Shown here one piece after another: positions 1 to 64,000 of a stretch of 64,000 bases of DNA (positions within the stretch are counted from its first letter, which is position 1; each line of letters opens with the position of its first letter). The translations under genes and the position numbers were made by a program. The DNA comes from an uncultured bacterium (GTDB lineage: Bacteria; Patescibacteriota; Patescibacteriia; Patescibacteriales; UBA12465). The notes beneath the pieces are model-generated. The model worked only from the letters and a program-made list of their open reading frames with translations. It was not told the origin of the DNA and searched no databases. The DNA is taken from assembly GCA_938003925.1 (NCBI GenBank), contig CALKWQ010000015.1, forward strand, positions 1,627-65,626, in the 5' to 3' direction.

Positions 1-529
1 CCTTGATAATTGCCTCTTTAATTATTTGCCAGTGTTCGCTGTTTTGCCAGGTGTAGGCACTGTTGGTTGTCGTTTGATTTAGAACTTCTACCAATCTAAC
101 TTCATTCCACTCTCCGACTTCATTGCGACAGTTACTTAGTGCAACACTAAAAGCACTACCCTGCCCTAAACGTAATTCTAGAGCTAGCAGCATTCGTTTT
201 AATAACTCTTCCGACTTGGAGAAGAGATAAGCCTGCAGCATACCGGCAGCATCATAAGGAGAAGCTTCGGCAGCCGCGCCCAGCCGGCACCAGTTTAATT
301 GCTCGTGCTCGCCATAGATAGATAGATTTTCAGGTAATCCGGGTGAAATAAATTCCGCTACTGGCGCTGTTACCGCAATTTCGTTATAGGCGGCTGAATT
401 AAAATCTTCTTCCCCGGCTACATTAGTCCAGCCCCAGCGCACAGCAAAGAAGCCGGCCGCTAATAGTAATAGTACAGCGAATAGTAAAATTAATATTGAT
501 TTGTAGAGATAGCGTAATACGGATTTCAT
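1..529 (-). CDS. hypothetical membrane-anchored protein, N-terminal ~176 codons (rest lies beyond window start)
   Basis: Not in the ORF track. ATG at 529 (plus-strand cat 527-529). Hand translation MKSVLRYLYKSILILLFAVLLLLAAGFFAVRWGW... stays open to position 1. Hydrophobic N-terminal helix. Confidence 0.45.
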   Translation of the reverse strand, partial: MKSVLRYLYKSILILLFAVLLLLAAGFFAVRWGWTNVAGEEDFNSAAYNEIAVTAPVAEFISPGLPENLSIYGEHEQLNWCRLGAAAEASPYDAAGMLQAYLFSKSEELLKRMLLALELRLGQGSAFSVALSNCRNEVGEWNEVRLVEVLNQTTTNSAYTWQNSEHWQIIKEAIIK

Positions 530-630
530 ACCGAACTTAATTATACTAGATAAACCAGACAAAATAAAGAAAAGATTAACAAAAAGACTGCTTCTAACTG
601 CAGTCTAATTGTTATTTTAAAGTGATTGTT

Positions 631-1554
631 TTATTGCAAATCTTTTTCGGCTGTTCTTAATTTTTCGGCTGAACGTTGGAGTAATCTTTTTTCTTCAGCG
701 GAAATATCCATGTCTACTTTGCGAATAATACCTTTAGCTCCGATTACCATTGGTAGGCTCAAAGAAACTCCTTTAATCCCCAATTCTCCGTTTAAAGTAT
801 GAGATACGGTATAAACCGTTTTTTTGTCATACAAGACAGCCTTGGTTAATTTGACGATACCGGCCGCAATAGCGTAGTAAGTGGCTTGCTTACCCTCAAT
901 AATAGCATAGGCAGCATTCTTAGCGTGTTCAAAAATACGTTTTTTATCTCGGTTAGATATTTTAGAGAAGCGATTAATAGGAGTGTTGCCTACTGTAGCA
1001 GTGCTCCACAGTGGCACTTCGCTGTCTCCATGTTCGCCCACAATATAAGCGTGAATGCTTTTAGGATTAACACTCATCTTTTCTCCGAGCAGAAAGCGGA
1101 ATCTGGCTGTGTCTAAGATGGTGCCGGAACCAAAAATTTGATTTTTTTTACTTGGGAACATCTTAATCGCAATGTTAGTCAGAATATCTACCGGGTTAGT
1201 AACCATAATCACCACCGCATTAGGGTTACGCTTGAATATTTCCGGCATAATACTCTTAATGATGCCGGAATTCTTCTTTAACAGATCTAAGCGAGTCTCT
1301 CCAGGTTTTTGGGCAGCCCCGCAAGTGATTACTACTACATGACTATCTTTGATATCGCTATAATCACCAGCCTTTACCTCTGTATAACCCCAGAAAGGCA
1401 CAGAGTGCTGCAAATCCATCGCTTGCGACACGGCTAATTTTTTATTGAGGTCAATTAAAGCAATCTCTTCTGTGATGTTGGCGGCGATAAGGCCGTAAGC
1501 AGCCGTACTGCCGACTAAACCGGCGCCGATGATAGTGACTTTATTTTTACCCAT
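631..1554 (-). CDS. ldh: L-lactate dehydrogenase
   Basis: Rossmann motif VTIIGAGLVGSTAAY, substrate loop GAAQKPGETRLDL (Gln as in LDH rather than MDH), catalytic GEHGDS. I prefer the start at MGKNK (cat 1552-1554) over the track start at 1599, which would overlap the upstream gene. Confidence 0.85.
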   Translation of the reverse strand: MGKNKVTIIGAGLVGSTAAYGLIAANITEEIALIDLNKKLAVSQAMDLQHSVPFWGYTEVKAGDYSDIKDSHVVVITCGAAQKPGETRLDLLKKNSGIIKSIMPEIFKRNPNAVVIMVTNPVDILTNIAIKMFPSKKNQIFGSGTILDTARFRFLLGEKMSVNPKSIHAYIVGEHGDSEVPLWSTATVGNTPINRFSKISNRDKKRIFEHAKNAAYAIIEGKQATYYAIAAGIVKLTKAVLYDKKTVYTVSHTLNGELGIKGVSLSLPMVIGAKGIIRKVDMDISAEEKRLLQRSAEKLRTAEKDLQ

Positions 1555-1586
1555 AGAGCGTTGATGCTTAGACAAAATTAAAAAAT

Positions 1587-4340
1587 TTAATTTTGCCATA
1601 AACCGATATTGATATTATTAGTTAGAGGAGTAACGTAAAAATCATGAGTTTCACCAACATTAACCCCTGCCCCGATAGCTGGCGAATTGGCCTGCAAGCG
1701 AAAATCTCCAGCACTGGGATTAATAAAGAGAGGATCGGCAATAATATTAGTGGTTGAACTACCAGCGCCTCTAAAGTTAGGATAGTAGAGATTGTGCTCA
1801 GTGATGACGGTGTATGTTGATGAATTCTGCAGTCCGTAGGCGGTATCGTTAGTAAAAAAGAAAATATTATTACGCAAATCCAGATTATCACGCCACATAG
1901 AAACAGAATATAAATCTACAGCTGTATCGTAGAAGACGTTGTTGTAAACCACATAACTAGAGTTAGGCTCACCAAAAGAAGCGCGAGAATTTAGAAATAA
2001 GTTGTAGGAAACATTTAAATCGGTGGCGTGGGTAAAGACGCCTCGACCGTCCTTAAAGGTATTATACCTTATTTTTATCCCTACAGCACCCCTCTCTACA
2101 TAAAACCCTTGAGTGCCAAGACCCATTTTACAATAATTATGTTCTAATAGGCCGTTGGTATTAGTGGGGCTAGATAGTAGACCCACTAGGACACAGAATT
2201 TGTTACCGGTATCTGATCGGTCCATGATATTGTGATGGATATTAAAACCGAAAGCAGTACCATTTAATTGAATGCTATCACCAGGAGATTCATTCTCGGT
2301 TTTACCATTATACCAGTAGCTATTTTCATTCCATTTTTGATTGACGTGGTGGATATAATTATGAGCAATCTCCATGTTATTATGATTCTGGTTATAGTGA
2401 CCATCATCACCAATATAAGCTATTTCTGAATTTATAATTTTAGTGCCATCACCACTAATCATAGTTCGTAAACCCCATTCGCTGTTTTGTAGGCGACAGT
2501 TGTCTATTGTTGTATCTGTGCTTGCTCCTATGTAGATACTGCTAGTAGAAAGCTGGGCGTCAATATCAAGGTCGCGAATAGTAGTATTATTACCACCAAT
2601 ACCGATAGCACCGTTGTTACTGCCGGTAAGATTGTGGGCAATTATTACTGGTCTATCATCATGGCTGCCATAGGCACCAAGTAGTATATTGTTAGCGAAG
2701 ATACTGATGCGCGCGTTGATGGTAGCCTGGGTACCGCGTTTCTGTAGATAATTTTTACCAGCCGCTATAGACACATCACTCCAGTTTTTATAAGGGTTTT
2801 CTCTACTACCATTACCGCTCACCGCTACACTGGGGTCGATAAAATAAGTGTCAGCGGCGGGCAATATTTTGACGTTAATCTGAGCGGTTTCGTAGATTTG
2901 TTGTGCCTGATTTTGCGCCTGAACATTGATGATAATATTATTCTGTCCATTTAAGGCTGTATTATCAATCAAAGTGATTTGGCCCTCACTATCAATACTA
3001 AAAGCACTACCCTGACCTACTAGGGTGTAGCTAACTGTAGCGCCGTCCCAAGTTGGCCAAAAGTTATTAATTTTTCCAACCACATCGCCATTGATGGCAT
3101 TGCTGGGTATGGCTAATGTTTGATTATGAATTAAGCGTTGTTGGTAGGCTAAATCTAAATTACTACCGCTAGCCACACAGGCGTTACCATTAGGTTGATA
3201 GCCGTTATTACAGGAAACTAAAGCACAAGCGTTCCAGTCTGACCAAGTGCCTAAAGTACAGGTTCTAGTTTGTGTGCCAAGACCATTGTCGATACTACAA
3301 CTTTGGCTAGAGCTACCGCTGCAAGTCATGGCCGCGCAAGAGTTATCAGTAATTTGATAGCCATTATCACAGGCACTGACAGTGCAATTATTCCAATTAG
3401 ACCAGACTCCTAAAGTACAGGTACGAGTTTGGAAGCCTTGTCCGTTGCTGACAGCGCATACTTGCGTGTCGACGCCAGTACAAGTAGTTGCGGAACCGCC
3501 ACCACCACCAGAACTGCCCCCTCCTCCTCCACCACCAATAACAATTGGGGTGCTACTAGAATTAGCGCCGATGTTTACAGAACCATTGACGCTATTTGAT
3601 CTAACTCTCTCTTTAATTAAAGCTAACAGCACCTGGTCACCATTTTGCAAGGGTTCACCGTTATTAGTTATGCTCTGATTAGACTCCAAAATGTAATTTG
3701 TATAAAAACGGTTAGCCCGAAAAGCTTCTGCACTAGTAATTTTTCTAAAAGTAGCACCATCGTAGTAATAATAGGCGTTTTCCGTGTTAGCTTTAATTAG
3801 TGAGCCCGCAGGAAATTGATTATCCGCTAAGATAGGGCCGAGACTGTAATCATTAAAAAAAGCATCTGGTACATCACTGACTCGTTGAGCCCAGCTATCA
3901 CCATACAGCCGTCTAGCCTGGTTTTCGTCTTTAATCTTTCTAAGTAGCCCCCCGGGCTCGACGGCATAAACAGCCTGATCAGTGGTAATTTTTATCAACT
4001 TGGTGCCCGCCCTCATGACAATGTTGCCGCCCAAAGGATAGCTTTGTAGAGTGGTGGCTGGAATAGTAAGAACATCTTTGAAATCTTGATACCAGGAAAA
4101 ATACACGCTTTCAGAGGGAAAGACATACCTTTTGTTATCGTCACCTAAATAGTAGACCGAGGAAATACCATCCATTTTAATTAAAGAACCAGTGCCGGTT
4201 GCTTGAGCTGCTCTAGCTTTTAACCAGTATCCGCCGCTACCTAAAGTATTTAAAACCCTTATTACATTAAATGAATATAAGCCTAGAAATAATATCGCCA
4301 ACACCCCCAGCTTTAGAATTATTTTGTTTTTATTTATCAT
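1587..4340 (-). CDS. secreted/surface protein: signal anchor, N-terminal repeat region, poly-Gly linker, two Cys-rich WSxW repeats, C-terminal right-handed beta-helix (pectate-lyase-like)
   Basis: 917-aa ORF. N-terminal hydrophobic segment. GGGGGGGSSGGGGG linker (nt 3495-3536). Repeated His/Asn-rich turns (IAHNYIHHV, NIHHNIMDRSD) typical of parallel beta-helix proteins. Confidence 0.8.
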   Translation of the reverse strand: MINKNKIILKLGVLAILFLGLYSFNVIRVLNTLGSGGYWLKARAAQATGTGSLIKMDGISSVYYLGDDNKRYVFPSESVYFSWYQDFKDVLTIPATTLQSYPLGGNIVMRAGTKLIKITTDQAVYAVEPGGLLRKIKDENQARRLYGDSWAQRVSDVPDAFFNDYSLGPILADNQFPAGSLIKANTENAYYYYDGATFRKITSAEAFRANRFYTNYILESNQSITNNGEPLQNGDQVLLALIKERVRSNSVNGSVNIGANSSSTPIVIGGGGGGGSSGGGGGSATTCTGVDTQVCAVSNGQGFQTRTCTLGVWSNWNNCTVSACDNGYQITDNSCAAMTCSGSSSQSCSIDNGLGTQTRTCTLGTWSDWNACALVSCNNGYQPNGNACVASGSNLDLAYQQRLIHNQTLAIPSNAINGDVVGKINNFWPTWDGATVSYTLVGQGSAFSIDSEGQITLIDNTALNGQNNIIINVQAQNQAQQIYETAQINVKILPAADTYFIDPSVAVSGNGSRENPYKNWSDVSIAAGKNYLQKRGTQATINARISIFANNILLGAYGSHDDRPVIIAHNLTGSNNGAIGIGGNNTTIRDLDIDAQLSTSSIYIGASTDTTIDNCRLQNSEWGLRTMISGDGTKIINSEIAYIGDDGHYNQNHNNMEIAHNYIHHVNQKWNENSYWYNGKTENESPGDSIQLNGTAFGFNIHHNIMDRSDTGNKFCVLVGLLSSPTNTNGLLEHNYCKMGLGTQGFYVERGAVGIKIRYNTFKDGRGVFTHATDLNVSYNLFLNSRASFGEPNSSYVVYNNVFYDTAVDLYSVSMWRDNLDLRNNIFFFTNDTAYGLQNSSTYTVITEHNLYYPNFRGAGSSTTNIIADPLFINPSAGDFRLQANSPAIGAGVNVGETHDFYVTPLTNNINIGLWQN

Positions 4341-4419
4341 AAAAATATTTATATTATAAACACTATAATTTTAGCATAAAATTAAGCAGATGACCAAATA
4401 AAAAAGGCCATTATTTGTG

Positions 4420-4863
4420 TTAAATAATGGCCTTAGCAGTGGAATAATACTTTCTTACTCTGTCTAGGATATAACCGTAGAGCCAACCTAACAGCAAGTT
4501 ATCTGCTACGTAAAGACTGGAGCTAATCAGTATGCTTGCAATCGGAACACCCATCAAAATAGCACTCAAGCAATAGATGGGTAGCTGGTAGACAGACAGA
4601 GCCAAGAAATCAGCTATAGCTTTGGCTAGCAGGTATTTACGTTTTGACAGTAGTTGGCGAAACCAGTCTATTAAATAGCCTAGCATGAAAGCGCCGCTAA
4701 AACGTATAATGGTGTAGATTATTCTTACCCCTAGCCACTGCTCCGTGCTAGCACCAGCTAGTAGCACTTCGTAGATAAGAGTTAATCCGCCGGCTATTAG
4801 ATTATAGACCAGCATAGCCACGATATCGTTGCGATATCGTTGCCAAAATTGACGCTTTTTCAT
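4420..4863 (-). CDS. small 4-TM membrane protein, AlaE-like L-alanine exporter family (tentative)
   Basis: 147 aa. From recall it aligns to E. coli AlaE (149 aa): DIVAMLVYNL.. / ADFLALSVYQLPIY.. / LLGWLYGYILDRVRK resemble the AlaE segments. No search was run. Confidence 0.55.
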   Translation of the reverse strand: MKKRQFWQRYRNDIVAMLVYNLIAGGLTLIYEVLLAGASTEQWLGVRIIYTIIRFSGAFMLGYLIDWFRQLLSKRKYLLAKAIADFLALSVYQLPIYCLSAILMGVPIASILISSSLYVADNLLLGWLYGYILDRVRKYYSTAKAII

Positions 4864-5003
4864 GGTTACTAACTTAGAAATGAAAAGATCTGATGAAAGT
4901 CACTCTATATTCCCATAAAAGACGATAAAAGTCAAAATTGAACGGCATCACAAAAACAACCCGCTTAGCAGGGGTCGTTTTTAAGAGTCAGCTGTTTTTA
5001 TTC

Positions 5004-5138
5004 TTACTTAGTCTTACCTCTCTTTAAAGCTTTAGCTGCCTTTTCTTCCAGCATGACGCGTTTGATTTCTAAACGCTTCTTAGTCTTGTGGGAATGGGAT
5101 TTCTTGCCCTTTCCTACTCCAGTGCTTCTTTTGGCCAT
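5004..5138 (-). CDS. possible 44-aa highly basic small protein
   Basis: Hand-found ORF below the track threshold: MAKRSTGVGKGKKSHSHKTKKRLEIKRVMLEEKAAKALKRGKTK*. Lies in an otherwise empty 330-nt gap. No family recognised. Confidence 0.3.
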   Translation of the reverse strand: MAKRSTGVGKGKKSHSHKTKKRLEIKRVMLEEKAAKALKRGKTK

Positions 5139-5197
5139 ATTAGTATGAATTAAGATAATAATTTAAAGGTTAAATGATTTTATTAATAAAATCAAGT

Positions 5198-6151
5198 TTA
5201 TATCCGACCAGCATATATCTCAAAAGCCATTCTTAAAATGGCTATAGTAAAAATGATAATACCCTCTTTGCGACTTATCTTCCAACCAGTTCTCATAAAA
5301 ATCAATAACATAATCAAAGTCACTATCAAAATTAATACGGAAAATAAAGAATCCGCTAGTCCTAAAATTTGGGTCTTAGATTGCAGGATTACAGGCGTAA
5401 TCACACTGCTGATACCAATAATGCCGAAGGTGTTAAAAATATCCGAACCAATAACGTTGCCGATGGACAGCCCGAACTTTTTCTTAATGGTAGCAATCAC
5501 GGAAGTGGCCACTTCGGGTAAGCTGGTACCAGCAGCTACAATGGTGGCGCCAATGGCCCAAGCAGAAACTTTGAAATACTCTGCAATATAAACCGCTGCT
5601 GAAACTGTAAAATCTGACGACTTTACCAAAATCACTAGACTGACTATAAAAATTAGGTAATCTTTCCAGTTGCCCACTTCTCCCTTTTGCTCCTCTTCGG
5701 TAGGGACGTCTTTCTTAGCCCACAACAAGCCCAAATAAGAGACTAGGGAGGCTAATAATATTAAGCCTTCCCAGAATACTATTTTCAAATCAAACATGAA
5801 TAAGAAAATCATGACCGTTGATGCTAATAGAACCATTCCATCCCGACGCACCATTTTTTTAGGCACTATTTGTGGAGCAATAATTGCTACTAAACCTAAA
5901 ATAAAGCCCAAGTTGAAAATATTAGAACCAATAACATTGCCAACGGATAAATCTCCCTGACCCTTTAAAGCCGCGAAGACTGATACCGCAATTTCGGGGG
6001 CTGAGGTACCCATGGCCACAATGGTTAGACCAATGAATAGTTCCGACACCTTCCATTTACGGGCAATTTTGATACTGGAATTAACTAGGTAGTTGGCCGC
6101 AAAACCTAGCACCACCAAAGAAGCGATTAAAATAAACACCTGGATGAGCAT
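5198..6151 (-). CDS. Ca2+/cation antiporter, CaCA (YrbG-type) family
   Basis: Two alpha-repeats, GTSAPEIAVSV...GNVIGSNIFN and GTSLPEVATSV...GNVIGSDIFN. About 10 predicted TM helices. Confidence 0.85.
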   Translation of the reverse strand: MLIQVFILIASLVVLGFAANYLVNSSIKIARKWKVSELFIGLTIVAMGTSAPEIAVSVFAALKGQGDLSVGNVIGSNIFNLGFILGLVAIIAPQIVPKKMVRRDGMVLLASTVMIFLFMFDLKIVFWEGLILLASLVSYLGLLWAKKDVPTEEEQKGEVGNWKDYLIFIVSLVILVKSSDFTVSAAVYIAEYFKVSAWAIGATIVAAGTSLPEVATSVIATIKKKFGLSIGNVIGSDIFNTFGIIGISSVITPVILQSKTQILGLADSLFSVLILIVTLIMLLIFMRTGWKISRKEGIIIFTIAILRMAFEIYAGRI

Positions 6152-6284
6152 AATTTTGTATTTAATTATTTTATATTAGCGATTATAACATTATTCTTAA
6201 AACTTGAAAACTAAGCAGCTCCTTATCAGATTGACATGCTTGATTTTTTAAAATACCATGAATAAGTAATTAAATTAAATATTT

Positions 6285-6731
6285 ATGGTCAAAGATTGTG
6301 ATTATTCTCAAAAACACGGACGTTTCATGTGCTGGCTGCACGATATCATCATTATTTCTATTAAGGCCTTAGCCATCTTAACGGTTTTGGTGATTATTTT
6401 GGGCACCATCAGCTCCCTACTAGTTATCTATCAGGTCCTACGTGACACTGGTTTCATCCTTGACACCAAGGGTTTTTTCCAAATATTCAGTGAGATTATG
6501 CTGGTTTTGATAGCTGTAGAGATTTTCCAAAATATTGCCATGTATATACGTACCGATGTTATTCCTATTAAATTGGTTTTAGCTACTGCCCTAATCGCAG
6601 TGGCACGTAAATTCATCATTATAGACGCCAGTAAAGACAGTTATTGGCATATTATCGCCTTAGCGTTAGCGGTGGTAGCGATCGGATTCTCTTATTGGCT
6701 GGTTAATCGACATCATCAAAAACAACTATAA
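6285..6731 (+). CDS. PsiE-like (phosphate-starvation-inducible E family) membrane protein
   Basis: 148 aa, 4 TM. LIAVEIFQNI...KLVLATALIAVARKFIIID resembles the PsiE family core. The start could be the internal Met (MCWLHD). Confidence 0.5.
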   Translation: MVKDCDYSQKHGRFMCWLHDIIIISIKALAILTVLVIILGTISSLLVIYQVLRDTGFILDTKGFFQIFSEIMLVLIAVEIFQNIAMYIRTDVIPIKLVLATALIAVARKFIIIDASKDSYWHIIALALAVVAIGFSYWLVNRHHQKQL

Positions 6732-6756
6732 ACAATTCTATTTAAACAATATCAAT

Positions 6757-6787
6757 CAAAAAACCGCTAATTAGAAGCGGTTTTTTT
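6757..6787. terminator. bidirectional intrinsic terminator between convergent genes
   Basis: aaaaaaCCGCTaattagaAGCGGttttttt: 5-bp GC core stem extended by A/T pairs, with A-run and T-run flanks. Confidence 0.6.
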
Positions 6788-6824
6788 GTGTAATACCGAA
6801 TTAGTTAATTCTTAAACCAGATTT

Positions 6825-7541
6825 TTACTTTAAACCAAAAGTAGCTTTTACTGTAACCATCACTTCTTTTTCAATACTGGAAGTGTCGTAAGAGCCATAA
6901 TCTGATATTTCAATAGCTCCTACCGGCATAACTTGCACCACCCCCATGCTAACTGATTTAACCGTGCCAACTCGTTGCCCACTGCTAGCAGCAATTGCTT
7001 CGGCTCGCGCCGCTGCATCTTTAATTGCCTCTGGTAAAAGTGAAATCCTGACAGCTGGCAGCTGATTATAATAGTATTCTACGGGACTAGCTGAAAAAAT
7101 AATCCCCTGCTCTACTAACTTTTCTACACTCTTAGCTAATTCTTTCATGGCCTGCACGTCATCAGACTTAACTTCTAAATTTTGTGTTAACGTATATTCT
7201 TTAGGAGCATTTTGGTCGTTTTTGTAAATTTCATACATAAAAACTGGTGAAATTTCAAATTTACCACTTAGGCCGCGAGCAGATAAAAAGGCGTTAACGG
7301 CCTTTTCGTCAGCCTTCATCTGAGCATAACCTTCTTTAAGACGAGAAGCTTCTGCTACGCGAGTAAAATTGCCCGTCCAACGAGCCGCATCAGCGGTAAC
7401 TGCCTGTTTAGCTGAGCCCGAGACTGAGAGCGAGTCATCTAATTTTCTGATGTTCAAAAAAGTTCCAGCAATAATTAAAGCTGCTAACACCAGACTAACA
7501 CCTAAAATCGCGCCCATCGTTACCAATTTATTTTTTTCCAT
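6825..7541 (-). CDS. SIMPL (DUF541) domain periplasmic/secreted protein
   Basis: 238 aa. N-terminal TM anchor. C-terminal ...MVTVKATFGLK and overall pattern typical of SIMPL/26-kDa periplasmic immunogenic protein family. Confidence 0.7.
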   Translation of the reverse strand: MEKNKLVTMGAILGVSLVLAALIIAGTFLNIRKLDDSLSVSGSAKQAVTADAARWTGNFTRVAEASRLKEGYAQMKADEKAVNAFLSARGLSGKFEISPVFMYEIYKNDQNAPKEYTLTQNLEVKSDDVQAMKELAKSVEKLVEQGIIFSASPVEYYYNQLPAVRISLLPEAIKDAAARAEAIAASSGQRVGTVKSVSMGVVQVMPVGAIEISDYGSYDTSSIEKEVMVTVKATFGLK

Positions 7542-7610
7542 ATATTTATTTTTAAATCTTTATATTATAAAAATACTACTAAAGACAGCTTTTGTCTATG
7601 GTGAAGTTAA

Positions 7611-7642
7611 TAAAAAAGCCTATTCTTGTTTAAGAACAGGCT
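7611..7642 (-). terminator. intrinsic terminator of 7662..8078
   Basis: Minus strand GCCTGTTCTT-AAAC-AAGAATAGGC (9/10 bp paired) followed by TTTTTT. Confidence 0.55.
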
Positions 7643-7661
7643 AAATCTTGCCAACGAAGAG

Positions 7662-8078
7662 CTAGACTAGGCCAAGCTCTCTCACTATTTTGGTAATTTC
7701 TTCCAGGGTATTATCACCACCTGAACTTTTGCGGAAAAATCCGTCCAGATATTCCGCTGATAGAGGCTGACAGCTGGAGAAGGCATAAACACGGGCTCGC
7801 GGGTTAATTTTCTTAATCTCTTGGGCTAAGCGACCGCTGTTTTTTTCTTCGCGTCTAAAGAGTATGTCTTCTTTGTCGTGAAAAAAATCACTAGTGATAA
7901 CTACTAAGTCTTGCGTTTTTGGTACCACTTCCAAGGATTTTTCAAACTCACTTTCGTATAGTACCTGCCCGTTTAATTGCGGGAAAGCAATATTTAACTC
8001 TTCCCTAACCAATTCTAGGACATAAGGTATCGACTGTATTACTAACATTTTCATGGCAATTAGTTTTAAATGAAACAA
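7662..8078 (-). CDS. hypothetical protein
   Basis: 138-aa ORF, no motif recognised. Start may be the MKMLVIQ Met. Confidence 0.5.
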   Translation of the reverse strand: MFHLKLIAMKMLVIQSIPYVLELVREELNIAFPQLNGQVLYESEFEKSLEVVPKTQDLVVITSDFFHDKEDILFRREEKNSGRLAQEIKKINPRARVYAFSSCQPLSAEYLDGFFRKSSGGDNTLEEITKIVRELGLV

Positions 8079-8152
8079 TAAAAGACTGGACTAAGCAATA
8101 TAACAGAATCAAGTCACATTGTCAATAATTTGACCACTTGATAAACATCAAA

Positions 8153-8476
8153 TCATTTTTTATAACCCGCCACTAAATATAAAATTCCCGGAAATAAGGG
8201 GGCAAGTAAATTAATACTTAGGTTAGCTGACGTTAGCCAGCCTATTGTCCAGCTTAAAATAACAGCGATTACTATCAATAGGCCACCTATTTTCTCATTT
8301 TTCCAACCCCAAGCTAAGCCAAAGAAAATTATAGGCATCATAGTGAGCGTTAGGTTTTCCCACCAGGAATAATCTGGATTAATAAAGGGCAAAGGATTGC
8401 CGTAGCCAAAATAAAACGGCAGAGTAAAAATTAACAGCCCCAGGGCGCTAATCCTGGCTACCCATTTGATAATCAT
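8153..8476 (-). CDS. hypothetical small membrane protein (3-4 TM)
   Basis: 107-aa ORF, strongly hydrophobic. Confidence 0.5.
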   Translation of the reverse strand: MIIKWVARISALGLLIFTLPFYFGYGNPLPFINPDYSWWENLTLTMMPIIFFGLAWGWKNEKIGGLLIVIAVILSWTIGWLTSANLSINLLAPLFPGILYLVAGYKK

Positions 8477-8540
8477 ATTTTTAATTTTAAAATTACGAAC
8501 TTAAAAATAAAAGCTAGTGACTGCAGTAATAGCTATAATA

Positions 8541-9083
8541 TTATAGTAGTGGCGGGAAAGTGGTCTCTAAATATTGATCACTGCTACTGTCTAAGGCCGT
8601 GATTTTAAAGCCTAGTCCCTCATGTTCCATTAAAGCTTTTATTTGCTCTTTTGCCCAATCCCTGCAAACTTCCTTGGTCATGGTTTTGCGCCACCATTTT
8701 TTAGTCTTATATCTCTGATATAAAGTATCAAAATCAACGGACAAAAAAATAATCTCGTGCTCGTCATTAATTAGCAATTTCTTAGTTTTGTTAAGCGTGT
8801 CATAATCCAGATCTAAATCTTGACCTTTAATCACAATAACGGCTTCCCTATTACTTTGTGCGTAAGCTTCAATAATTTTACTTAAATCCTGACGCCGCAA
8901 TTCATTGCCGTCATCGTCTGCCTGAACTACCCAATCTAAGCTTTCCTGGCAAACAACAATTTGTTTCTCCAACCAACCTAGTCTAGCTAACAGCGCTGGT
9001 GACTGATTATTCTTTACGTATCTAATAAAGGTTTCTTTGCCCACAGCACTGGGTCCAAAAATCCAAACAATTTTAGCGCTCAT
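8541..9083 (-). CDS. P-loop NTPase/kinase-like protein
   Basis: Walker A IFGPSAVGKETF at the N-terminus. 180 aa. Confidence 0.6.
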   Translation of the reverse strand: MSAKIVWIFGPSAVGKETFIRYVKNNQSPALLARLGWLEKQIVVCQESLDWVVQADDDGNELRRQDLSKIIEAYAQSNREAVIVIKGQDLDLDYDTLNKTKKLLINDEHEIIFLSVDFDTLYQRYKTKKWWRKTMTKEVCRDWAKEQIKALMEHEGLGFKITALDSSSDQYLETTFPPLL

Positions 9084-9144
9084 AATTTAAGATTAGTTGA
9101 TAATTAGAGGTTTCTCCTGATATCAGTCTACCCTATCAAGATAA

Positions 9145-10251
9145 TTATTTACTGTTACTCATCATTAAAATAGTTTCCTTAAGTTTGTTCTCGGTTGCAC
9201 ACTTTTTTTCTAGTGCATTATTTAAGGCTAATTCGGGGATATAGGTTGAATATTTACCGATTAAATTTTCTGTAAAGTACATTTTTATTAAACTATTTTC
9301 TACTCGCGGCTCTGCGGATACTTGCACTTTTGTTGAATCAAAACAGTCCTTCTCCGCTTCTACAGCTAGTTGATTATAGAAATCAAAGTAGTAACTAATA
9401 GTCAGATTTTTCTTGAAATAAAATTTATTCTTTATTAAAATTTTTGAGACTAATCCAAATTGATTATTATCGTCCCTTTCTAGATTATTCCAGGCCTGTT
9501 TAGAAATAAGGTATTCAGTTACAAAAGGTGTTGCATTACCTATTGCTTGATAATTTGCTAATTTTAATTTATATTCTTCTAAAACTGAAGAATCTCTCGG
9601 AATCATGGCAATAACTTTTTGCAAAGTGTCCAAACCAGTATCTTTAATCCCGATGCCAACCAGATAAGTAATCAATAATCCCTGTGAATTCTCTATGGCA
9701 TTACCAATAGCAATTGACTTGAGAGCTTCATCAAGCGCCACCTTATCTTCACCATTGCGAGCTAACCAGATTGCCTTTATACTGCTTAAACAACTTGCTT
9801 CCCGCCAATTATTTAACGGGGTAACAGGCATATCTCTAGATATCTTAGCGGGATGGTTGGCATCTGGTAGTTGAAATTTACTCTTAGTAGCAGCGTCTGT
9901 AAAATATTGTAAAGCTTTGTCATTGTCATCTAAAAGCTTTTTAACTACTGCCTGGTCCCACTCGTCGCTTTTTAAATAGTCAGTGGCAAGATTCTTCCCC
10001 TTAGGTATGTTATTTATATTAATCAAATCTCTCGTTTTATCTAAATCATAAAAAGCGTTGTCTGCGTCCGGAATATTAATTACCTGGAGTTGTAATTTGG
10101 AATCATCGACGGGCGGGATATCTTTTCCTTTAATCACGCTCAAAAAGAAAGGAATAATAACAATTATAATTACAAGAAAAAAAGTTGTTATTGCTAGAAA
10201 TTTTAAACCACCACTAATAGTTTGGGCAATTATCGTCTGATTTTTTTGCAT
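9145..10251 (-). CDS. hypothetical membrane-anchored protein
   Basis: 368-aa ORF with an N-terminal TM helix (LKFLAITTFFLVIIIVIIPFFL). No family recognised. Confidence 0.6.
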   Translation of the reverse strand: MQKNQTIIAQTISGGLKFLAITTFFLVIIIVIIPFFLSVIKGKDIPPVDDSKLQLQVINIPDADNAFYDLDKTRDLININNIPKGKNLATDYLKSDEWDQAVVKKLLDDNDKALQYFTDAATKSKFQLPDANHPAKISRDMPVTPLNNWREASCLSSIKAIWLARNGEDKVALDEALKSIAIGNAIENSQGLLITYLVGIGIKDTGLDTLQKVIAMIPRDSSVLEEYKLKLANYQAIGNATPFVTEYLISKQAWNNLERDDNNQFGLVSKILIKNKFYFKKNLTISYYFDFYNQLAVEAEKDCFDSTKVQVSAEPRVENSLIKMYFTENLIGKYSTYIPELALNNALEKKCATENKLKETILMMSNSK

Positions 10252-10334
10252 AACTTTAATTATTAATTATATAACTAATTATAGCAAAAAAATCGCATTG
10301 ATGACAAAATTAGGCTATTGTGGATAATTTATAC

Positions 10335-11060
10335 TTAATTATTTCCTCTCTCCTGACTTGAATTTAAAATATCATTAATTTCCTCTTGAGATAAATATTG
10401 AGCTGAATAAGTCTCACCCTGCTTTGCTAGTTGCTTAGAGAATGATCTTAAATGATTGCGGGAGCCCCTGCTTAAATTAGCGTAGATTTCTAAGATATCT
10501 TGATTATCAACTTTTAAAGATAGTTCTTTTAAGTCTTTAATATCCAAATCTTCAATAGTGGCACCAACAATTAGGGCTGAAATCAGAGATTCCTCCCCCT
10601 TATTTACTAATTCGTTATACAAATCAGAGAACACTTGACTTGAGAAAACTCCAACGGTATTTTCTTGAACTGGATCCGCAATACCATATTTTTCCAATAA
10701 GTATCTAACGGATTCAGTGTGAGTTAACTCGCTTTTTGCTATATTATTAAAAGCGTTAATACCCCATTTTTCATATAAAGTGATATAAACATCATGGGCC
10801 AACTTTTCTTCTTCCCTCATCATTATTAAGCCATCTCTTTCTTCCGTGCTTAAATTTTCCATTGGTAAATTAGCTATTTGCTGGTGAGCGACAATATAAT
10901 CATCGCTATCTACAACATTGATATTGTCTTCTTTGTTATTTGTTATCACACTCTCGTCTGCGCCTCGGATAATAGTTTTACCGCCTTGCATAACTACTGC
11001 GGTAGCAACAAAAATTACTATCACAACTACCGCGAGAACTATGATTTTATTTTTTTTCAT
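10335..11060 (-). CDS. DUF2202 ferritin-like domain protein, membrane-anchored
   Basis: EEEKLAHDVYITLYEKWG..FNNIAKSELTHTESV..LLEKYGIADP and SRGSRNHLRSF match the DUF2202 pattern as I recall it. Confidence 0.7.
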   Translation of the reverse strand: MKKNKIIVLAVVVIVIFVATAVVMQGGKTIIRGADESVITNNKEDNINVVDSDDYIVAHQQIANLPMENLSTEERDGLIMMREEEKLAHDVYITLYEKWGINAFNNIAKSELTHTESVRYLLEKYGIADPVQENTVGVFSSQVFSDLYNELVNKGEESLISALIVGATIEDLDIKDLKELSLKVDNQDILEIYANLSRGSRNHLRSFSKQLAKQGETYSAQYLSQEEINDILNSSQERGNN

Positions 11061-11074
11061 AAGTATTTTTTTTA

Positions 11075-11587
11075 TTATTTATATTTTATTTGATTATAGT
11101 GGTTGAGTTGTCGCCCTTCTCCGCTACCATTACCGAAATTGATACCATTTTCTTGCTTATATATTTTATTCATATAGCCACGTTGGTAAAAAATTTCGTT
11201 TAAACCAGTAGTATCAAGTAGGTAGCCGGCAACAGCTAGAACGGCAATAAACCAAAAAATTACCAATTTAAAATTTAGCTTATAAGAAAAATTATAACGA
11301 CGCACTAGCCAAAGGCCAATCGCTAACCCCAAAATCGCTAATATTAAAATCCACCAAGGAAAACTTTCTACTATCTGAGCAAGCCTATATTCCCCCATTG
11401 GCCCGTGCGTTCGCAAAGAGAATCTCAATAGACCAATTAAAAAAACTGAACTTAAAATAGATGACACTAAACCAATAAATGTTAAAATTGATCCAGCAAT
11501 GAAATATATTTTAGGGCGCATTTTTAACCTACCTAAGCGTATCTCATTCATGACATTGCCAGAGATGCTGTTTAATTCTTTTGACAT
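11075..11587 (-). CDS. membrane protein, putative anti-sigma partner
   Basis: 170 aa, 4 TM. Overlaps the end of the sigma gene by 16 nt (translational coupling). The role is inferred from position only. Confidence 0.45.
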   Translation of the reverse strand: MSKELNSISGNVMNEIRLGRLKMRPKIYFIAGSILTFIGLVSSILSSVFLIGLLRFSLRTHGPMGEYRLAQIVESFPWWILILAILGLAIGLWLVRRYNFSYKLNFKLVIFWFIAVLAVAGYLLDTTGLNEIFYQRGYMNKIYKQENGINFGNGSGEGRQLNHYNQIKYK

Positions 11588-12114
11588 ATGTGTTTTATTA
11601 ATATTTTTCCACGACTAATCCTAGTCGCCACTGTGCCCATTGGTAATCTCAAGATGTCGCTTATTTCTTCATAGGATTTTTCGTCAATATAATACAAACG
11701 TAGCGGTTCGGCGTATAACAAGGGTATTTTTTCAAAACATTTTTCAACCTGATCAATAATTTCTTGACGCTCAAAATCCTTTTCTAAATTTTCACTACTC
11801 TGAAAATCCACATTATCTAAGATGGGTATTTCTTTTCTATATTTTTTAGCTGCATTTATTGCTTCGTTATGAACAATGCGATAAATCCAACTAGAAAACT
11901 TCTTTTTGGTGTTAAATCCATTGAGGTTAATAAAGGCCTTAATGAATGATTCTTGAACGACATCAGCTGAATTTTGCTCATCTTTAACTAAGCTAAAAGC
12001 ATAGCGCAAAAGCTTATCCTGGTATCTAGTCATTATGACGGCATAAAGTTCCTGATCTTTAGACCTAACAAGCTCAATAATTTCTTCGTCAGAATATGTA
12101 TCTTTTTCATTCAT
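11572..12114 (-). CDS. ECF-type RNA polymerase sigma-70 factor
   Basis: Region 2 (DVVQESFIKAFINL, FSSWIYRIVHNEAINAAKK) and region 4 HTH (SYEEISDILRLPMGTVATRISRGK). I prefer the start at MNEKD (12114), because the longer ORF runs into the 12144-12179 hairpin. Confidence 0.8.
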   Translation of the reverse strand: MNEKDTYSDEEIIELVRSKDQELYAVIMTRYQDKLLRYAFSLVKDEQNSADVVQESFIKAFINLNGFNTKKKFSSWIYRIVHNEAINAAKKYRKEIPILDNVDFQSSENLEKDFERQEIIDQVEKCFEKIPLLYAEPLRLYYIDEKSYEEISDILRLPMGTVATRISRGKILIKHICQKN

Positions 12115-12143
12115 ATGCTTATTATAGCAAAATATGGTTAACG

Positions 12144-12179
12144 ACACACCAAGCTCGGTCTTTACCGAGCTTGGTGTGT
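12144..12179 (-). promoter_or_regulatory. perfect 16-bp stem-loop between the secreted-protein gene and the sigma gene
   Basis: acacaccaagctcggt-cttt-accgagcttggtgtgt. No clean U-tract on the minus strand, so it may be a terminator/attenuator or an RNA-stability element. Confidence 0.5.
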
Positions 12180-12209
12180 ATCTAGATGTTATTGGTAATA
12201 AATTTAAAT

Positions 12210-12614
12210 TTAGCGATTTAATCCCCGGCCCTGTCTATTGGTGTTAACACCGGAGTGATTTCCTGTGTGTTGACTAGCTCCTGATCCATTACGTAAACCC
12301 AACCCCAAATCTTTACGTAGTTGTTGAGCCTCAATAGTTTTTCCTTCAGCGGATAGTTTGTGAGCTTCAGCAAATTTGGAGAAATTATCCTGATTTACTA
12401 CTTGTAAAAACCTACCGTTACCACTCATCAAACTCTTCCAAGCATTGTAATCATTATTTGCAAAAGCCTGTTCCATAGCGGTATGACGATCGGCTGAATA
12501 ATTTGGACCCTTAACTGTAGAGTCACCCTGATAAGCTAAAGCTGAGCTAGCGAATATACTGGTTGCACCAATGGTTAAAGCCAGGGCACCCAAACTTAAT
12601 GTAATTTTTTTCAT
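12210..12614 (-). CDS. small secreted protein (signal peptide), unknown function
   Basis: 134 aa. MKKITLSLGALALTIGATSIFASSALA signal-like N-terminus. First gene of the sigma cluster. Confidence 0.55.
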   Translation of the reverse strand: MKKITLSLGALALTIGATSIFASSALAYQGDSTVKGPNYSADRHTAMEQAFANNDYNAWKSLMSGNGRFLQVVNQDNFSKFAEAHKLSAEGKTIEAQQLRKDLGLGLRNGSGASQHTGNHSGVNTNRQGRGLNR

Positions 12615-12749
12615 ATTTTTATATGTTAATTTTAATTATTTATAATTCACTTACTCGACCTTTGCCTCTAATACAAAGCTTAACTAGATTTTTTTTCATT
12701 AGTTTGTTTAATACACCTCCTATTAACTTAAATATATCTAATATTAAAA

Positions 12750-12780
12750 CAAAAAACAGGTATTAAAAACCTGTTTTTGT
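12750..12780 (-). terminator. intrinsic terminator of ileS
   Basis: Minus strand AACAGGT-TTTTAAT-ACCTGTT followed by TTTTGTTTT. Confidence 0.6.
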
Positions 12781-12826
12781 GTTCTGACCTGTAGAGTAAA
12801 TAGGATTATGATCGCAATTATGGTTA

Positions 12827-15763
12827 TCAAATTAGTTTTACGCCTAACCAGATTTTATTACCATCCAAGGCCACTTCTCTCTTATCGTCAATCGCCGATA
12901 CATCATCGGTTATGATTAATTCATCACATAGAGTATCTTTTTTGATGGCTTCCCCAATAATATTAAGTAAGGCTTGTAAATCAGCGTTAGCGCCACTAAT
13001 ATAAATCTGAGCACGATCGTTAACCGAAAGATTTGAGTCTTTGCGCAACATGTTAATAAAGCGCACTAAATCACGTTTTGAACCCTCTTGCTTCAACTCT
13101 GGGGTTATCTCTAAATCAAGCTCAACGGACAGATTATCATCACCACCAATCTGCCACTTCACTTCTTTAACATTTAACTCATCCGCAATTAAGTTTAGAT
13201 ATTCTTGACCACTGATATTTTTAGAGTCTGGACCCTTAACAATGGCCCGATTAAGCATCTGTCTAACTTTAATTTTAGCTTCATCTCTCTTCGCTAAACC
13301 CAACTCTACCACCTGGCGAACCAAATACATCTTTTCTAAGATTTCTTTCGACTGAATATCCTCATCAGCCTTGATCCAAGACTGAAGGTGAACTGATTTT
13401 TCGCCATCCTGGAAATTATATCCAGTCACTTTTTGCCACAAGTTTTCAGCCATAAATGGCATAAAAGGAGCAATTACTACTGATAATCTGCCTAGCACAT
13501 AACTAATGGTGCTTAAAGCCTGGACTCTATCCGCCCCAGCTTCATCCTTGAAACGATCACGCGAACGACGGAGATACCAAGTTGAAAGCTCGTTAATAAA
13601 TTCGGTAATTGGTCGCATAGCTTTAACCAGATTATAGCCTTCCATTGCCTGCATCACCTCGGCTACCAATAAATTGAGTTTAGCTGTAATCCAAATATCC
13701 AAAACATTGTTAGAATTTGGTTGTGCCATTACAGCATTACTATCTCTTTCTTCAGCATACATTTCGTAGAATTTATAAACATTCCACAACAACATCACAT
13801 TTTTGCGTAAAGACTCTTCAACTCCTTTCTCTGAAAAATTCAAATTTTCAGAAAGCATTACCGGTGACGCTAATAAATATGAGCGCAGAGCATCAGCTCC
13901 ATATTTTTCCAAGACAAACATTGGATCAGGATAGTTCTTTAATTTTTTGGCCATCTTCTTGCCATCTTCGGCTAAAACAATTCCATTAGCAATAACATTA
14001 TTGAAGGCGCGAATATCCTTAATTCCACTAGCAATAGCATGGAGATAATAAAACCAAGCCCGCGTTTGGTCTATGCCTTCGGCAATAAATTGGGCTGGAA
14101 AATTATTATCAAATTTTTCCTTATTTTCATAGGGATAATGTAGTTGGGCGTAAGGCATGGAGCCTGATTCAAACCAGCAATCTAAAACATCAGGAATTCT
14201 TTCCATTAATTGACCGCATTTCTGACATTTGAATTTTATCTTATCCACTTTATCTTTATGGATGTCAGTAATCTTTTCGCCGGACAATTCTTCTAATTCC
14301 TTAACTCCTCCAACCACTAGACGTTCTCCGCAACTGCATTCCCAGATTGGAATAGCGCTAGCCCAAAATCTTTGGCGAGAAATAGACCAATCACGGGCGC
14401 CCTCCAACCAATTGCCGAAACGACCTTCCTTTAAATAATCTGGGGACCAATTAATCTCTTTGGCGGTTTCTAACAATTTGGCCTTAATTTTAGTGATGGC
14501 CACAAACCAAGAGGAAGTAGCGTAATTGATAAGAGGAGTGTCGCAACGCCAGCAATGAGGGTAGCTATGTTCATATTTAGCCTTAGAGAACAATAGACCA
14601 CGTCCGGCTAAATATTTAATTATCTCAATGTCAGTAGAGGTGTGATCGTCTGCCGGCTTAACGTGAAGGCCCTGAAAATCTTTAACTTCTGCTTTAAAAA
14701 TACCATCTAAACCAACGTGTTGAACAAAGGGCAGATTATTATCCCGACCAAGCTTCATATCATCTTCACCGAAAGCAGGAGCAATGTGGACAATACCGAC
14801 ACCGTCAGTAGTAGTAACGAAATCGGCTGGATATATCTGCCAACCGTTAGCAACATTATTTAGAGTTGAATCGCTAGCGTAATAGTCAAATAACGGTTGA
14901 TACTTCTTGCCCACCAAAGCGGCACCATCCATTTCTTCAATCACCCGATACTCCTTATCTTTAAAATTTTCAGACACTCTTTCCTGGGCCAGTATATACT
15001 TAACACCTTCGCTTTCTACTTTGACGTACTTAATGCTACTACCAACCGCTAAAGCCACATTCCCAACCAAAGTCCAGGGAGTGGTTGTCCAGGCCAAGAC
15101 AAAAACTCCCGGTTCATCCACTAGCTCAAATTTGGCAGTGCAAGATAAATCTTTAATGTCTTTATAGCCCTCGGTCACCTCCGATTGAGATAAAGTGGTT
15201 TCGCAGCGCGGACAGATATGCATGGAGCGATAATCTTTGTAAATCAAGCCTTTATCCCATAATTCTTTAAAGACCCACCAGACAGACTCCATAAAGTCAA
15301 TATCCATCGTTTTGTACGGGTTGCTCATATCTACCCAGCGTCCCAACTTATTGGCCATTTCATACCAGGCTGGAGCATAGGTTAATACTTTTTCTCGGCA
15401 GTAGTTGTTAAATTTCTCAATGCCTAAATTTTCAATATCTTTCTTGCTGCCCATCCCTAATTCTTTTTCAACAATATTCTCAATGGGCAGGCCGTGGCAA
15501 TCCCAGCCCCATTTTCTTTCCACGCGATAACCGTGCATTGTATAATAACGCGGAACCACATCTTTCATTATTTGACCCACAATATGTCCGTAGTGTGGCG
15601 TGCCGGTAGCGAAAGGTGGACCATCATAAAAAACATAATCCCCTTGAGGCGCTTCACGTTCTACTGATTTTAGGAAAATCTTGTTTTCTTCCCAAAAATT
15701 TAAAATTTCCGCCTCCATTTGCGGAAAAGATGTTGGCTTTAATTCGTTTTTTTCTGTATTCAT
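12827..15763 (-). CDS. ileS: isoleucine--tRNA ligase (type 2, eukaryote-like form)
   Basis: 978 aa. PPFATGTPHYGHIVG (HIGH region), WGWDCHGLPIE, KMAKKLKNYPDP (KMSKS variant), Zn-finger-like CPRC..CWRC. Confidence 0.92.
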   Translation of the reverse strand: MNTEKNELKPTSFPQMEAEILNFWEENKIFLKSVEREAPQGDYVFYDGPPFATGTPHYGHIVGQIMKDVVPRYYTMHGYRVERKWGWDCHGLPIENIVEKELGMGSKKDIENLGIEKFNNYCREKVLTYAPAWYEMANKLGRWVDMSNPYKTMDIDFMESVWWVFKELWDKGLIYKDYRSMHICPRCETTLSQSEVTEGYKDIKDLSCTAKFELVDEPGVFVLAWTTTPWTLVGNVALAVGSSIKYVKVESEGVKYILAQERVSENFKDKEYRVIEEMDGAALVGKKYQPLFDYYASDSTLNNVANGWQIYPADFVTTTDGVGIVHIAPAFGEDDMKLGRDNNLPFVQHVGLDGIFKAEVKDFQGLHVKPADDHTSTDIEIIKYLAGRGLLFSKAKYEHSYPHCWRCDTPLINYATSSWFVAITKIKAKLLETAKEINWSPDYLKEGRFGNWLEGARDWSISRQRFWASAIPIWECSCGERLVVGGVKELEELSGEKITDIHKDKVDKIKFKCQKCGQLMERIPDVLDCWFESGSMPYAQLHYPYENKEKFDNNFPAQFIAEGIDQTRAWFYYLHAIASGIKDIRAFNNVIANGIVLAEDGKKMAKKLKNYPDPMFVLEKYGADALRSYLLASPVMLSENLNFSEKGVEESLRKNVMLLWNVYKFYEMYAEERDSNAVMAQPNSNNVLDIWITAKLNLLVAEVMQAMEGYNLVKAMRPITEFINELSTWYLRRSRDRFKDEAGADRVQALSTISYVLGRLSVVIAPFMPFMAENLWQKVTGYNFQDGEKSVHLQSWIKADEDIQSKEILEKMYLVRQVVELGLAKRDEAKIKVRQMLNRAIVKGPDSKNISGQEYLNLIADELNVKEVKWQIGGDDNLSVELDLEITPELKQEGSKRDLVRFINMLRKDSNLSVNDRAQIYISGANADLQALLNIIGEAIKKDTLCDELIITDDVSAIDDKREVALDGNKIWLGVKLI

Positions 15764-15915
15764 ATAAAAAATTTAAAAACTTTCAAACACAGAAGTATTA
15801 TACAAAATTTAATCATATTTTACCAGTAATTCAGAGCTTTTGACTTAAATTAAGTTTTATGGCAAAAGTAAGCACTCCAGTGAAGTAAATATTGAACTAT
15901 TTTATAAGTAAACTA

Positions 15916-15941
15916 ACAAAAACGAGCTAAAATGCTCGTTT
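15916..15941 (-). terminator. intrinsic terminator of the HD/PRTase/kinase operon
   Basis: Minus strand AACGAGC-ATTTTA-GCTCGTT followed by TTTTG. Confidence 0.55.
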
Positions 15942-16007
15942 GTGTACATATAAATCTAAAAGCCAAGCGCTAGAGCTTAAATAGCTAATTAAAAAAATCA
16001 AAACTTA

Positions 16008-16574
16008 CTATCTTGTGGCATTTTTGATTAATTTCTTGAAAGTGTGATAATTGTCTTCTACTTCTTGTTGGCAGATATCTAAAGATATAATATTATACTT
16101 TTCCTCTACTTTATTATCTAAATTACTTAAAACTTCATTAAAATTTGTAGTTCTATTACCAAATATCATCAGACCATGAAAAAATCCCTCAGGACTTAAA
16201 AATCGATAGCAATCAGAGTTAGCACAAATTTCTGCCTCCAAACAATAATAATTTTCTACTCCGTGGTGCGACTCAATACAACTAACTATTTTTTTAAAAA
16301 CTTCATCATCTAAATCAAATTGTTTCAAAAATTCTTGAGCAGCTAAAGAACTGTCTTTGACGTGTTCTGCTAGCCGCCCCTCTTGTATGCACTGCCCTAT
16401 CTTTAAATCCATTAACATAGTGCCAAGCAAGACTATGTCTTTATCTGCACCGAGAGCTTTAGCTAACTGTTGGCCTTTTTCATTAGCCAAAACAAAGTGT
16501 TCCTTTTTGGGGACGCCGTACTTATTAATTTCACTAATAGCCAACTCTCTGGCTAAATCTATAATTGCTTGCAT
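16008..16574 (-). CDS. HD-domain phosphohydrolase
   Basis: 188 aa. H..HD-type metal ligands (ESHHG and others). Confidence 0.65.
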   Translation of the reverse strand: MQAIIDLARELAISEINKYGVPKKEHFVLANEKGQQLAKALGADKDIVLLGTMLMDLKIGQCIQEGRLAEHVKDSSLAAQEFLKQFDLDDEVFKKIVSCIESHHGVENYYCLEAEICANSDCYRFLSPEGFFHGLMIFGNRTTNFNEVLSNLDNKVEEKYNIISLDICQQEVEDNYHTFKKLIKNATR

Positions 16575-16589
16575 ATTTTCAGAGCTTAA

Positions 16590-17258
16590 TTAATTAACAA
16601 ACTTGTCTAGAAATATTTTCATATCTGCGCTAATAAGGTCTGGATATTCCTCTTTATAAGTCTCATATAATTCTCTCCAAGTGAACACGGGGTGCAAATT
16701 TACTCCTAACTGAGCTAAATTCTCTCGAGCAGATTTTTCAATATCTAAAACAGTGATAACATCGTTAATTTGTAAGTTACTGGCTTGTAATTTATTAACA
16801 AATTCAATTACAGTCTTGGCGGTCACGGTAGCATCTTCAATCATTAAAACCCTATCTCCTGCCTGATATTCACCGAGTAATTCGCCCTGAGTGCTATAAT
16901 TCTTATAACCCTCTTTCCTAATGCTTAGACCCGGAACTCTTAACATGCTGGTGACACCGTAACTAAATGGCAACCCACCATAAGGAATACCGATTATCTG
17001 GTCAAAAATAATAGATTTATCTTCAATTATCTCGATAATGAGACGATTCACTTGCTCTAATAGGTCTGGAAAAGAAATAAATTTTGAAGTATCTAAAAAG
17101 ATTGGGGTACGGCTGTTATTTTTCAACAAAATCCAATCCTTCTCATCAATATTAGGTGAAATATATAAAAGTTTATGATCAATTATAGCTTTTATAACAT
17201 CTTTTTTCATATCTGGTTTTAAAAAAATCATTGTAATTATGAATAATAACTTAAACAA
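16590..17258 (-). CDS. type I phosphoribosyltransferase, orotate PRTase (PyrE)-like
   Basis: PRPP loop VLMIEDATVTAKT, GIPYGGLPFS, LLKNNSRTPIFLD resemble PyrE. Alternative start at 17210 (MKKDV). The track start overlaps the upstream gene by 8 nt. Confidence 0.65.
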   Translation of the reverse strand: MFKLLFIITMIFLKPDMKKDVIKAIIDHKLLYISPNIDEKDWILLKNNSRTPIFLDTSKFISFPDLLEQVNRLIIEIIEDKSIIFDQIIGIPYGGLPFSYGVTSMLRVPGLSIRKEGYKNYSTQGELLGEYQAGDRVLMIEDATVTAKTVIEFVNKLQASNLQINDVITVLDIEKSARENLAQLGVNLHPVFTWRELYETYKEEYPDLISADMKIFLDKFVN

Positions 17259-17826
17259 CCTGTTCTTTAAGTAATTTTATCACTTCTTTAAATGCCTTTA
17301 CCCCAGAAACCTCATCTGTAATTTCCAAAAAATAATCAGCTTCCTTTTTATTTGGGGCTTCAAAACGCTGTTTCTGCTTATTAACAAGTAAATCAATAAA
17401 GTCTTTAGAGTGATAGAGGCATTTTTGCGAACGCTGAGATGCTTTAATGCGACCTACCAATAAGGTTTCTGGCAAATTAAAATAAACCATAATTACTTTT
17501 CTGCCAGATTTTTTTGCCAAACGTCTAACTTCAGTTCTTATTTTTTTAGTTGAATTCGCACTAGTTGAAATGATTGGTAATTTTGTTTTTAAAGCTTGTC
17601 GGTAAACATCTAATACAACCATTCGTTTTAGGTGGTATCCAGAAGCTAATTCGTTAGAACCTTTAACAAAGTCCTTATCATATAAGTCTGGGTATTTATC
17701 CCTTAAGAACTCGGCTATTTCATCAGAATCTAACAGGCAAACGTGCTTCAATTTCTTGGCTATCTCCTTGCCGAAAGTAGTTTTGCCTGAGTGAGTCTTG
17801 CCAACCGTCATGATAACAAATGACAT
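17251..17826 (-). CDS. P-loop kinase (AAA_33 / polynucleotide-kinase-like fold)
   Basis: Walker A MTVGKTHSGKTTFG at the extreme N-terminus. 191 aa. Confidence 0.65.
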   Translation of the reverse strand: MSFVIMTVGKTHSGKTTFGKEIAKKLKHVCLLDSDEIAEFLRDKYPDLYDKDFVKGSNELASGYHLKRMVVLDVYRQALKTKLPIISTSANSTKKIRTEVRRLAKKSGRKVIMVYFNLPETLLVGRIKASQRSQKCLYHSKDFIDLLVNKQKQRFEAPNKKEADYFLEITDEVSGVKAFKEVIKLLKEQVV

Positions 17827-17956
17827 ATTATTAATGATATTAAATCAATATTTATATTATACCGAATAATTGATATTTTAAGAATACTAAGATAATTAGA
17901 ACAATTTATTCCTATATACTTAAAATTTATTAATTACCTTTAGGGCCCTTAACCTA

Positions 17957-17980
17957 AGAAAAAAGAGCCTTTCGGCTCAA
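17957..17980 (-). terminator. intrinsic terminator downstream of X1
   Basis: Minus strand GAGCC-GAAA-GGCTC followed by TTTTTT. Part of a 37-nt repeat shared with 25092-25128. Confidence 0.6.
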
Positions 17981-17992
17981 TTTTGATGTTTT

Positions 17993-18056
17993 GCTCGGGG
18001 TCGCGGACAAAGTTCGAACCAAAGTCATTCAATATACCCATTATAAGAGACTGGGC
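17993..18056 (-). repeat. X1: tRNA-3'-end-like repeat (family X), begins right after the stop codon of 18057..19088
   Basis: Minus strand ...TTTGGTTCGAACTTTGTCCGCGACCCCGAGCAA. 25/27 identity to the X core gctcggggtcgtggacgaagttcgaac. Confidence 0.6.
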
Positions 18057-19088
18057 TTAATTCCTAGACTCATCTTCCCTGCCGATCTCTTCACAAACTT
18101 CTAGTCCTATGTTTTTAAGTGAAGCTTCTAGATCTTTATCATTAATTACTCTAGCTTCATTGTGTTTAGTAAATATTCCTCTATTTTTAGTGGTAAAGCC
18201 ATCTTTTGGTAAATTAACAGCTGTAGATGTCTTATCGCCTAACAGAGTTAATCTTCCTCTCTTAATATATGATTTAACTAACTTAATCACTGCTTTATCA
18301 TTATAGTTCTCTAGAATTGTACTCATGGCTCTCTTAACACTGTCAAAATCACCCTTAGAACGTCTAAATTCTTCTGATCCAATACTCATAATAAAGTCTA
18401 GAATATCAGTAGCTTTCTTTTCTTTTTCACCAATCTTTTTATCTTTGTTAAAAACAATATCAGGCATATTTAAAACTGGCTCACTAACTTCACCATCTTC
18501 ATGATTCTTAAAGATAATATCTCCAGCAAGAACTTCTCCCACTCCACCGTGTTCATCATGTATTTTTCTTAGATATTTACCTGATTCAGCTAAAGCTTGA
18601 AATCTATCAAAACCTTCTACTTTATCACTATTTATTAAATCAGAACGATAAAGGTCCTGTAAGGGTAAACCTTTTAGGTAAAGACCCTTATCTTTGATCT
18701 CAATACCCTTCTCATGAATATCATAGGCATATTCCAATCCTAATCTTTTTATATTCTCAAAAATCTCTTCCTTGCCACCCCTATATCTTTTTGTGCCCGG
18801 AGCTAAAAACTTAAAAAATAGCTTTGGATGACGGCTAAAAAGCTCACTTAAATCTTTAACAACATGTTCATCATAAGTTCTCAGTATAGCATCACCAAAT
18901 TTATCTATTTTAGAAACAATTCCTTTATTATTCCAAATCAGCTTGCCATCATCTTCTATCTCCATTTTTCCACCATAAACACCCACAGTGCTTTCAAAGT
19001 CCTCAGTTGGAACTCTTGATTCATTAACTTGTTCATTAACAGAGTCTCTAATCTTATTTAACGGATTAAAATTTTCAAATTTAAACAT
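18057..19088 (-). CDS. hypothetical protein (343 aa)
   Basis: Long ORF. Weak kinase-like flavour (YLRKIHDEHGGVGEVLAGDIIF), but catalytic residues are not recognisable. Confidence 0.6.
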   Translation of the reverse strand: MFKFENFNPLNKIRDSVNEQVNESRVPTEDFESTVGVYGGKMEIEDDGKLIWNNKGIVSKIDKFGDAILRTYDEHVVKDLSELFSRHPKLFFKFLAPGTKRYRGGKEEIFENIKRLGLEYAYDIHEKGIEIKDKGLYLKGLPLQDLYRSDLINSDKVEGFDRFQALAESGKYLRKIHDEHGGVGEVLAGDIIFKNHEDGEVSEPVLNMPDIVFNKDKKIGEKEKKATDILDFIMSIGSEEFRRSKGDFDSVKRAMSTILENYNDKAVIKLVKSYIKRGRLTLLGDKTSTAVNLPKDGFTTKNRGIFTKHNEARVINDKDLEASLKNIGLEVCEEIGREDESRN

Positions 19089-19138
19089 ATTTTTATATTA
19101 TAATAACTAAATTATATCATCTTTAAAAAGAGCCAACA

Positions 19139-19172
19139 ATAAAAAAAGAGGATGTTTTTACATTCCTCTTTA
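19139..19172 (-). terminator. intrinsic terminator (minus strand) inside the 720-nt non-coding gap
   Basis: Minus strand AGAGGAATG-TAAAAA-CATCCTCT (one bulge) followed by TTTTTTT. Confidence 0.5.
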
Positions 19173-19209
19173 ATCCAAGCATATTATTTTAGGAAAAAAT
19201 CTTCAATAT

Positions 19210-19311
19210 TTATTTATACATATCTCGAGTTGCACGCTCAGTAAAATGCCAAATTAAGGGGTGAAATAGAGAAGTTATCCCTATCATCACGCCGGCAAAT
19301 AATTTGGCCAT
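19210..19311 (-). CDS. possible 33-aa hydrophobic micro-ORF
   Basis: Hand-found: MAKLFAGVMIGITSLFHPLIWHFTERATRDMYK*. Sits between the T3a module and the 19139-19172 terminator. No other support. Confidence 0.2.
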   Translation of the reverse strand: MAKLFAGVMIGITSLFHPLIWHFTERATRDMYK

Positions 19312-19411
19312 TAATTTTAATGTTCTGTGTTTTTTTCATTTCTATCTATTTTTTAAGATTAAAAAAACTATTTTTTACTAACAAAAAAGCATGCCACACG
19401 GTATATTTTTT

Positions 19412-19453
19412 GACAGAACTCGGATTCGAACTAACAATCCCCTTTATTTTCAG
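19412..19453 (-). repeat. T3a: tRNA 3'-half-like fragment (family T3)
   Basis: Minus strand AAATAAAGGGGATTGTTAGTTCGAATCCGAGTTCTGTC, followed by a decayed copy of the TTGACA-N17-TATACT module. Confidence 0.5.
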
Positions 19454-19474
19454 CTCTTTTTACACATTTGACGT

Positions 19475-19505
19475 AAACAAAAAACATGACCTAAATCATG
19501 TTTCT
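19475..19505 (-). terminator. terminator-like hairpin between X2 and T3a
   Basis: Minus strand AAACATGA-TTTAGG-TCATGTTT followed by TTTGTTT. Confidence 0.5.
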
Positions 19506-19537
19506 TTGTATTTTGGCTAATGTTTAATACCTTGTAC

Positions 19538-19630
19538 CGGTCTTAAACACCAAAACGTTGTTGGCTCGGGGTCGTGGACGAAGTTCGAACCAGTGTGGCT
19601 AAGATTAAATAAGAATTAAGGGGATCATCT
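19538..19630 (-). repeat. X2 (19564-19630) plus 32-nt linker repeat (19538-19569)
   Basis: 27-nt core gctcggggtcgtggacgaagttcgaac at 19564-19590, identical to X3. Linker cggtcttaaacaccaaaacgttgttggctcgg is 31/32 identical to 22859-22890. Confidence 0.65.
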
Positions 19631-19809
19631 TAATGCGCTAAAGTTCAACTGAGGAATTTAATTATTTTCTACATGGCCTGGATTTCTATTATCAAGTCTC
19701 CTTTTTCCAGGGAGGTGCTAAACACTTCATAAGCCAGAAACACTTATTTTAATAATATCATTTTTTTGATATAATTAAATATATATAATAATATTTAATA
19801 ATATTTAGT

Positions 19810-21585
19810 ATGATAAATTTTTACAAAAAATTATTTTTTGTTTTAATGATTTTTATAGGGCTCCATTTCGCATCATCAGCTAAAGCGTCAGAATCATTTA
19901 CCGTCCTTACTCCAGTTGATGGAGTATCAGCTTCTATTGGTGATAATTTAAATATTTCTTGGTCAACCACTATCAATCAAAGCGATATTATTATGCAGAA
20001 AATTTCTTTTCAAGATGCTTATGGTCAATCTTATACAAACGCCTTACCCGATAATCATCATTTTACCATGGTTCCCGCCGGGACCAATAACTATAATTGG
20101 AAAATTCCTTCTGACGCAAATGGACTAATGGAAATTGAGCTATATAGCAGCTATTATGATTCTGAACAAAATGTAGCTATTTATTCTAAAAAAGTAAAAA
20201 TTAATGTAAGTCAGAATGCAAGCATTACCTTCCAGGAACCTAAATCTGGAGCTATTTATAATTTTAATGACAACATTCCTGTTAACTATGAATATAGTGG
20301 CTCAGGCAATGATGCTACTTTGCCAAAGAAATTTTATTTATACCGTGGAGACGATCTAATGGAAGATGATATATATATATCTGGCTCTAATAAATTCTGG
20401 ATCCAAAAAAGTCATTTAAGCGGAGATAATTACCGAATTAAAGTCCGCATCGGCTCTACCGAAGCTTTCAGTCCTTATTTTACAATAAAATATCCGGCTA
20501 TTGATGAAGTTAATGTTAATCTAGACAATACTAAATCATACATAATCGGTAGTAATTATGATATTACCTGGAGTTCCAACTGCAAGGGCGGAGTGGCTAC
20601 GATTTGGTTTTCAACTACACCTGAAGCATCTACTGAGGGCCAAATTATCTTTCCTCTAAGCAACTTTCAGAGTGCTAAAAATTTATTGGGAACAGATGCT
20701 TTTTACACTTATCAGAACGCCTTTATGTTCAACACTCTTGCCAACACAATGTTAAGCCCTAATCTCGAAAAAATAAATTGGTCAGTTCCAGAACAAATGA
20801 GTTTTTCAAATTATTCTTTTAACAATCAACTTACTAATTCATATTACATTTTTCGTCGCCCAAACAATGAATATGTAATTGCAGAAAAATCAAAAAACCC
20901 AGTCATTCTCACTGTCACCCCTGGACAATATGTAGTCCGTGTTGATATTAAGGGTGCTAATGGCTGTTTTGCTACTGGACAGAGCCAAATAATTAATGTT
21001 GCTGCTAAAGGCTCGCAAGATGCTCCTAAAATCGTAATACCTACTAAAATCACCACACCAATCAAATCTGACGTTGATAAAAACTCTTATGATTATTCTT
21101 TTTCAAAAAAACAGGCCGGAAAAATCTTACTGCAAGTTGAGTCTCGAGGAGAAGCTTGGTATGTAAATCCTAAAGATGGACGAAGACAATACATGGCTGA
21201 TGGCGCTACAGCTTATAGTATTTTGAGAAGTTATGGCGTTGGCATTACCAATAAAGATTTAAATAAGATTCTGGTAGCCACTGATTTTATTGATAATCTT
21301 GCAAACCTAGACTCAGATAATGATGGTTATAACGATAAACAAGAATTGCAGAACGGTTATAATCCATATGCTAGCGGAAAACTAGTGATAGATAAAAGTT
21401 TTTCTAACATACATAAGGGAAAAATATTTTTACAAGTTGAGTCTCATGGCGAAGCTTGGTATATAAATCCGATTGATGGTTTAAGATATTATTTAGGGGG
21501 GGCAAGTGATGCCTTTAACGTCATGAGAAGTTTGGGGCTAGGCATTACAAATACCAACTTAAATAAAATACCAATTAACAATTAA
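19810..21585 (+). CDS. secreted repeat protein (signal peptide; Ig-like-looking N-terminal repeats; two C-terminal ~55-aa repeats flanking a DxDxDG Ca-binding-type motif)
   Basis: 591 aa. Tandem KILLQVESRGEAWYVNPKDGRRQYM...GVGITNKDLNKI and KIFLQVESHGEAWYINPIDGLRYYL...GLGITNTNLNKI, with DSDNDGYNDKQE between them. Confidence 0.8.
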   Translation: MINFYKKLFFVLMIFIGLHFASSAKASESFTVLTPVDGVSASIGDNLNISWSTTINQSDIIMQKISFQDAYGQSYTNALPDNHHFTMVPAGTNNYNWKIPSDANGLMEIELYSSYYDSEQNVAIYSKKVKINVSQNASITFQEPKSGAIYNFNDNIPVNYEYSGSGNDATLPKKFYLYRGDDLMEDDIYISGSNKFWIQKSHLSGDNYRIKVRIGSTEAFSPYFTIKYPAIDEVNVNLDNTKSYIIGSNYDITWSSNCKGGVATIWFSTTPEASTEGQIIFPLSNFQSAKNLLGTDAFYTYQNAFMFNTLANTMLSPNLEKINWSVPEQMSFSNYSFNNQLTNSYYIFRRPNNEYVIAEKSKNPVILTVTPGQYVVRVDIKGANGCFATGQSQIINVAAKGSQDAPKIVIPTKITTPIKSDVDKNSYDYSFSKKQAGKILLQVESRGEAWYVNPKDGRRQYMADGATAYSILRSYGVGITNKDLNKILVATDFIDNLANLDSDNDGYNDKQELQNGYNPYASGKLVIDKSFSNIHKGKIFLQVESHGEAWYINPIDGLRYYLGGASDAFNVMRSLGLGITNTNLNKIPINN

Positions 21586-21629
21586 ACCGTATAACGTTAC
21601 CTTTAAAATTCGGATTAATTAAATATTTA

Positions 21630-21657
21630 AAAAAACGAGCATTTCTGCTCGTTTTTA
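21630..21657. terminator. bidirectional intrinsic terminator
   Basis: aaaaACGAGCA-tttc-TGCTCGTttttt: 7-bp stem with A-run and T-run flanks. Serves the plus gene and, on the minus strand, follows module Ya. Confidence 0.7.
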
Positions 21658-21660
21658 TAT

Positions 21661-21720
21661 CAATGCTCCCGCAGTAATATTCGAACCGGAGTCGGTCTTA
21701 AAACATGAATATCCACTGCC
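21661..21720 (-). repeat. Ya: tRNA-like fragment (family Y)
   Basis: Minus strand CGGCAGTGGATATTCATGTTTTAAGACCGACTCCGGTTCGAATATTACTGCGGGAGCATTG. 6/7 acceptor-like pairing CGGCAGT/ACTGCGG, but only 39 nt lie between the arms. Confidence 0.5.
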
Positions 21721-21844
21721 GTATATAACGTTAGCTAAGTTTAAGACCTAACACTAATTACTATTAACATTTAACTTAATAACTCCTTCTTTATCCTAGC
21801 TGAACATTCTTCACAAATACTTTGGCAAAATATTTGTATTAAAA

Positions 21845-22252
21845 TTACAATATGGAGTTTAAATCAAAATCATTAAATTTTTCTGGCAAGCGGCCGACAC
21901 TTTTTAAAAAAGGAATACCGACTCGCAAAAAATTTTTTTGTATATCCATATAACCATTTTTTCTAAGATTTTCGTTGTTTTCATTTATAGTATCAATTGC
22001 CTCGCTCAAATAACTTTCGATTTCTTCATCTGACATTATTTCATATTGGGATTTACCAAAATTACCTTCTAATTCTTCATCTGGCGTACTTCCTAAAGCT
22101 TTGTGATCTTCGCTAGTTAAAGAAAAAAATCCTTGTTCTTTTGATTTCTTAGCAGCTTGTTCAAATGCAGATATCTTTTGTTTTTCAAAATTTTCCATAC
22201 TATTAAAAAAATTACATATCCCTTGGTAATACCATACCACTATACGATTCAT
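21845..22252 (-). CDS. hypothetical protein (135 aa)
   Basis: ORF. Its ATG overlaps the TGA of the upstream Nudix gene (ATGA overlap), which supports co-translation. Confidence 0.5.
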   Translation of the reverse strand: MNRIVVWYYQGICNFFNSMENFEKQKISAFEQAAKKSKEQGFFSLTSEDHKALGSTPDEELEGNFGKSQYEIMSDEEIESYLSEAIDTINENNENLRKNGYMDIQKNFLRVGIPFLKSVGRLPEKFNDFDLNSIL

Positions 22253-22689
22253 TTAGCCTGGTATATCTTTCCGGCTTTTAAATTGCGAATCATAAGTTCT
22301 GTTCCTTCGAAAATTTTATCAGGCAAATCATCTATGCTAAACCACCTCCATTCCCCCCATTTATCTGGCTCTTCAACATTTGGCACCCCGCCTTTATAAA
22401 CACCTTCAGTTCCTATGTTTAAATAGTGTTTACCATCTGTTTCTATGTATCTCATTTCATCTGCAACTGATATTAATTTGAACTCATCAATATCCAAGCC
22501 AGTTTCTTCTTTAACTTCTCGCTTTGCTGTTTCAAATATAGTCTCGCCGAACTCCAGATGACCCCCAGGAAATGACCATTCTCCAGCTCCATGAGATCCT
22601 TTTCTTAACCCTAATAAAACTTCTCCCTTATCATTTTTTATCATTACCCCGATGCCAACTTTAGGATATTTTTTTTCTAAATTATTCAT
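22249..22689 (-). CDS. NUDIX hydrolase (MutT-like)
   Basis: Nudix box GGHLEFGETIFETAKREVKEETGL. 146 aa. Confidence 0.8.
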   Translation of the reverse strand: MNNLEKKYPKVGIGVMIKNDKGEVLLGLRKGSHGAGEWSFPGGHLEFGETIFETAKREVKEETGLDIDEFKLISVADEMRYIETDGKHYLNIGTEGVYKGGVPNVEEPDKWGEWRWFSIDDLPDKIFEGTELMIRNLKAGKIYQAK

Positions 22690-22709
22690 ATTTATTATCT
22701 GATGCTTTA

Positions 22710-22718
22710 ATTATAGCA
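22710..22718 (-). promoter_or_regulatory. extended -10 element (TGcTATAAT) for 22249..22689
   Basis: Minus strand TATGCTATAAT, 20 nt upstream of the ATG. Confidence 0.4.
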
Positions 22719-22731
22719 TAAATATTAATTG

Positions 22732-22772
22732 GACAGGAGTGGGATTCGAACCAAAAACCCCTTTATTTACAG
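22732..22772 (-). repeat. T3b: tRNA 3'-half-like fragment (family T3)
   Basis: Minus strand AAATAAAGGGGTTTTTGGTTCGAATCCCACTCCTGTCCAA: canonical-looking T-loop and 3' acceptor strand, with a decayed 5' T-stem. Confidence 0.55.
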
Positions 22773-22791
22773 ACCTTTCCGCTTATTTGAC

Positions 22792-22826
22792 TAAAACAAA
22801 AGAACTCAGCACAAACTGAGTTCTTT
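22792..22826 (-). terminator. intrinsic terminator between X5 and T3b
   Basis: Minus strand AGAACTCAG-TTTGTG-CTGAGTTCT (perfect 9 bp) followed by TTTGTTTT. Confidence 0.65.
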
Positions 22827-22858
22827 CGATTTTTTTGGTAATATTAGACCTCTCCTGT

Positions 22859-22929
22859 CGGTCTTAAACACCAAAATGTTGTTGGCTCGGAGACTGGGAT
22901 AAAATTGGAACTTTTTTGTAATAAATTAC
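22859..22929 (-). repeat. X5 (degenerate family X copy, 22884-22929) plus 32-nt linker repeat (22859-22890)
   Basis: ggctcggagactgggataaaattggaac aligns to the X core with many A/T substitutions. Starts right after the stop codon of 22930..23277. Confidence 0.5.
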
Positions 22930-23277
22930 TTAATTTTCTCTAATAATTGTCGGTTTAAAAAATCTTTCCTGGAATTCAACCAAAGACAGAATTTGCTCAT
23001 CAGAATAACTAACTCCATCTGGCACAACTATTAATTTATCATCGTCATCATCTAATCTATGAATTATGGCAATACATTTTCCAGTAAATTCTTCTTTTGG
23101 TTCAAATACTCCTAAAATATAAGCATCAACTCCTTCACCATCAGGAGCTAATTCATTTTCAATATAACCGTAATTAAAAGAATAATAGATATCGTATTTA
23201 GGGTGCTTAGACCCCAAAGCTCTATCTACTTTAACATTAACAATTTTATTTAAAAATTTAGTGGCATAATTATTCAT
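22930..23277 (-). CDS. small inorganic-pyrophosphatase-like protein (family I PPase fold, truncated type)
   Basis: 115 aa. DGEGVDAYILG...IIHRLDDDDDKLIVVP resembles the DGDPLD / acidic metal-binding cluster of soluble PPases. Assigned from recall. Confidence 0.55.
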   Translation of the reverse strand: MNNYATKFLNKIVNVKVDRALGSKHPKYDIYYSFNYGYIENELAPDGEGVDAYILGVFEPKEEFTGKCIAIIHRLDDDDDKLIVVPDGVSYSDEQILSLVEFQERFFKPTIIREN

Positions 23278-23283
23278 GAAATA

Positions 23284-23292
23284 ATTATAACA
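23284..23292 (-). promoter_or_regulatory. extended -10 (TGtTATAAT) only 6 nt from the ATG of 22930..23277; possible leaderless mRNA
   Basis: Minus strand TGTTATAAT-TATTTC-ATG. Confidence 0.35.
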
Positions 23293-23319
23293 TATAGTTC
23301 TAAAGCTATAAACTCCCTA

Positions 23320-23350
23320 CTAAAAATAGCCCCTAAAATAGGGCTATTTA
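23320..23350 (-). terminator. intrinsic terminator downstream of X3
   Basis: Minus strand ATAGCCC-(8-nt loop)-GGGCTAT followed by TTTTTAG. Confidence 0.55.
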
Positions 23351-23355
23351 AAAGT

Positions 23356-23421
23356 GCTCGGGGTCGTGGACGAAGTTCGAACTAATGTGACTAATATTTA
23401 AGAAAAACTAGAAGTATAATC
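23356..23421 (-). repeat. X3: tRNA-3'-end-like repeat (family X), begins right after the stop codon of 23422..23964
   Basis: 27-nt core at 23356-23382, identical to X2. Flank ...actaatgtgactaatatttaag aligns with X2/X4. Confidence 0.65.
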
Positions 23422-23964
23422 CTACTTAGAATCTTGAAAATCAATAAGATACTTATAAATGCCTTCAAAACCCTCTAAACTAGGGGCCCAATCATTAGAA
23501 TCATTTTTAATTCCCTCTACTATATCTTGCGCTGGCAACCACTTCACTTCTTGAACCTCATTATCAGCAAATTTTAAACTACTAATATCCTCTAATCCTG
23601 GATAATAATAAACATAAGTAAATTCATTGTTTGGCAAATCATCTCTTTTTAAAATTGGCCCGGGAATAAATTTATTAATATCAGCCCTTAATCCAATTTC
23701 TTCTTCTAACTCAGATATAAGTGTTTGTTTTACATCCTGACCTGATTTTAAATGGCCACCAAAACGTGTGTCCCACATGTTTGGGCACAAATCTTTTGCT
23801 TTAGACCTGAGATGAACGAGAAAATAATATTCATTATTCTTCTTCATAAAATAATAAATATGAACCGTTCTGTGCCAAGAGCCGTCTTTGTGAATTAGAG
23901 ATCTCAATTTCTTTTCTCCCGTAATATTATTATTTTCATCAACAATATCTAAATATTCTTCCAT
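23422..23964 (-). CDS. NUDIX hydrolase (IDI/ADP-ribose-pyrophosphatase-like subgroup)
   Basis: Nudix box GGHLKSGQDVKQTLISELEEEIGL. 180 aa. Confidence 0.75.
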   Translation of the reverse strand: MEEYLDIVDENNNITGEKKLRSLIHKDGSWHRTVHIYYFMKKNNEYYFLVHLRSKAKDLCPNMWDTRFGGHLKSGQDVKQTLISELEEEIGLRADINKFIPGPILKRDDLPNNEFTYVYYYPGLEDISSLKFADNEVQEVKWLPAQDIVEGIKNDSNDWAPSLEGFEGIYKYLIDFQDSK

Positions 23965-23986
23965 AGTAATTAAGATAAGAGCTTTT

Positions 23987-24913
23987 TTAATGTTCTAGTT
24001 CCTCTTTAATTAGTGGAACGATTTGCTTGCGCATGATTAAATTTGGCCTTTTGGCAACAGCCTCATTAAATTTAATATTTAAAACTTTTTCCAATAGTTT
24101 CTGTGTTTTTAGATCTGGACTGATAAAATAATTACATTCTAACTCTAACTCGATAGTATTTTGAAAAATATAATCTAGTCCCATATCTTGCCTTATTTTC
24201 TCAAGTACCTTAATAATTTCTTCAATTCTTTCTTTGATAAGCATCTCAGCTCCGACAATTTCAATTTGAGCAATGCCAACTTTTTTATCAGCAAAAGTAA
24301 ACCACGCAAAATCGCCTTCAATTCTTTCACTCAACTTGCTTCCTGATAAATCTGACTTGGCCATAAAAAGATCTTTCCAGAAATTATCTGGCAAGAGTGC
24401 TATTTTATCAAGATACTCTACGGCCTTTTTATCTCTGTCTGTTGTAACTCCACCCTTAAAATTAAGAGTATTGGATATAATGGCTCCACAAAGTAAAATT
24501 GCTGACTCTTTGGAAATATTAATATTATTTTCAATAAACTTTTCTGCTATTAAAGTAGCAGCTGAGCCGACTAATTCAATTTGCACCCTAGCATTAGGAA
24601 ATTTATCAGCTTCATTAATTTTTCTGTGATCAATAATCTCAACTACTTTTTCCGGCGCAATATTTCCCTCAAGACCATTTAAATCGCTGGCGTCAACCAG
24701 GACGACCTCATCAAAATTATCAGCATTAATTATTTTCTGGGGATATGGAATATTATAACGATCTAAAATATATTTAGCTTCGTCGTGCGGCTCTCCGATA
24801 ATACCAACAATAGATTCTCTGCCCGTCTTCTGTAAAAATTCACCATAGGCAAAGGCTCCAGCCACCCCATCTAAGTCTGGATTTACATAACATGTGATAA
24901 GTGTTGGTTTCAT
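23987..24913 (-). CDS. DHH-family phosphoesterase, family II (Mn-dependent) inorganic pyrophosphatase-like
   Basis: NPDLDGVAGAFAY, VLVDASD, IIDHRK and the C-terminal LFMAKSDLSG...VGIAQIE segment resemble PpaC/DHHA2 proteins. Assigned from recall. Confidence 0.7.
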   Translation of the reverse strand: MKPTLITCYVNPDLDGVAGAFAYGEFLQKTGRESIVGIIGEPHDEAKYILDRYNIPYPQKIINADNFDEVVLVDASDLNGLEGNIAPEKVVEIIDHRKINEADKFPNARVQIELVGSAATLIAEKFIENNINISKESAILLCGAIISNTLNFKGGVTTDRDKKAVEYLDKIALLPDNFWKDLFMAKSDLSGSKLSERIEGDFAWFTFADKKVGIAQIEIVGAEMLIKERIEEIIKVLEKIRQDMGLDYIFQNTIELELECNYFISPDLKTQKLLEKVLNIKFNEAVAKRPNLIMRKQIVPLIKEELEH

Positions 24914-24921
24914 ATATCACT

Positions 24922-24927
24922 ATTATA
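24922..24927 (-). promoter_or_regulatory. -10 box TATAAT 8 nt from the ATG of 23987..24913; possible leaderless mRNA
   Basis: Minus strand TAGGTTATAAT-AGTGATAT-ATG. Confidence 0.35.
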
Positions 24928-24957
24928 ACCTAAAAATTAAAATATAAAAACCAAAAA

Positions 24958-25001
24958 CACAGGACGTGGATTCGAACCAATATTGACCAATGAAATCAAG
25001 G
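24958..25001 (-). repeat. T3c: tRNA 3'-half-like fragment (family T3)
   Basis: Minus strand TTGGTCAATATTGGTTCGAATCCACGTCCTGTG. Confidence 0.5.
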
Positions 25002-25029
25002 TTTTTATATAAATTACTGTAGATTATCT

Positions 25030-25078
25030 AAAATATCCCAAAAATATTCGAACCGCTTTGGAACTTAAAATGTATCTA
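25030..25078 (-). repeat. Yb: tRNA-like fragment (family Y)
   Basis: Minus strand TAGATACATTTTAAGTTCCAAAGCGGTTCGAATATTTTTGGGAT aligns with Ya (GGATA..CAT.TTTTAAG....CGGTTCGAATATT). Confidence 0.5.
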
Positions 25079-25086
25079 ATATTAAA

Positions 25087-25111
25087 ACAAAAAAAGAGCC
25101 TTTCGGCTCAA
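25087..25111 (-). terminator. intrinsic terminator downstream of X6
   Basis: Minus strand GAGCC-GAAA-GGCTC followed by TTTTTTT. Same hairpin as at 17957-17980. Confidence 0.6.
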
Positions 25112-25123
25112 TTTTGTTGTTTT

Positions 25124-25183
25124 GCTCGCCTGGAGAGACAGCTTCCGAACTTGGATGGCTAATAATAAATAATATTTTGACCC
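25124..25183 (-). repeat. X6: degenerate family X copy, begins right after the stop codon of 25184..26869
   Basis: gctcgcctggagagacagcttccgaacttggatggctaataat aligns to X1/X2 (gctcg...ttcgaac...tggcta) with substitutions. Confidence 0.45.
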
Positions 25184-26869
25184 CTAATTCTTCATTCGCC
25201 TAACTTCCAAATCTACTAAATTATCTAGATTAAAATTTTCTCTTTCCGTTTCACATTCTTTTCTCTCTTTATCCGGATAGTTACTGCAGTTGGGATAACG
25301 GGCTACAAATTGCACCAAATAAACATTATTTTCTATTACTGTTGTATAAGCATATTGCGTATAGACAGATCCCGCCGCGCCCTCGCTAGAAGCACCTATG
25401 CAATATTTCTGGCCGTTTATTTCCTTTTTACTTATTCGAAGAGGTAAGCTAGATTCTAGAGGGGTTTCATTACACTCTATTTCACCATTTTCTATCCAAG
25501 ATTCTAACTTGGGGTATTCTTCGGCTTTAAATATGTTCGAACTATAATTTTGAAATGAAATATAACTAGCCTTAAAACTATCTGGTAAATTTGATTCTAT
25601 ATTCCCTTCTTCGGTATATAAATATTTAACCCCTATCACCTTGATTGTGCCTAAAGTTTTATAAATATCGCTTTCTTCGTTAACCAGCTCGCCGCTAATT
25701 TCTATTTTTTGCCCCTTTCTTATCTTATTAACTATATTATTTTTATCATCACTGGGCGCTTGCAAGCGATAATAATCACTATTACTATTCTTAATACCAA
25801 ATACACACAAATCATTATGCGATATATTCTCATCTTTTAGAGGCAGGCAAACAAACTCTCCAGAAACAACAAATAAATTATCATCTCCGCTCATCCCCTT
25901 ATATTCGCTTAAAAAATGAAAAGACTCCGATATTTTTTGATCAAAGCAATTATCATAAAAGAACCCCAGGCCAATCTGACATTCTTGTCCCGTACTCCAA
26001 AAAGCGACTCTTTTTTGAACCGGACTATAAATTATATAATTTGTATAATTGACCGGACATAAAGTCGACCCCAAATCTTTACCATCTCCATCTATTTCTA
26101 CGCGATAATTTCCACTGAATTGAGTCGGTATTTTGGCCTTATAACTACAACCAGAGCCAAGTTTTTGTTTAATAATTTTGTCTAAATCATCTTCATTTTC
26201 AACATTTAAAATCACGAAATGCCAAGACAAGGGATACTTAGAAGTATTATCATATTCAGGAATAAAAGTATTTTCTGTCTTCACCGATTCTCCGGTTTGC
26301 CAATCAAATGATATATCGTATTTTTGATGGAGATAAAAATTGTTATTTTTACTTAATACTTGGTTAGGGAGTAAAACGTCTAAGCCTTCCGGTAAATTAG
26401 TCCAAAGTTTACTATCAATAGACAATGACGGGTAACGAAACATAAAACCATATTCTTCATTTTTATAGTCAATCCATTCAATCGATTCTCTGGCATTTTT
26501 GATTATAATAAGACTCCAAATAGAGTAAAAACGAGAATAATGGCGATGCGTAGCCAATAGCGCATTATCATTTTTATCTTTAAAAAAATAACCAGAACCC
26601 ATCTGGCTGATAAATTCGTAGCCTTGATCTTTCAATAAACTAACTAAAACTTCTTGACCATTTTTGCCTTTAGTTAAATATTTATCTCCACCTATGTCTA
26701 ATTTAACAATTTTATTGCTAGCGAAATTTAATTGTATTATCCCTTTTAGTAGAGGGGTCGGGTTGCCTTCCTGAAAAATTACTGGCCGATATAACAAAAA
26801 AGCTAAAATAAAAATAATAATTAAGCCGCCAAAAAAAATTGATACTACCTTTTTATTTATTTTTAGCAT
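25184..26869 (-). CDS. hypothetical membrane-anchored protein (561 aa)
   Basis: Long ORF with N-terminal TM (VVSIFFGGLIIIFILAFLL). No family recognised. Confidence 0.6.
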   Translation of the reverse strand: MLKINKKVVSIFFGGLIIIFILAFLLYRPVIFQEGNPTPLLKGIIQLNFASNKIVKLDIGGDKYLTKGKNGQEVLVSLLKDQGYEFISQMGSGYFFKDKNDNALLATHRHYSRFYSIWSLIIIKNARESIEWIDYKNEEYGFMFRYPSLSIDSKLWTNLPEGLDVLLPNQVLSKNNNFYLHQKYDISFDWQTGESVKTENTFIPEYDNTSKYPLSWHFVILNVENEDDLDKIIKQKLGSGCSYKAKIPTQFSGNYRVEIDGDGKDLGSTLCPVNYTNYIIYSPVQKRVAFWSTGQECQIGLGFFYDNCFDQKISESFHFLSEYKGMSGDDNLFVVSGEFVCLPLKDENISHNDLCVFGIKNSNSDYYRLQAPSDDKNNIVNKIRKGQKIEISGELVNEESDIYKTLGTIKVIGVKYLYTEEGNIESNLPDSFKASYISFQNYSSNIFKAEEYPKLESWIENGEIECNETPLESSLPLRISKKEINGQKYCIGASSEGAAGSVYTQYAYTTVIENNVYLVQFVARYPNCSNYPDKERKECETERENFNLDNLVDLEVRRMKN

Positions 26870-27233
26870 AGTTTTTTATTAATAAATTAGCACCTCTAAT
26901 AACAATTCCTACCAGTCCGCCAAAAATGATTATGGCAGCAAAGAATAGAGTCGTATATAAAGCTTCTGGAATATAAAAATTTTCGCCAGAGTTGTAGACA
27001 ATTATTTGCCAGATAACTACGAATACAAAACTAGTTATAATTGAGCCAATAATCAGTTTGGGCAAAAAACAATAACTTTTATGTTCATTTTGCACCAAAA
27101 CCATTAAAACTCCGGCGACCAAAGGCAATAATATTATTTGCCAACCCCAAAAAAATGTAAACCAATCTGGTTTAAGGGTAAACATAAAGCTAACTATTAC
27201 TGTCAGCGCAGAAATAAAATAAATTTTTTTCAT
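26853..27233 (-). CDS. hypothetical 4-TM membrane protein
   Basis: 126-aa hydrophobic ORF. Overlaps the downstream gene by 17 nt. Confidence 0.5.
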   Translation of the reverse strand: MKKIYFISALTVIVSFMFTLKPDWFTFFWGWQIILLPLVAGVLMVLVQNEHKSYCFLPKLIIGSIITSFVFVVIWQIIVYNSGENFYIPEALYTTLFFAAIIIFGGLVGIVIRGANLLIKNYAKNK

Positions 27234-27297
27234 ATAATAATTATATCCTATAACTGTTACTTTAAAAACAGCGATACAAATTATACTTTTTTACTTA

Positions 27298-27326
27298 AAT
27301 AAAAAATAGGCTATTATTAGCCTATT
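27298..27326 (-). terminator. intrinsic terminator of 27326..28201
   Basis: Minus strand AATAGGCTA-ATAA-TAGCCTATT followed by TTTTTATTT. The stem abuts the stop codon. Confidence 0.6.
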
Positions 27327-28201
27327 TATTTTTTTACGTTCTCCTGCAAAATCTTATCTCTTAGCTTATCTCCCCCTATTTCATAGGCGGCTTTAACTAC
27401 AGATTCTTGGGTATTATCAACATTTTTAATAATCCGCAATACCTCGGGCATTTCTTGTTTTACAAGCTCAAGGAAATCATTGGATCCATCGAAATAAGAC
27501 TTAAAAAAGGGCCAGATGAATTTTTCACTTTTGTTGAGAAAAACCTCCTCAATTAAATGCACATGCAACGCATAGGCAAATTCATAAAAAATCCGACCCT
27601 TCTCTTCTTTACTAAATAAATTATCAAAAGCTCCGACTCTTTCCATTTCTCGTAATACAACTTTAGACCAAAGATCTGTGGCGGCTTCATTTAATCCAAA
27701 GCATGGACTATTTCCTTTTTCGCTTAAAGAATGAAAGCCTAGTTGATAAAAATCAATAGATCTACATTCCTTATTTTCTTTAACAGAAACAGAATAAAAT
27801 GAAAAAAGGTGGGAGATTTCATGAGCAATATCAATTACAAAATGACACCTATCTTTATTCTTCCTAAGGAAAATGTAACCAAACGAGCAGTTGCCGCCCT
27901 CATTTTCTGACATTTTAACATTTTTCTCATAAACTTCGTCATCTAAAATAATGATTTGATTATCAAATATTCTCATTGGCTTAAAACCATTAACTTTAAG
28001 AAGATTATTTCCCGCCTTTATAGCCGCAGCAATAATATGCTTCTCAAAGGTGGTCCAAATGAAAGACGAGACTTGGTGCACATTCATAACACGAGCAATT
28101 AAAAAATCATTTTTTGTTTCCTCGCTTACGGGCCCAATAAACTTTGGGGCATAGTTCCATTTTTCCTTCCAATAACCATTTCCAATATCTTTCGCACTCA
28201 T
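27326..28201 (-). CDS. hypothetical protein with HExxH zinc-metalloprotease-type motif
   Basis: 291 aa. VIDIAHEISHLF contains HEISH. No further family assignment. Confidence 0.55.
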   Translation of the reverse strand: MSAKDIGNGYWKEKWNYAPKFIGPVSEETKNDFLIARVMNVHQVSSFIWTTFEKHIIAAAIKAGNNLLKVNGFKPMRIFDNQIIILDDEVYEKNVKMSENEGGNCSFGYIFLRKNKDRCHFVIDIAHEISHLFSFYSVSVKENKECRSIDFYQLGFHSLSEKGNSPCFGLNEAATDLWSKVVLREMERVGAFDNLFSKEEKGRIFYEFAYALHVHLIEEVFLNKSEKFIWPFFKSYFDGSNDFLELVKQEMPEVLRIIKNVDNTQESVVKAAYEIGGDKLRDKILQENVKK

Positions 28202-28246
28202 TTGTACAAATTTTTAAGGTTCAACAATCATTTTAATTATCAAAAA

Positions 28247-28275
28247 AGTATACTATACGTATGCCTTTTTGTCAA
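28247..28275 (-). promoter_or_regulatory. sigma70-type promoter TTGACA-N17-TATACT for 27326..28201
   Basis: Minus strand TTGACA (28270-28275), 17-nt spacer, TATACT (28247-28252). Lies directly after X4. Homologous to 29255-29283. Confidence 0.55.
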
Positions 28276-28276
28276 T

Positions 28277-28342
28277 GCTCGGGGTCGTGGACGAAGTTAG
28301 AACTAGTGTGGCTAAAATTAAGGAAGAATTCAAGGGTTAATC
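28277..28342 (-). repeat. X4: tRNA-3'-end-like repeat (family X)
   Basis: Core at 28277-28303 is 26/27 identical to X2/X3. Its 3' end CCCCGAGCA-TTGACAAAA matches the tRNA-Gln 3' end plus flank. Confidence 0.65.
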
Positions 28343-28395
28343 TTTTATTTATATCTAAGTTACTAGAAAAATAACTATATATCCCCATTTCTCTA

Positions 28396-28428
28396 AAGAA
28401 AAAGGGCGCTCATGTTTGAACACCCCTC
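28396..28428 (-). terminator. weak terminator-like hairpin after 28484..28849
   Basis: Minus strand AGGGGTG...CGCCCT (6 bp with bulge and wobble) followed by TTTTTCTTT. Confidence 0.35.
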
Positions 28429-28483
28429 TAAATAATATAAGTTCATTTTTACCTTGTGTCGCCCCAGAAACCATCATTAACCT

Positions 28484-28849
28484 TTATCTTACCGACATCA
28501 GGCATTCTACACTGGAATAGAAGCCAGACATGACGTATGGTCGAATAATACACTCAACCAAAGCAGCTTTGGGAAAAGTTTGATGTACCTCATCAACCAG
28601 GTCAAGCACTAATCGTCTTTTAACTTTTTCGGTTCTTTCCGGTTTTTCAGTTAAGCCATCGATAAAAACAATGATTTCTTCGCCCAAACCTTTAGTCATA
28701 AGGTTTTGAGGAAAAAATATTGAAACCTGTTCTCTTTTAATTCTCAAATCTGCAATATCAGCAGCTCTTTGACACATAAGATCGGAAAAAATTTCCAATG
28801 TTTCTTTATCCGTTTCCGTTGGAATTCCATAAACAATCAAGATCGGCAT
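28484..28849 (-). CDS. hypothetical protein; possible tautomerase-superfamily fold (N-terminal Met-Pro)
   Basis: 121 aa. Begins MPILIVYGIP and has two beta-alpha-beta-like halves. Strong SD (GGAGGG) upstream. The family call is speculative. Confidence 0.5.
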   Translation of the reverse strand: MPILIVYGIPTETDKETLEIFSDLMCQRAADIADLRIKREQVSIFFPQNLMTKGLGEEIIVFIDGLTEKPERTEKVKRRLVLDLVDEVHQTFPKAALVECIIRPYVMSGFYSSVECLMSVR

Positions 28850-28892
28850 GATACCCTCCTTTTTTTAAGTGAATAATTAATTTTTTTAAATT

Positions 28893-29207
28893 TTAAGATA
28901 AAAATCTAACCCAAACGCCTCCAGCCGCAAAACAAAGTATATTGAAAAATGTTACAATAACAAAATTTTCAAGCGGCCAGCTCGATAAATAGAATATCAA
29001 ACTATGACCTATAATACCTAATACCGTTGGTATATAAGCATCGGCTAATCTTTGCACCTCTCCCATCTTTATTATTCTGTAAATTATAAACCCCAGAAAT
29101 GCTGGGCCAAGAAAAGGAATAACAGTGCAAATAAAAGCGAAGAAGAAAAACACAAGCCATAATATAATTTTAGGCTGGTAAGTCATTTGATGAACTAAAT
29201 TTCTCAT
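28893..29207 (-). CDS. hypothetical 3-TM membrane protein
   Basis: 104-aa hydrophobic ORF. First gene after the tRNA-Gln promoter module. Confidence 0.5.
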   Translation of the reverse strand: MRNLVHQMTYQPKIILWLVFFFFAFICTVIPFLGPAFLGFIIYRIIKMGEVQRLADAYIPTVLGIIGHSLIFYLSSWPLENFVIVTFFNILCFAAGGVWVRFLS

Positions 29208-29247
29208 TTTATGAATTTTTAAAGGTTCGACAATACAATTTTAACTA

Positions 29248-29283
29248 TCAAAAAAGTATACCACATAGGTATACTTTTGTCAA
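29248..29283 (-). promoter_or_regulatory. overlapping tRNA-Gln terminator hairpin and TTGACA-N17-TATACT promoter
   Basis: Minus strand TTGACA(29278-83)-AAAGTATACCTATGTGG-TATACT(29255-60)-TTTTTT. AGTATACC/GGTATACT also forms a perfect 8-bp hairpin followed by T6. Confidence 0.6.
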
Positions 29284-29287
29284 CTTG

Positions 29288-29358
29288 CTCGGGGACAGGG
29301 ATTCGAACCCCGATAAACAGGACCAGAACCTGTTGTCCTACCATTAGACGATCCCCGA
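29288..29358 (-). tRNA. tRNA-Gln (anticodon CUG)
   Basis: Hand-folded cloverleaf. Acceptor UCGGGGA/UCCCCGA (U1-A72), D arm GUCU..GGAC, anticodon arm ACAGG-UUCUGGU-CCUGU, T arm CGGGG-UUCGAAU-CCCUG, discriminator G. No encoded CCA. Confidence 0.9.
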
Positions 29359-29388
29359 ATAAAGGCGGCTATCGGTATTAAGCCGCCA
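29359..29388 (-). terminator. intrinsic terminator of lysS, abutting the tRNA 5' end
   Basis: Minus strand GGCGGCT-(10-nt loop)-AGCCGCC followed by TTTATT. Confidence 0.55.
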
Positions 29389-29415
29389 TATTGATATCGG
29401 TATTATAACAACTAA

Positions 29416-30930
29416 TTATTTTTTTTCAAGGGCAGAATTATCAGTTTCTTCAATTAGTTCTCTTTTAGGACGCATCAGCGGGAAAAGAGTTGTTTCTCTC
29501 ACTGGTTTATCCACCATAAAGGCAAACAAACGTTCACCAAAACCAAAGCCACAAGTTGGCGGCATGCCGTGCTCTAGCATCTCGACAAATTCCCAATCTG
29601 GCATCATTGCCTCTTTATCACCACGGTCAATCAATTGTTGTTGTAATTCAAAGCGCTGACGCTGGTCAACAGGGTCATTAAGTTCAGAGAAGCCGTTACC
29701 CACCTCACTGCCCGCGATAATAACTTGGAAACGTTCAGTCAACTCTGGATTTTCCGGCTTTGCTTTAGATAAAGGAGATACTAGTTTTGGGTGATTAACT
29801 AGGAACGCTGGTCCTGCGATAGTGCGACGGCAATACTTCCATAAAGTATCAGTCAGGCGTTCTCGGTTAACTCCCTCATATTTAACTTTTAATTCATCTA
29901 ATTTAGACTTCATCTGCTCTTCGGTAGCGGTGAGCACATCAATGCCGGTGCGCTCCAAGACTTCGGTGCGATAATCAATTAAAGGCCAATCACCAGCTAA
30001 ATCATACACCATACCCTTGGTGTTAAATTTAGTTTGACCAAACACCTTAAGGGCAATTTCTTGATATAACTCTTGCACTAACTTCATGCCTAGTTCGTAA
30101 TTAGCATAGGCCCAATAGAACTCCATGTTGGTAAACTCCTGTAGATGGTCCGGGCTAGAACCTTCATTACGATAAACACGACCTATTTCAAAGACTTTCT
30201 CAAAACCAGCAGCCATTAGGCGCTTCTGCCATAGCTCGCCAACGGAAATACGTAAAAAGACGTCCAAATCAAAATCGTCATGATGGGTGCGAAAAGGATT
30301 AGCCTCAGCGCCTCCAGTGGTAGTTTCTAAGGTTGGCGTTTCTACTTCAAAAAAACCGTGTCGCTTCATGAAATCACGAGTCACTTCCCAAAATAAAGCT
30401 TTTTTAAAGAAAATATCTCTAGTCTCTGGGTTCAATAAAATATCTAAGTAACGATGGCGATAACGTTCATCTTCATCTTTGAGTCCATACCAAGCATCAG
30501 GAATAGGAGCGATTGCTTTGCTTAAAATCTGCCAAGAAGACAACATTAAACTCTTTTCACCCTTATGGGTCAAAAAGGCCGTACCTGTAGCTTCTAAAAA
30601 ATCACCACTATCAATTAATTTAATGAAGCGTTTATAACTATCGTCGCCCAGCTCTTTCTTGGACAGCGCCAATTGGATGCGACCAGAAACATCTTCTAGG
30701 TCGGCAAAACTAAGGTTGCCGTGGCTGCGTAAGCTGCGCAATCTACCCGCTAAAGTAACGCTGGTCTGAGTGGTCTGCAAGTTGTCAAAGGTATCCAAAA
30801 CTTCCGCCACGCTATGATCACGTTGCGTAGTAGCAGGATAGGGGTTGATACCCACCGACTGTAATCCGCTTAATTTTTTCAAGCGCTCTTCTCGCTCACT
30901 ACCCGGCGCTGATTGATTAGGTGCAGACAT
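29416..30930 (-). CDS. lysS: lysine--tRNA ligase (class II)
   Basis: 504 aa. Class II motifs (FFEVETPTL, RVYRNEGSSPDHLQEFTNMEFY, GFGFGERL) and N-terminal OB anticodon-binding domain. Confidence 0.92.
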   Translation of the reverse strand: MSAPNQSAPGSEREERLKKLSGLQSVGINPYPATTQRDHSVAEVLDTFDNLQTTQTSVTLAGRLRSLRSHGNLSFADLEDVSGRIQLALSKKELGDDSYKRFIKLIDSGDFLEATGTAFLTHKGEKSLMLSSWQILSKAIAPIPDAWYGLKDEDERYRHRYLDILLNPETRDIFFKKALFWEVTRDFMKRHGFFEVETPTLETTTGGAEANPFRTHHDDFDLDVFLRISVGELWQKRLMAAGFEKVFEIGRVYRNEGSSPDHLQEFTNMEFYWAYANYELGMKLVQELYQEIALKVFGQTKFNTKGMVYDLAGDWPLIDYRTEVLERTGIDVLTATEEQMKSKLDELKVKYEGVNRERLTDTLWKYCRRTIAGPAFLVNHPKLVSPLSKAKPENPELTERFQVIIAGSEVGNGFSELNDPVDQRQRFELQQQLIDRGDKEAMMPDWEFVEMLEHGMPPTCGFGFGERLFAFMVDKPVRETTLFPLMRPKRELIEETDNSALEKK

Positions 30931-30934
30931 AAAT

Positions 30935-31393
30935 TTAATCTATTTTTACAATCTTATACTCCACTAAACCGCGAGGTGTTTCTACAGTCACCACCGCCCC
31001 TTTCTTTTTACCTAAAAAAGCCACACCCAGAGGTGATTCGTTAGAAATTTTACCATTAATAGGATCGGCTTCGTTAAAACTGACAATAGTGTATTGTTTA
31101 TCCTTACCATCGCACTTCACGGTGACTTGTGAGCCCATCGTTACCTCTTCCTTGCCGGCATGATTAGCCACTACCGTGACGTTTTTGAGAGTATTGGTCA
31201 GTTCTAGAATCCTGCCCTCGTTTAAAGCCTGAGCATCTTTAGCTTCGCTATATTCCGCATTCTCGCTTAAATCGCCCAAGTCTTTGGCGCGCTCAATTCG
31301 CTCGGCAATCTCACGACGTTTAATCGTGCTGAGGTTGGTAAGCTCATCTTGCAGCTTGTCGTAACCTTCTTGGGTAATAATTTGTTCAGACAT
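30935..31393 (-). CDS. greA: transcription elongation factor GreA
   Basis: 152 aa. N-terminal coiled coil with DLSENAEY acidic tip, C-terminal FKBP-like domain ending in VEYKIV. Confidence 0.9.
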   Translation of the reverse strand: MSEQIITQEGYDKLQDELTNLSTIKRREIAERIERAKDLGDLSENAEYSEAKDAQALNEGRILELTNTLKNVTVVANHAGKEEVTMGSQVTVKCDGKDKQYTIVSFNEADPINGKISNESPLGVAFLGKKKGAVVTVETPRGLVEYKIVKID

Positions 31394-31404
31394 AGATAAA
31401 AATT

Positions 31405-31443
31405 AAGATTAAAGCGTCCGGATAAAAGTTTAGTCCGGGCGCG
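31405..31443 (-). terminator. terminator-like hairpin after the O-antigen-ligase-like gene
   Basis: Minus strand GCGCCCGGA-(11-nt loop)-TCCGGACGC (8/9 bp) followed by a T-rich tract. Confidence 0.45.
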
Positions 31444-31457
31444 ACAATTAGTATGTA

Positions 31458-32933
31458 TTATAAAGAATTTTTACGAATAAAACAAGAGGAAAATAAGACG
31501 AAGCTAAGCCCTAGGGGATGATTCAAATAAGGGGTAAAAATATTGACCACTAGTAGAAATAATAGACCGGCGCCTAAGGCGGGATATAAAGAGTTCAAGC
31601 GACCACGCTCAGCTTGCATCAAATTAAATAATAGATAAAAGAGCCAGCCCAAATAAGGCAATAAGCCCAGTAAGCCAAGTTTCAACCAGGTGTCTAGGTA
31701 GGCCCACTCAAAAGCGTAAGTAGTATACCAGCCGTTTGGATTCTGCGCTAAAACTCTAGGATCCTGAGAATAATAGCTCACGGTCGCGCCAAAACCTTGC
31801 CCCAATATAGGCGCCGTCTGGATTTCTTGCCATAACTGGGGTAACAGCGCCCAACGTGAGGCTAGAGCGGCCTCATTGCCACTAAAATCTAAGCGGGCAG
31901 CCAAAGCATCAGCTGAGAGACCGGCTTGTGGGTCGGGGTAAGGAAACTTAACTACCATCAACATTAATAAGGCTGCTCCTAGCACCGCCACACCGCTATA
32001 TAATAGCGCCCTACCCCAGCTCAACCATTGTCCTCGCCAACTCCAAGCTGCCGCCACTAAGGCAGCTGTCGCAAAAGCCAGCCAGAAGCTTCTAGACATA
32101 CTAATCACGATGACAGACAACAATAAAGACAGAATGGCAAAGCGCGCTACTAAATACCAACGACTGTGCCTGACCGGTGCTACTAGGGGCCAGAGAGTCA
32201 AAAAGAAAGCAATGGGCGCATATACTTGCGACTGAATAAAAATACGCTGCCAGCTGCCACCCATAGCGGTAATCTCACCAATGCCACTGCGCCTGACCCA
32301 CAAATAAATATCGGGCATGATGACCAAATTGTGAGAAAAAATAAAGAGTAGTGCCAATGTTTTGAAACTTAACCAAATGACAGCGGTCAAAAATACTTGA
32401 CCTAAGCGTTGGCGCGCCTCCGAAGATGAGCGGGAATAGACTAACAGAATTGGCACTATAAGTGTCAAATAAAACCAAGCATTACCATCTGCCATTATTT
32501 CAGCCAGCATATGCGACTGACTCCAACCCTGGATAAAAGCGAGCAAAATAAAGAAAGATAAGGCTAATAAAAATGGCCAAAAACGAAAAACTTGACCAAA
32601 CTGCTGCCAACTTGTTTTCCAACCACGGCGGCTGATAAAAATCAGACTCGCCAGCATTAGCGCCAGCCAAATCACTAAACGCAATGATACCGGGAAAGAG
32701 CCGATAGCGGCAGAAAATAGATGGCCCTTAGAACCGATTACCAACTCCGTTACCGCTATCAATAAACCGGCCTCCAGAGAATATAAGCTTAACAAAAAAA
32801 CCGCGATTAAAGCGGCCGCTAAGAGATATATTTGCCAGGCAGGTAAGAAATAAGCGGTAAAAGACAAGAGTTCCGTAAGCAAAATGAGAATCAACATGAA
32901 GAAATAAGGATGGCGTGGTTTTAATGCTAACAT
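31458..32933 (-). CDS. O-antigen ligase/polymerase (Wzy_C) family membrane protein
   Basis: 491 aa, about 12 TM. Periplasmic-loop region with the SRSFW segment typical of the family. Confidence 0.7.
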   Translation of the reverse strand: MLALKPRHPYFFMLILILLTELLSFTAYFLPAWQIYLLAAALIAVFLLSLYSLEAGLLIAVTELVIGSKGHLFSAAIGSFPVSLRLVIWLALMLASLIFISRRGWKTSWQQFGQVFRFWPFLLALSFFILLAFIQGWSQSHMLAEIMADGNAWFYLTLIVPILLVYSRSSSEARQRLGQVFLTAVIWLSFKTLALLFIFSHNLVIMPDIYLWVRRSGIGEITAMGGSWQRIFIQSQVYAPIAFFLTLWPLVAPVRHSRWYLVARFAILSLLLSVIVISMSRSFWLAFATAALVAAAWSWRGQWLSWGRALLYSGVAVLGAALLMLMVVKFPYPDPQAGLSADALAARLDFSGNEAALASRWALLPQLWQEIQTAPILGQGFGATVSYYSQDPRVLAQNPNGWYTTYAFEWAYLDTWLKLGLLGLLPYLGWLFYLLFNLMQAERGRLNSLYPALGAGLLFLLVVNIFTPYLNHPLGLSFVLFSSCFIRKNSL

Positions 32934-32936
32934 AAT

Positions 32937-33407
32937 TTACCAAAAAATTTCACTATTTACCCCTAAACCACATTCCTGACTGCGACCAGCGGGTATTTCT
33001 AAGACCGTGTCGGCTAACGCGCCGCTGTGGTAAGAGATGGTAGGCGTTGCTCCCTCGGGAGCCAGGTCGCGATATAAATTAATGATGCGGTGATCACGAA
33101 TAAAAATAATGTCTAAAGGAAAATTCATATTCCTCATCACAAAGCTTAAATCTTGCGGTTGTTCATATAGAAAAAGCATGCCCCGATTAGCAGCCAAACT
33201 TTGACGTCCGGATAAGCCCTGATATTGCTTCGCCGCACTACTTACCGCCTCTACTTCAAACGTGCAAGTGCCCGCCTGCAAAGTGCGCCAATCTGTTTTA
33301 GTTAATAACAGAGAAACCGTTACTAATACAAGTCCAGATGCGCATATAATCAATACGGCGACTCGGTACTTATAAAAATATGAGCTAATTTTTTTAAGCC
33401 AGTCCAT
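32937..33407 (-). CDS. DUF192 domain protein
   Basis: 156 aa. N-terminal anchor. RGMLF...FVMRNMNFPLDIIFI...LEIPAG pattern of DUF192/COG1430. Confidence 0.7.
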   Translation of the reverse strand: MDWLKKISSYFYKYRVAVLIICASGLVLVTVSLLLTKTDWRTLQAGTCTFEVEAVSSAAKQYQGLSGRQSLAANRGMLFLYEQPQDLSFVMRNMNFPLDIIFIRDHRIINLYRDLAPEGATPTISYHSGALADTVLEIPAGRSQECGLGVNSEIFW

Positions 33408-34095
33408 GTTTTTGTTTGATAATCGCCATAGCGGCGCGATATTTTTTCACACTAGGCAAAAATGGTAACAGCTTATAGGCAAAGGACGGAACCCAAGAAC
33501 TAATAGTGCCGCCAGGAGCAATCTTAAATAGCACCTGATTTACCCATATCCCACTTTTACCAGCGCCTAACATCGTCAACCACAGATCCCAGTCTTGGAA
33601 CTTACGGATGCTTTCATCCCAACCTTGAGCGGGAAAATCAGCCCGCCTGATTAAAGCCATGGTGTGGATATAAGGGCCAGTCTGTAATTTAGTCGAGGAA
33701 AAAGGTCCTACCTTAAACAGCTTTTTGCCCCAGTGAAAAGATGGGTAGGCATAACTAGCCTGAGGATTGTCCACTAAAGCAGCCAGCAACTCGCGTAAAG
33801 CTGTCGGCTGCAAATCAGCGTCGGCATCACAAAAAAACAGATAATCACCTTGTGACTCTCGCCAACCACGATTACGAGCCGAGGGCGCCCCCTGATTAGC
33901 TTGGTTAAGAAAAACAAAACGATTATCCAGACTGACGCGACTAGTAAAAGCGGCAAAGATGGCTTCAGGATTATCTTGGGAACCATCATTAACCACAATA
34001 ACTTCCCAGTCGCGTAACTCTTGTCGAGCAATACTCTCCAACAAAACCCCTAGTTTTTTAGCTTGATTATATACGGGTACAATAATAGAAATCAT
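33394..34095 (-). CDS. glycosyltransferase family 2
   Basis: ISIIVPVYNQ...VIVVNDGSQD...FCDADA (DxD) motifs. Confidence 0.8.
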   Translation of the reverse strand: MISIIVPVYNQAKKLGVLLESIARQELRDWEVIVVNDGSQDNPEAIFAAFTSRVSLDNRFVFLNQANQGAPSARNRGWRESQGDYLFFCDADADLQPTALRELLAALVDNPQASYAYPSFHWGKKLFKVGPFSSTKLQTGPYIHTMALIRRADFPAQGWDESIRKFQDWDLWLTMLGAGKSGIWVNQVLFKIAPGGTISSWVPSFAYKLLPFLPSVKKYRAAMAIIKQKHGLA

Positions 34096-34099
34096 AAGT

Positions 34100-35170
34100 T
34101 CAATTTAACCTTAAGGATAAATACTGACGCAGTCTATCGGCCTGCTTGGGCCAAGAAAAATTAATTTCTGCCCGCTGCTTGCCGGTTGCGCCCAGATGGA
34201 AACATAAACGATCATCGGTTAGTAAGCGCTGTATAGCCGCGCTAATAGCCGAGACGTCTTCCGGATCAACCAATAAGCCATTTTCCCCATCCACTACCGC
34301 GTCGGTCACACCGCCGCTACGGCCGGCAATCACCGGCTTTGCCAACAAATTAGCTTCTAAATACACAATACCAAAACCTTCAAAGTCACCCTCTAAATCA
34401 CGGGAAGTTGTTATAAATATATCACACAAATCTAAACAAGACCACTTCTCTGCTTCACTTAAAGGACCGGTAAAAATAATTTGCTGGGCGACGCGACTCT
34501 TAGCTGCTAAATTGCGCAAGTTCTGCGCCTCGGGACCATCGCCGGCTAAAATGTAAACCCAATTAGTTGCGGGCAGGTTTTCTAAGGCTGCTATCACCTG
34601 ATCAAAGCCCTTACGCCGCACCAGACGACCCAGAGATAAAATAACTTTCTTCCCTGCCAACTGATAGCGTTCCTGCCAATTAGCCTTAATAATAGGATCA
34701 ACCTGGCCTAGTCGAGCCGCGGGATGCAGTAGTAATGTTTTCTGTTTTAGGCTCGGCATAAAGTCCCACGCCAAAGTCTGTACTCGCGAATTAGCACACA
34801 CCACTAACTCAGCTTTACTTAAAATCAAACGCGTTAAGAAGCGTTTGCGCTTAGTTTTAAGTGCCAGGGATAAATCCATACCATGCAGAAAAACACCAAA
34901 ACGTAGTGGTTTAACTATGCTCAACAACCACGCCGCCGTGCCTAAGGGTAGGATTTGTCCGACGAAGATGAAGTCGGCTTGTTGACGCCAGAGCGCTAAC
35001 AAGCTACGCCGCCACCGCCAAGACCCACGAGTTGCCAATAATTCACCGCGACCATTATCCAACACCGACCATTCTGACTTTGGCGACCAGGCTGCCAACA
35101 GATTAGCGTAATAGCTAGCTACGCCACCAATTTGCGGGGGATATTCTAGGGTACAAAGCAATAATTTCAT
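34100..35170 (-). CDS. glycosyltransferase family 4 (GT-B)
   Basis: EGFGIVYLEANLLAKPVIAGRSGGVTDAV: E(x7)E region. Confidence 0.8.
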   Translation of the reverse strand: MKLLLCTLEYPPQIGGVASYYANLLAAWSPKSEWSVLDNGRGELLATRGSWRWRRSLLALWRQQADFIFVGQILPLGTAAWLLSIVKPLRFGVFLHGMDLSLALKTKRKRFLTRLILSKAELVVCANSRVQTLAWDFMPSLKQKTLLLHPAARLGQVDPIIKANWQERYQLAGKKVILSLGRLVRRKGFDQVIAALENLPATNWVYILAGDGPEAQNLRNLAAKSRVAQQIIFTGPLSEAEKWSCLDLCDIFITTSRDLEGDFEGFGIVYLEANLLAKPVIAGRSGGVTDAVVDGENGLLVDPEDVSAISAAIQRLLTDDRLCFHLGATGKQRAEINFSWPKQADRLRQYLSLRLN

Positions 35171-35173
35171 AAT

Positions 35174-36613
35174 TTAAGTGCGGCGGAAAGAAGCAGCAAT
35201 ACTGCTTAAGTCTGCCTTCTTTAATCCGCCCAAAGCAATTAAACTGACAAAATAAACTAAACCACCGACAATCACTACCACAAAAATATTTAAATAAGGT
35301 TTACCCACAATAATAATCACGGCCATTAAAGCAGCAGCAGCCAAAGCTCTTAACAACATCTTTAAATTCCGAGCCGGTTGATAGGCAATCAGTCCGCGCA
35401 TGGACAATAGACCTAAAATAAACATTAAAGCGTTGCTCGCTAAAACCGTGATACTAGCACCCAAGGCCTGCCATGGCGGAATTAATAGTAAGTTCAACAA
35501 CACACTAAATATGGTTACCATAGCCATATTGGCTGTATTGCGCCGCTGGCGATCACAAGCGTTAAGCAAAGAGCCAACCGGAAAATTTAAAAAGATAAAA
35601 AATAAAGCTACAATAGCGACGCGCAAAGGCCAAATTGATTCCGGGCCAGCTTTAAATAAAGGCACAATCTGATCTGCTAAAGCAAAAATACCAAAAATGA
35701 TTGGCAGAGATACAATTAATAAATAGTTAAGAGCTCGTTCAAAAGAGATGCGCAACTGTCCGCGATTGTTAAGCCAGTAGGCGCTCATAGCCGGATACAA
35801 GGAAGCGGTAAAAGCCATGGGTAAAAACTGCAGAGCAAAAATCAGTTTGAAGGCGATTTGGTATAAACCAACCTGTCCATAACCAGCTATAAAGCCTAAC
35901 AGCAACGAGTCAAGATAAGTAAATAAGCGTTGAAAAATGTTATATAAGGCAAAGGGCCAACTGATGTTAAAAATCTGCCTTATCCTCTCCATTTGCCAAC
36001 GCGGGCGCAAACATAAAGATAAGCGCCGCTTCACAATGAAGGCCGAATATAAAAAATTGAATAAACTGGCTAAGGCTAAGGCGCCCAAAAGAGTCACTAA
36101 GGGCCAGCCCGCTCTCATGGCTAAATAACCTAAGGTCAGAACAATAAGCTGAAAAATAACCGAAGCAATGCTTTCATATTTTAAATTATGAAAACCGCGC
36201 ACCACCGCAAAAAAAGTACTAGTAAAGGAATCCAGCACCATGGAAATAGCTGACACTAAAATCAACCACCACAAAGCTTGATCATAAATAAAAGCTGCCG
36301 CACCTAAAGCTAACAATAAAGTTCCGGCCGCTAACGCTAATTTTAAGGCCAGCACTGTCCGCAACCAGTCAGCAGCACGATTCTGTTCTTTAGCCACCTC
36401 CCTGGTCAAAGTGTTAGCAAAACCTAAATCAATAAAAATGGCAAAGATAGTGGTAAAAGCGATAGCCGTGTAATATTGGCCCAAAGCGTCTAGACCCAGA
36501 AAGCGAGCTAGCAGGATAAAATACGAAAAAGAGATGACTTTTTGGATAATTAAAGCCAGAGTCAAATAAGAGGTATTTTTTGCAATATTAGCTACTTTAT
36601 TCATAAATATCAA
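35174..36613 (-). CDS. polysaccharide flippase (Wzx/MOP superfamily)
   Basis: 479 aa, about 12-14 TM. N-terminal NTSYLTLALIIQKVISFSYFILLARFLG pattern. Start may be MNKVAN (36601). Confidence 0.75.
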   Translation of the reverse strand: MIFMNKVANIAKNTSYLTLALIIQKVISFSYFILLARFLGLDALGQYYTAIAFTTIFAIFIDLGFANTLTREVAKEQNRAADWLRTVLALKLALAAGTLLLALGAAAFIYDQALWWLILVSAISMVLDSFTSTFFAVVRGFHNLKYESIASVIFQLIVLTLGYLAMRAGWPLVTLLGALALASLFNFLYSAFIVKRRLSLCLRPRWQMERIRQIFNISWPFALYNIFQRLFTYLDSLLLGFIAGYGQVGLYQIAFKLIFALQFLPMAFTASLYPAMSAYWLNNRGQLRISFERALNYLLIVSLPIIFGIFALADQIVPLFKAGPESIWPLRVAIVALFFIFLNFPVGSLLNACDRQRRNTANMAMVTIFSVLLNLLLIPPWQALGASITVLASNALMFILGLLSMRGLIAYQPARNLKMLLRALAAAALMAVIIIVGKPYLNIFVVVIVGGLVYFVSLIALGGLKKADLSSIAASFRRT

Positions 36614-36776
36614 GCGCCACCTCGCGCAATATGTCCTTAGTATAACAGGTATTGATTAATTTTTAAAGTTATGATATTATCGTAATACCAAAGAAAAAAT
36701 CAAATTCTTTTTTTTGTGCCTTTACCGCAAAAAAGGAAAAATTGCCGAGGCGTTTCCAGCCTCCCTTTAAATTTAT

Positions 36777-37112
36777 ATGAAAAAAGACATCCATCCTAAA
36801 TATTACGACGAGTGCCAAGTGAGTTGTGTCTGCGGCAACACTTTTTTAACTGGTTCCACCGTTCCTGAAATTAAGGTAGAACTTTGTTCTGCTTGTCATC
36901 CTTTCTATACTGGTAAACAGAAATTAGTTGATACTGCTCGTCGCGTAGAGAAATTTGGCGCTAAAGTAGCCGCCAAAGAAACTGCTGCTGTCGGCAAGAA
37001 AGGCAAGAAAGTAAAGAAAGCGGAGAGAGCTGAGGCTAAAGCAAGTAAAGAAGTAGTAGTGAAGACTAAAGACATTAAGAAGATTGCCCAAGTCACCCTC
37101 AACAAAAAATAA
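36777..37112 (+). CDS. rpmE: 50S ribosomal protein L31 (Zn-ribbon type) with Lys/Ala-rich C-terminal tail
   Basis: [10 protein letters not shown]...CVCGN...[13 protein letters not shown]. About 45 extra residues rich in K/A/E. Confidence 0.9.
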
Positions 37113-37206
37113 GAACTCTTTGAAGAATAATTAGCTCTTGGTTATTAAGCTTGGCGTGCCGGCAAAATAATCGCTACCGGGCTAATTATTTTTTATTCTT
37201 TAAGTT

Positions 37207-38247
37207 ATGTACGCAGAGATCAAACAAAAATTTGCCGATTTGGAGCAAAAACTCTCCGACCCAGAGCTCTTGAAGGAGCCCCAGGCAATGATTAAAATTT
37301 CCCAAGAACATGCAGCCATGAAACGCCTGATTCAATTAATCGCCGAGGAAGAATATTTAGAAAAAGAAATCTCTGCTAACCAGGAATTATTAGCCTCCAC
37401 TGACACTGATGCTGATTTTCAAGCTTTGGCCACTGAAGAATTAGCTGCTTTCGAAGCCAAATTAGAGACAGTCAAAGCTGAGATTGAAGAAGAGCGACAC
37501 CCCCAAGGACCTAATGACCATAAATCAGCTATTATTGAAATTAGAGCCGGCACCGGCGGCGACGAAGCCGCCATCTTTGCGGCTGATTTGTTTCGCATGT
37601 ACGTTCGTTTCTGTGAACGTCGGGGTTGGAAAACCGAAATGATTGATGCTAGCGCTTTAGGTATTGGCGGTTTTAAAGAAATTATCTTTGCCGTTAAAGG
37701 TAATGGTGCTTTTGGCTCTCTGAAATACGAAGCTGGCACTCATCGCGTCCAGCGTGTTCCCGAAACCGAAAAACAAGGCCGCATCCATACTTCTACCGCC
37801 ACCGTAGTGGTTTTGCCAGAAGCGGAAGAAGTTGATGTAGAAATTAAACCAGCCGATATCCGTATTGATACCTTCTGTTCCAGTGGTCCCGGCGGACAGA
37901 GCGTTAATACTACCTACTCCGCTATACGTATTTTACATTTACCCACTGGCTTGATTGTTAGCTGTCAGGATCAAAAATCACAACATCAAAACAGAGAGAA
38001 AGCCCTGCAGGTCTTGCGCTCTCGTTTATTAGCCAAGCAAGAAGAAGAACGTTTATTGGCCGAATCTAGTGCTCGTAAAGATCAAGTCGGGGCTGGCGAC
38101 CGCAGTGACAAAATCAAAACCTATAACTTCCCTCAAGATCGACTCACTGACCATCGCGCTGGCCAGTCTTGGCATAATCTCAGCGCTATTATGGACGGGG
38201 ATTTAGAAGATATTATTAAGACAGTTAAAAAAGCGCTGCGTTCCTAA
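37207..38247 (+). CDS. prfA: peptide chain release factor 1
   Basis: GGQ motif (GPGGQSVNTT). Tripeptide-anticodon region RVPETEKQGRIHTS (PxT type, as in RF1). Confidence 0.92.
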   Translation: MYAEIKQKFADLEQKLSDPELLKEPQAMIKISQEHAAMKRLIQLIAEEEYLEKEISANQELLASTDTDADFQALATEELAAFEAKLETVKAEIEEERHPQGPNDHKSAIIEIRAGTGGDEAAIFAADLFRMYVRFCERRGWKTEMIDASALGIGGFKEIIFAVKGNGAFGSLKYEAGTHRVQRVPETEKQGRIHTSTATVVVLPEAEEVDVEIKPADIRIDTFCSSGPGGQSVNTTYSAIRILHLPTGLIVSCQDQKSQHQNREKALQVLRSRLLAKQEEERLLAESSARKDQVGAGDRSDKIKTYNFPQDRLTDHRAGQSWHNLSAIMDGDLEDIIKTVKKALRS

Positions 38248-38253
38248 AAGTCT

Positions 38254-39111
38254 ATGACCATAGGACAAGGACTATCCCTAGATCAATCTTCCAGCTGGGA
38301 AGCTGCTAGCCTCCTGGCTTTTGTTTGCCGTCGTGACCCTAGTTACCTCTGGGCTCATCCGGAACAAATATTAACCAGAACCCAACAACAATTATTTGTC
38401 CACCATTTAAAACGCTTACGACGTGGCTATCCTTTAGCTTACCTACTAGGAGAAAAATCTTTTTATAATCACACCTTCAAGATTACTCCCTCCGTTCTAA
38501 TCCCGCGTCCAGAAAGTGAAACCATTATTGAGATTGCCCTGCAAGAACTGAAAACCAATCAATATACAGCTTATGCTGACATTGGTACTGGCAGCGGTGC
38601 CATTATTATTTCCTTAGCTACCGCTATTAAACAACAAGCGCCCGCAACTTATCGCCGCAGCCTCTTTATTGCTAGCGACGTCTCCGCTGCCGCTCTCAAA
38701 ATTGCTAACCTAAATACCCATCGTTATCGTTTGTCTAAAAAAATCACTTATCACCACGGTGATTTAATCTTACCTTTACTTAAAAAACTACTCGCAAATA
38801 GGAGTGGTAAAATCTTCTTGGCAGCTAATTTACCCTATCTCACTCCCCAGGAACGTCAGCAAGAACCTAGTATTGCCGCTGAGCCTACCCTAGCTTTAGT
38901 CGGCGGCCGAGATGGGCTCAGTCTTTATCGCCGTCTCTGCCAGCAACTCCAACAAAAACTTGCCCAACAATCTTTCTACTTAATGATGGAAATTAATCCA
39001 GCTCAAGCTCCTGCTCTCACCAAAATTGCTACCAAATATTTTCCGCAAGCCCAGATTAAAAAAATGTCCGACCTTAGTGGCCGGACACGCTTCTTGGCGG
39101 TAGACAAATAA
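38254..39111 (+). CDS. prmC: release factor N5-glutamine methyltransferase PrmC/HemK
   Basis: SAM motif DIGTGSGAI. Catalytic motif reads ANLPYL (NPPY variant). Lies immediately downstream of prfA. Confidence 0.85.
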   Translation: MTIGQGLSLDQSSSWEAASLLAFVCRRDPSYLWAHPEQILTRTQQQLFVHHLKRLRRGYPLAYLLGEKSFYNHTFKITPSVLIPRPESETIIEIALQELKTNQYTAYADIGTGSGAIIISLATAIKQQAPATYRRSLFIASDVSAAALKIANLNTHRYRLSKKITYHHGDLILPLLKKLLANRSGKIFLAANLPYLTPQERQQEPSIAAEPTLALVGGRDGLSLYRRLCQQLQQKLAQQSFYLMMEINPAQAPALTKIATKYFPQAQIKKMSDLSGRTRFLAVDK

Positions 39112-39113
39112 AA

Positions 39114-40211
39114 TTATTCCACACTAGTATTATTATCAGCTACTTCGATCCAGGTTACGCCTGGATTAAATTTTATCTCCTCACCCAAACTGTCATAATA
39201 ATGAGTACGACCGGTCTGACTCTTGCGCCAGGCTGCTTCCTGACACCATCCATCTATACAAACCTGAGCTCGTCCACTGCCCATTAGAGCCAAGTGGAGA
39301 CGACCGACTTCATCTAAAACCTCACTGTCTAAATGATGAATGATTAGATTTTTGGCGCTAATAATATTACCCTCATCTCTACTCTCTAAACCGTTAAAGA
39401 AACGCTGGTACCCATTGTTATCGGGCTGATAGCGCCAAGTAGCCCGAAAATTACTACTAAAACGAATGTTAATCTCGGCGCTAGAACTCGCATGCTCTCC
39501 TTCCGTCTTAAACAACCAGGCCTCAGCTGTCTTTTCTTGTAGGCCGCGCTTGCTTAAGTAGGAGCGCCAATTATCAGCACTAATTAAAACATTATGTGGC
39601 GCCACACGCACACTTGATTGATCTCGCCAAAAATAATTGCCGTTGTAAAATTCATTTAAATCATATAAACCGGCGGTTTTCACTTGATCTAAAGCTTCAG
39701 GACTGCCACCGCAATGCACGAACAGAGCACCTAACTCTTCAGCCCAAGCTACAAAATAGGGACGAGCGCTACGCACTGGGCCGACAGCACTCAGATCAGT
39801 ATCAGCAGGAAAAACCGCTAAGAAGCGAGTCATACCACCTTCAACCGGCGCTTCATAAACTAAAGAAGCTTTACTTAGACCATCTTGTGGTCGAGCTAGC
39901 ACATCATTATCAATTACCACCGCCACCGGAAAAGCCTGGGCCGCCTCAGCCGCTACCACTACGCCGTCTAGCCAGCGTGGCTGACAACCCATGCAAATGT
40001 TCTCCGCCTCTGGATTGACTATTGTTTCCACCACATCCACCTCAGGCTCAGCTGATTGACGCCAAAAACTTAACCAAGATAAATCTGGAGCAAAGATTAA
40101 ATAATAGACACCAGCCGCGGACAACACTAATACAAAAAGGGAGACCCCGAGTAGGAATCTGCCCTTTTGAGATAAGAATTGCGTGCCTTTATCCTCCATA
40201 AATGCCAGCAA
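39114..40211 (-). CDS. DUF3048 domain protein (YerB-like), membrane-anchored
   Basis: VVIDNDVLARPQDGLSKASLVYEAPVEGGMTRFLAVF matches the DUF3048 N-terminal pattern. Confidence 0.7.
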   Translation of the reverse strand: MLAFMEDKGTQFLSQKGRFLLGVSLFVLVLSAAGVYYLIFAPDLSWLSFWRQSAEPEVDVVETIVNPEAENICMGCQPRWLDGVVVAAEAAQAFPVAVVIDNDVLARPQDGLSKASLVYEAPVEGGMTRFLAVFPADTDLSAVGPVRSARPYFVAWAEELGALFVHCGGSPEALDQVKTAGLYDLNEFYNGNYFWRDQSSVRVAPHNVLISADNWRSYLSKRGLQEKTAEAWLFKTEGEHASSSAEINIRFSSNFRATWRYQPDNNGYQRFFNGLESRDEGNIISAKNLIIHHLDSEVLDEVGRLHLALMGSGRAQVCIDGWCQEAAWRKSQTGRTHYYDSLGEEIKFNPGVTWIEVADNNTSVE

Positions 40212-40218
40212 AAGCTAA

Positions 40219-40839
40219 TTATTTTTTCTCTTCAGAAGCTGCAGGAGCAGCTTTAGCATCAGTCGCAGGAGCAGCTTCAGCCACTACGGGCTCTGCTTCT
40301 ACCCTCTTAGGTTCTTCCACTACACAAACCACTTCGTTACCTTCATGCACGAAATCCATGCCTTCAGGTAGTTTCAAATCTTCAACTCTAATCATATCAC
40401 CCAATTCCTGTAAAACTGAGATATCTACATCAATGTGATCAACTAAATCACCAGGCAAACATTCGACAGCGATTTCAGTGAGATTGGCTAAGAATAAACC
40501 ACTCAGCTCGCGCACAGCTTTAGATTCGCCAACAAATTCTAAAGGTATTTCTGCCTTGACCTTTTCCTTCATGTTTACTTTATAAAAATCAATATGCAGA
40601 TAGGTGTTCTTTAACACATCCTTTTGTACAGCCTTGACTAATACTGGAAATTCTTTTCCTGATAAACTTAAGGTAATCAAATTAGATTCTCCCGCTTCGG
40701 CAAATAATTTACTGAAAGCATTATAATTCATTTTCAAAGAAGTCGTTTCTGTGCCGTGGCCATAAATAACACCAGCCAAGTCGTCGCGACCTAATTTCTC
40801 ATTTTTTTCTCTAATTTCAGCTAATAATTTTAATTCCAT
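40219..40839 (-). CDS. rplY: 50S ribosomal protein L25 / general stress protein Ctc
   Basis: LAGVIYGHG..., two beta-barrel halves, Ala/Glu-rich tail. I prefer the start at MELKL (40839), because the longer track ORF overlaps the upstream gene. Confidence 0.8.
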   Translation of the reverse strand: MELKLLAEIREKNEKLGRDDLAGVIYGHGTETTSLKMNYNAFSKLFAEAGESNLITLSLSGKEFPVLVKAVQKDVLKNTYLHIDFYKVNMKEKVKAEIPLEFVGESKAVRELSGLFLANLTEIAVECLPGDLVDHIDVDISVLQELGDMIRVEDLKLPEGMDFVHEGNEVVCVVEEPKRVEAEPVVAEAAPATDAKAAPAASEEKK

Positions 40840-40888
40840 AGATACATCTGGCTCGCCTAAGCTTAAAGTCTTCTCCAGCTGGCGGCGG

Positions 40889-41995
40889 CTAATAATTAAT
40901 TTTTGATTTGATAATGATGTTTTCAATAATACCTACTAGGATAAATAAGGAAAAAATAGAACTGCCTCCGTAACTAATAAAAGGTAAGGATAAACCAACT
41001 ACCGGCATAATCCCGATATTCATACCAATATTAATAAACATTTGAATAAAAATCAAGCCCGCCGCCCCTAAAACAAAATAAATACTGAAATCATTAGATA
41101 GGCTCTTAACGGCCACCAAACAGCGATGAAAAAACAGAGCAAAGAAAAAAAGCACCAAACTGACACCTAAAAATCCTAGTTCTTCAGCAATAACTGCAAA
41201 AATAAAGTCATTTTGCGCTTCGGGTAAAAATTTCAGTTGAGACTGCGAGCCAAAACCAACCCCCTTGCCATACCAAGAACCTGAGCCGACGGCGATGATG
41301 GCCTGAGAAATATTATAACCATCTGCTAAGGCGTTTTCGCCTGGATTCAAAAAAGTCATGACTCTCTGTTTTTGGTAGGGTTTAAAGAAAAAAGACCAGG
41401 AAATAATCAAGACTACCAAGGCAACCCCAGCCACTACCAGCAAGTACTTTTTAGGGAAACCGGCTAAAATTACCATTACTAACCAAATTGATCCCAGCAT
41501 CAAAGCGGAACCAAAATCTGGCTGCAGCAACACTAACAACATCAACAAGCCAGTGCTAACAGCTGAAATCAAAAAATGGCGTAAAGTCTTGACTCTGGTG
41601 GCCAAATCAGCGAAATAGCCGGCCAGAAAGATTAATAAAATGGTTTTAATTATTTCTACCGGCTGAATACCAAAGCCGCCGATGTAAAACCAGCCGCGAG
41701 TTCCACGAATATCTGAGCCTAAAAATAAAACTGCGACTAAAATCAAGATGCCAAAAACATAAAGGTAGCGCCGTAAGCTTTTTAAAAAACGATAATCAAG
41801 TAAAGAAAAGGTAAATAACAACACTAAGCCAATGCCTACAAACAAGCTCTGCTTATAAAAATTAAGCAGATTAACGTTGCCCTGCCCTAAGGCCACGCTA
41901 TATATTTCCATTAAGCCAAAGGCTGACAAAAGCACGACGGCTGCCAATAGCAGCCAGTCAAACTCTTTTAGATAAAGCTTGATTCTAGACCACAT
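40889..41995 (-). CDS. FtsW/RodA/SpoVE (SEDS) family peptidoglycan glycosyltransferase
   Basis: 368 aa, 10 TM. PEAQNDFIFAVIAEELGFLG and SYGGSS motifs. Confidence 0.85.
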   Translation of the reverse strand: MWSRIKLYLKEFDWLLLAAVVLLSAFGLMEIYSVALGQGNVNLLNFYKQSLFVGIGLVLLFTFSLLDYRFLKSLRRYLYVFGILILVAVLFLGSDIRGTRGWFYIGGFGIQPVEIIKTILLIFLAGYFADLATRVKTLRHFLISAVSTGLLMLLVLLQPDFGSALMLGSIWLVMVILAGFPKKYLLVVAGVALVVLIISWSFFFKPYQKQRVMTFLNPGENALADGYNISQAIIAVGSGSWYGKGVGFGSQSQLKFLPEAQNDFIFAVIAEELGFLGVSLVLFFFALFFHRCLVAVKSLSNDFSIYFVLGAAGLIFIQMFINIGMNIGIMPVVGLSLPFISYGGSSIFSLFILVGIIENIIIKSKINY

Positions 41996-41999
41996 AAGA

Positions 42000-42920
42000 C
42001 TACTTAACCGTCTCTCCTCGATAAGGCAAATAAACAGAACTATCTAAAATATTAACGTCAGGTAATATTTCCACCCTAGTAACTCTTTCTTTGCCAGAGG
42101 GCCAAGATAAGCGCACCTCCCTGGTCTCAGTAGACAGAAAATTATCTAAATTATAAACATTAACGCCGCTGACTTGTTCCCCGTTTAACAAAATAATATC
42201 TAGAGGTAAGCGCGCATAATGATAAGGATTATTATTTTGAACCTTGAAGCTAAGACTATGAAAAGGATTTTTCGCCGTATTGTCGGGGGCGCTATATTTC
42301 ACCTCACTAATCATAACGTTCAAGCGTTGAGCCACATAGGCCTCCCAGTCAGGAACATCATGAGCATTCAGGCGTTGCCAAGCAAAATTAGTAGCTTTAA
42401 ACTTTAAACTAGTCGGTGTTTGATCTAATTTCTGACCGGCGATAATTAAATATTTTCTAGCTCCCGGTAAAATAAAGTTGCTACCGCAAACAACATCAAC
42501 CTCTTGGCTGGTTTGTAGACAATAATTAAAGTTACTAAAATGTTTAGGATTAGGATTGTAAACCGGCACTAAAAAATCATAGCGCTCGCCTACAGAAAAA
42601 ATAGAGACTTCACCCACCGATAAAGGGCTGGGAGCGTTAGCCTCTCGATAACCCTGTATATCCAGCAGGCTGGAGGCAATGCTTTCTGCTACCGCCCGGT
42701 CCTCCGCTCGACCATACAAAAAATATACAACGTAGTTATAAGTGGAGTAAAAAACAGTGGCAGCCGAAATAGCGATTAAGAAGATAATGATTAATTTAAC
42801 CAGACGACGACGATTACTCGACAACCACAGGCCGAAATGCATCTGCCTCAAAGTGGTACCGCCCTGATCTTCGTATTTTTTTAAATCAATGCCGCTATGA
42901 GCTCTATTCTTATTTTTCAT
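42000..42920 (-). CDS. hypothetical membrane-anchored protein
   Basis: 306-aa ORF with a single TM (LVKLIIIFLIAISAATVFY). Lies 4 nt upstream of the SEDS gene. Confidence 0.6.
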   Translation of the reverse strand: MKNKNRAHSGIDLKKYEDQGGTTLRQMHFGLWLSSNRRRLVKLIIIFLIAISAATVFYSTYNYVVYFLYGRAEDRAVAESIASSLLDIQGYREANAPSPLSVGEVSIFSVGERYDFLVPVYNPNPKHFSNFNYCLQTSQEVDVVCGSNFILPGARKYLIIAGQKLDQTPTSLKFKATNFAWQRLNAHDVPDWEAYVAQRLNVMISEVKYSAPDNTAKNPFHSLSFKVQNNNPYHYARLPLDIILLNGEQVSGVNVYNLDNFLSTETREVRLSWPSGKERVTRVEILPDVNILDSSVYLPYRGETVK

Positions 42921-42985
42921 AAATATGATATAATTGAGAATATTCTGATTATAGCATAAGTATTTAAGTTTTTAAACTAAACCAT

Positions 42986-43942
42986 ATGTCTAACCCGCTC
43001 GTGCCCTTATCCGTCCCTAGTCGCCAGCGCAGTAATTACCTGCGCAATTTCCGCATCGCTACTCGTGGTACTGGCCGCTTATTTCTATTTGCCGGCGATC
43101 AAAAAGTTGAACACCTAAACCACGATTTTTACGGACCGGGAATCGCAGCTGCGGATGCTAACCCAGAACATTTATTTACCATCGCCGCTCAAGTGCCTGG
43201 CGCAGTCTTGGCAGTCCATATCGGCCTATTAGATCGCTACGGACAAGACTATCGCCAATTGCCCTATATCTTAAAAGTTAACGGCCGCACTCCTTTGGAT
43301 TCTAGAACTGATGACACCTATAGCGGCAGCTGGCTGGCTTTAAACGACATTATTCGTTTTCAACAGGAGAGCAAACTAAAGATTGTTGGCCTGGGCTACA
43401 CCGTCTATTTGGGTAGCAGCCAAGAAGCTCAGATGCTCAAAGAAGCTGCTGCCACCATTCAAGCCGCTCACCAAGCCGGCCTACTCGCTATTATTTGGAT
43501 GTACCCCCGTAATAGTAAGATAAAAAATGAAGACGATTTACACCTAATCGCCGGCGGCGCTGGCGTAGCCGCTTGTCTAGGAGCAGATTTTGTTAAGGTT
43601 AAATATCCCTACAAGACAGCCACGACAGACAAAAAAGCCGAGGAATTTAAAGAAGTTATCCAAGCAGCCGGCCGTACTAACGTTATTTGTGTCGGCGGCA
43701 GCAAACAAGCGGCAGCCGAACTCTTAAAACACCTCTCACGCCAACTGAAAAATGGCTCCACTGGTTTAGCCATCGGCCGCAACCTGCACCAACGCTCTCT
43801 ACCGGAAGCCACCGCCTTAGGCAAAGCTATTGCTGGCATGTTACACCAAGGACTTAAAGTTCAGGAAGCTCTAAAATTATTAAATACCAAGTCAGCCGCC
43901 CCTAAAAAGAAAACTAAAAGTAAAATTTTAGGTATCTTCTAA
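42986..43942 (+). CDS. class I fructose-bisphosphate aldolase (DhnA/FbaB, archaeal type)
   Basis: GADFVKVKYP Schiff-base lysine region, GGS...GRN phosphate-binding end. 318 aa with a Lys-rich tail. Confidence 0.75.
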   Translation: MSNPLVPLSVPSRQRSNYLRNFRIATRGTGRLFLFAGDQKVEHLNHDFYGPGIAAADANPEHLFTIAAQVPGAVLAVHIGLLDRYGQDYRQLPYILKVNGRTPLDSRTDDTYSGSWLALNDIIRFQQESKLKIVGLGYTVYLGSSQEAQMLKEAAATIQAAHQAGLLAIIWMYPRNSKIKNEDDLHLIAGGAGVAACLGADFVKVKYPYKTATTDKKAEEFKEVIQAAGRTNVICVGGSKQAAAELLKHLSRQLKNGSTGLAIGRNLHQRSLPEATALGKAIAGMLHQGLKVQEALKLLNTKSAAPKKKTKSKILGIF

Positions 43943-43965
43943 AATTACTTGCTATCTACTGTAAT

Positions 43966-43996
43966 CAAAAAAGACGCTGTTAACAGCGTCTTTTTA
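43966..43996. terminator. bidirectional intrinsic terminator
   Basis: aaaaaaGACGCTGTtaACAGCGTCttttt: 8-bp perfect palindrome between convergent genes. Confidence 0.7.
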
Positions 43997-44012
43997 TTTA
44001 TATCCATATTAT

Positions 44013-45533
44013 TTATTGCACCACCTCCACCTTGATGCGATCAGCTAAACTGGGCGCGCGCTTGATAAAAGCTGGAAAAAAGATGAGTTCATAGCTCTCT
44101 ACTTCGGGAAAAGCGCTGAGATATTCTGAAATTTGCGCTTGATTGAGATTAACCAATTGTCGCTTATCAATAATATCAGCATCGGTACGCAAAGACATAC
44201 TACCTTTAAAACTGGCTGTAACCGTGCCTGAAGTGGTGGCTGCATCAACTACGTCTAAACGATAATTGATATCGTCCCCGGTAAACGAAGACAGGCGTTT
44301 GTCGTCGGGGAGCAAGAAAGCCAATTTGGCCTTCACCAAAGATTCCGCTTGTTCTTTAGCAAACAAAGCTACGGTTAGATTATTTTCAGCCGAAACAATA
44401 AATTCGGCTTTTTCCTCACCCAGTTTGGCGTCAACAGTGATAACGGCGGCATTGTCATCTAAAGCATAAGCTACGGCTTGATTACCGCCACCTAAGCCAC
44501 TGAGAGCTTTTTCTGCTTTAGCGCTTAAGGTCTTCTTAATGTCGCTCATAGCCTGATCTAAGTCACGCTGCTTGACATAGTGTTTAACTTGGTGACGATA
44601 TTCAAAAGCTTCTTCACTGGTAGCATAAATCTTATCCTGCAAACCTAACCAGAGACCAGGAATAGTAAAACGGGTTGGAGCAATCGCCATATCTTCAGTG
44701 GCTTGATCGGCATAGACCGCCACCTTTACCGTGCCTCCCGCTGGAATGTTAACAGCCTCTTGTAAACGGAATAATTTATTATCAGCGCTTAATAAGCGAG
44801 TTTTAGCTACCAACGGCTGCGCCTTGTTATATTCATTATGTAAAGTCACTTCTCCTACCACCTCTTCACCCAAAATCTCTTCCCCGCTGGCCTCATAAAC
44901 TTTTTCGGCACTTAGAGGCAAGACCTGAATTTCTCCGGCTAAGTTACGACTGTTATTAGTTTCTAATTCATCATCTTCACTGCCCGGAGCAGCAATACGG
45001 AAAGACATGGTGTCAGCCACTACCTCCGCGCTCGGATAGAGTTTAATGGTTAAGCTGGGTAGAAAAAAATAGGCTACAACCAATAATAATAAAACCGTCA
45101 AAGCAATAAACTGAAAAGCGATGCGACGATAAAGATTGAGGGATTTGTGTTTACCAATTTTATCACCTAAAACGAGACCAGTTTCGGGCAAAGTTCCGCG
45201 CAAAGACTTTCCGCCTTTCTTGTCTTTCATCTCAGCTACTAAATCGGAAAAGAATTTTTTCTGTACATCTAAACCGGCGCGCTCTTCAGCATCATCAGCC
45301 GGCAACTCTGCTAAAGGCTGGCGAAACAAAACTTCTTCGTCGTCCGCTATAACATCAATAGTAATGGGTCGGGCTTTGGGTAGTGACGACTCTTTTTTGT
45401 CTACTCGCTTCACGCGAGGTTTTTTGACCGATACCTTTTTAGTGGCATCTTTTTTTAATTTAGGCATAAGCTTGTTTCCTCCGGACAAGCCGGTTACGTA
45501 TGAAGAATAATGAGGCTGCATAATAACAGCCAA
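44013..45533 (-). CDS. hypothetical membrane-anchored protein (506 aa)
   Basis: Long ORF with a basic N-terminal region and a single TM (FIALTVLLLLVVAYFF). Start uncertain (MPKLKKD is possible). Confidence 0.6.
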   Translation of the reverse strand: MAVIMQPHYSSYVTGLSGGNKLMPKLKKDATKKVSVKKPRVKRVDKKESSLPKARPITIDVIADDEEVLFRQPLAELPADDAEERAGLDVQKKFFSDLVAEMKDKKGGKSLRGTLPETGLVLGDKIGKHKSLNLYRRIAFQFIALTVLLLLVVAYFFLPSLTIKLYPSAEVVADTMSFRIAAPGSEDDELETNNSRNLAGEIQVLPLSAEKVYEASGEEILGEEVVGEVTLHNEYNKAQPLVAKTRLLSADNKLFRLQEAVNIPAGGTVKVAVYADQATEDMAIAPTRFTIPGLWLGLQDKIYATSEEAFEYRHQVKHYVKQRDLDQAMSDIKKTLSAKAEKALSGLGGGNQAVAYALDDNAAVITVDAKLGEEKAEFIVSAENNLTVALFAKEQAESLVKAKLAFLLPDDKRLSSFTGDDINYRLDVVDAATTSGTVTASFKGSMSLRTDADIIDKRQLVNLNQAQISEYLSAFPEVESYELIFFPAFIKRAPSLADRIKVEVVQ

Positions 45534-45585
45534 CAGATATTTTTATTATAACAAATTTTTTCCGGACTAACAATTTATTTATTTT

Positions 45586-48500
45586 TTATACCGACATCTC
45601 TTCCGTCTCTGGTTCTATCACCTGTACAGTTTCACCTAAAGCGGAACGCAAGCGCAACCTGAGTGCGGTTGAATTCTCAACAGTGAGCGCAATTTTTAAC
45701 ACGTGATCGTTTTTCCCCTCCGGCACCCGTAGATAAACCGAGTTTGGTCCGGGATAAGCACTTAAAATATCTTTTAAAATAAGCTGCTCGGACGCTGTTG
45801 GTGGCACAGGAAAAGCTATGCGTAAAGCTGGTTCAACCACCGCCGATGTTACCGTTGGCGCCGGTGTTGGTTGAACGACTGATGCCGTTGCCGAGGGGCG
45901 CTGCCAAGTGGCTCCACCAGCCTGTCTATGATTACGCCAGCGATTATTGTCCTTATTAGCCAACAGGGTACGCTTAAAATCATCAATGGAAGTTTGTGGC
46001 TGGTCTGGATCCAAAGGCCCGGCTTGATCGACTAAAATTTTTAAATCTGTATCTTTTTCGGACAAACGACCGCGAGCGATAACCAAGCGTCCATCACGCC
46101 ATAATTCTAGAGTGTTTTTCAATAAACCAGGAAAGATTAAAAGCTCCACACTGCCACTCTTATCTTCAATTTTTACAAACATCATAGTCTCGCCTTTGCG
46201 CGTTATAATCTTCTTCATCGTAGTAATTACCCCAGCTACTGCCACCGCGTCATCGCCACGATGTTGACCTAAGCGGGATAAAGGAATACAAAATCCCTGT
46301 AGGTATGAAGCGAACATAGACAAAGGATTGTCACTGATATAGAGTCCGAGTAATTCTTTTTCCCAAGTCAACTTATCCATCGGCGCTACTGCTGGGGCAT
46401 CTAATAACTGAGGCCTGGCTAAACCGCTGAAATCAGCACTGGCAGCAAACAGACTGCTTTGCCGACTCTCCTGCTGTTTAGACTGCTCTTTATTAAACAA
46501 CAAGAATTTTTCCAAATTAGCTAACAATAATCCGCGCTCGCCAAAGCTTTCGCAGGCGCCGCTTTTGATCAAACTTTCCAAGGATTTTTTATTCAAATCT
46601 TTGTCATTAACTCGTTCCAGTAAGTCAAACATATCAGCAAAAGGACCGTGCTGTTTGCGCTCATTAATCAAAACTTCCACAATGTGCTCCCCGACATTTT
46701 TAATAGCATTGAGTCCGAAGCGAATAGTGTCCACCTTTTCATCGGCGGCGGCTGCCCGATTTTCTTTAGTCCCAGCGGTGACCACTGTAAACGAGTCAAA
46801 CGATTCATTCACGTCTGGAGCCATAACCTTAAGTCCCATGCTGCGACACTCCTCAATTTCAATCGCGACCCGATCACTATCATGCTGATCTGAAGTCAGA
46901 AGAGCGGCCATGAATTCCACCGGCCAATGAGCTTTAAGATAAGCGGTTTGATAACCAATCATGGCATAACAAGCCGCGTGACTACGGTTAAAACCATAAC
47001 CAGCGAAAGGTTCGATAAACGAAAAGACTTTTTCCGCTAATTCCTTATGGATACCATTTTTAACGCAACCGTCGATAAACTTCTCTTTCTGCTCAGCTAA
47101 CAAGGCGGGAATTTTTTTGCCCATCGCTTTGCGCAACACGTCTGCTTCACCGGGGGTAAAGCCAGCCAAGGCGCGAGAAATTTGCATGACTTGCTCCTGA
47201 TAAATAGCCACACCATAAGTACGAGCCAAAATAGGTTCCAGCTTCGGATGCAGATAAGAAACCTTTTTGTCGCCATGCTTGCCGCTAATATAATCGGGAA
47301 TCCACTCCATCGGTCCGGGACGATACAGCGCCACCATCGCAATAATATCTTCAAATTCATTAGGTTTCAGTTCGCGCAAGTAGCGCTTCATGCCCGATGA
47401 TTCAAACTGAAAGACACCGGTAGTTTCCCCTTTTTGAAATAAATGGTAAGTTTCTTGATCGTGTAGCGGTAAATTATCAATATCTATTTCTAGGCCACGG
47501 GTTTTTTTAATAATCCTTAAAGCGGACTCAATAATGGTTAAATTTTTTAAACCTAAAAAGTCCATTTTCAATAAACCCAAATCTTCTACCGGGTGTAAAG
47601 AATATTGAGAAATAATACTTTTATCCGCAGAAGAGGCATATTGAATCGGCACATATTCAGTCAATGGCTTAGGTGTAATCAGCACTCCGCAAGCATGGGT
47701 GGAAGAATGACGGGCTACACCTTCTAAGCGCTTGGCATAATCCAAAATTCGCTTCGCCTCTGGATCATTCTGATACATTTCCTTCACTTCCGGCACCTCG
47801 GCTAAAGCTTTACTGAGGGTGGTGAACATGGGTATGCTCTTGGAAATCTTATCGCAAAAATCATAGGGCGCTCCTAACACGCGGCCAACATCGCGAACAG
47901 CCGCACGGGCTGCCATGGTTCCGAAAGTAATAATCTGAGCTACGTGATCTTGCCCGTATTTCTGTTCCACGTAATTTAACACATCGGCTCGACGGATATC
48001 GGCAAAATCCATATCAATATCAGGCATGGAGATGCGATCCGGATTTAAGAAACGCTCAAACAACAAATCATACAACAAGGGGTCAAGGTTAGTAATACCG
48101 GTCAAATAACAGACCAAAGAACCAGCCGCACTACCACGGCCAGGTCCAACCACCACTTTATTGTCTTTAGCCCAGTTAACAAAATCGGAAACGATTAAAA
48201 AGTAAGCCGGCCAACCCATTTTTGCCACCACTCCTAACTCATAATCCAACCGCTCCCGAATCCTATCCACAGACAAACCGTGAGGAATTTCCGTCTGCCC
48301 CGCTTTTAAATGATAATCATCGCCTGATTTAATCAAGCCATATTTTTTCTCCAAACCACGCTCGCACAAATAACGCAAATAAGAATTACCGTCATGGCCT
48401 TCTGGCACCTCAAAGGAAGGTAGCTGAATTTCACCCAGAGGAATGTCTAAATTACACATCTCAGCAATTTTGACTGTATTAGCAATAGCTTCAGGCACGT

Positions 48501-49269
48501 GAGCAAAAGCTTTTTCCATCTCCGCCGCCGGACGCATAGAGTAATCGCCGTGGCCGATCATACGCATGCGGTCAGTATCATCAATCTTCTTCTTATTCTG
48601 CAAACACAACAAAATATCTTGCGCCTCCGCATCTTCCGGTCGGAAATAATGCACATCATTGGTAGCTACCAGGGGCACGCCTAACTCCTTAGAAAAAGCG
48701 ATTAACTGCTGATTGACTTTTTCCTGACCCTCTAGCTCCGGATGATCCATGATTTCTAAATAATAGTGATCGGGACCGAATAATTCACTATACTCCAAGA
48801 TTCTTTGCCTAGCTTTGGTTAATTCGCCATTTAAAATTAAGTGAGAAATTTCTCCCCCCAAACAAGCACTGGTAGCAATTAATCCTTCATGATGCTTAGT
48901 CAGCAAATCCCAGTCTATCCTCGGTTTGTAATAAAAGCCCTCTAAGTGCGCCAAAGACACCAACTTAATTAAATTCTTGTAACCGGTATTATTTTCAGCC
49001 AAGAGCACTAAGTGATGACTGCGACCATCAGCCCGAGTATTTTTATCGTGTCGCGAAGCCGGAGCTAAATATGCCTCTACCCCGATAATCGGCTTCACAC
49101 CCGCCTTCTTGCACTTTTGATAAAATTCAATGGCACCATAAAGTACACCGTGGTCGGTGATGGCAACAGCGTTACTACCCTCCTCTTTAGCGCGGCCAAC
49201 TAGCTCGTCTATTTTAGTTAAGCCGTCTAATAAAGAATAATGGGTATGATTATGGAGGTGGACAAACAT
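45586..49269 (-). CDS. dnaE: DNA polymerase III alpha subunit
   Basis: 1227 aa. N-terminal PHP domain (FVHLHNHTHYSLLDG), palm/fingers (DIDMDF, GLLKMDFLGL), OB fold near the C-terminus. Confidence 0.93.
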   Translation of the reverse strand: MFVHLHNHTHYSLLDGLTKIDELVGRAKEEGSNAVAITDHGVLYGAIEFYQKCKKAGVKPIIGVEAYLAPASRHDKNTRADGRSHHLVLLAENNTGYKNLIKLVSLAHLEGFYYKPRIDWDLLTKHHEGLIATSACLGGEISHLILNGELTKARQRILEYSELFGPDHYYLEIMDHPELEGQEKVNQQLIAFSKELGVPLVATNDVHYFRPEDAEAQDILLCLQNKKKIDDTDRMRMIGHGDYSMRPAAEMEKAFAHVPEAIANTVKIAEMCNLDIPLGEIQLPSFEVPEGHDGNSYLRYLCERGLEKKYGLIKSGDDYHLKAGQTEIPHGLSVDRIRERLDYELGVVAKMGWPAYFLIVSDFVNWAKDNKVVVGPGRGSAAGSLVCYLTGITNLDPLLYDLLFERFLNPDRISMPDIDMDFADIRRADVLNYVEQKYGQDHVAQIITFGTMAARAAVRDVGRVLGAPYDFCDKISKSIPMFTTLSKALAEVPEVKEMYQNDPEAKRILDYAKRLEGVARHSSTHACGVLITPKPLTEYVPIQYASSADKSIISQYSLHPVEDLGLLKMDFLGLKNLTIIESALRIIKKTRGLEIDIDNLPLHDQETYHLFQKGETTGVFQFESSGMKRYLRELKPNEFEDIIAMVALYRPGPMEWIPDYISGKHGDKKVSYLHPKLEPILARTYGVAIYQEQVMQISRALAGFTPGEADVLRKAMGKKIPALLAEQKEKFIDGCVKNGIHKELAEKVFSFIEPFAGYGFNRSHAACYAMIGYQTAYLKAHWPVEFMAALLTSDQHDSDRVAIEIEECRSMGLKVMAPDVNESFDSFTVVTAGTKENRAAAADEKVDTIRFGLNAIKNVGEHIVEVLINERKQHGPFADMFDLLERVNDKDLNKKSLESLIKSGACESFGERGLLLANLEKFLLFNKEQSKQQESRQSSLFAASADFSGLARPQLLDAPAVAPMDKLTWEKELLGLYISDNPLSMFASYLQGFCIPLSRLGQHRGDDAVAVAGVITTMKKIITRKGETMMFVKIEDKSGSVELLIFPGLLKNTLELWRDGRLVIARGRLSEKDTDLKILVDQAGPLDPDQPQTSIDDFKRTLLANKDNNRWRNHRQAGGATWQRPSATASVVQPTPAPTVTSAVVEPALRIAFPVPPTASEQLILKDILSAYPGPNSVYLRVPEGKNDHVLKIALTVENSTALRLRLRSALGETVQVIEPETEEMSV

Positions 49270-49414
49270 GAATTAGATAAAAATTAAGCTTATTTTATCT
49301 TTAAACTATACCAATTTTAAACGGAGCGGGCAATCTTGCCAAAAGCGCCTTAATCTGCCTTCGGAATATAAAAAAGAGGCTATTCCCTCCTTTTTTATAA
49401 TTTTTTACCAACCT

Positions 49415-50290
49415 TTATTGTTGAATCTTCTCTAAAATATTGCCCAACTCTTCCTCGCTATAAAAATCTAAAACCACTCGCCCGCCCCGACCAGCACGAA
49501 TAATTCTCGCCTTAGTGCCAAAGAAAGAGCGTAGAGTATTTTCCTTATCCTGATCAGCGTAATTAATCGTCACCCGTGCTGCCTTGGTACCGCCTAAACG
49601 CTTAGTCTCCTCGTAAGTCTGCAACACTGACAGATTTTGATTAATAATTTTCTTAAACAAGATAGATTGTTGCGTCGGATTAGTGATGCCCAGAAGATAT
49701 TTGGCATGAGCTTCAGTAATGCGACCGGCGCTTAGAGCAGTCTGTATGTCTACTGGTAGTTCCAATAGCCTCAAAGTATTGGCTAAACTAGAACGAGCTT
49801 TACCCGCTTTCTTTGCAGTCTCTTCTTGAGTGAGATTAAATTCATCCATTAAGCGTCGATAAGCGCGCGCGGTTTCAATCGGATCTAAATCTTGGCGTTG
49901 TAAATTTTCGATTAAAGCTAACTCCAATTTTTTTTGCTCGCTTGCTTCCCTAATCAATACCGGCACTGTTTTTAGGCCCAAGGCTTTAGCGCTGCGCCAA
50001 CGACGTTCGCCGGCAATCAACTCGTATGCACCTTCTTTCCGTGTTACCACCAAAGGCTGTAAAATTCCATGCTCCTTAATAGAATCCATTAATTCTTGCA
50101 AAGCAATTTCATTAAAATTATGTCTAGGCTGATAGGGATTTATGACAATTTCTTCCGGCCGAAGATGAAAAATCCTGTCAGCCTCAGTAATAACTGTGCT
50201 GCCGCTATTTTGATCGGCGCCACTAACAGCGGTCTCAAAAGTTTTCTTAGGAATCAGAGAGCCTAAACCGCGGCCTAAAGCTTGGGACAT
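49415..50290 (-). CDS. parB: chromosome partitioning protein ParB
   Basis: GILQPLVV...ELIAGERRWRSAK ParB box and HTH (LTQEETAKKAGKARSSLANTLRLL). Confidence 0.9.
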   Translation of the reverse strand: MSQALGRGLGSLIPKKTFETAVSGADQNSGSTVITEADRIFHLRPEEIVINPYQPRHNFNEIALQELMDSIKEHGILQPLVVTRKEGAYELIAGERRWRSAKALGLKTVPVLIREASEQKKLELALIENLQRQDLDPIETARAYRRLMDEFNLTQEETAKKAGKARSSLANTLRLLELPVDIQTALSAGRITEAHAKYLLGITNPTQQSILFKKIINQNLSVLQTYEETKRLGGTKAARVTINYADQDKENTLRSFFGTKARIIRAGRGGRVVLDFYSEEELGNILEKIQQ

Positions 50291-50313
50291 AATTTTAGAT
50301 TAAATAAAGTAAT

Positions 50314-51078
50314 TTAAGAGGTCAAAGCTAAAATTTCTTGAGCTAAATCAGCATAAGCTTTAGCGCCGCTAGACTTAGGATCGTAATGCAAAATACTACG
50401 ACCATAACTTGGCGCTTCAGCCAGTTTAACGCTACGAGGAATCACGGTGTTAAAAATCTTACCAGGGAAAAATTTACGCAATTCTTCCAAGACGGCGCCG
50501 GACAGTTTATTGCGCCGATCAAACATGGTCGCCACCGCACCCATAATGCTTAAAGACGGCTTTAAATTATCTTGCACCAACTGTACCGTTTCCAACAATT
50601 GACCCAATCCTTCTAAAGCATAATACTCGCTCTGAATAGGAATAAGGACTGTATCGGCTGCTACCAGGCTATTTACCGTTAATAAGCCCAAAGAAGGTGG
50701 ACCATCAATAATAACGTAATCATATTCCGCACGTATTTCTTCTAACAGTAGGGCTAAACGAAACTCGCGGTTTTCCAAGGATATCAGCTCAATGCCCGCA
50801 CCCGCTAATGAGACGGTGGCAGGAGCTACGCTGTAGCGTGGTTGCTTAGTGCGCTTAATAATCGCTGTCATCTTTTTCTGTCCTAACAAAGCCTCGTATA
50901 AACCAGCCTCAAGCTTCTGATGTTCAATGCCTAAGCCGGAAGTAGCATTAGCCTGGGGATCAAGATCAACCAACAAGACCTCTTTACCAGCTTCCGCTAG
51001 ATAAGCGCCCAAATTGACCGTGGTGGTAGTTTTGCCCACCCCACCCTTCTGATTCACAATTGCAATTATTTTCCCCAT
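50314..51078 (-). CDS. parA: chromosome partitioning ATPase ParA/Soj
   Basis: Deviant Walker A NQKGGVGKTTT. 254 aa. Confidence 0.9.
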   Translation of the reverse strand: MGKIIAIVNQKGGVGKTTTTVNLGAYLAEAGKEVLLVDLDPQANATSGLGIEHQKLEAGLYEALLGQKKMTAIIKRTKQPRYSVAPATVSLAGAGIELISLENREFRLALLLEEIRAEYDYVIIDGPPSLGLLTVNSLVAADTVLIPIQSEYYALEGLGQLLETVQLVQDNLKPSLSIMGAVATMFDRRNKLSGAVLEELRKFFPGKIFNTVIPRSVKLAEAPSYGRSILHYDPKSSGAKAYADLAQEILALTS

Positions 51079-51216
51079 AGAAGAAAAGCGTCAATTTTAG
51101 TAAAAAATTAATAAAATCAAGCAAACAGCTAAATTTATTATAACCTAAAAATTAGGCTTTGACAATTAAAAAAACTATCAAACAGGCGCGACTAGACATA
51201 AGCTCTAAATCTATCT

Positions 51217-51245
51217 TTGACAAGCAAAAAAATGTTTATTATACT
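51217..51245 (+). promoter_or_regulatory. sigma70-type promoter TTGACA-N17-TATACT for tRNA-Leu
   Basis: TTGACA at 51217-51222, 17-nt spacer, TATACT at 51240-51245, about 48 nt before the tRNA. Confidence 0.5.
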
Positions 51246-51293
51246 GATATCTGTAATAAATTGCCCCTAGTAATTAGGCAATTTATTCATATA

Positions 51294-51377
51294 GCCGCGG
51301 TGGCGGAACTGGTAGACGCGCACGACTCAAACTCGTGTGGGGGAGACTCCGTGAGGGTTCGATTCCCTCTCGCGGCA
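51294..51377 (+). tRNA. tRNA-Leu (anticodon CAA), type II with long variable arm
   Basis: Hand-folded. Acceptor GCCGCGG/UCGCGGC, anticodon arm CACGA-CUCAAAC-UCGUG, variable arm UGGGGGAGACUCCGU, T arm GAGGG-UUCGAUU-CCCUC, discriminator A. Confidence 0.9.
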
Positions 51378-51380
51378 CAT

Positions 51381-51406
51381 AAAAAAGACCCGTCAGGGTC
51401 TTTTTG
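51381..51406. terminator. bidirectional intrinsic terminator
   Basis: aaaaaaGACCCgtcaGGGTCttttt. Confidence 0.65.
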
Positions 51407-51425
51407 TTATCTTTATTTAAGATTA

Positions 51426-51779
51426 TTATTTAACTTTCTGGAACCTGACGGTAAATACCGGTTCATATTCAACCTTATTATCATCTACCACCTTAACTTC
51501 CTCGCCTTTAGTTAGTTGAGTTAGGGCAATATCACTCAGCATTTGTTTGTCACCAGCAATGTTCAGTTTTAGCCCTTCCAACTTATCAAACTCTTCTTTT
51601 AAATCCGCCTTAACGGCGGCCTCAATTTGCTTTTTCTTAATCTTTAAAGCTTCTAATTCGTCTACAGCCGCTTGATAATTGCCATTGATGGATAAGGCGT
51701 CACGATACATTTTTTTTAAATCGCGCTGGCTTTTCTGCTGTTCTTGCAAGCGACGGAAAACTTCATTTAGTTGAGACAT
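51426..51779 (-). CDS. hypothetical coiled-coil protein (117 aa)
   Basis: ORF rich in heptad-like K/E/L. No family recognised. Confidence 0.55.
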   Translation of the reverse strand: MSQLNEVFRRLQEQQKSQRDLKKMYRDALSINGNYQAAVDELEALKIKKKQIEAAVKADLKEEFDKLEGLKLNIAGDKQMLSDIALTQLTKGEEVKVVDDNKVEYEPVFTVRFQKVK

Positions 51780-51835
51780 AGAGTAATATAAAAAATGAAT
51801 GAATAAGAATGATTATAGCACAAGCCAAATAGAAA

Positions 51836-51865
51836 AGAAAAAAGAGTTGCTAAAACTCTTTTTTA
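51836..51865 (-). terminator. intrinsic terminator of mnmA
   Basis: Minus strand AAGAGTT-TTAGC-AACTCTT followed by TTTTTC. Confidence 0.55.
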
Positions 51866-51881
51866 TTAATCACTTACCCTA

Positions 51882-52967
51882 TTAATCAATCACCCCGCCA
51901 CCCAAAACTCGCCGGTTCTGATAAAAAACTGCACTCTGACCAACAGTCACCGCTCTAGTAGTTTGACGCAAATGCACTGATAGTTCTCCGGCTTTTTTAC
52001 CCTTTACAACAACACAGGCGATTGGTGGATGACCATAACGAATAACTACCTGGCAGCGTAAAGGCAGTACTGGCGCCTTCCGATCCAACCAGCCAGCTCT
52101 CACCACTCTGAAATCGCGACGATACAATAATTGATCATCCCAAGTCCTCACCACCCACAAGGTATTGGTCGCGTGATCTATATCGGAGACATAATAAGGT
52201 CCAGTGCCGCCAACTTCAATGCCGCGACGCTGGCCGACAGTATATAAAGGCAAGCCCTGATGCTCGCCAATGACTACTCCATCCTCTAAGCGCTTAATTT
52301 TACCAGGCTTTAACTTTAAATGACGCTTTAAAAAATTATTGTGCGGCCCTGATAAAAAACAGATATCTTGGCTTTCGGATTTAGAGGCGGTAGGTAATCC
52401 GTACTTAGCCGCTAAAGCCCGAACTTGGGGTTTAGTATAATTACCCAAGGGAAAATACAAATGTTTGAGTTCAGACTGGGTAAAGGTGTATAGAAAATAG
52501 GACTGATCTTTATGCGCATCTTTAGCTCGGAAAACCCTAGCCTCACCCTCTTTATCCAATCTTTTTAAATAATGACCACTAGCCACTCCGTCATAACCCA
52601 AGGCGCGAGCATGCTTTAAGAGTAATCCCAACTTAATCTGTTTGTTACAAACTACACAAGGATTAGGCGTGCGTCCCGCAGCATATTCTGCTAAAAAATA
52701 ATCAACCACCGCAGCTTTGAATTCACGCGCAAAATTAAAAGAGAAAATAGGTATGCCAATTTTAGTCGCTACAGTCTTGGCGTCTAAAAACGATTCCAAA
52801 GAACAGCATTTATTCTCCGCTTTATCCGGAGACGTCTCGTCCTTCCAAAAATGCAAAAAAACACCAGCCACTTCATGACCCTGGTTCTTTAACAACTGAG
52901 CCGCCACCGAAGAATCAACCCCGCCTGACATAGCCACCAATATTTTTAATTTTTTCTGTTTAGTCAT
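51882..52967 (-). CDS. mnmA: tRNA 2-thiouridine(34) synthase MnmA
   Basis: PP-loop VAMSGGVDSSV, catalytic Cys regions (NPCVVCN, DICFL). Start at MTKQKK (52967), 4 nt after the dtd stop. Confidence 0.9.
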   Translation of the reverse strand: MTKQKKLKILVAMSGGVDSSVAAQLLKNQGHEVAGVFLHFWKDETSPDKAENKCCSLESFLDAKTVATKIGIPIFSFNFAREFKAAVVDYFLAEYAAGRTPNPCVVCNKQIKLGLLLKHARALGYDGVASGHYLKRLDKEGEARVFRAKDAHKDQSYFLYTFTQSELKHLYFPLGNYTKPQVRALAAKYGLPTASKSESQDICFLSGPHNNFLKRHLKLKPGKIKRLEDGVVIGEHQGLPLYTVGQRRGIEVGGTGPYYVSDIDHATNTLWVVRTWDDQLLYRRDFRVVRAGWLDRKAPVLPLRCQVVIRYGHPPIACVVVKGKKAGELSVHLRQTTRAVTVGQSAVFYQNRRVLGGGVID

Positions 52968-52971
52968 GAAT

Positions 52972-53409
52972 TTAAACTTCCACAATGACGGTGGTTGGAC
53001 CGTCGTTAACGAGACTAATTTGCATATAAGCTCCAAAAGAGCCCAATAAAGTCTGTACACCCTGAGCTCGCAGCGATTCAGCTACCAATTCAAATAAAAG
53101 CAGGGCTGCTTCCGGACGGGCTGAGTGCACAAAACTAGGGCGATTGCCCTGACTGCAGTCACCGTAAAGAGTGAACTGGGAGACTAACAGCAAGGGCTGT
53201 TGTTTATCCAACAAAGATAAATTTAGCTTGCCATCACCATCTTCAATAATGCGCAACTTCGCTAACTTATCTGCCATTTTCTTAGCTTGTTCAGGTTGAT
53301 CGCCCACCTTAACGGCCAATAAAACTAAAAAGCCCTCATCAATACGGTTAATCTCTAAGCCATCTACACTGACGGCGGCATTTTTAACTTTTTGCACGAC
53401 AGCGCGCAT
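52972..53409 (-). CDS. dtd: D-aminoacyl-tRNA deacylase
   Basis: MRAVVQKV...LLVSQFTLYGD...GRPSF...NDGPTT(V): classic Dtd motifs. 145 aa. Confidence 0.9.
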   Translation of the reverse strand: MRAVVQKVKNAAVSVDGLEINRIDEGFLVLLAVKVGDQPEQAKKMADKLAKLRIIEDGDGKLNLSLLDKQQPLLLVSQFTLYGDCSQGNRPSFVHSARPEAALLLFELVAESLRAQGVQTLLGSFGAYMQISLVNDGPTTVIVEV

Positions 53410-53412
53410 ACT

Positions 53413-54555
53413 CTAAAGTTTATTAAATAATTCTAAATACTGTTTAGCAGTTTTTTCCCAAGAAAACTGCTTGACTTGTTCTTGGCCAGCCTTAATTAAA
53501 TGAGTCTTTAACTCTGAGCTAGTCACCACCAGTTCCATCGCTTTAGCTATTTCATTAATGTCGTGCGGATTAATGGCTAAGGCTGCTGATCCCACCACTT
53601 CTGGCAAGCTAGACACATTACTGGTAATAACCGGCAAATTGCGCGACATCGCCTCTAAAGGGGGTAAGCCAAAACCCTCGTAATAGGAAGGATAAACAAA
53701 CACTTCGGCGCGCCTGTATAACAACTCTTTCTCCCGAGGCGAAACGTAGCCTAAAAATTTAATATCGCGACGATAAGGCGAGGCTTCCCAAGCGCGATAA
53801 ATATGACGATTGCGCCAGCCGTTAGCGCCAGCTAGGACTAACTGCACATCAACCAAATTTACATTATCGTCACGCAAACGATTGTAGGCATAAATCAAAC
53901 CGGCAATATTTTTACGCGGCTCAATCGTCCCTAAATACAAGATAAAACGTGCTTTTAAGTCATGGCGACGAAAAAAATTACGTTCCTCCTCCGGCCCTGG
54001 CATCGGTACGCCCAGATTTAAACCAGAATAAATAGTATAGACCTTGTCTTCCGGCACCTGCAGTAATTCAATAATGTCTTGACGGGTATTTTCCGACACC
54101 GCTACGATAGCGGCGCACTTAGCCGCTAATTTCTTCAGGGCCAAAGCGCGGTGCCAAAAATTCTTGCGGTAACTGAAAAATTCTGGATAGTGCAAAAAAG
54201 AAATATCATGAATAGTTAAAACATGTTTAGTCGCTGGCGAAAGACGGGTAAAATTAATGTGTGGCGACCAAAAAATATCAGCTCCGCCAATCAATCGATC
54301 CAATCTTGGCCAGGCAGCGCCTTTCTGCAACAAGTAGTTAAAGAGACGATTGGGATAATGAGTCTGCTTGATGCTTAGGTGTGGGTGATCAAAAGTGCCA
54401 ACGCGCAAACTAACATCACGAAAAGAGTTATAGAACAGGCGGTAATCGTTATCCTGATCCAAGCGCAACATGGTCCGCAATAAAACAGAGCTGTATTCGG
54501 AAACTCCGCTATACTGCTTATCCATCAATACCCTAATGTCAACGCCGATCTTCAT
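53413..54555 (-). CDS. glycosyltransferase family 4
   Basis: YEGFGLPPLEAMSRNLPVITS E(x7)E region. Confidence 0.8.
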   Translation of the reverse strand: MKIGVDIRVLMDKQYSGVSEYSSVLLRTMLRLDQDNDYRLFYNSFRDVSLRVGTFDHPHLSIKQTHYPNRLFNYLLQKGAAWPRLDRLIGGADIFWSPHINFTRLSPATKHVLTIHDISFLHYPEFFSYRKNFWHRALALKKLAAKCAAIVAVSENTRQDIIELLQVPEDKVYTIYSGLNLGVPMPGPEEERNFFRRHDLKARFILYLGTIEPRKNIAGLIYAYNRLRDDNVNLVDVQLVLAGANGWRNRHIYRAWEASPYRRDIKFLGYVSPREKELLYRRAEVFVYPSYYEGFGLPPLEAMSRNLPVITSNVSSLPEVVGSAALAINPHDINEIAKAMELVVTSSELKTHLIKAGQEQVKQFSWEKTAKQYLELFNKL

Positions 54556-54558
54556 AGG

Positions 54559-55704
54559 TTAAAGCTTCTGATTTTCGGCTTGTTTAGCCTGAAGGTAAGA
54601 GTTAAGTTGCTTTTTAAAATTAGCCACCGAATATTGCTCGGCATGCTCTCTGATTTTTTTACTATCCCATAATTGCTCGCCGCTATCATAATCATCTACA
54701 AAACGACGTATAGCAGCCATTACCGCTTCGGGCGTCTGTTCTTCAAAAAAGACGCCACTTATTTTCTCTACCACCGTTTCGGTCGCTCCGCCGCGTCGAT
54801 AAGCAATGACTGGACGTCCCGAGGCCATGGCCTCGACGGCAGTAATGCCAAAATCTTCTTCCTGGGGGTTAATAAAAGCTAGGGCGCGTGCATACAAATC
54901 AGCTTTTCGCTCCTCGCTAACTCGTCCTAAAAATTCAATGTTAGTCGCGGCACCAGCTAATTTTTGCAAACGAGGCAAATCCAGGCCATCGCCAAAAATT
55001 TTTAAGCGGTAATTAGCGCCCAGAGCCTTGAAAGCCTGTACCACCATATCCACCCGCTTATAAGGAGCTAACCGGCAACCAACCAAAAAATAGCGCTCGC
55101 CCCGAGGCTGTTGGCTCAAATCGGCAATTTTAAATTTAGAGGTTTCTACCGGGGGATAAATAATAGTCGCTTCACGGCGATAAAATTTAGCAATACGACG
55201 CCGCACTGTTTCTGAGTTGGCAATAAAATAATCCACTCTTTGCGCTGCTGCAAAATCCCACACCCTTAACCGTCCGAGAGTCAAAGAAATAATTTTCTTA
55301 ATCCACTTATTATATTTTAATTCATTCAAGTATTGATGGGCGTCGCTCCACAAATAGCGGGTAGGCGTATGACAATAGCAAATATGTATGGTTTCGGGGG
55401 TGGTAATTACACCTTTAGCAAAAGCGCTGGCGTCAGAAATAACTAAATCGTAAGGACGTAAATCAAAAAATTCCACCGCCATGGGCATGAAATATAAATA
55501 CCATTTATAGTGACGCACTCCTCCGGGTAAACGCTGGATAATGGAACTTTCGATGCGACGACCGGCAAAATTCTTATCCACCTTTTTTTGGTCGTAAAGC
55601 AAGGTATAGATAGGAGCCTCCGGAAACATGTCTGCTAAGATTTTCAAGACTTTTTCCGCCCCGCCCTCTTGAGCGAGATGGTCGTGAATTAAAGCGACTT
55701 TCAT
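54559..55704 (-). CDS. glycosyltransferase family 4
   Basis: EDFGITAVEAMASGRPVIA. I prefer the start at MKVALIHDHL (55704). Confidence 0.8.
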   Translation of the reverse strand: MKVALIHDHLAQEGGAEKVLKILADMFPEAPIYTLLYDQKKVDKNFAGRRIESSIIQRLPGGVRHYKWYLYFMPMAVEFFDLRPYDLVISDASAFAKGVITTPETIHICYCHTPTRYLWSDAHQYLNELKYNKWIKKIISLTLGRLRVWDFAAAQRVDYFIANSETVRRRIAKFYRREATIIYPPVETSKFKIADLSQQPRGERYFLVGCRLAPYKRVDMVVQAFKALGANYRLKIFGDGLDLPRLQKLAGAATNIEFLGRVSEERKADLYARALAFINPQEEDFGITAVEAMASGRPVIAYRRGGATETVVEKISGVFFEEQTPEAVMAAIRRFVDDYDSGEQLWDSKKIREHAEQYSVANFKKQLNSYLQAKQAENQKL

Positions 55705-55763
55705 GTGGTCTTGGCGGTTGTTGCCAATATTTAGTCTCAAACAACAACCGAACTTTAATTATA

Positions 55764-57179
55764 TTATTCCGCAGCGCGATGCTTGAGCACTGCCAAAGGA
55801 GTTTTGAGCAAAATAGAAACATCTAATAACAATGACCAATTTTCCAAATAGTAAACATCCAGCTTCACCTCTTCTTCAAACAGCAAGTCGCTGCGTCCAG
55901 AAATTTGCGCCATCCCGGTAATGCCCGGCTTAACAGTTAAAGTCTTACGATGATGATGTTCGTATTTAGCCACCTCTTCCGGCAGATGCGGTCTTGGCCC
56001 CACTAAACTCATCTTGCCGGCAAACACTAAAAACAGCTCAGGCAGTTCATCAAGCGACCAGCGACGAATAATGCTGCCCACCCGCGTCACCCGAGGGTCA
56101 TCCTTGATTTTTACCAACGGACCATCGGTACGCAGATTGCGGTCAGCTAATTCCTGATAGCGCATACTGTCAGAATTAACAATCATGGAACGGAATTTAA
56201 AATAGCGAAACGGCCGACCGCCCTCACCTACTCGTGTGACAACGCTACCGTCATCACGTCGGGAGAAAAAAATCGGACCCCGGGAATCAAGTTTAATAGC
56301 CAGGGCTACTATCAATAAAATGGGGGAAAAAATAATAATCAACACAGAAGAGCCAAAAATATCCACGGCCCTTTTTAAGATTCGCCCCCAGCCATCTAAA
56401 GTGGTCTTTTTGACTTCTACAATCGGAATTCCTGCCAAATCACTAACTTCCGTCCGCAACACTTTTACCTCCAATAAATCAGCCACGTACTTATAAACCA
56501 GATGCTGTTCAGCGGCAAAATCATATAAACGCAGGGCTTCAGCTTTGCTTAAATTAGGATCACTTTGTATGATTTCATCCACCCGTTGCAGCCGCATAAT
56601 CTCCGTTAATTCCTGCACGCTTTCTAGAGAAAAATCACGTAGACGTTTGATGACCACGTAGCCCAATCTAGGATTAGCGGCAAATTCGGAGAGTAACTTG
56701 TCGGTCGTCTTGCTGTTACCGACTAAAACTAAATGGCGCACACCAACGCCGAAGCGGAATAAATAACGGCGCAACCAGCGTACAAACAAACGACCGAAAC
56801 TCACGTAAATTACGGACAATAAAGAGGCCGCAATTACGATAAAACGGGAATCAAATAATTCCCGGCGAAAAAAGATGTAAATAGCGATAAGAGCCAAACC
56901 GGTAAAACAAGCCAGGACCACTCGAGCCAGTTCCCGAGCCACATTGGCGGGACGGCGGATACGATACATGCCGGCAAAAGCAAAAACCAAAATCCAGACA
57001 GCGGCAATAACTAGCACCAAACTGAAATAACGATCAAAGTGCAGATTGAAAATTACCGGGCGAATGTCTGTCGAAAAGCTAGAAAAACGTAGTTGGTAGG
57101 CGGATAAACCGGCTAAAACCAATAAAACGTAATCTAAGGGCACAAGCAAGAAACTAAAAAATAGTTCCGTTTTTTTCAT
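55764..57179 (-). CDS. polyprenyl-phosphate sugar phosphotransferase (WbaP/bacterial sugar transferase family)
   Basis: C-terminal catalytic domain DELPELFLVFAGKMSLVGPRP...PGITGMAQISGR. 4-5 N-terminal TM. Start at MKKTELFF (57179). Confidence 0.85.
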   Translation of the reverse strand: MKKTELFFSFLLVPLDYVLLVLAGLSAYQLRFSSFSTDIRPVIFNLHFDRYFSLVLVIAAVWILVFAFAGMYRIRRPANVARELARVVLACFTGLALIAIYIFFRRELFDSRFIVIAASLLSVIYVSFGRLFVRWLRRYLFRFGVGVRHLVLVGNSKTTDKLLSEFAANPRLGYVVIKRLRDFSLESVQELTEIMRLQRVDEIIQSDPNLSKAEALRLYDFAAEQHLVYKYVADLLEVKVLRTEVSDLAGIPIVEVKKTTLDGWGRILKRAVDIFGSSVLIIIFSPILLIVALAIKLDSRGPIFFSRRDDGSVVTRVGEGGRPFRYFKFRSMIVNSDSMRYQELADRNLRTDGPLVKIKDDPRVTRVGSIIRRWSLDELPELFLVFAGKMSLVGPRPHLPEEVAKYEHHHRKTLTVKPGITGMAQISGRSDLLFEEEVKLDVYYLENWSLLLDVSILLKTPLAVLKHRAAE

Positions 57180-57232
57180 ATTTATATAAAACTGGAGCCA
57201 AGCTAGCGCTAGACTCAAGTTGTAAAAACGAG

Positions 57233-57594
57233 GTTAAAGGGGCAAGCGATAAGCCGGATTCTGTCGTGAGCGGCCATTTATCTAGCCTAAACGTCACCGC
57301 TTAGGTCATGCGAGCTACTTTTTACTGCCTAGTAAACTAAACAGCTTTGCTCTTGCTCCAGGCAGGGTTTACCGCGGACACGCCGTTACCGGCGGCCGAA
57401 GCCTGTAGCCCCAAAGGAACTTCAGGCAACTTTTCACCTTTCTTCCCATCCGAAGATGAAAATAGTATTGTCTCTGTGGCACTTTCCCTAAGATTACTCT
57501 TGGCGGACGTTATCCGCTGCCTTGTTTATGAAGTCCGGACTTTCCTCTTCTTAGCGCCAATAGCGCAAAAAAGCGGCCGCTTACTTGCCCCGAT
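57233..57594 (-). ncRNA. rnpB: RNase P RNA, bacterial type A
   Basis: Minus strand carries GAGGAAAGUCCGG (RC of 57535-57547), GGUAACGGCGUGUCCGCGGUAAACCCUGCCUGGAGCAAG and ACAGAAUCCGGCUUAUCG (RC of 57247-57264). P1 pairs GGGGCAAG (5') with CUUGCCCC (3'). Ends are good to about +/-5 nt. Confidence 0.88.
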
Positions 57595-57669
57595 TAACAC
57601 CTTTATCGTACTAAAAATAACAGAAAAAATCAAATCTTAGCACAATATTTAACGATTCTTGACAAGGTA

Positions 57670-57698
57670 TTGACATATATTATTAAATATGCTATTAT
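57670..57698 (+). promoter_or_regulatory. sigma70-type promoter TTGACA-N17-TATTAT for 57768..58871
   Basis: TTGACA at 57670-57675, 17-nt spacer, TATTAT at 57693-57698. Confidence 0.4.
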
Positions 57699-57767
57699 TA
57701 TCCCCATGAGCAGCGGTAGTTACCGGCAAAACTGTTCATTAACAATCAAACCAAACAAATAATCCGC

Positions 57768-58871
57768 ATGAAAAAAGCAGCTATTGCTATTGCCCTCTTT
57801 CTGGGCGTGATCGTGCTGTCCGTAGGACAGACTGGTCAAAAAACCACAACCACCAACACCTCTGCCAGCACCACCTTGCTGATGAAATCCTTCAACCAGG
57901 TTTATCTGGAAACTCTTGACCTCAACCGCGGGCGCTTCAACAATTTGAACGAAATTCAGATTGGAGACAGCGTTCTGGTAAGTTCCAAGTATTTCGGTCA
58001 GCTAAACCGATGGTTTATTGCCGACGCCCCCTGGGTAAACAACGGAAGACATGATTGTATCTGGGTGTTGGTCGAAAAGTACATGGCCAATGACCTCTAT
58101 ACCGAGCCCGTGTATGTTCCCGAGGAGCCTAAAAAAGAACCCGTAGCCCCGGCAGTGGAAACACCTGTAGTGACAACCGAAAAAACAGCCATACCCTGGT
58201 GGGCATGGTTAATACTAGGCCTGCTAGCCGGAACGATGCTGGTAATTTTTCTCCGCAGCCAAATTCGGCAGCGTGAAAACATCCGTAACAACCCGGACGC
58301 TTTTCCACCGGTAGTAAGTGGTGGTCTCAGTAACAACGATGCAGAAGCAATCAATCAGATTGCCAGTCATCGCCACGTAGAGCCCAGCAACGTAGCTGGC
58401 ATCAGAAGAGGAACAATCGTTCGTGAGTACGGACCGACCGAAGTATTGGCAATAATGGAGTTTGGCGACCGTAACAACAGGCGCACCTACATCAGGCCGG
58501 GCGAAAGAGTCACAGAAGTAACCTTCTTGAGGAACGGACAACGCTCAGTGGAGTACTGGCGTGACCATTGCGGCAACCCATTCGGTGTTATTGCCCACGG
58601 ACACTTTGTGATGCCTACCGGCTGGAGATTTGAAGAAAATGCAACTCCTGTAACCGCCGCCAGCGACAATGCCGCTCCCGCAGTCATTCCTGCTCCCGCC
58701 ACGCCCGCAGTATCAGAGTTCGCCCCCATGGCACCGGTGGTGGATAATCAATTTATCCCTACCATCGTGCGCTCAGTGCCAAAAAATACCGAAAGCATTG
58801 ACATGAAAGTTACCACTGAGGGTATCAATATTTTTATCAAAATGCACAATCAGGAAGAGGTAAAGAAATAA
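57768..58871 (+). CDS. hypothetical bitopic membrane protein (367 aa)
   Basis: Signal-like N-terminus, Thr-rich stretch, central TM (IPWWAWLILGLLAGTMLVIFL), Pro/Ala-rich linkers. No family recognised. Confidence 0.65.
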   Translation: MKKAAIAIALFLGVIVLSVGQTGQKTTTTNTSASTTLLMKSFNQVYLETLDLNRGRFNNLNEIQIGDSVLVSSKYFGQLNRWFIADAPWVNNGRHDCIWVLVEKYMANDLYTEPVYVPEEPKKEPVAPAVETPVVTTEKTAIPWWAWLILGLLAGTMLVIFLRSQIRQRENIRNNPDAFPPVVSGGLSNNDAEAINQIASHRHVEPSNVAGIRRGTIVREYGPTEVLAIMEFGDRNNRRTYIRPGERVTEVTFLRNGQRSVEYWRDHCGNPFGVIAHGHFVMPTGWRFEENATPVTAASDNAAPAVIPAPATPAVSEFAPMAPVVDNQFIPTIVRSVPKNTESIDMKVTTEGINIFIKMHNQEEVKK

Positions 58872-58891
58872 TTCCGCCACTTCCCCTTATC

Positions 58892-58922
58892 GGACCAGCG
58901 CTCAAGTAATTGAGCCTGGTCC
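58892..58922. terminator. bidirectional intrinsic terminator
   Basis: GGACCAG-C-GCTCAA-gtaa-TTGAGC-CTGGTCC followed by TTTTTTT. Lies between convergent genes. Confidence 0.65.
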
Positions 58923-58938
58923 TTTTTTTATAATCACA

Positions 58939-61900
58939 CTACTGCGGTTTTTCCGCCTCATACTCCGCCCAAACTTGAGCAGCATCTAAAGCACCCTGCC
59001 AGATTTTAAAATTATCTAACTTGTAATCAGTAACCATGGTCTCCAAAGTCAGCCGATCAAAGCCTTGGTTGATTAGCGGTAAACGCTGGCTTTCCATACT
59101 AAGGACGCCATCGATAAACAATTGCCAACGATAACGATAATCGTCATAAGCTAAAGCGAAATGATGCCAACCCTTATCATCTAATAACTTAATTGAACCT
59201 TTTTCAAAATCGTTATTACTGTGATTTAAAGTACCTAGCTGCCGTTTATTCTCACTAAAGACTAAATTAGCCGCCAGCTGATCTTGATGGTGTAACATCA
59301 ACCTCATCTTGCCGCTAAATTCTCCAGGGGCGAAACTTTGCCACCAGCCAGAAAGTGAAAAATTATTAGCAGTCTTTAACGGCAAGTTTAACTGATACGA
59401 CTCACCCAAGGGCGGAAAATTTAAGGCCCGTCCGCTTAAACCGTTGTAGACCAGAGAACCACTAGGCAAAGACCAATCCAAGGAACCTGCACTATCATGG
59501 GCTATTTTGCCACTAGCCTCATCAAAATTCCAAGCATGTAATAACTTGAGGACTGGGGGCTCATAGCGCTGTATTTGAGGATTAAAAGGCTGTTGAGCTT
59601 GAAATATAGCAACAATCTCAGCAGACTCTAAGGCTCGGTTCCATAAAGCCAATTCATCTAAGAAAAAATCACCCGACATTGAGCCCAGACGCAAACCGTC
59701 AAAACCAGGGGCCAGGCCGCTAAATGCTTGTCTGATTATTTCTGCGCCATCAGTAAACAGAGACCAGTAACCAGCAGCTGCATTCCAAACTAACACCGCC
59801 TGATGCCAATCATTATCAGCATAGTTAGGTAGCTGGTATTGACCTTCTAGACCGGGAAAACCATAAAATTCCACCACTTCTTTCGATATATCAAACCGTA
59901 ACTGGATATTATCCGTGTGGTTTTCTAAGAAAAAATAAGCATGACTATATTCATCACGCAATTTAAACTGAAAAGCGAGGCTAAAGTTTTCACCACTTAA
60001 CCATGGATCCAGGCTGGCCCGCAAATCATCTTCTGGATAAGGCAACTTTTGACCGCAACCCCAGCGACCGATAGACCAAGTCCCGCTCACGCGCAAAGCT
60101 TTAGCTGCTTGACCGCTAATCATTTCCGCCGTTGTACTACCCTGACACTCTTCAAAAGACCATAAGCGCCACAAGCCATTGCTATCTATCCCCGGTAAAA
60201 TAGTAAAAGGAGTGGAGGTATCGGTATTACCGCCCGACTGATTGTTGTTGTCATCTGTTGCTTCATCTTCTTCTTCCTCTACCTCATCAATTTCGTCGTC
60301 GTCATTTTCCTCCTGAGAACTGGGTAATGCCCCACCTAAGGGCCAAAGCAGCCAATCATGAGCATTATCATCGCTATCATAATTCGGTGGCCACTGAGCC
60401 TGAGCGCCGCCAGTCAAAATATCAGCTAGCTGGGTATCGGCCTTGGCTTTACGGCGTAATAAATAGCCGGCAGTCAAAGCTGGAGCTGGTCCGCTACCTT
60501 CAAAATAAGCAGCTTCACCATAACCGACAAAATCAATAATATCATCGTCATTAGGGCTGCTCACCGCCCCAGAGGCTAAATAAATAGTGTAAGCGCTATC
60601 GGTAAAAGTGAAATCGCTACGCAAGGCAATAGCTTGGGCCGCAGCTAATAAATCCGCAGAAGCATCATCGCGCACTATCCGATAAGCTTCGCCAGCCCTT
60701 AACAGCGTACCGCCAGGGAAAGAAGCATCGCTCTCAGCGTCAAAACGCAGGATGATTCCAGGATCACTAGCCGTTCGGCTTTTCTCCAAGCGAATTTTTC
60801 TAGCTGCTAAATCAATATCCTGATCGCCATAATTCCAGATTTCTAACCAGTCATCATTGCCCTCAACGTATAAACGACTAAGCACCAGAGTCAGTGGCGG
60901 CAACACTATCTCACTCTCAGTAGTGGTATTAACCACCGTACTGGTAGCCGTGGTAGTGCTGGTTAATTTATTAACTAAAGGTGACCATAAAGCTACCTGG
61001 CTAGATGGGTTAGTGGTCACAATTTTAGCTGTAGTCTTAGTATCGGCCACGGGACTAATCACAGGCTGACTAGTGCTAGAAATAATAGTAGTCGTTGTTA
61101 CCGGACGTGCGGCGCTAAAAATATCAGTCTGATTATCATTATTAGCGCTCCCATTAGTTGTGGTTGAGCTGGGAGGCACAGGACTAGCCTCAGCTTTTAC
61201 AGCCAACGCCGTTGCAACCGGCTTCGCCGCTAGAGCCGGGTTAGCTACCGCTACTAAGGGGCTATTTACCTGCGCCTTATTATTTTCTGCCGCCGGAGCC
61301 TTAACAATCTCCTCGCCCTCATCCCACACTAAAGCATCTCCTTCTTCGCTGGGAAATAATACTTCCGACCAGCCATCACCAAAAAGTCCCGCCAGACGTT
61401 TGAGACTTGAGGTAGGGTTGTTAACCAAACTCCACTTTAAAATCAAGCCCAGATTATTAACCTTCCCCCGTACAGCGGTGTCGGGAAAATCGCTGCTCAA
61501 ATCAATATCTACCGGAACATCTATTAAGGTGGCTTGCACCGCCTGTGTATAGGGTAGAAAAATATAACGCTGACCATTCTGTTCTTTGCCGGCGTTATAA
61601 CCAATAATTTCAGGCAAGGGCAAGATAGTGGTAGCTCGCCGCGCAATTTTAGAAAATTCTCGGCGAGTGGAAAAACAATCACCCTGTTCGTTATAAATGC
61701 TATCGCCATCATACCCGTCCGGAGTAATATCGACCGCATAATACTGCGGATTATATTCCAGGGCGCCTAAGCGCTCGGGATTGGCAGCGTTAGCGCTTTC
61801 ATAAACTTTTTCCGTCAAACCCACACAGGTCCAATCACCGGTCCAAGGGCCTTTCTGGGCTGAAAAATCAAAATCATAAGCTAAATCAGCGGTGGTCAGA

Positions 61901-62280
61901 TATTTAGCTAGAGCCACCGCTCGAGCCCGTTGCCACCTGCTCGCTCCCTTTGGTAATTTAGCGGCCACTAAGGCTTCACCCGCACTATTATTGATAAAAT
62001 AATGGGCCGGGGTTTTGACAATACCGGTACCTAAAGCTTCAACTACATAATCAACTCCATCCTCTTTGCCAATATAGATGGCGGCATGTCCTGGATAAAT
62101 ATTGGTAATCACTCCATAACTCTCGGCAATTAATTCTTTGCTACTTAGACCATACATTCTGCCCTCGCTGGAAGTGCGGTATAAAATAGTACCAGGCTCT
62201 AAAGCTAAAGCGGGCAGATAATTTAAGAACCAATAAACTAGGCAGCAGCCAAATAAAAATATTAATTTATAAACTCTCAT
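58939..62280 (-). CDS. large secreted multidomain protein: N-terminal papain/NlpC-like-looking domain, Thr/Ser/Ala-rich linker, lamin-tail-like domain, acidic linker, two LamG/concanavalin-A-like domains
   Basis: 1113 aa. Signal peptide. LYVEGNDDWLEIWNYGDQDIDL (LTD-like). SSQEENDDDEIDEVEEEEDEATDD linker. DNDWHQAVLVW and KGWHHFALAYD cores typical of LamG_3 domains. Domain calls are from recall. Confidence 0.8.
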   Translation of the reverse strand: MRVYKLIFLFGCCLVYWFLNYLPALALEPGTILYRTSSEGRMYGLSSKELIAESYGVITNIYPGHAAIYIGKEDGVDYVVEALGTGIVKTPAHYFINNSAGEALVAAKLPKGASRWQRARAVALAKYLTTADLAYDFDFSAQKGPWTGDWTCVGLTEKVYESANAANPERLGALEYNPQYYAVDITPDGYDGDSIYNEQGDCFSTRREFSKIARRATTILPLPEIIGYNAGKEQNGQRYIFLPYTQAVQATLIDVPVDIDLSSDFPDTAVRGKVNNLGLILKWSLVNNPTSSLKRLAGLFGDGWSEVLFPSEEGDALVWDEGEEIVKAPAAENNKAQVNSPLVAVANPALAAKPVATALAVKAEASPVPPSSTTTNGSANNDNQTDIFSAARPVTTTTIISSTSQPVISPVADTKTTAKIVTTNPSSQVALWSPLVNKLTSTTTATSTVVNTTTESEIVLPPLTLVLSRLYVEGNDDWLEIWNYGDQDIDLAARKIRLEKSRTASDPGIILRFDAESDASFPGGTLLRAGEAYRIVRDDASADLLAAAQAIALRSDFTFTDSAYTIYLASGAVSSPNDDDIIDFVGYGEAAYFEGSGPAPALTAGYLLRRKAKADTQLADILTGGAQAQWPPNYDSDDNAHDWLLWPLGGALPSSQEENDDDEIDEVEEEEDEATDDNNNQSGGNTDTSTPFTILPGIDSNGLWRLWSFEECQGSTTAEMISGQAAKALRVSGTWSIGRWGCGQKLPYPEDDLRASLDPWLSGENFSLAFQFKLRDEYSHAYFFLENHTDNIQLRFDISKEVVEFYGFPGLEGQYQLPNYADNDWHQAVLVWNAAAGYWSLFTDGAEIIRQAFSGLAPGFDGLRLGSMSGDFFLDELALWNRALESAEIVAIFQAQQPFNPQIQRYEPPVLKLLHAWNFDEASGKIAHDSAGSLDWSLPSGSLVYNGLSGRALNFPPLGESYQLNLPLKTANNFSLSGWWQSFAPGEFSGKMRLMLHHQDQLAANLVFSENKRQLGTLNHSNNDFEKGSIKLLDDKGWHHFALAYDDYRYRWQLFIDGVLSMESQRLPLINQGFDRLTLETMVTDYKLDNFKIWQGALDAAQVWAEYEAEKPQ

Positions 62281-63316
62281 AAAATTGCTGCCAATCTCCA
62301 GCTGAAGGAGCGGGCGTATTAATTTGTACTTGAAATAAAGTCAGCAGTGTCTCAGCTGCCAGACCCCGGCTAACAGCATCCAAGGACTGATTCTCCGCTA
62401 TTTCCATCAAGTGAGACCGCGCGCTTAAATCCCCTTCCTCCGCTGCTGCGTTTAACAACCACAGACGCCGCCATCGTCCTGGTCCAGCTGGCGAGGCTAC
62501 AATTAACTGCCGCAAACGCTGTAACTCTTCTGTTGACCAAGTTTGAACACTCAAAGACGAGTAAATCCTAACAGCTAAAGTTAATAAATTTATTGGCGAA
62601 TCTTGCAAAATTAATTTTTTAAGCAGACTCACGGTAGCCTCGTCCGGAAAAGCAGCAAGCAAACTGAGAGCGTATTCCCTCTCCGCTAAATTTACATTTT
62701 CAGCCAAGACTTGGGCGCGGACACTATTCAACCAAGCTTCATCCTGAAAAGCGCCGGCAAAAAAAGTTACAATCAGCTTTTTATTCTCCGCCGAAGCCGA
62801 AGGGTCGGCAATCACTTCGGCTAAAAATGGCGGCAATGATTTGGTATTGCCATCAGCCGCCATAATTTTGATAATCGCCGCTTGCAATTCCCCGCCTCCC
62901 TTGGCAAACGCCTGCCTAAATAAGGCTGCGGCCAACTCCGGCTCACGACGATAGAAAGGTCGCCAAATAGCTGCATAAGCTTGACGTTCAGCCAGACACT
63001 CTTCGCGACAAACTCCAGTAAAGGAAGCTTGAAAATAACGCCAAGCAATTTCGGCCCGCAAAGGCTCAGGATAACGTGTCCAAGGACGAAAAAGATAAGG
63101 AGTTAACAACAAAAATATCACCAAAGCTAACAAGCCGGCGCTTAACCAAACCCAATGGGCTCGGATAAACGACCGCCATCGTGGCATCTTTTTTGGTGGT
63201 AATTTAGTTAATAATGGTAAAAGCATAAATTTGGTGCCGACAGCTACCGCCGCGGACTCGGCGCATGAATACGCGGCGGTAGCTTGTTCGGCCTTAACGG
63301 TACCGCTTCTTAGCAT
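62267..63316 (-). CDS. hypothetical membrane-anchored, alpha-helical repeat protein
   Basis: 349-aa ORF with TM (WVWLSAGLLALVIFLLL). Overlaps the downstream 1113-aa gene by 14 nt. Start uncertain. Confidence 0.55.
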   Translation of the reverse strand: MLRSGTVKAEQATAAYSCAESAAVAVGTKFMLLPLLTKLPPKKMPRWRSFIRAHWVWLSAGLLALVIFLLLTPYLFRPWTRYPEPLRAEIAWRYFQASFTGVCREECLAERQAYAAIWRPFYRREPELAAALFRQAFAKGGGELQAAIIKIMAADGNTKSLPPFLAEVIADPSASAENKKLIVTFFAGAFQDEAWLNSVRAQVLAENVNLAEREYALSLLAAFPDEATVSLLKKLILQDSPINLLTLAVRIYSSLSVQTWSTEELQRLRQLIVASPAGPGRWRRLWLLNAAAEEGDLSARSHLMEIAENQSLDAVSRGLAAETLLTLFQVQINTPAPSAGDWQQFYESL

Positions 63317-63374
63317 AACAAATCCGACCTGAAATCACTTACACTTATATTTAAACCTGAGTTAAATTAAACTA

Positions 63375-63406
63375 TCAAAAAACGCCCGTGAATACGGGCG
63401 TTTTTC
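63375..63406 (-). terminator. intrinsic terminator of the TPR gene
   Basis: Minus strand CGCCCGT-ATTC-ACGGGCG followed by TTTTTTG. Confidence 0.7.
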
Positions 63407-63421
63407 TTATCAAGCCTTATA

Positions 63422-64000
63422 TTACTCTATCGGTTCAGCACCGGTACTGCTAGCAGGCTGAGCTCCCTGTAAAAAAGCCTGTACTGCTGGCCGCAAAGAT
63501 GGGTCAATATCAGCCGCTTTAACAGCGGCGTTTAAAGCAGCCTCTAAATTGCCGGCCGCCAGTTCGGCTTTAGCTAAATTAACATACAACAAAGGGTCAA
63601 CGCTGCCTTGTTCTGCCAACAGACGATAAGACACCAACAAACGAACTTCATCCTGGTTTTCCTGGTAGTGAGTAACGGCAGCATTTAAAGCATCGGGTAA
63701 AACGTGCTCACCTTTTTTATCCAGACAAGTATCTATATAACCTTGAGCACGATCATCTTCGGTTAAGAAATAAAAATTACCCAACTGACAATGAGTTTCC
63801 ACGTAATCAGGATTAAGCGCCAAGGCTTTCAAGAAAGACTGCTCAGCCCCCTCCATATCGCCCCGGTTAGCCTGAATTTGCGCCATGATATAATAAACAG
63901 GCAGGCGCCGAGGGCTAGCCGCCAATGAATTTTCAGCGGCAGCCAAAGCTTTATCCGAGTACAACTTAAAAGTAGCCGGTTCCTGAGAATAATAACGGGA
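63422..64000 (-). CDS. TPR-repeat protein, C-terminal part (frame open to window end)
   Basis: TPR-like repeats (FLKALALNPDYVETHCQLGNFYF; AGNLEAALNAAVKAADIDPS). The track's Met is a TTG codon, and the frame continues upstream to 64000. Confidence 0.65.
   Translation of the reverse strand, partial: SRYYSQEPATFKLYSDKALAAAENSLAASPRRLPVYYIMAQIQANRGDMEGAEQSFLKALALNPDYVETHCQLGNFYFLTEDDRAQGYIDTCLDKKGEHVLPDALNAAVTHYQENQDEVRLLVSYRLLAEQGSVDPLLYVNLAKAELAAGNLEAALNAAVKAADIDPSLRPAVQAFLQGAQPASSTGAEPIE

What the first reader, a model, noticed from the sequence alone, without database searches (positions are those of the whole stretch)
17957..29358. One-directional AT-rich gene array ending at tRNA-Gln, with tRNA-fragment modules in almost every intergenic gap
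Seen:
- The intact tRNA-Gln(CUG) (29288-29358, minus) has its 3' end facing an ~11-kb stretch in which 11 of 12 ORFs are on the minus strand.
- That stretch is visibly more AT-rich than the core to the right.
- Its ORFs are mostly orphans or small nucleotide-phosphate hydrolases.
- Every intergenic gap over 90 nt except 27234-27325 contains one to three pieces that, on the minus strand, read like a tRNA T-loop plus 3' acceptor strand (..GGTTCGAA..).
- The copies are at 17993-18056, 19412-19453, 19538-19630, 21661-21720, 22732-22772, 22859-22929, 23356-23421, 24958-25001, 25030-25078, 25124-25183 and 28277-28342.
- None folds into a complete cloverleaf by hand.
- I did not notice such pieces in 1-17.9 kb or 29.4-64 kb.

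Established: genomic islands integrate into the 3' ends of tRNA genes and leave partial tRNA copies as att scars. Tandem accretion leaves several scars.

Inference: this could be a multi-layer island built at tRNA-Gln. Two facts argue against simple serial integration:
- No integrase or recombinase ORF is present.
- The fragments fall into at least three sequence families rather than being copies of the tRNA-Gln end.

Alternatives:
- a decayed tRNA gene array invaded by cassettes;
- a cassette system whose recombination or processing sites are tRNA-derived;
- tRNA-like 3'UTR processing signals cut by RNase P/Z, as the t-elements of plant mitochondria are.

I know of no described system with this layout.
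Basis: partly seen in the sequence, partly recalled or inferred. Interest (0 to 1): 0.8.

Follow-up and report, generated by a model that had tools for sequence, protein, structure and literature searches.

The report
Gene-cassette island built at tRNA-Gln
The stretch is a stack of seven small, horizontally exchanged gene cassettes inserted one after another at the end of a glutamine tRNA gene in a tiny-genome (Patescibacteria) bacterium; the "tRNA fragments" are the docking sites and old scars of that process, which relatives show is most likely run by large serine recombinases, as in known island systems of other bacteria.

Summary
Every listed piece belongs to a significant repeat family, and all lie on the minus strand within 17.9-29.3 kb.

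What the pieces are:
- **Not tRNAs or folded tRNA-like RNAs.** ARAGORN, Rfam and RNAalifold are all negative.
- **Element "A".** A conserved 68-nt DNA site closes each cassette. It ends in CCCCGAGC(A), which is also the 3' end of tRNA-Gln.
- **Decayed tRNA-Gln 3' halves.** These sit inside two conserved cassette-start flanks.

Evidence from relatives (Falkowbacteria-like MAGs and metagenome contigs):
- The same A sites and flanks directly abut intact tRNA-Gln(CUG) or tRNA-Gln(UUG).
- There is no synteny with the window downstream of the tRNA.
- 20 of 56 contigs break within 250 nt of it.
- Window cassette 3 (25129-23355, DHH phosphoesterase + NUDIX) is 99.8% identical to a copy in a 32%-GC genome. 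The window core is 44% GC. Identity switches on and off at the cores.

The missing integrase appears in relatives. Large serine recombinase genes lie convergent to the tRNA or to A and overlap it, next to a rolling-circle Rep gene. None lies in the 64-kb window.

Closest known systems are the Dehalococcoides ssrA islands and SCC composite islands. I file this as a new member of that kind, with integron-like small cassettes, not described for Patescibacteria in the library searched.

The parts
29287..29358 (-). Intact tRNA-Gln(CUG), the anchor of the array. Its last 8 nt, CCCCGAGC (29287-29294), are the core shared with every A site.
   Evidence: ARAGORN and Rfam (59 bits). Core match. lysS-tRNA-Gln synteny in 56 of 80 relatives.
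28276..29286 (-). Cassette 1. It holds a promoter-like dyad TTGACA-17-TATACT (29283-29255), ORFs 28893-29207 (104 aa) and 28484-28849 (121 aa), and A site 28342-28276.
   Evidence: 80% nt identity over 1039 nt to L116 1402-2417. There it follows another cassette's A rather than the tRNA, and is followed by a different flank. The same cassette start follows tRNA-Gln in L078. Promoter scan.
25124..28275 (-). Cassette 2, possibly two fused cassettes. It holds a repeat of the cassette-1 promoter flank (28275-28197), ORFs 27326-28201, 26853-27233 and 25184-26869, and degenerate A site 25188-25124.
   Evidence: nhmmer E 2e-7 for the flank and 9e-4 for A. The 126-aa and 561-aa genes have homologues downstream of tRNA-Gln in L036. 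No family piece lies in gap 27234-27325.
23355..25123 (-). Cassette 3. It holds the class 3 flank (25116-24962: terminator 25109-25096, two decayed tRNA-Gln-like pieces, promoter), DHH/DHHA2 phosphoesterase 23987-24913, NUDIX 23422-23964, and A site 23422-23355.
   Evidence: Window 25129-23355 has 3 mismatches in 1775 nt against L118 (GCA_964435515.1). The ~50 nt before it has 9 mismatches, and sequence beyond both cores is unrelated. L118 core GC is 0.33 against 0.44 for the window. Pfam.
22885..23354 (-). Cassette 4. It holds terminator 23343-23331, pyrophosphatase-like ORF 22930-23277, and degenerate A site 22929-22885 ending in CTCCGAGC.
   Evidence: Repeat family D2. Flank 23349-23283 is 94% identical to L002 16020-16085. 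Pfam.
21661..22884 (-). Cassette 5. It holds the class 4 flank (22881-22732, with a decayed tRNA-Gln 3' half at 22772-22732), NUDIX 22249-22689, ORF 21845-22252, and variant end site 21720-21661 (GGTTCGAA-10 nt-GGAGCA).
   Evidence: Class 4 profile E 3e-40. The same flank directly follows intact tRNA-Gln in L048, L046, L026, L009 and L049. The end site is 86% identical to L048 13115-13188.
19564..21660 (-). Cassette 6. It holds terminator ~21655-21631, the only plus-strand ORF 19810-21585 (591 aa, secreted-looking), and A site 19629-19564.
   Evidence: A profile E 3e-20. Homologues of the 591-aa protein sit just upstream of A in L100, L116 and L107.
17992..19563 (-). Cassette 7. It holds the class 4 flank (19560-19412) plus a decayed copy of the tRNA-proximal promoter flank (19431-19345), ORF 18057-19088 (343 aa), and A site 3' half 18022-17992.
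   Evidence: Class 4 profile E 1e-37, A profile E 1e-8, flank copy E 6e-3. Window 19115-18837 is 99% identical to L106 8673-8951.
17959..17991 (-). Distal flank after the last core: terminator GAGCCGAAAGGCTC-T6, of the class-3-like type that follows intact tRNA-Gln in L004.

Best explanation
Region 17992-29358 is a tandem accretion island at the 3' end of tRNA-Gln(CUG) in a Falkowbacteria-like Patescibacteria genome. It consists of seven small cassettes of 0.5-3.2 kb.

**Cassette anatomy (shown)**
- Each cassette starts right after a core, (C)CCCGAGC(A), with a terminator and/or promoter flank.
- It then carries one to three accessory genes.
- It ends in its own core. For cassettes 1-4, 6 and 7 that core closes a copy of element A, from full-length to degenerate or partial; cassette 5 ends in a variant site. 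A's consensus is GGATTAAACCTTTAATTCTTATCTAATCTTAGCCACACTAGTTCGAACTTCGTCCACGACCCCGAGCA.

**Proposed mechanism (inferred)**
- Cassettes are inserted, and can be moved again, by site-specific recombination within the shared core.
- The enzyme is a large serine recombinase (LSR) supplied in trans. The likely source is LSR + rolling-circle-Rep elements that occupy the same site in relatives.
- Each insertion lands next to the tRNA or next to an earlier A. It pushes older cassettes outward and leaves A joined to whatever flank was there before.

- The A sites. They share with the tRNA only GTTCGAA and the terminal CCCCGAGC, spaced 12 nt apart instead of 7.
- Older decayed tRNA-Gln 3' halves, fossilised inside two conserved cassette-start flanks.

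**Shown versus inferred**
- Shown: the repeat families, their restriction to this site, cassette exchange from core to core, and LSR genes overlapping the cores in relatives.
- Inferred: that the LSRs catalyse the exchange, and that they act in trans on the window's recombinase-less cassettes.
For: **1. The modules are real and site-specific**
- All 7 GGTTCGAA matches in the window lie in the region.
- The A profile has 67 copies in the window plus loci L001-L117. They are co-oriented within each contig, with up to 5 in 9 kb.
- In the window, significant hits occur only at 17.9-29.3 kb.

**2. The same flanks abut intact tRNA-Gln in relatives**
- Class 1 flank: L078, L043, L038, L014, L019, L023, L037.
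- Class 3 flank: L002, L003, L006, L020, L030, L045.
- Class 4 flank: L048, L046, L026, L009, L049.

**3. The site is hypervariable**
- wzy-greA-lysS-tRNA-Gln is conserved upstream. Nothing downstream is syntenic with the window.
- 20 of 56 contigs end within 250 nt after the tRNA.

**4. Boundaries fall at the core**
- The same cassette end plus A is joined to 4 different flanks (L081, L082, L098, L104) and to 3 (L100, L107, L116). Divergence starts right after CCCCGAGC.
- Window 25129-23355 has 3 mismatches in 1775 nt against L118. There it sits in an array at tRNA-Gln(UUG).
- The preceding A region has 9 mismatches in ~50 nt, and sequence outside both cores is unrelated.
- L118 is a different organism: core GC 0.33 against 0.44, binned with L012, whose LysS is 78% identical.
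- The NUDIX + A3 block is 92% identical to L108, whose greA-lysS region is only 68% identical.

**5. A recombinase sits at the site in relatives**
- LSRs with Resolvase + Recombinase + Zn_ribbon_recom domains lie convergent to the tRNA and overlap it in L021 and L034. The last ~20 codons are antisense tRNA.
- In L110 an LSR overlaps A in the same way.
- 3'-end remnants follow the tRNA in L001, L012 and L025, and follow A in L103, L114, L100 and L045. In L024 and L028 the LSR 3' end follows the tRNA but is cut by the contig end.
- The neighbouring gene is a REP_ORF2-G2P rolling-circle Rep.

**6. Precedent**
[quoted passage not shown] The islands are tandem, and 15 lack the integration module (PMC3146451).
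- Ccr recombinases mobilise tandem ccr-less SCC-like cassettes (PMC11470126).

**7. Half-site spacing**
- GTTCGAA-to-core spacing is 7 nt in the tRNA and 12 nt in A.
- This equals the 5-bp shift of the zinc-ribbon-domain motif between attB and attP half-sites of serine integrases (PMC3783163). It is suggestive only.

**8. Cargo**
- Array cargo is diverse accessory genes, 168 of 189 co-oriented with A.
Against: - No recombinase of either family lies in the 64-kb window, so trans action is assumed rather than shown.
- Canonical serine integrases recombine only attP with attB. Yet LSR gene ends abut both the tRNA and A. Tandem growth therefore needs Ccr-like promiscuity or another route.
- No excised circle, empty site or recombination junction was observed. 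The tools cannot show them.
- I could not define the right-hand half-sites, because the flanks after the core are diverse.
- Some exchange is not at cores. The NUDIX + A3 block shared with L106/L108 starts between two genes (23978), and L106 lacks window 19511-19116 inside a flank. Homologous or illegitimate recombination therefore also reshapes the array.
- The decayed 3' halves that start at the anticodon loop would fit an older, different integrase, since tyrosine integrases often cross over there.
Confidence: 0.8

Rival explanations
1. Classical serial integration by tyrosine-integrase islands or prophages into the tRNA-Gln 3' end. All pieces would be decayed attR scars, and the integrases would have been lost.
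For: - The class 3 and class 4 flanks contain decayed tRNA-Gln 3' halves running from the anticodon loop to the acceptor strand. An example is TTGGTCTATATTGGTTCGAATCCATGTCCT in the consensus, compared by eye with the tRNA.
- That is the fragment type left by many tyrosine integrases (general knowledge; Islander paper PMC4383910, listed).
Against: - No tyrosine recombinase lies in the window.
- In the loci, the only motif hits are ~320-350-aa ORFs (probably Xer-type, not checked) a few kb from lysS in distant relatives, nearly all without the tRNA-Gln. None lies next to a core or in an A array.
- The recombinases that do abut the cores are serine recombinases.
- A is not a copy of the tRNA end. 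It is a 68-nt element conserved across genomes.
Confidence: 0.07
2. The array is now a fossil. Cassettes are shuffled only by homologous recombination between the ~70-220-nt conserved intergenic units after DNA uptake, and no site-specific enzyme acts on them.
For: - A plus the class 3 flank gives ~220 nt of 80-90% identity between many cassettes.
- Some breakpoints lie away from the cores, at 23978 and 19511/19116.
- Patescibacteria commonly encode competence machinery (general knowledge, not tested here).
Against: - In the L118 comparison, identity jumps from ~82% to 99.8% exactly at the core, although homology continues on both sides of it.
- Cassette 1 follows the tRNA in the window and L078 but follows A in L116 and L090. 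The tRNA and A share only ~8-9 contiguous nt there, too little for homologous recombination.
- LSR genes overlap the same cores.
Confidence: 0.09
3. The pieces act at the RNA level, as tRNA-like 3'-UTR elements cut by RNase P/Z or protecting mRNA 3' ends (t-element-like).
For: - A lies between the stop codon and the terminator, so it is probably transcribed as a 3' UTR.
- A related locus type holds a truly structured GC-rich RNA candidate whose 3' end is tRNA-Gln-like.
Against: - ARAGORN and Rfam find no tRNA-like hit, even at E up to 10.
- RNAalifold predicts 0 pairs for 37 A copies.
- A hand-drawn hairpin is paired in only 51% of cells.
- The T-stem positions in A are not complementary.
- A travels with cassettes as their boundary.
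Confidence: 0.03
4. The pieces are a generic dispersed repeat (REP/MITE), or a decayed array of tRNA genes.
For: The copies are short, intergenic and numerous.
Against: - All copies lie downstream of tRNA-Gln and are co-oriented with it. None lies elsewhere in the window, and none of the listed hits lies in the ~10 kb upstream of lysS in the 80 loci.
- By eye, no piece resembles a tRNA 5' half or a tRNA other than Gln.
- There are no terminal inverted repeats.
Confidence: 0.01

Closest known systems
Dehalococcoides ssrA-specific genomic islands (DsiB/CcrB-like large serine recombinase; McMurdie et al. 2011, PMC3146451)
   Same: - The target is the 3' end of a single-copy tRNA-like gene in a streamlined genome.
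- Several tandem islands are each bounded by a repeat of the target's 3' end, with a conserved non-target motif just upstream of the repeat.
- A ~540-aa LSR gene on the reverse strand overlaps attL, so its stop codon lies inside the target gene or the neighbouring island.
- Many units lack the integration module.
- The islands have low GC and hold strain-specific cargo.
   Different: - The target here is tRNA-Gln (both the CUG and UUG genes), not tmRNA.
- Units are 0.5-3 kb with 1-3 genes, whereas the integration modules alone of vcr-type ssrA islands are 9-11 kb.
- The conserved element-borne site is 68 nt, and the shared core is only ~8-9 nt rather than 20 bp.
- The companion gene is a rolling-circle Rep, not the DsiA/RecF/ParB/Mom module.
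- Homology of the recombinases to DsiB/CcrB was not tested beyond shared LSR domain architecture.
SCCmec and tandem SCC-like cassettes at rlmH (CcrAB/CcrC; PMC11470126)
   Same: - An LSR-driven composite array sits at the 3' end of a conserved gene.
- Cassettes without recombinase genes are bounded by att repeats and mobilised in trans.
- Cargo is enriched in accessory and defence genes.
   Different: - The phylum and the target gene differ.
- SCCmec cassettes are ~20-68 kb.
- Two recombinases (CcrA + CcrB) are used there, whereas a single LSR gene is seen here.
- Mobilisation is shown experimentally for SCC, not here.
Prochlorococcus tycheposon islands (bioRxiv 10.1101/2020.12.28.424599)
   Same: - The host genome is streamlined and has few classical mobile elements.
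- Repeated integration at a tRNA gene pushes older elements further into the island.
- Partial tRNAs and degraded integrases are scattered through the island.
   Different: - 910 of 937 elements there use tyrosine recombinases.
- The scars there are true partial tRNAs.
- No conserved 68-nt element-borne site or mini-cassette organisation is described.
Integron cassette arrays
   Same: - The array is one-directional and made of small, mostly single-gene cassettes.
- Each cassette ends in a conserved recombination site.
- Cargo is highly diverse and includes many orphans.
- Cassettes are exchanged between distant hosts.
   Different: - There is no IntI tyrosine recombinase and no attI next to it.
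- A has no attC-like foldable palindrome.
- Cassettes carry their own terminators and promoters rather than relying on a common Pc promoter.
- The anchor is a tRNA gene.
CIME/ICE tandem accretion (ICESt1 family; Pavlovic et al. 2004, cited in PMC3146451)
   Same: Non-autonomous units bounded by att sites accumulate in tandem next to autonomous integrative elements, and are thought to be mobilised by them.
   Different: That system uses a tyrosine integrase, targets the 3' end of a protein-coding gene, and has much larger units.

Membership tests
LSR-driven tandem islands at a conserved gene's 3' end (ssrA-GI / SCC type) | Anchor is the 3' end of a conserved single-copy gene that stays intact | tested here: met
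   Intact tRNA-Gln(CUG) at 29287-29358. The lysS-tRNA-Gln arrangement is conserved in 56 of 80 relatives.
LSR-driven tandem islands at a conserved gene's 3' end (ssrA-GI / SCC type) | Several tandem units, each bounded by a repeat of the anchor's 3' end | tested here: met
   Seven units end in (C)CCCGAGC or a degenerate or variant form of it. Unit exchange runs from core to core.
LSR-driven tandem islands at a conserved gene's 3' end (ssrA-GI / SCC type) | Large serine recombinase gene adjacent to or overlapping the att site | tested here: inconclusive
   Met in relatives: L021, L034 and L110 complete, plus seven junctions with decayed LSR 3'-end remnants and two cut by contig ends. Not met in the 64-kb window itself.
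LSR-driven tandem islands at a conserved gene's 3' end (ssrA-GI / SCC type) | Recombinase-less units that are nevertheless mobile | tested here: met
   The DHH + NUDIX cassette has no recombinase gene. It is 99.8% identical in a genome with 33% against 44% core GC, and is bounded by cores.
LSR-driven tandem islands at a conserved gene's 3' end (ssrA-GI / SCC type) | Excision or circularisation and integration catalysed by the recombinase | not testable with these tools
   Needs read-level junction data or a recombination assay.
Classical tRNA-targeting tyrosine-integrase island | Tyrosine integrase at the island end next to the tRNA | tested here: not met
   None in the window by profile search. 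In the loci, the motif scan finds none next to a core or in an A array.
Classical tRNA-targeting tyrosine-integrase island | Displaced tRNA 3' fragment as a direct repeat at the far end | tested here: inconclusive
   Only ~8-9 nt plus the GTTCGAA motif are shared between A and the tRNA. Longer anticodon-to-acceptor relics exist inside the class 3 and 4 flanks but are decayed.
Integron | IntI-type tyrosine recombinase with adjacent attI and Pc | tested here: not met
   The genes upstream of the array are wzy-greA-lysS. No tyrosine recombinase was found.
Integron | attC sites: imperfect palindromes that fold as single strands | tested here: not met
   RNAalifold predicts 0 pairs on 37 A copies. 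A candidate hairpin is only 51% paired.
Integron | One-directional array of small cassettes with diverse cargo | tested here: met
   11 of 12 ORFs in the window region are co-oriented. 168 of 189 are co-oriented across arrays, forming 141 protein clusters.
tRNA-like RNA elements (t-elements, tRNA-like structures) | Acceptor/T-arm or cloverleaf fold conserved with covariation | tested here: not met
tRNA-like RNA elements (t-elements, tRNA-like structures) | Cleavage by RNase P or RNase Z at the element | not testable with these tools
   Needs RNA-end mapping.
REP/MITE dispersed repeats | Copies dispersed over the genome irrespective of context | tested here: not met
   All significant copies lie downstream of tRNA-Gln and are co-oriented. 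A whole genome of the window organism was not available.

The most novel reading that the evidence does not exclude
Patescibacteria of the Falkowbacteria type run an integron-like gene-cassette exchange platform based on large serine recombinases instead of IntI.
- Self-expressed cassettes of 0.5-3 kb, each closed by a 68-nt attP-type arm, are captured at both tRNA-Gln genes.
- They are re-mobilised in trans by LSR + rolling-circle-Rep elements.
- They circulate between genera with very different GC content. Diversity-generating retroelements are the most frequent cargo cluster.
- Because the recombinase reading frame runs across the site, integration swaps its C-terminal tail. That swap could act as a built-in directionality or regulation switch.
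Probability: 0.4. Interest if true: 0.75.

Novelty: new member of a known kind. Interest (0 to 1): 0.58.

Why it matters
- **A mechanism for gene exchange in Patescibacteria.** These bacteria have tiny genomes, and little is described about how they exchange genes. A 2025 survey of horizontal transfer in Patescibacteria never uses the words recombinase, integrase or tRNA (PMC12455944). This locus offers a concrete mechanism and a searchable signature, the 68-nt A site and its flanks next to tRNA-Gln, for one hotspot of their flexible genome.
- **Assembly and binning.** It explains why many MAG contigs break right after tRNA-Gln.
- **Origin of the cargo.** It shows where accessory genes enter: NUDIX and other phosphohydrolases, Fic toxins, restriction-modification genes and diversity-generating retroelements.
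- **Possible tools.** The recombinases come with short inferred attachment sequences, which is of interest because serine integrases are used for genome engineering.

Tried and rejected
1. **tRNA or tRNA-like gene calls.** ARAGORN and Rfam, at gathering threshold and at E up to 10, find only the intact tRNA-Gln.
2. **A conserved RNA fold for A.** RNAalifold gives no pairs. A hairpin I drew by hand around GGATTA is paired in only 51% of cells and beats shuffles only weakly. Rejected.
3. **Protein-coding constraint on A.** I considered whether A is conserved because it encodes the recombinase tail in antisense. By eye on the alignment, the common variants (TTC/TTT, AGT/ATT) would be non-synonymous in that frame. 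There is no sign of coding constraint, but this was not tested formally.
4. **Class 3 flank as a decayed recombinase 3' end.** The 148-nt profile (52 copies) does not hit the L021/L034 recombinase 3' regions. Not supported.
5. **Viral origin.** The A pattern has 0 hits in the viral contig collection.
6. **Tyrosine or serine recombinase in the window.** Motif scan, tblastn and profile searches are all negative. Pfam on the left-hand genes shows only accessory functions.
7. **Exact-protein look-ups.** The 343-aa protein and the AAA_33 kinase are not on record. The NUDIX-146 protein returns only short contigs.
8. **Right end of the L021-type element.** No A or tRNA-like piece was found within the 9 kb held.
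9. **Dyad symmetry around the core.** I looked by eye for symmetry that would define right half-sites. The result was inconclusive.
10. **Rfam match for the GC-rich RNA candidate of relatives.** None found.

Full report
**1. Observation**

The window comes from a Falkowbacteria-like member of the Patescibacteria (CPR). Its LysRS (29416-30930, minus) is up to 86% identical to MAG proteins labelled Falkowbacteria, Patescibacteria or Parcubacteria.

- ARAGORN and Rfam find one tRNA in the region, tRNA-Gln(CUG) at 29287-29358 on the minus strand. They find no sub-threshold tRNA-like hit, even at E up to 10.
- Twelve ORFs lie between 18057 and 29207, eleven of them on the minus strand.
- GC is 0.326 in 17957-29286 and 0.439 to the right. 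The 10 kb to the left is also rather low, at 0.353.
- All seven GGTTCGAA matches of the 64-kb window lie on the minus strand within 18.0-29.3 kb. Shuffles expect 1.6.
- Outside the region, only a 53-nt terminator fragment at 12779-12727 matches.

**2. What the pieces are**

They are of two kinds.

*Element A.*
- A is a 68-nt element with consensus GGATTAAACCTTTAATTCTTATCTAATCTTAGCCACACTAGTTCGAACTTCGTCCACGACCCCGAGCA.
- It has 67 copies in the window plus the loci I fetched. Copies are always co-oriented within a contig, with up to five in 9 kb.
- In the window, A copies lie at 28342-28276, 23422-23355 and 19629-19564. There is a 3' half at 18022-17992, and degenerate copies at 25188-25124 and 22929-22885.
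- A shares with tRNA-Gln only GTTCGAA and the terminal CCCCGAGC(A).
- It has no conserved fold. RNAalifold predicts 0 pairs on 37 copies, and a hand-drawn hairpin is paired in 51% of cells. A is therefore a conserved DNA site, not a tRNA-like RNA.

*Cassette-start flanks.*
- Class 3 is 148 nt with 52 copies; the window copy is 25116-24962.
- Class 4 is ~150 nt with 14 copies; the window copies are 22881-22732 and 19560-19412.
- Each begins with a terminator hairpin and ends near a promoter.
- Each contains decayed tRNA-Gln 3' halves running from the anticodon loop to the acceptor strand (comparison with the tRNA by eye).
- A third flank, class 1, follows the tRNA itself (TTGACA-17-TATACT with a dyad, 29283-29255). 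It is repeated after A at 28275-28197 and, decayed, at 19431-19345.
- Terminator-like sites number 23 in the region, against 6 expected.

**3. Relatives**

- In 56 of 80 loci fetched with LysRS, tRNA-Gln follows lysS. The upstream genes wzy-greA-lysS are syntenic.
- Downstream, nothing is syntenic with the window.
- Twenty of the 56 contigs end within 250 nt after the tRNA, as expected for a population-variable or repeat-rich site.
- The flanks that follow A in the window directly follow the intact tRNA-Gln in other genomes:
  - class 1 in L078, L043, L038, L014, L019, L023 and L037;
  - class 3 in L002, L003, L006, L020, L030 and L045;
  - class 4 in L048, L046, L026, L009 and L049.

Each window module is thus 'a core plus what once followed a core'. 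This is the signature of repeated insertion at one point.

A metagenome scan with an A pattern gave 37 more contigs. The viral collection gave none. In these contigs, the same cassette end plus A is joined to different flanks. Four flanks occur for L081/L082/L098/L104 and three for L100/L107/L116. Divergence starts right after CCCCGAGC.

**4. Cassettes move as units**

- Cassette 1 of the window (29294-28266) is 80% identical to L116 1402-2417. There it follows another cassette's A rather than the tRNA, and is followed by a different flank.
- The strongest case is cassette 3 (class 3 flank, DHH/DHHA2 phosphoesterase, NUDIX hydrolase, A):
  - Window 25129-23355 has 3 mismatches in 1775 nt against L118 (GCA_964435515.1). 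There it sits in an array anchored at tRNA-Gln(UUG).
  - The ~50 nt of A-like sequence just before it has 9 mismatches.
  - Beyond both cores the sequences are unrelated.
  - L118 belongs to another organism. Its core GC is 0.33, like L012 from the same MAG (LysS 78% identical), against 0.44 for the window core.
- A recombinase-less cassette has therefore recently moved between genomes, with ends in a 7-nt window (GCGAGCA) of the core.
- The cassette GC of ~0.32 matches low-GC relatives such as L118 and L012. This fits the array being AT-rich relative to its host.
- Not all exchange is at cores:
  - The NUDIX + A block shared at 92% with L106/L108 starts between two genes, while the L108 greA-lysS region is only 68% identical.
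  - L106 lacks 396 nt inside a flank.

**5. The recombinase**

- The window has none. tblastn, a motif scan and profile searches for serine and tyrosine recombinases are negative. Pfam on the array and on the left-hand genes shows only accessory functions.
- Relatives do have one:
  - In L021 and L034 a 549/559-aa protein lies convergent to tRNA-Gln and overlaps it. It has Resolvase, Recombinase and Zn_ribbon_recom domains. Its last ~20 codons are the antisense of the tRNA.
  - In L110 a 513-aa homologue (~30% identical) overlaps an A site in the same way. Its tail, MLGVVDEVRTSVAKIKEELEV, is antisense A.
  - A third, more distant homologue lies in L046.
- 3'-end remnants of the first type follow the tRNA in L001 and L012 and follow A in L103. 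In L024 and L028 the gene is cut by the contig end. Remnants of the second type follow A in L114, L100 and L045 and follow the tRNA in L025.
- Next to both complete genes lies a REP_ORF2-G2P rolling-circle replication gene.
- In L110 the recombinase-bearing unit runs from one A site to a degenerate A about 7 kb further on.

**6. Mechanism**

*Shown:*
- a common core at the end of the tRNA and of every unit;
- unit exchange from core to core;
- serine recombinase genes straddling the same cores in relatives.

*Inferred:*
- The recombinases cut and rejoin within the core.
- They act in trans on the small cassettes.
- New units enter next to the tRNA or next to an existing A, pushing older ones outward.

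One detail fits serine-integrase biology. GTTCGAA lies 7 nt from the core in the tRNA but 12 nt from it in all A copies. In serine integrases, the zinc-ribbon-domain motif of attB is shifted 5 bp towards the centre relative to attP (PMC3783163). I treat this as suggestive only, because I could not define the right half-sites.

A difficulty remains. Canonical serine integrases recombine only attP with attB, yet recombinase ends abut both the tRNA and A. Tandem growth therefore needs a more permissive enzyme or another route.

**7. Comparison with known systems**

- **Dehalococcoides ssrA islands** are the closest (PMC3146451).
  - Tandem islands lie downstream of the tmRNA gene, bounded by a 20-bp repeat of its 3' end.
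  - A conserved non-target motif sits just upstream of the repeat.
  - Fifteen islands lack the integration module and are interpreted as cis-mobilizable elements.
- **SCC composite islands** show experimentally that Ccr recombinases mobilise tandem cassettes lacking ccr (PMC11470126).
- **Tycheposon islands of Prochlorococcus** show the same 'push older elements inward, leave partial tRNAs' pattern, mostly with tyrosine recombinases.
- **Integrons** share the small one-directional cassettes. They differ in enzyme, site structure and expression logic.

What is particular here:
- the target, both tRNA-Gln genes;
- the very small self-expressed cassettes;
- the 68-nt conserved element-borne site with only ~8-9 nt shared with the target;
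- the lineage.

I found no paper describing such a system in Patescibacteria in the library searched.

**8. Verdict**

- Its main inference, a multi-layer island at tRNA-Gln with tRNA-derived recombination sites, is supported.
- Its claim that nothing comparable is described is not.

I file the locus as a new member of the known kind 'serine-recombinase-driven tandem accretion at the 3' end of a tRNA-like gene'. Its integron-like features would deserve experimental follow-up.

- Confidence in the mechanism as stated: about 0.8.
- Interest: 0.58.

Noticed in passing
L036 11982-12199; L050 12615-12822; L005 11663-11890; L083 11076-11280; L117 1677-1880 (not in the window): A GC-rich element of ~170 nt sits right after tRNA-Gln or A plus a terminator. 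RNAalifold gives 54 pairs, 17 with compensatory changes, in only 5 sequences. Its 3' end copies the tRNA-Gln T-loop/acceptor 3' strand and pairs with its own 5' end. No Rfam family matches. Its last ~40 nt resemble element A by eye, so A may derive from it. It is a candidate new structured RNA.
   Followed up: partly
L045 14358-16854; L110 11083-13124; also L095, L099, L093, L085, L103, L106: Diversity-generating retroelement cassettes are the most frequent cargo cluster of the A arrays, in 8 contigs. They carry a reverse transcriptase with YADD and LGNLTSQ motifs (Pfam RVT_1) and a target/template repeat pair, identified by eye.
   Followed up: partly
window 12727-12779 (-): The first 53 nt of the class 3 flank (terminator plus TTAATATTAGAT) sit just after the ileS stop codon, with no A site (E 1.7e-5). 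This could be a remnant of an older, eroded part of the island, or a shared terminator type.
   Followed up: partly
window 631-1599, 5198-6151, 6285-6731, 9145-10251: These genes, left of the array, have 71-73%-identical nucleotide matches on contigs that carry A sites (L084, L082/L118, L116, L085). They include a Na/Ca exchanger, PsiE and a 368-aa orphan. In L118 and L085 the match lies directly after a cassette-start flank. The low-GC stretch 8-18 kb may be an older, fixed part of the same island.
   Followed up: partly
L001-L080, downstream end of tRNA-Gln: 20 of 56 species-representative contigs end within 250 nt after tRNA-Gln. Contigs holding the window's own proteins also break at cassette borders (L119, L121-L124). 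The hotspot is a systematic assembly breakpoint in these MAGs.
   Followed up: yes
L021 ~14990-15040; L110 ~5150-5200: Both recombinase elements carry a long GC-rich palindrome (CTTTTCCGGCTCCCCC..GGGG..CCGCCGGAAAAG) upstream of the rolling-circle Rep gene. It may be the replication origin.
   Followed up: no
window 57234-57592 (-): Bacterial RNase P RNA class A (237 bits). It is ordinary and was useful only to confirm a bacterial host.
   Followed up: no
L007 and L107 flanks after the core; L008, L015, L022: Further flank types after tRNA-Gln or A contain pieces that, by eye, read like tRNA T-arm/acceptor ends on the opposite strand (for example GGAGAGAAGCGGGACTCGAAC), and other GC-rich segments. 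More element families seem to use this site than the ones characterised here.
   Followed up: no

What the first reader, a model, noticed from the sequence alone, without database searches (positions are those of the whole stretch)
17993..28342. Family X: a ~65-nt repeat with a near-identical 27-nt core, starting right after stop codons and ending like the tRNA-Gln 3' end
Seen:
- The core gctcggggtcgtggacgaagttcgaac (plus strand) is identical at 19564-19590 and 23356-23382.
- It is 26/27 identical at 28277-28303 and 25/27 at 17993-18019.
- Degenerate copies lie at 22884-22929 and 25124-25183.
- On the minus strand it reads ..AGCCACACTGGTTCGAACTTCGTCCACGACCCCGAGC(A/C)A.
- This shares GGTTCGAA and CCCCGAGCA with the real tRNA-Gln end (GGTTCGAATCCCTGTCCCCGAGCAA), but has about 6 extra nt and no 5' acceptor partner.
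- In four copies (X1, X3, X5, X6) the element begins at the nucleotide after the stop codon of the upstream minus-strand gene.
- X1, X3, X5 and X6 are each followed by a hairpin plus U-tract, so they would be transcribed as 3'UTRs.

Inference: a 27-nt core conserved inside very AT-rich, otherwise diverged intergenic DNA suggests selection or recent spread. Possible roles are a recombination site, an RNA processing or stability element, or a protein or RNase P/Z recognition site.
Basis: seen in the sequence. Interest (0 to 1): 0.7.

Follow-up and report, generated by a model that had tools for sequence, protein, structure and literature searches.

The report
Recombination sites ending mobile gene cassettes
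The repeat is real and marks the tail end of small mobile gene cassettes stacked one after another behind a glutamine tRNA gene in tiny 'CPR' bacteria; it is most likely a docking site for a serine recombinase, not an RNA-processing signal.

Summary
Family X is real: four copies of the 27-nt core against 0 expected by chance, all on the tRNA-Gln strand and all inside a low-GC stretch (17992-29286).

X does not fold, does not code and is not tRNA-like.

It is widespread. Full-length copies occur in about 31 Patescibacteria species genomes. In seven of them X again lies downstream of a tRNA-Gln in the same orientation.

Sequence similarity between genomes always breaks at ...CCCCGAGC(A)|, the 3' end shared by X and tRNA-Gln. 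At least 11 families of downstream "head" modules follow either tRNA-Gln or X. One cassette (DHH plus NUDIX genes, 1768 nt) is 99.8% identical in a 33%-GC genome, bounded at both ends by these sites.

Relatives carry large serine recombinase (LSR) genes abutting the tRNA-Gln 3' end. An intact LSR of that family is fused to a full-length X at the same junction. The GTTCGAA box lies 5 bp further from the junction in X than in the tRNA, as published for attP versus attB half-sites.

Verdict: X is an attP-type half-site that marks cassette ends in an SCC-like or integron-like array. No recombinase is in this window, and the enzyme assignment is inferred.

The parts
29287..29358 (-). tRNA-Gln(CUG). 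Its 3' end ...GGTTCGAATCCCTGTCCCCGAGCA (ending at 29286) is the primary attachment site (attB-type left half-site) from which the cassette array starts.
   Evidence: ARAGORN and Rfam at 59 bits. The LysRS-tRNA-Gln pairing is conserved in 54 of 80 related loci, while everything downstream varies.
28276..28342 (-). X6, a full-length X. It is the tail of cassette C1 (29285-28276, carrying the 104-aa and 121-aa genes).
   Evidence: 65 bits. C1 is 80% identical to L031 1402-2417, where it sits between two X copies.
25123..25188 (-). X5, a variant subfamily of X (...TTAGCCATCCAAGTTCGGAAGCTGTCTCTCCAGGCGAGCA). It is the tail of cassette C2 (28275-25123, carrying the 291-, 126- and 561-aa genes) and overlaps the stop codon of the 561-aa gene.
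   Evidence: It has the same box-to-GAGC spacing as X. It is about 77% identical to the copy in L013, whereas the following cassette is 99.8% identical.
23355..23422 (-). X3, a full-length X. It is the tail of cassette C3 (25122-23355: head, DHH phosphoesterase gene, NUDIX gene). Its first base is the last base of the NUDIX stop codon.
   Evidence: C3 has 3 differences in 1768 nt against L013/L127, and identity ends exactly after GAGCA.
22884..22929 (-). X4, a short X4-type site (GTTCCAATTTTATCCCAGTCTCCGAGCC). It is the tail of cassette C4 (23354-22884, carrying a 115-aa pyrophosphatase-like gene).
   Evidence: The same type ends a 7.5-kb LSR element and three small cassettes in L082, and is also present in L083 and L033.
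21664..21687 (-). Z1, a tRNA-type site (GGTTCGAATATTACTGCGGGAGCA) with tRNA-like 18-nt spacing. It is the probable tail of cassette C5 (22883-21664, carrying a 146-aa NUDIX gene and a 135-aa gene).
   Evidence: It is followed by head family v, which follows tRNA-Gln in L096 and follows X in L008, L013, L023, L031 and L045. Its GGGAGCA end resembles the tRNA-Asn end that serves as a junction in L006.
19563..19629 (-). X2, a full-length X with no intact gene directly upstream. It is the tail of cassette C6 (21663-19563, whose 591-aa gene is on the + strand).
   Evidence: 70 bits. It is followed by head family iii, which directly follows tRNA-Gln in L052, L075, L081, L084 and L097.
17992..18023 (-). 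X1, a short-form X (the 3' 32 nt only, starting at the GGTTCGAAC box). It is the distal end of the array and the tail of cassette C7 (19562-17992, carrying a 343-aa gene).
   Evidence: profile positions 37-68. 13 of 60 copies across genomes are this short form. It is followed by a terminator head that also follows tRNA-Gln in L056 and L090.
29208..29285 (-). Head of cassette C1: TTGACA-17-TATACT overlapping a hairpin plus T-run, starting right after the tRNA-Gln 3' end. A paralogous head lies at 28202-28275, after X6.
   Evidence: The same head family follows X in L014, L020 and L031 and follows tRNA-Gln in L091.
24914..25122 (-). Head of cassette C3 (family i): A-tract, terminator hairpin at 25096-25109, then two GGTTCGAA boxes (25054, 24978).
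   Evidence: Head family i follows tRNA-Gln (L005, L013, L095), tRNA-Asn (L006) and seven X copies.

Best explanation
**What X is.** X is the conserved 3' terminal site of small mobile gene cassettes. Each cassette consists of:
- a 'head' (A-tract, terminator hairpin and often a promoter);
- one to three cargo genes;
- an X tail.
Seven such cassettes are stacked head-to-tail behind the 3' end of tRNA-Gln in this Patescibacteria genome.

**Shown.**
- Recombination has joined heads to either tRNA-Gln or X at one fixed point inside or next to the shared ...CCCCGAGC(A).
- Whole cassettes bounded by these points move between genomes.

**Inferred mechanism.**
- The sites are used by large serine recombinases (LSRs) that target the tRNA-Gln 3' end.
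- The tRNA end is an attB-type half-site, with the GTTCGAA box 18 nt from GAGC.
- X is the attP-type half-site, with the same box 5 bp further out.
- In the LSR-bearing parent element, the X sequence is also the antisense of the last 15-22 codons of the recombinase gene. That would explain its length of about 66 nt.
- It would also explain why X starts at the stop codon of a convergent cargo gene.

**Status of the window's array.** Its cassettes have no recombinase of their own. They are either satellites moved in trans or decayed remains of LSR elements.
For: **1. Real and local.** Four core copies against 0 expected. All lie in one orientation, in the 32.6%-GC stretch next to tRNA-Gln, in a genome with a 43.9%-GC backbone.

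**2. Recurrent association.**
- X occurs in 38 loci of about 31 Patescibacteria species genomes.
- tRNA-Gln lies upstream in the same orientation in L004, L005, L009, L010, L012, L013 and L024.

**3. Fixed junction.**
- In every pair examined, similarity begins or ends at ...GAGC(A)|.
- At least 11 head families occur both after tRNA-Gln and after X.

**4. Mobility.**
- Cassette C3 has 3 differences in 1768 nt against GCA_964435515.1.
- In that genome it sits behind a different tRNA-Gln (UUG, after FtsEX), and the backbone is 32.9% GC.
- The X5 site preceding it differs at 15 of 66 positions.

**5. Strain-level turnover.** L095 and L096 are 99.86% identical over 11,580 nt and diverge exactly after the tRNA-Gln GAGCA.

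**6. Recombinase link.**
- 17 LSR or LSR-remnant ORFs were found. All 16 that lie in a locus with a tRNA-Gln lie downstream of it, and none upstream.
- 12 loci have one abutting the tRNA 3' end on the opposite strand.
- Seven full-length ORFs were scanned and all carry Resolvase and Recombinase domains; six also match Zn_ribbon_recom.

**7. Element ends.** In L082 a 7.5-kb LSR element ends with an X4-type site. Three small cassettes follow, each ending in the same site type.

**8. Direct LSR-X fusion.**
- In L134 and L135 an intact 514-aa LSR, 82-94% identical to the tRNA-Gln-abutting one, is fused to a full-length X.
- The junction is ...CCGAGCA|CTGAAGAAAAATCGC.
- Its ORF overlaps X in antisense by 65 nt. 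L026 has the same arrangement with a remnant.

**9. Spacing.** The box-to-GAGC distance is 23 in 49 of 56 X copies and 18 in 63 of 63 tRNA-Gln genes. This matches the 5-bp shift of the zinc-ribbon-domain motif between attP and attB half-sites (PMC3783163).
Against: - No LSR, or any other recombinase, is encoded in the 64-kb window. None recurs among 147 ORFs near X in other genomes.
- The heads, which would be the right half-sites, are diverse. They show no inverted-repeat symmetry with X and share only an A-tract.
- Canonical LSRs recombine only attP with attB. Serial stacking requires either relaxed partner choice or a site defined mainly by its left half. That has not been shown.
- L134 is a 3.5-kb fragment that could not be shown to be circular. 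Its X-LSR joint may therefore be an attP, or an element inserted next to an X.
- The exact crossover position cannot be resolved within the shared 9 nt.
- Sharp boundaries at the end of a conserved element are also partly expected under homologous recombination.
Confidence: 0.65

Rival explanations
1. X is a recombination site, but for a different enzyme. Candidates are a tyrosine recombinase (integron-like or Xer-like, with CCCCGAGC as a 7-8-bp overlap region) or an HUH-type single-strand transposase that cuts 3' of GAGCA.
For: - The shared identity block CCCCGAGC(A) has the length of a tyrosine-recombinase overlap region.
- Only the left side of the site is conserved, and every head starts with a hairpin at a fixed distance. 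That recalls single-strand or asymmetric systems.
- No recombinase lies in cis in most arrays.
Against: - XerD-like proteins were found only in five loci that lack X.
- X has no attC-like palindrome and no fold.
- The only recombinases physically joined to the sites are LSRs.
- The 5-bp box shift is a specific LSR signature.
Confidence: 0.12
2. There is no dedicated site-specific recombination. X is simply a conserved intergenic repeat. Cassettes are swapped by homologous recombination between X, tRNA-Gln and head repeats after natural transformation.
For: - X (66 nt with a near-identical core of 27-45 nt) and the heads (150-230 nt at 75-97% identity) are long enough to anchor RecA-dependent exchange.
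- Divergence that starts exactly where a conserved tRNA ends, as in L095/L096 and L092/L093, is also what flanking-homology replacement would produce.
- X-less relatives show replacements with breakpoints at ordinary terminators.
Against: - Identical or near-identical cassettes start at the first base after the core even though their left neighbours share only 7-10 nt. Examples are tRNA-Gln versus X in L007/L020, X4-type versus tRNA-Gln in L013/L033, and the diverged X5 copies next to the 99.8%-identical C3.
- This model does not explain what keeps X conserved across about 31 species, nor the constant +5-nt spacing.
Confidence: 0.12
3. X acts mainly as RNA: a 3'-UTR element mimicking the tRNA-Gln T-arm and acceptor end, recognised by RNase P, RNase Z or another tRNA-binding factor, or stabilising the mRNA.
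For: - X is transcribed-strand sense, often directly follows a stop codon, and precedes a terminator.
- It contains a T-loop-like GGTTCGAA and the tRNA-Gln 3' end.
Against: - No consensus structure on either strand in 37 copies.
- No acceptor partner, and no tRNA or Rfam hit at E up to 5.
- X is absent from 52 of 54 related tRNA-Gln loci.
- 13 of 60 copies are the 3' 30 nt only.
- Conservation decays smoothly away from the junction, as expected for a protein-DNA site.
Confidence: 0.05

Closest known systems
SCC elements and composite SCC islands of staphylococci (Ccr large serine recombinases integrating at the 3' end of rlmH/orfX). This comparison rests on my own knowledge; I did not check it in the literature here.
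   Same: - Large serine recombinases.
- Integration at the 3' end of one conserved gene.
- Tandem accretion of several elements, each delimited by a direct repeat of the attachment sequence.
- Recombinase-less 'pseudo' elements are included.
- Cargo is accessory genes.
   Different: - The target is a tRNA gene, not a protein gene.
- The units are much smaller (0.5-3.2 kb, 1-3 genes).
- The repeated site is a 66-nt sequence of which only about 9 nt equal the target.
- The host is Patescibacteria.
- No ccr-like pair of genes is present, and no recombinase at all lies in this array.
Tycheposons and tRNA-anchored islands of Prochlorococcus (bioRxiv 10.1101/2020.12.28.424599)
   Same: - Islands grow from the 3' end of a specific tRNA.
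- The newest material lies next to the tRNA.
- Partial-tRNA attachment repeats are present.
- Cargo cassettes are present.
- A minority of the elements use large serine recombinases.
   Different: - Tycheposons are defined by carrying their own integrase plus hallmark replication genes. The window's cassettes carry neither.
- X is not a plain partial tRNA copy. It has a 5-nt longer spacing and a 36-nt non-tRNA extension.
Integron cassette arrays (attI/attC)
   Same: - One-directional array of small cassettes.
- Each cassette ends in a family-related site that often touches the stop codon.
- There is one privileged entry site.
- The cargo is diverse.
- Sites are shuffled between genomes.
   Different: - No IntI tyrosine recombinase is present.
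- X has a conserved sequence and no attC-type imperfect palindrome or fold.
- The cassettes bring their own terminator and promoter heads.
Serine-integrase attP/attB architecture (Listeria integrase model, PMC3783163)
   Same: - The same recognition box is present in both partners.
- It is shifted by 5 bp, further from the centre in the element-borne site.
- If the crossover lies in the CCCC run, the box occupies positions 15-22 (X) and 10-17 (tRNA). The published positions are 16-24 and 11-19.
   Different: - The right half-sites are not related to the left ones.
- The arrays imply recombination with hybrid sites, which canonical serine integrases refuse without a directionality factor.

Membership tests
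Large-serine-recombinase attachment site (attP-type half-site) | Physical linkage of the site to an LSR gene at the element end | tested here: met
   Met in related loci only. An intact 514-aa LSR is fused to a full-length X in L134 and L135, with a remnant in L026. LSRs abut tRNA-Gln in 12 loci. Not met in the window itself.
Large-serine-recombinase attachment site (attP-type half-site) | Recognition motif shifted 5 bp outward in attP relative to attB | tested here: met
   The GTTCGAA-to-GAGC distance is 23 nt in 49 of 56 X copies and 18 nt in 63 of 63 tRNA-Gln genes. The published model is in PMC3783163.
Large-serine-recombinase attachment site (attP-type half-site) | Two imperfectly symmetric half-sites around a central dinucleotide | tested here: not met
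   The heads share only an A-tract at positions 1-11 followed by a hairpin. No reverse-complement copy of the box is present. The central dinucleotide cannot be located within the shared CCCCGAGCA.
Large-serine-recombinase attachment site (attP-type half-site) | Recombination catalysed by the cognate enzyme | not testable with these tools
   This needs an in vitro or in vivo assay.
Integron attC site | Imperfect palindrome (R''-L''...L'-R') folding as single-stranded DNA | tested here: not met
   The alignment fold of 37 copies gives about -0.7 kcal/mol on either strand, with no conserved pairing.
Integron attC site | Adjacent intI tyrosine recombinase and attI | tested here: not met
   No tyrosine recombinase is in the window or near X. 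The array starts at a tRNA gene.
Integron attC site | Co-oriented array with one site per cassette, close to the stop codon | tested here: met
   Seven sites lie in one orientation over 11.3 kb. 12 of 36 full-length copies abut a long ORF's stop codon.
tRNA or tRNA-like structure | Cloverleaf, or at least acceptor and T-arm pairing | tested here: not met
   ARAGORN and the Rfam tRNA model find only the true tRNA-Gln. There is no partner for the CCCCGAG strand and no conserved T-stem.
Tycheposon | Element carries its own site-specific integrase and hallmark replication genes | tested here: not met
   None of the seven window cassettes encodes one.
Tycheposon | Island seeded at a tRNA 3' end and flanked by attachment repeats | tested here: met
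MITE / IS terminal repeat | Terminal inverted repeats and target-site duplication | tested here: not met
   All copies are direct and in a single orientation. No inverted partner was found.
Protein-coding remnant | Codon periodicity or an excess of synonymous change in some frame | tested here: not met
   Entropy is equal at the three codon positions in all frames, and synonymous changes are far fewer than nonsynonymous ones in 32 copies. Only next to an intact LSR is the antisense frame open through all of X.

The most novel reading that the evidence does not exclude
Patescibacteria may possess an integron-like gene-capture platform run by large serine recombinases.
- The tRNA-Gln 3' end acts as the permanent entry site, because it is an attB-type left half-site whatever follows it.
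- Any DNA circle carrying an X acts as a cassette, because X is an attP-type left half-site whatever follows it.
- Insertion and excision would then be the same B x P reaction and would need no directionality factor.
- Recombinase-less cassettes of 0.5-3 kb would circulate between species.
Probability: 0.3. Interest if true: 0.8.

Novelty: new variant of a known kind. Interest (0 to 1): 0.62.

Why it matters
- **A route for gene exchange in CPR bacteria.** These bacteria have tiny genomes and few recognised mobile elements, and how they exchange genes is poorly understood. This would be a concrete, sequence-defined route. The evidence is a conserved 66-nt site, a fixed junction at a tRNA end and near-identical cassettes in genomes that differ by 11 points of GC.
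- **A search handle.** The site could be used to catalogue the mobile gene pool of these organisms. The cargo seen here includes NUDIX hydrolases, phosphatases, Fic proteins, restriction-modification enzymes, reverse transcriptases and membrane proteins.
- **A natural test of the half-site model.** It offers many natural examples of the proposed 5-bp rule for attP versus attB in serine integrases.
- **A possible engineering tool.** It points to integrases whose specificity may rest on one half-site, which is of interest for genome engineering.

Tried and rejected
- **Coding element on the X strand.** Three window copies looked as if they carried synonymous changes (peptide ...SSNFVHDPE). I rejected this because most copies have an in-frame TAA, and 32 copies show no codon periodicity in any of the six frames.
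- **tRNA pseudogene or split tRNA.** No fold was found and no tRNA or Rfam model matches.
- **Integron attC.** X has no palindrome and there is no IntI.
- **Recombinase in cis.**
  - Pfam scans of 47 window and locus proteins, plus 147 ORFs around X, found nothing recurrent.
  - Only a local search seeded with Mu Gin revealed the LSRs.
  - Lambda Int found nothing. XerD found only five loci, none of which has X.
- **Known mobile DNA.** X is absent from the plasmid and phage collections. The two IMG/VR matches are chance hits in high-GC coding sequence.
- **Circularity of the 3.5-kb contig L134.** No terminal overlap was found.
- **Other repeat families in X-less relatives.** I found only a true partial tRNA-Gln repeat in L054, and ordinary breakpoints in L092/L094.
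- **Literature.** Six full-text searches found no description of these arrays in Patescibacteria (paper read). The library is incomplete.

Full report
**1.

- The 27-nt core occurs four times with at most 2 mismatches, at 17993, 19564, 23356 and 28277. None is expected by chance.
- A profile built from copies in other genomes defines three full-length copies of about 67 nt: 19563-19629, 23355-23422 and 28276-28342.
- It also defines a copy consisting of the 3' 32 nt only (17992-18023) and a diverged copy (25146-25188). It finds nothing else in the window.
- All copies are on the minus strand, like tRNA-Gln(CUG) at 29287-29358.
- All lie in a stretch of 32.6% GC, while the backbone beyond the tRNA is 43.9% GC.
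- The stop-codon claim is true for X3, X4 and X5, doubtful for X1 and false for X2 and X6. Across genomes it holds for 12 of 36 full-length copies.

**2. What X is not**

- Not tRNA-like. ARAGORN and Rfam (E up to 5) see only the true tRNA.
- Not a structured RNA. 37 copies from about 31 genomes give no consensus fold on either strand, about -0.7 kcal/mol.
- Not coding. An apparent coding pattern in three window copies disappears with more copies. There is no codon periodicity and no synonymous excess in any of the six frames.
- Conservation is highest at the 3' end and decays smoothly over about 40 nt. That is the profile of a protein-DNA site.

**3. X is widespread and tied to tRNA-Gln**

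- A 21-nt pattern found 43 loci among 185,579 species genomes. 38 are Patescibacteria MAGs carrying the whole element. Many of these are TPA records labelled 'uncultured Gammaproteobacteria', which I take to be mislabelled. The other 5 are chance hits in high-GC coding sequence.
- In seven loci a tRNA-Gln (CUG or UUG) lies 0.8-4.3 kb upstream of X in the same orientation.
- 80 metagenomic relatives were retrieved through LysRS. 54 keep LysRS-tRNA-Gln, and the GT2-DUF192-Wzy-GreA-LysRS side is syntenic in most of those that extend far enough upstream. Nothing downstream of the tRNA is conserved.
- Only two of these relatives carry X.
- X therefore belongs to a variable, insertion-prone region and not to the core genome.

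**4. The junction is fixed**

Every tRNA-Gln ends ...TCCCCGAGC(A), and X ends ...GACCCCGAGC(A).

| Comparison | Result |
|---|---|
| Window cassette 25122-23355 vs L013 | 3 differences in 1768 nt; identity stops exactly after the GAGCA of X3; the preceding X5 copies differ at 15 of 66 positions, the last 7 nt before the junction |
| L013 vs L033 | the same Na/Ca-exchanger cassette starts after tRNA-Gln in one and after an X4-type site in the other; similarity begins at CCGAGCA |
| L007 vs L020 | a partial tRNA-Gln end and an X precede 439 identical nt |
| L095 vs L096 | 99.86% identical over 11.6 kb; they diverge right after the tRNA's GAGCA |

- Clustering the 90 nt after 119 such sites gives at least 11 head families found after both tRNA-Gln and X. 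One of them is also found after a tRNA-Asn ending GGGAGCA.
- The heads share a fixed layout: A-tract at positions 1-11, stem at 13-15 and 23-26, T-run at 29-33. Some also carry a near-consensus promoter.

The unit that moves is therefore head + gene(s) + X. The window holds seven of them (see parts).

**5. The cassettes cross species**

- GCA_964435515.1 (L013/L127) has a 32.9%-GC backbone, and its array sits behind tRNA-Gln(UUG) after ftsEX.
- The window's backbone is 43.9% GC, and its array sits behind tRNA-Gln(CUG) after lysS.
- The two nevertheless share the DHH+NUDIX cassette at 99.8%.
- The window's array has the GC content of the low-GC organisms.

**6. The enzyme lead**

- No recombinase is encoded in the window. 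None recurs near X.
- A local search seeded with Mu Gin, followed by a family profile, found 17 large-serine-recombinase ORFs or remnants. All 16 that lie in a locus with a tRNA-Gln are downstream of it.
- In 12 loci the ORF abuts the tRNA 3' end on the opposite strand and reads into the tRNA, giving the tail ...SDFSSMLGDRDSNP....
- Pfam finds Resolvase and Recombinase domains in all seven ORFs scanned, and Zn_ribbon_recom in six of them.
- The family is large, with 1701 database proteins at E of at most 1e-30. Many of them have antisense-tRNA tails.
- In L082 a 7.5-kb element with this LSR ends in an X4-type site. Three small cassettes follow, each ending in the same site.
- L083, L048, L072 and others hold truncated LSRs next to the tRNA, so the recombinase decays in place.
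- Two database proteins end ...MLGVVDEVRTSVAKIKEEL.V, which is the antisense of X. Their contigs (L134, L135) show an intact LSR joined to a full-length X at ...CCGAGCA|(C/T)TGAAGAAAAATCGC. That is the same joint tRNA-Gln makes in L082.
- In L134 the ORF ends 3 nt from the X 5' end.

**7. Spacing**

- The GTTCGAA box starts 23 nt before GAGC in 49 of 56 X copies and 18 nt before it in 63 of 63 tRNA-Gln genes. The X4- and X5-types have the X spacing. Z1 has the tRNA spacing.
- For serine integrases, the zinc-ribbon-domain motif lies 5 bp nearer the centre in attB than in attP (PMC3783163).
- If the crossover lies in the CCCC run, the box positions also agree with that model to within 1 nt. This last point is inference.

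**8. Synthesis and limits**

- I regard as shown: the repeat, its spread, the fixed junction, cassette mobility, and the physical LSR-X and LSR-tRNA-Gln joints.
- I regard as inferred: that LSRs move the recombinase-less cassettes, and how stacking occurs. Canonical LSRs do not recombine hybrid sites, and the heads do not look like symmetric half-sites.
- Two readings remain open. In one, satellites are mobilised in trans by a recombinase with relaxed partner choice, as I recall for staphylococcal Ccr. In the other, the array is the decayed remains of successive LSR elements.
- Homologous recombination probably contributes to shuffling. It cannot, however, make joints between partners that share only 7-10 nt.

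**9. Comparison and novelty**

- The system works like SCC composite islands and tycheposon islands, and looks like an integron array. It fails the defining tests for integron attC, tRNA-like RNA, MITE and tycheposon (see membership table).
- Six searches of the held literature, and a reading of the one paper on Patescibacteria genomic islands, found no description of it.
- I rate it a new variant of a known kind. It is of real interest for CPR biology and for serine-integrase site rules, but it is not a new principle.

Noticed in passing
window 19409-19444, 22729-22764, 24945-24980 (minus strand); also L127 7528, 8848, 9937, 11704: A second repeat ('Y'), GGTTCGAATCC(A/C)..TCCTGT.., sits inside the cassette heads. 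It lies about 160 nt after the junction and 40-60 nt before the cargo gene. In L127 it equals that genome's tRNA-Gln T-loop and T-stem (GGTTCGAATCCATGTCC) but lacks CCGAGCA. Its role is unknown; an accessory binding site or part of a promoter are possibilities.
   Followed up: partly
window 25040-25070 (minus strand) and head family i in many loci: Head family i holds a further box, AAGTTCCAAAGCGGTTCGAATATTTTTGG, about 85 nt after the junction. In the window, all 7 occurrences of GGTTCGAA are on the minus strand, intergenic and within 18020-29309.
   Followed up: partly
L082 3943-5469, L059, L083, L086, L088 and database proteins P0001-P0120: The recombinase reading frame runs across the attachment site into the antisense of the tRNA gene. 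Integration therefore changes the last 10-22 residues of the enzyme. Across the family, many proteins end in ...R(D/G)SNP..., which is the antisense translation of a tRNA T-loop, so the family appears to target tRNA 3' ends in general.
   Followed up: partly
window 21099-21191 and 21399-21491 (+ strand, inside the 591-aa gene 19810-21585): There is an internal 300-nt tandem duplication (75% identity) in the only plus-strand gene of the array. Homologues of this secreted-looking protein are the most frequent cargo near X, occurring in 8 loci.
   Followed up: no
window 4400-17900: - Low GC continues beyond the last X (0.31-0.37 at 8000-12600 and 16000-18000).
- Genes 8153-10251 have homologues in the tRNA-Gln-downstream regions of L060, L064, L105 and L107.
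- The Na/Ca exchanger at 5198-6151 is 80% identical in protein to the first cassette gene of L013.
- The island may therefore be older and larger than the X array, with IleRS (12827-15763) embedded in it.
   Followed up: partly
L054 11999-12086 and 12644-12731: An X-less relative has a plain partial tRNA-Gln 3' repeat (ATCCCTATCCC(C/T)GAGCA plus head, 90% identical) flanking a 645-nt insert. L007 has a similar partial tRNA-Gln end in place of X. True tRNA fragments and X are therefore alternative cassette tails.
   Followed up: partly
L134 2289-3326 and L006 about 535-1498: A reverse-transcriptase gene (RVT_1, 345 aa) is the cargo of an X-tailed cassette in two genomes. Other cargo near X includes Fic/DOC proteins, DpnII and N6/N4 methyltransferase genes, histidine phosphatases and NUDIX genes.
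   Followed up: no
L006 4785-4857: A tRNA-Asn(GUU) ending ...CTGGGAGCA is followed by head family i at the same position as in tRNA-Gln. An X lies 4.2 kb downstream. The system is therefore not strictly limited to tRNA-Gln. The window's Z1 site (21664-21687) ends in GGGAGCA as well.
   Followed up: partly
Genome contigs record titles of L004, L006, L007, L011, L013 and others: 22 of the X-bearing MAGs are deposited as 'uncultured Gammaproteobacteria bacterium' (TPA assemblies). Their gene content, about 33% GC and shared cassettes place them with Patescibacteria, so the labels look wrong.
   Followed up: no

Follow-up and report, generated by a model that had tools for sequence, protein, structure and literature searches.

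Conserved tRNA-like motifs in the leaders of putative mobile gene cassettes stacked behind a bacterial tRNA-Gln gene

In the window analyzed here (the whole stretch of DNA, 64 kb), short sequences resembling tRNA 3' halves, termed T3 and Y, recur between a terminator and the next promoter, raising the question of whether they are debris from lost tRNA genes or working parts of something else. The original prediction regarded them either as what is left of two or more additional tRNA species or as diverged att-type sites. All of the T3 and Y strings that it quoted were recovered on the minus strand in their places, as was the order of elements in both gaps: stop codon, X, an optional linker, terminator, in one case Y, T3, -10 box, and ATG. 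Our analysis suggests that these tRNA-like snippets are real, conserved parts of mobile gene cassettes, while an origin as leftovers of other tRNA genes is not supported.

The genome is Falkowbacteria-like (CPR/Patescibacteria lineage), and the fragments lie in a low-GC array at 17.9-29.4 kb, in which seven cassettes directly follow the 3' end of tRNA-Gln(CUG). Every cassette closes with an element (X, X', X'' or Y1) that mimics a tRNA 3' end and terminates in ...GAGC (Table 1), and X aligns over positions 47-72 of the tRNA-Gln profile with a 5-nt insert. The minus strand has 10 copies of the heptamer GTTCGAA, all of them within 18019-29308 and none elsewhere in the 64 kb. Core genes lie distal to the array (AAA_33 kinase, phosphoribosyltransferase and IleRS; Pfam), and LysRS-tRNA-Gln synteny was retained in 80 loci. 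In 81 genome loci and 52 metagenome contigs, all T3, Y, X and linker matches share the strand of the tRNA/X; the metagenome contigs carry 44 T3b, 34 Y2 and 6 T3a copies on that strand and 0 on the opposite one.

Table 1. Elements of the array in order from the tRNA-Gln gene outward; positions are those of the window.
Feature	Position	Strand	Description	Evidence
tRNA-Gln(CUG)	29287..29358	-	proximal array anchor	ARAGORN; Rfam, 59 bits
X junction	28276..28342	-	closes cassette 1 (two genes, 104 and 121 aa)	repeat families D1, D2; module scan
X' junction	25124..25176	-	closes cassette 2 (three genes, 291, 126 and 561 aa)	module scan
Cassette 3	23355..25129	-	complete putative mobile cassette; own X element ends in CCCCGAGCA at 23355	
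Leader B of cassette 3	24957..25123	-	hairpin/terminator 25096-25109, then Y2, T3b	nhmmer; terminator scan
Y2	25030..25078	-	internal leader motif ATTTTAAGTTCCAAAGCGGTTCGAAT; GGTTCGAAT at 25054-25046; no GAGC core	
T3b	24958-25001	-	TTGATTTCATTGG-N9-GGTTCGAATCC; 11-mer GGTTCGAATCC at 24978-24968	
X'' junction	22884..22917	-	GTTCCAAT...CTCCGAGCC; end of cassette 4 (pyrophosphatase-like gene, 115 aa)	repeat families D2, D4
Leader A, copy 1	22733..22883	-	linker 22859-22876 TTTTGGTGTTTAAGACCG, terminator 22797-22828, T3a	nhmmer; alignment; terminator scan
T3a	22732-22772	-	motif GGTTCGAATCC at 22752-22742	
Y1 junction	21661..21720	-	end of cassette 5; GAGC at 21668-21665	
X junction	19563..19629	-	end of cassette 6 (591-aa gene, + strand)	repeat families D1, D2; module scan
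Leader A, copy 2	19414..19562	-	linker 19538-19555, AT-rich hairpin, T3a	nhmmer
T3a	19412-19453	-	motif AGTTCGAATCC at 19432-19422	
Distal X junction	17992..18025	-	closes cassette 7 (343-aa gene) and with it the array	repeat families D2, D5; Pfam; GC profile

Comparison with related contigs places the ends of shared segments at or near these junctions. Cassette 3 opens with leader B (terminator, Y2, T3b, promoter), its genes encode a DHH/DHHA2 phosphoesterase and a Nudix protein (Pfam), and it closes with an X element. It shows only 3 mismatches in 1775 nt (99.8% identity) to a cassette in a different genome, L089, which sits behind tRNA-Gln(UUG) and whose LysRS is just 78% identical. The similarity starts right after GCGAGCA and ends exactly at the end of the cassette's own X, i.e., it is bounded by both GAGCA junctions, and the preceding X' is 87% identical to its L089 counterpart, against 99.8% for the cassette downstream. 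Other near-identical segments in differing contexts break at 0, 0, 0, +1, +1, -4, -8, +10 and +12 from junction ends. The cassette 1 X belongs to the 15-nt spacing class described below and is followed by a TTGACA-17-TATACT promoter (promoter scan); X'' is of the same class, and its type recurs in L138 (8632-8659), L100, L127 and L129. Contigs L093 and L094 begin at the junction of X'' with leader A copy 1, and L094 terminates at Y1.

The spacing between the T-loop-like motif and GAGC is bimodal, with 67 unique sites at 10 nt (tRNAs and Y1) and 77 at 15 nt (X-type elements), and the reverse strand is flat. In serine integrases, the zinc-ribbon-domain (ZD) motif is shifted by 5 bp between attB and attP (PMC3783163), and by analogy the two spacing classes match this attB/attP geometry; in its sequence, the tRNA-Gln 3' end (GGTTCGAAT-N10-GAGC) behaves as an attB-type left half-site. 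In 13 loci, large serine recombinase (LSR) genes, with Resolvase, Recombinase and Zn_ribbon_recom domains, converge on a tRNA-Gln, tRNA-Asn, X or X' and overlap it, and the C-terminal tails of their products correspond to the junction translated in antisense (LGDRDSNP for the tRNA, LGVVDEVRTSVAKIK for X). The piling up of cassettes behind tRNA-Gln is apparently the work of a serine recombinase whose gene was seen in related contigs only. No recombinase gene was found within the 64-kb window or its array, which counts against a recombinase model; since detection relied on jackhmmer with few seeds and a Pfam summary, other enzymes could be missed.

The T3 and Y2 copies sit in two non-coding leader modules of ~190 nt each, leader A (linker, terminator, T3a) and leader B (terminator, Y2, T3b). 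Using nhmmer profiles built from copies in other genomes only (49 non-window copies for leader B), we recovered leader A at 19604-19414 (E=2.2e-47) and 22918-22733 (E=8.9e-47) and leader B at 25151-24957 (E=1.3e-46). Both stereotyped leaders were found again in dozens of genomes and contigs, bearing out the suggestion that the repeated module order reflects a composite unit. Leader A copy 1 is followed by TGcTATAAT and a 146-aa Nudix gene, while a decayed TTGACA-type promoter/hairpin follows T3a at 19383-19416 in copy 2. Approximately 40% of 107 unique junctions precede a T3- or Y-containing leader, the rest preceding a plain promoter, a recombinase gene or unrelated sequence, and the motifs are thus not obligatory.

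The two Y copies are both present but do not form one homogeneous family. Y1 (GTTTTAAGACCGAC-TCCG-GGTTCGAAT-N10-GAGCA, ending in GGGAGCA) has the 10-nt motif-to-GAGC spacing of a real tRNA and was seen again in L049, L037, L010 and L116, with different leaders after it; it is a genuine cassette-end junction of the tRNA-like class. Y2 is an internal leader motif, 87% identical per column over 41 unique copies, and matches the tRNA-Gln profile at only E=4.9. T3 aligns to positions ~41/47-66 of that profile, ending before the core, and T3b (41-66, E=0.002) is, on this alignment, a core-less copy of the tRNA-Gln T-arm region. The sole conserved tRNA-like part of T3 is the 11-mer GGTTCGAATCC. The resident tRNA-Gln carries exactly this sequence across its T loop and flank, and the 11-mer also occurs in the targets tRNA-Asn and tRNA-Ser, so that a further parent tRNA need not be invoked. 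In a footprint of 50 unique copies, information is near-maximal at GGTTCGAATCC, TTGATTTTATTGG and the Y2 core and falls right after the 11-mer, so the 7-nt acceptor strand once thought plausible is unconserved, and what had looked like copy-by-copy decay of the 5' T-stem strand is a conserved, non-pairing ATTGG.

It is accordingly very improbable that T3 and Y descend from the 3' halves of two or more additional tRNA genes that have since decayed, or that they act as tRNA-like RNA structures in processing or stability, even though T3 contains a perfect T loop, T3a(22751) and tRNA-Asn have GGTTCGAATCCCAC in common and variants of T3b match tRNA-Gln(UUG) over as many as 18-19 nt. Neither T3 nor Y gave an Rfam tRNA match even at E<=10, and T-stem covariation was absent from 62 T3 copies, in which pairing (3.10 of 5) equaled the shuffled value (3.10). 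Y2 could form a hairpin, but again covariation was absent, with 491 of 500 shuffles reaching the observed score. Furthermore, every copy has conserved flanks that are not tRNA sequence (TTGATTTTATTGG, AAATAAAGGGG, ATTTTAAGTTCCAAAG), and the location between terminator and promoter suggests that T3 and Y are barely transcribed, T3 and Y2 probably acting as DNA rather than RNA. Descent from further tRNA species is therefore unsupported, while the notion of diverged att-type sites broadly holds, given boundaries at tRNA-3'-end mimics, the alignment of T3 to tRNA-Gln and the tRNA-like spacing of Y1.

We lean toward a model in which T3 and Y are cis-modules of small mobile cassettes, stacked head-to-tail 3' of tRNA-Gln and moved by an LSR, with T3 and Y2 as core-less half-sites that probably still bind protein. 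Each cassette would start with a 5' leader comprising a terminator that shields it from upstream transcription, optional Y2 and/or T3, and its own promoter, followed by one to three cargo genes and a 3' junction mimicking a tRNA 3' end (...GAGC). Judging from site geometry and from LSR genes near junctions of related contigs, the LSR may insert and excise cassettes by recombining at or beside the GA of GAGC. The tRNA 3' end (T-loop-like 9-mer, 10 nt, GA) would supply an attB-type left half-site, X, X' and X'' (same 9-mer, 15 nt, GA) would supply attP-type left half-sites, and the junction of autonomous elements would double as antisense code for the recombinase C-terminal tail. The T-loop-like 9-11-nt motif of T3a, T3b and Y2 is presumably the zinc-ribbon-domain recognition motif; since these elements keep it but have lost the GAGC core or correct spacing, they may be read as orphan, inactivated half-sites fixed in leaders, and their strong conservation beside varying spacers makes it most likely that they are still protein-bound. 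The recombinase would be the most economical binder, with T3 and Y2 as accessory or regulatory sites for recombinase-less cassettes; we infer the position of the crossover dinucleotide, recombinase binding of T3 and Y2, and mobilization in trans.

Alternatively, T3 and Y2 may be neutral fossils, i.e., dead junctions from earlier cassette insertions or deletions that hitchhike in leaders and are now functionless. We consider this possible but unlikely. Both elements lack a GAGC core and are absent from ~60% of junctions; T3a(19431) resembles a junction with a deletion, the stretch from it through its downstream promoter module being homologous to the tRNA-Gln 3' end joined to that module, minus ~10-13 nt (repeat family D8); and we found no near-identical leader pairs with different cargo, so recent cargo exchange at T3 was not seen. 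However, neutral relics of equal age should decay evenly, whereas the 11-mer and its specific flanks are almost invariant in 50 diverged copies, against free variation in the spacers between them and just behind the 11-mer, and the order Y2 then T3b and their 62-76-nt spacing are preserved. Common descent of the leaders, rather than selection, could partly explain this conservation. More doubtful still is the idea that T3 is an upstream element of the cassette promoter (a UP-element or an activator/repressor site) with an incidental or inherited tRNA likeness. T3 is invariably the last module ahead of the promoter, and, counted from the start of GTTCGAATCC, TATAAT clusters between +39 and +44 and TGnTAnnnT between +34 and +39, the intervening sequence being unconserved; within the window, T3a(22751) is followed after 34 nt by TGcTATAAT and T3a(19431) after 36 nt by TGgCATGCT. 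Yet the -10 box is at the modal distance in only ~1/4 of 61 copies, the others spreading from +24 to +100, and a promoter role would leave unexplained both Y2 and the identity of the motif with that of the recombination site.

Some observations also weigh against the half-site model that we prefer. To our knowledge, att sites of ~40-50 bp suffice for characterized serine integrases, without accessory sites, and canonical serine integrases avoid the site pairings that B|P'...P|P'... arrays would need. T3b and Y2 lie ~88 and 150 nt from the crossover, which counts against an accessory-site role.

Among known systems, the cassette chromosomes of staphylococci and enterococci (SCC, SCCmec composites, ECC) rely on large serine recombinases whose insertion site is the 3' end of a single conserved housekeeping gene (rlmH), forming tandem arrays in which recombinase-less elements, bounded by integration-site repeats, are thought to move in trans. 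The present locus is likewise an LSR-associated tandem array at the 3' end of a conserved gene with recombinase-less members. Unlike SCC, its target is the 3' end of tRNA-Gln, tRNA-Asn or tRNA-Ser, its cassettes are much smaller (0.5-3 kb) with stereotyped terminator-promoter leaders, the recombinase gene overlaps the site, which encodes its tail, and the host belongs to the CPR/Patescibacteria lineage. We know of no T3- or Y-type extra motifs described for SCC.

The sites themselves resemble serine-integrase att sites (A118/LI integrase model; Rutherford et al. 2013, PMC3783163) in their 9-bp distal motif, in two spacing classes 5 bp apart (10 nt from the crossover in the host tRNA, 15 nt in the element-borne site) and in element boundaries at a short common core. 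The right half-sites here carry no clear inverted copy of the motif. Furthermore, X and the next leader formally create attP-like sites inside the chromosome, and T3 and Y2 are extra motifs, whereas canonical integrases use no accessory sites.

Tycheposon integrases are mostly tyrosine recombinases, while the enzyme associated here is a large serine recombinase; most units here are also recombinase-less and tiny beside tycheposons, and their separators are conserved mimics with a 5-nt insert. As in tRNA-anchored islands such as tycheposons (10.1101/2020.12.28.424599) and Islander-type tDNA islands (PMC4383910), growth would proceed from a proximal tRNA gene, older elements being pushed distally, with partial tRNA copies between elements and degenerate elements and extra partial tRNAs scattered in the island. 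Tycheposons bring their own integrase (937 putative integrase-carrying elements) and have partial copies of the island tRNA on their flanks (10.1101/2020.12.28.424599). The array also recalls integrons in its dense, one-orientation packing of one- to three-gene cassettes that each end in a recombination site, in its very diverse cargo and in identical cassettes common to distant genomes. Unlike integrons, however, it has neither an IntI tyrosine recombinase nor an attI, its sites are not imperfect hairpins of the attC type, and its cassettes carry their own promoters and terminators behind a tRNA gene as anchor.

The T3 and Y motifs are sub-features of an array of gene cassettes and quite probably represent att-derived modules of cassettes mobilised by a recombinase. 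The array starts directly 3' of tRNA-Gln(CUG) and comprises seven units delimited by eight elements ending in GAGC(A/C): the tRNA gene itself and the junction elements X, X', X'' and Y1, which mimic a tRNA 3' end. It is bordered by LysRS and GreA on one side and by an AAA_33 kinase, a phosphoribosyltransferase and IleRS on the other, and its G+C content is 31-34% across 17.9-29.4 kb, versus 40-48% in the upstream flank (30-64 kb) and a more mixed ~32-42% downstream. Titles of the best LysRS matches suggest that the source belongs to the Patescibacteria (CPR) and is Candidatus Falkowbacteria-like. Accessory genes number one to three per unit; among them are two Nudix genes, a DHH/DHHA2 gene, one pyrophosphatase-like gene and several unknowns. 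No recombinase gene was found within the 64-kb window. The sole cargo gene in opposite orientation encodes 591 aa, with a weak TSP3 repeat match and an internal 300-nt tandem duplication (75-76% identity).

Coordinates of array features in the window (window numbering) and in related loci and contigs used for comparison (L numbers)
Sequence	Feature	Position	Detail
Window	tRNA-Gln(CUG)	29287-29358	Delimiting element
Window	X	28276; 23355; 19563; 17992	Delimiting elements
Window	X'	25124	Delimiting element
Window	X''	22884	Delimiting element
Window	Y1	21665	Delimiting element; Y string 21661-21720, minus strand
Window	Y2	25030-25078	Y string, minus strand
Window	T3a	19412-19453; 22732-22772	Minus strand
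Window	T3b	24958-25001	Minus strand
Window	Terminator-like hairpins	22828-22797; 25109-25096	Terminator scan
Window	Leader profile matches	25151-24957; 19604-19414; 22918-22733	nhmmer E=1.3e-46; 2.2e-47; 8.9e-47
Window	Partial leader B copy	12725-12786	Minus strand; nhmmer E=1.6e-07; IleRS stop at 12827
Window	TTGACA-17-TATACT promoter	29255-29283; 28247-28275
Window	Block shared with L089	25129-23355
Window	591-aa gene	19810-21585	Plus strand
Window	Duplication in 591-aa gene	21099-21191 / 21399-21491; 21224-21269 / 21524-21569
Window	Na+/Ca2+ exchanger gene	5208-6177
L089	Na+/Ca2+ exchanger homologue	7623-8573
L001 (SRR27197543)	Sequence past tRNA-Gln	8270-8434
L012, L018, L030, L033, L040, L045, L048	Assembly break past tRNA-Gln		Contig ends
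L022	Recombinase	11945-13594	Abuts tRNA-Gln; three domains; stop inside junction
L035	Recombinase	11483-13135	Abuts tRNA-Gln; three domains; stop inside junction
L102	Recombinase	88-1722	Abuts tRNA-Asn; three domains; stop inside junction
L138	Recombinase	1566-3107 (oriented copy)	Abuts X; three domains; stop inside junction
L115	Recombinase		Abuts X; three domains; stop inside junction
L123	Recombinase		Abuts X'; stop inside junction
L140	Recombinase		Abuts tRNA-Gln; three domains
L002, L025, L029, L063	Recombinase		Abuts tRNA-Gln
L113; L046	RVT_1/bAvd-like cargo (examples)	277-1344; 15453-15965	Oriented copies; metagenome contigs
L006	G+C-rich insert	11647-11878	Copies tRNA-Gln end
L023	G+C-rich insert	2776-2996	Copies tRNA-Gln end
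L147	G+C-rich insert	1669-1880	Copies tRNA-Asn end

The T3 and Y strings of the original prediction were recovered exactly at their claimed positions, and the module order that it gave for two of the intergenic gaps was also correct. GTTCGAA occurs 10 times on the minus strand, always within 18019-29308, and not once on that strand in the other 52 kb. The similarity between copies is not confined to this heptamer: T3 and Y2 sit in long non-coding leader modules, and profiles made solely from copies in other genomes retrieved these from the window. Both AAATAAAGGGG copies (T3a) lie at the end of a ~190-nt module that opens with a linker followed by a terminator (leader A), while the third T3 copy (T3b) and the Y copy at 25 kb (Y2) are parts of a second, ~170-nt module that includes a terminator (leader B). 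The first ~60 nt of leader B also occur just past the IleRS stop, outside the island, as the hairpin ACAGGTTTTTAATACCTGT followed by TTTTTTGTTTTAATATTAGATATATTTAAGTT, with no junction element, Y2 core or T3; this stretch possibly serves as a terminator module in these genomes more generally. A TTGACA-17-TATACT promoter begins 0-3 nt past two of the window's junctions, and the spacer together with the -10 region doubles as a hairpin ahead of a T run. This module is found again behind tRNA-Ser in one related locus (L119) and behind tRNA-Gln in several genomes, and we therefore count it as a third recurrent leader type.

The synteny of LysRS and tRNA-Gln is retained in 80 species-level genomes, among which nearly all genes downstream of tRNA-Gln differ. 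The modules seen in the window are present again in these loci, as well as in 52 metagenome contigs obtained with the X core, always on the tRNA/X strand and in one of two fixed orders: X at n, Y2 at ~n+88 and T3b at ~n+150, or junction, linker, terminator and T3a. This recurrence supports the earlier proposal of a composite unit. Arrays are also found behind tRNA-Gln(UUG), tRNA-Asn(GUU) and tRNA-Ser(UGA). What follows the 107 unique junctions is leader B (32), leader A (12), the plain TTGACA promoter (12), a recombinase gene or remnant (10) or something else (42), such that only ~40% precede a leader bearing T3 or Y.

Contigs often stop tens to hundreds of bases past tRNA-Gln, with breaks at 0-300 nt in the loci tabulated. 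One contig (L001) encodes a LysRS 100% identical to that of the window, yet the bases right after GAGC already differ. The many breaks and this early divergence indicate that the array is strain-variable and probably under-assembled in MAGs. As a breakpoint of many metagenome assemblies in this group, directly past tRNA-Gln, it is thus systematically under-represented among them. Recurrent cargo includes Fic/DOC proteins and DNA methylases; in addition, 8 array loci have an RVT_1 reverse transcriptase and the same arrays a bAvd-like protein, and these units look like diversity-generating retroelement cassettes carried as cargo. Three loci contain homologous, non-coding, G+C-rich inserts of ~210 nt with many GAGCGA-like repeats, located after a junction and terminator and ending in an exact 18-21-nt copy of the resident tRNA 3' end that starts midway through the T loop. 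Rfam has no match for them; a non-coding cassette and a structured RNA are both conceivable.

Mobility of the cassettes is apparent from a separate MAG (L089), which encodes the window's exact DHH protein behind tRNA-Gln(UUG). The two sequences share a block of 1775 nt with 3 mismatches and GAGCA at both boundaries. Upstream of it, the X' elements are 87% identical and the preceding genes unrelated; downstream, similarity ends exactly after CCCCGAGCA. The mobile unit therefore runs from leader B (terminator, Y2, T3b and promoter) through the DHH and Nudix genes to X, and Y2 and T3b are internal to the cassette, not at its edges. Near-identical segments in other contexts gave seven further internal boundaries 0-12 nt from junction ends. 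A 6.5-kb block lies behind X in one contig and behind tRNA-Gln in another, with identity beginning within the common CCCCGAGC. The window also has a Na+/Ca2+ exchanger gene that is not part of any array. In L089, a homologue with 72% identity forms a cassette between leader B and X, immediately after tRNA-Gln(UUG). To our knowledge, little is known of gene exchange in CPR/Patescibacteria, whose genomes are tiny. The array provides one concrete route: a 1.8-kb cassette is 99.8% identical at different tRNA-Gln genes despite LysRS proteins only 78% identical.

The original prediction took T3 and Y for remnants of further tRNA species or for diverged att-type sites, and our data favor the latter. 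Y1 represents a junction at the end of a cassette. It closes with GGGAGCA at a 10-nt spacing from its T-loop-like motif, the leader behind it varies between contigs, and one contig (L094) stops there. In nhmmer searches with a tRNA-Gln profile, T3b aligned to positions 41-66 (E=0.002) and the T3a copies to 47-66 (E=0.018) and 51-65 (E=0.22), all stopping short of the last 6 nt, while X spanned 47-72 with a 5-nt insert and Y2 barely scored (E=4.9). Across 50 unique leader B copies, information content is near maximal in the junction core, the T-tract with GTTTTTGTTTTAATATTAG, ATTTTAAGTTCCAAAG, GGTTCGAAC (Y2), TTGATTTTATTGG and GGTTCGAATCC (T3b), and low in spacers and immediately past the 11-mer GGTTCGAATCC. 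One T3a copy (19431) aligns, together with its downstream promoter/hairpin, to a tRNA-Gln 3' end followed by the same module, with ~10-13 nt missing. A T arm was rejected for T3, as 3.10 of 5 stem positions pair in 62 copies versus a shuffled mean of 3.10 +/- 0.08, with 5.0 of 5 in 53 real tRNA-Gln copies. A structured hairpin was likewise rejected for Y2, in which 90% of cells can pair but covariation is not above shuffles. Taken together, the profile alignments, the conservation pattern, the lack of stem pairing or covariation and the T3a deletion point to T3 and Y2 as derivatives of junction elements that keep the distal motif without a usable core.

Further tRNA species find no support. 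An Rfam scan of 15000-31000 (E<=10) matched only the real tRNA-Gln, with nothing at T3 or Y, and ARAGORN called tRNA-Gln and tRNA-Leu only. For practical annotation, we advise against labelling the T3/Y motifs tRNA pseudogenes. Among known RNA families, permissive Rfam searches of the window island and five related arrays returned tRNA-Gln only. The linker hairpin TTGGT-GTTTAAG-ACCGA, with an apparent UUA anticodon, was dropped as an anticodon arm because a 5' half is missing, a T arm is not present at tRNA distance and the stem is absent from Y1. A small conserved ORF in leader B was rejected on inspection, the window copy having no ATG and stops in all frames. Descent of the leaders from decayed recombinase 3' ends was also rejected, as blastn similarity did not extend past the T-loop motif; on visual comparison, the initial ~35 nt of leader B resemble the hairpin within the recombinase 3' end.

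Array cargo is very diverse, and ORF clustering revealed one recurrent family, a large serine recombinase with Resolvase, Recombinase and zinc-ribbon domains. Copies with all three domains lie beside the junction in six loci, along with partial copies; 13 full or partial copies are convergent to the junction and overlap it. The recombinase gene, on the opposite strand, has its stop codon within the tRNA gene or X element, so that the last 15-25 residues are the junction translated in antisense and the C-terminal tail varies with the junction abutted: ...SSM/LGDRDSNP... across tRNA-Gln, ...SSM/LGVVDEVRTSVAKIK... across X and ...SSV/LAWRDSFRTWVANNR across X'. This antisense coding accounts for the conservation of X over ~80 nt and for its likeness to a tRNA end.

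The distance from the 9-nt T-loop-like motif to GAGC is bimodal, with one peak of 67 unique sites at 10 nt (tRNAs and Y1) and another of 77 at 15 nt (X, X' and X''), and flat in the reverse-strand control. In serine integrases, a 9-bp motif read by the zinc-ribbon domain lies 5 bp further out in attP (half-site positions 16-24) than in attB (11-19) (PMC3783163). The observed spacings match these positions exactly if GA of GAGC is the crossover dinucleotide, in which case the tRNA 3' end would be an attB-type left half-site and the X-type elements attP-type left half-sites. The array resembles serine-recombinase elements in two respects: boundaries at a short common core and, as sequence geometry, a distal motif 5 bp further out in the putative attP than in the putative attB sites. 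Among IMG/VR viral contigs, the X core gave 0 matches as a phage attP, and a linker scan gave 7, none similar beyond the pattern itself.

T3 and Y2 are conserved, oriented, internal parts of mobile cassette leaders, and their position between a terminator and the next promoter makes a role at the DNA level more plausible than one in RNA. Both retain the motif by which the recombinase would recognise its genuine sites; most simply, they may remain binding sites, accessory or regulatory, in cassettes lacking a recombinase. We consider such functional accessory sites possible but doubtful. We know of no serine integrase that needs accessory sites, which counts against the role, and the idea is weakened further by the ~60% of junctions without a T3/Y leader and by the lack of visible recent cargo exchange at T3. 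No near-identical leader pair carries different cargo, for which reason T3 was rejected as an active exchange site. A promoter-related role is possible, as -10 boxes cluster 34-44 nt downstream of the T3 motif, though in only about one-quarter of copies. That T3 and Y2 are neutral fossils of junctions is a serious rival to the binding-site reading.

These observations can be joined in a single reading, which we offer tentatively and regard as rather unlikely in its entirety. Falkowbacteria-like CPR would hold an integron-like gene-capture system run by the large serine recombinase, with tRNA-Gln, tRNA-Asn and tRNA-Ser 3' ends as attB and element ends as tRNA mimics doubling as recombinase C-terminal coding sequence. 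Most units would be promoter-bearing mini-cassettes without a recombinase, moved in trans, and T3 and Y2 would be orphan half-sites, still bound by the recombinase in an accessory architectural or regulatory role for which no precedent is known among serine integrases. If the serine-recombinase model is true, these enzymes use short, predictable sites based on tRNA ends and would supply natural attB/attP pairs, in many natural variants, whose spacing code can be read directly, which makes them of interest for integrase engineering. T3 and Y2 would then be the first accessory-site candidates in such a system.

We found no description of cassette arrays in CPR or Falkowbacteria, which, as drawn from the searchable literature, is weak evidence that they are novel. 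Tyrosine recombinases were absent from the window and every array contig in jackhmmer searches; seeded with CPR Xer, these matched nothing but housekeeping Xer genes at distant loci. Integrons are similar in density and cassette size, but the IntI and attC that define them are lacking here, junctions are direct tRNA-end mimics and cassettes carry their own promoters. Tycheposon islands and other tRNA-anchored additive islands are alike in genomic logic. Unlike these and classical tDNA islands, which have an element-borne integrase and exact flanking partial copies of the target tRNA, the window's separators are mimics, and exact 18-19-nt tRNA copies occur only around the small G+C-rich insert of three loci. 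SCC/ECC cassette chromosomes resemble the arrays in their presumed mechanism: they too rely on a serine recombinase that acts at a single housekeeping target, with elements in tandem and some members lacking the enzyme. SCC-type elements are defined by a Ccr-type serine recombinase at the rlmH (orfX) 3' end, whereas the targets here are tRNA-Gln, tRNA-Asn and tRNA-Ser.
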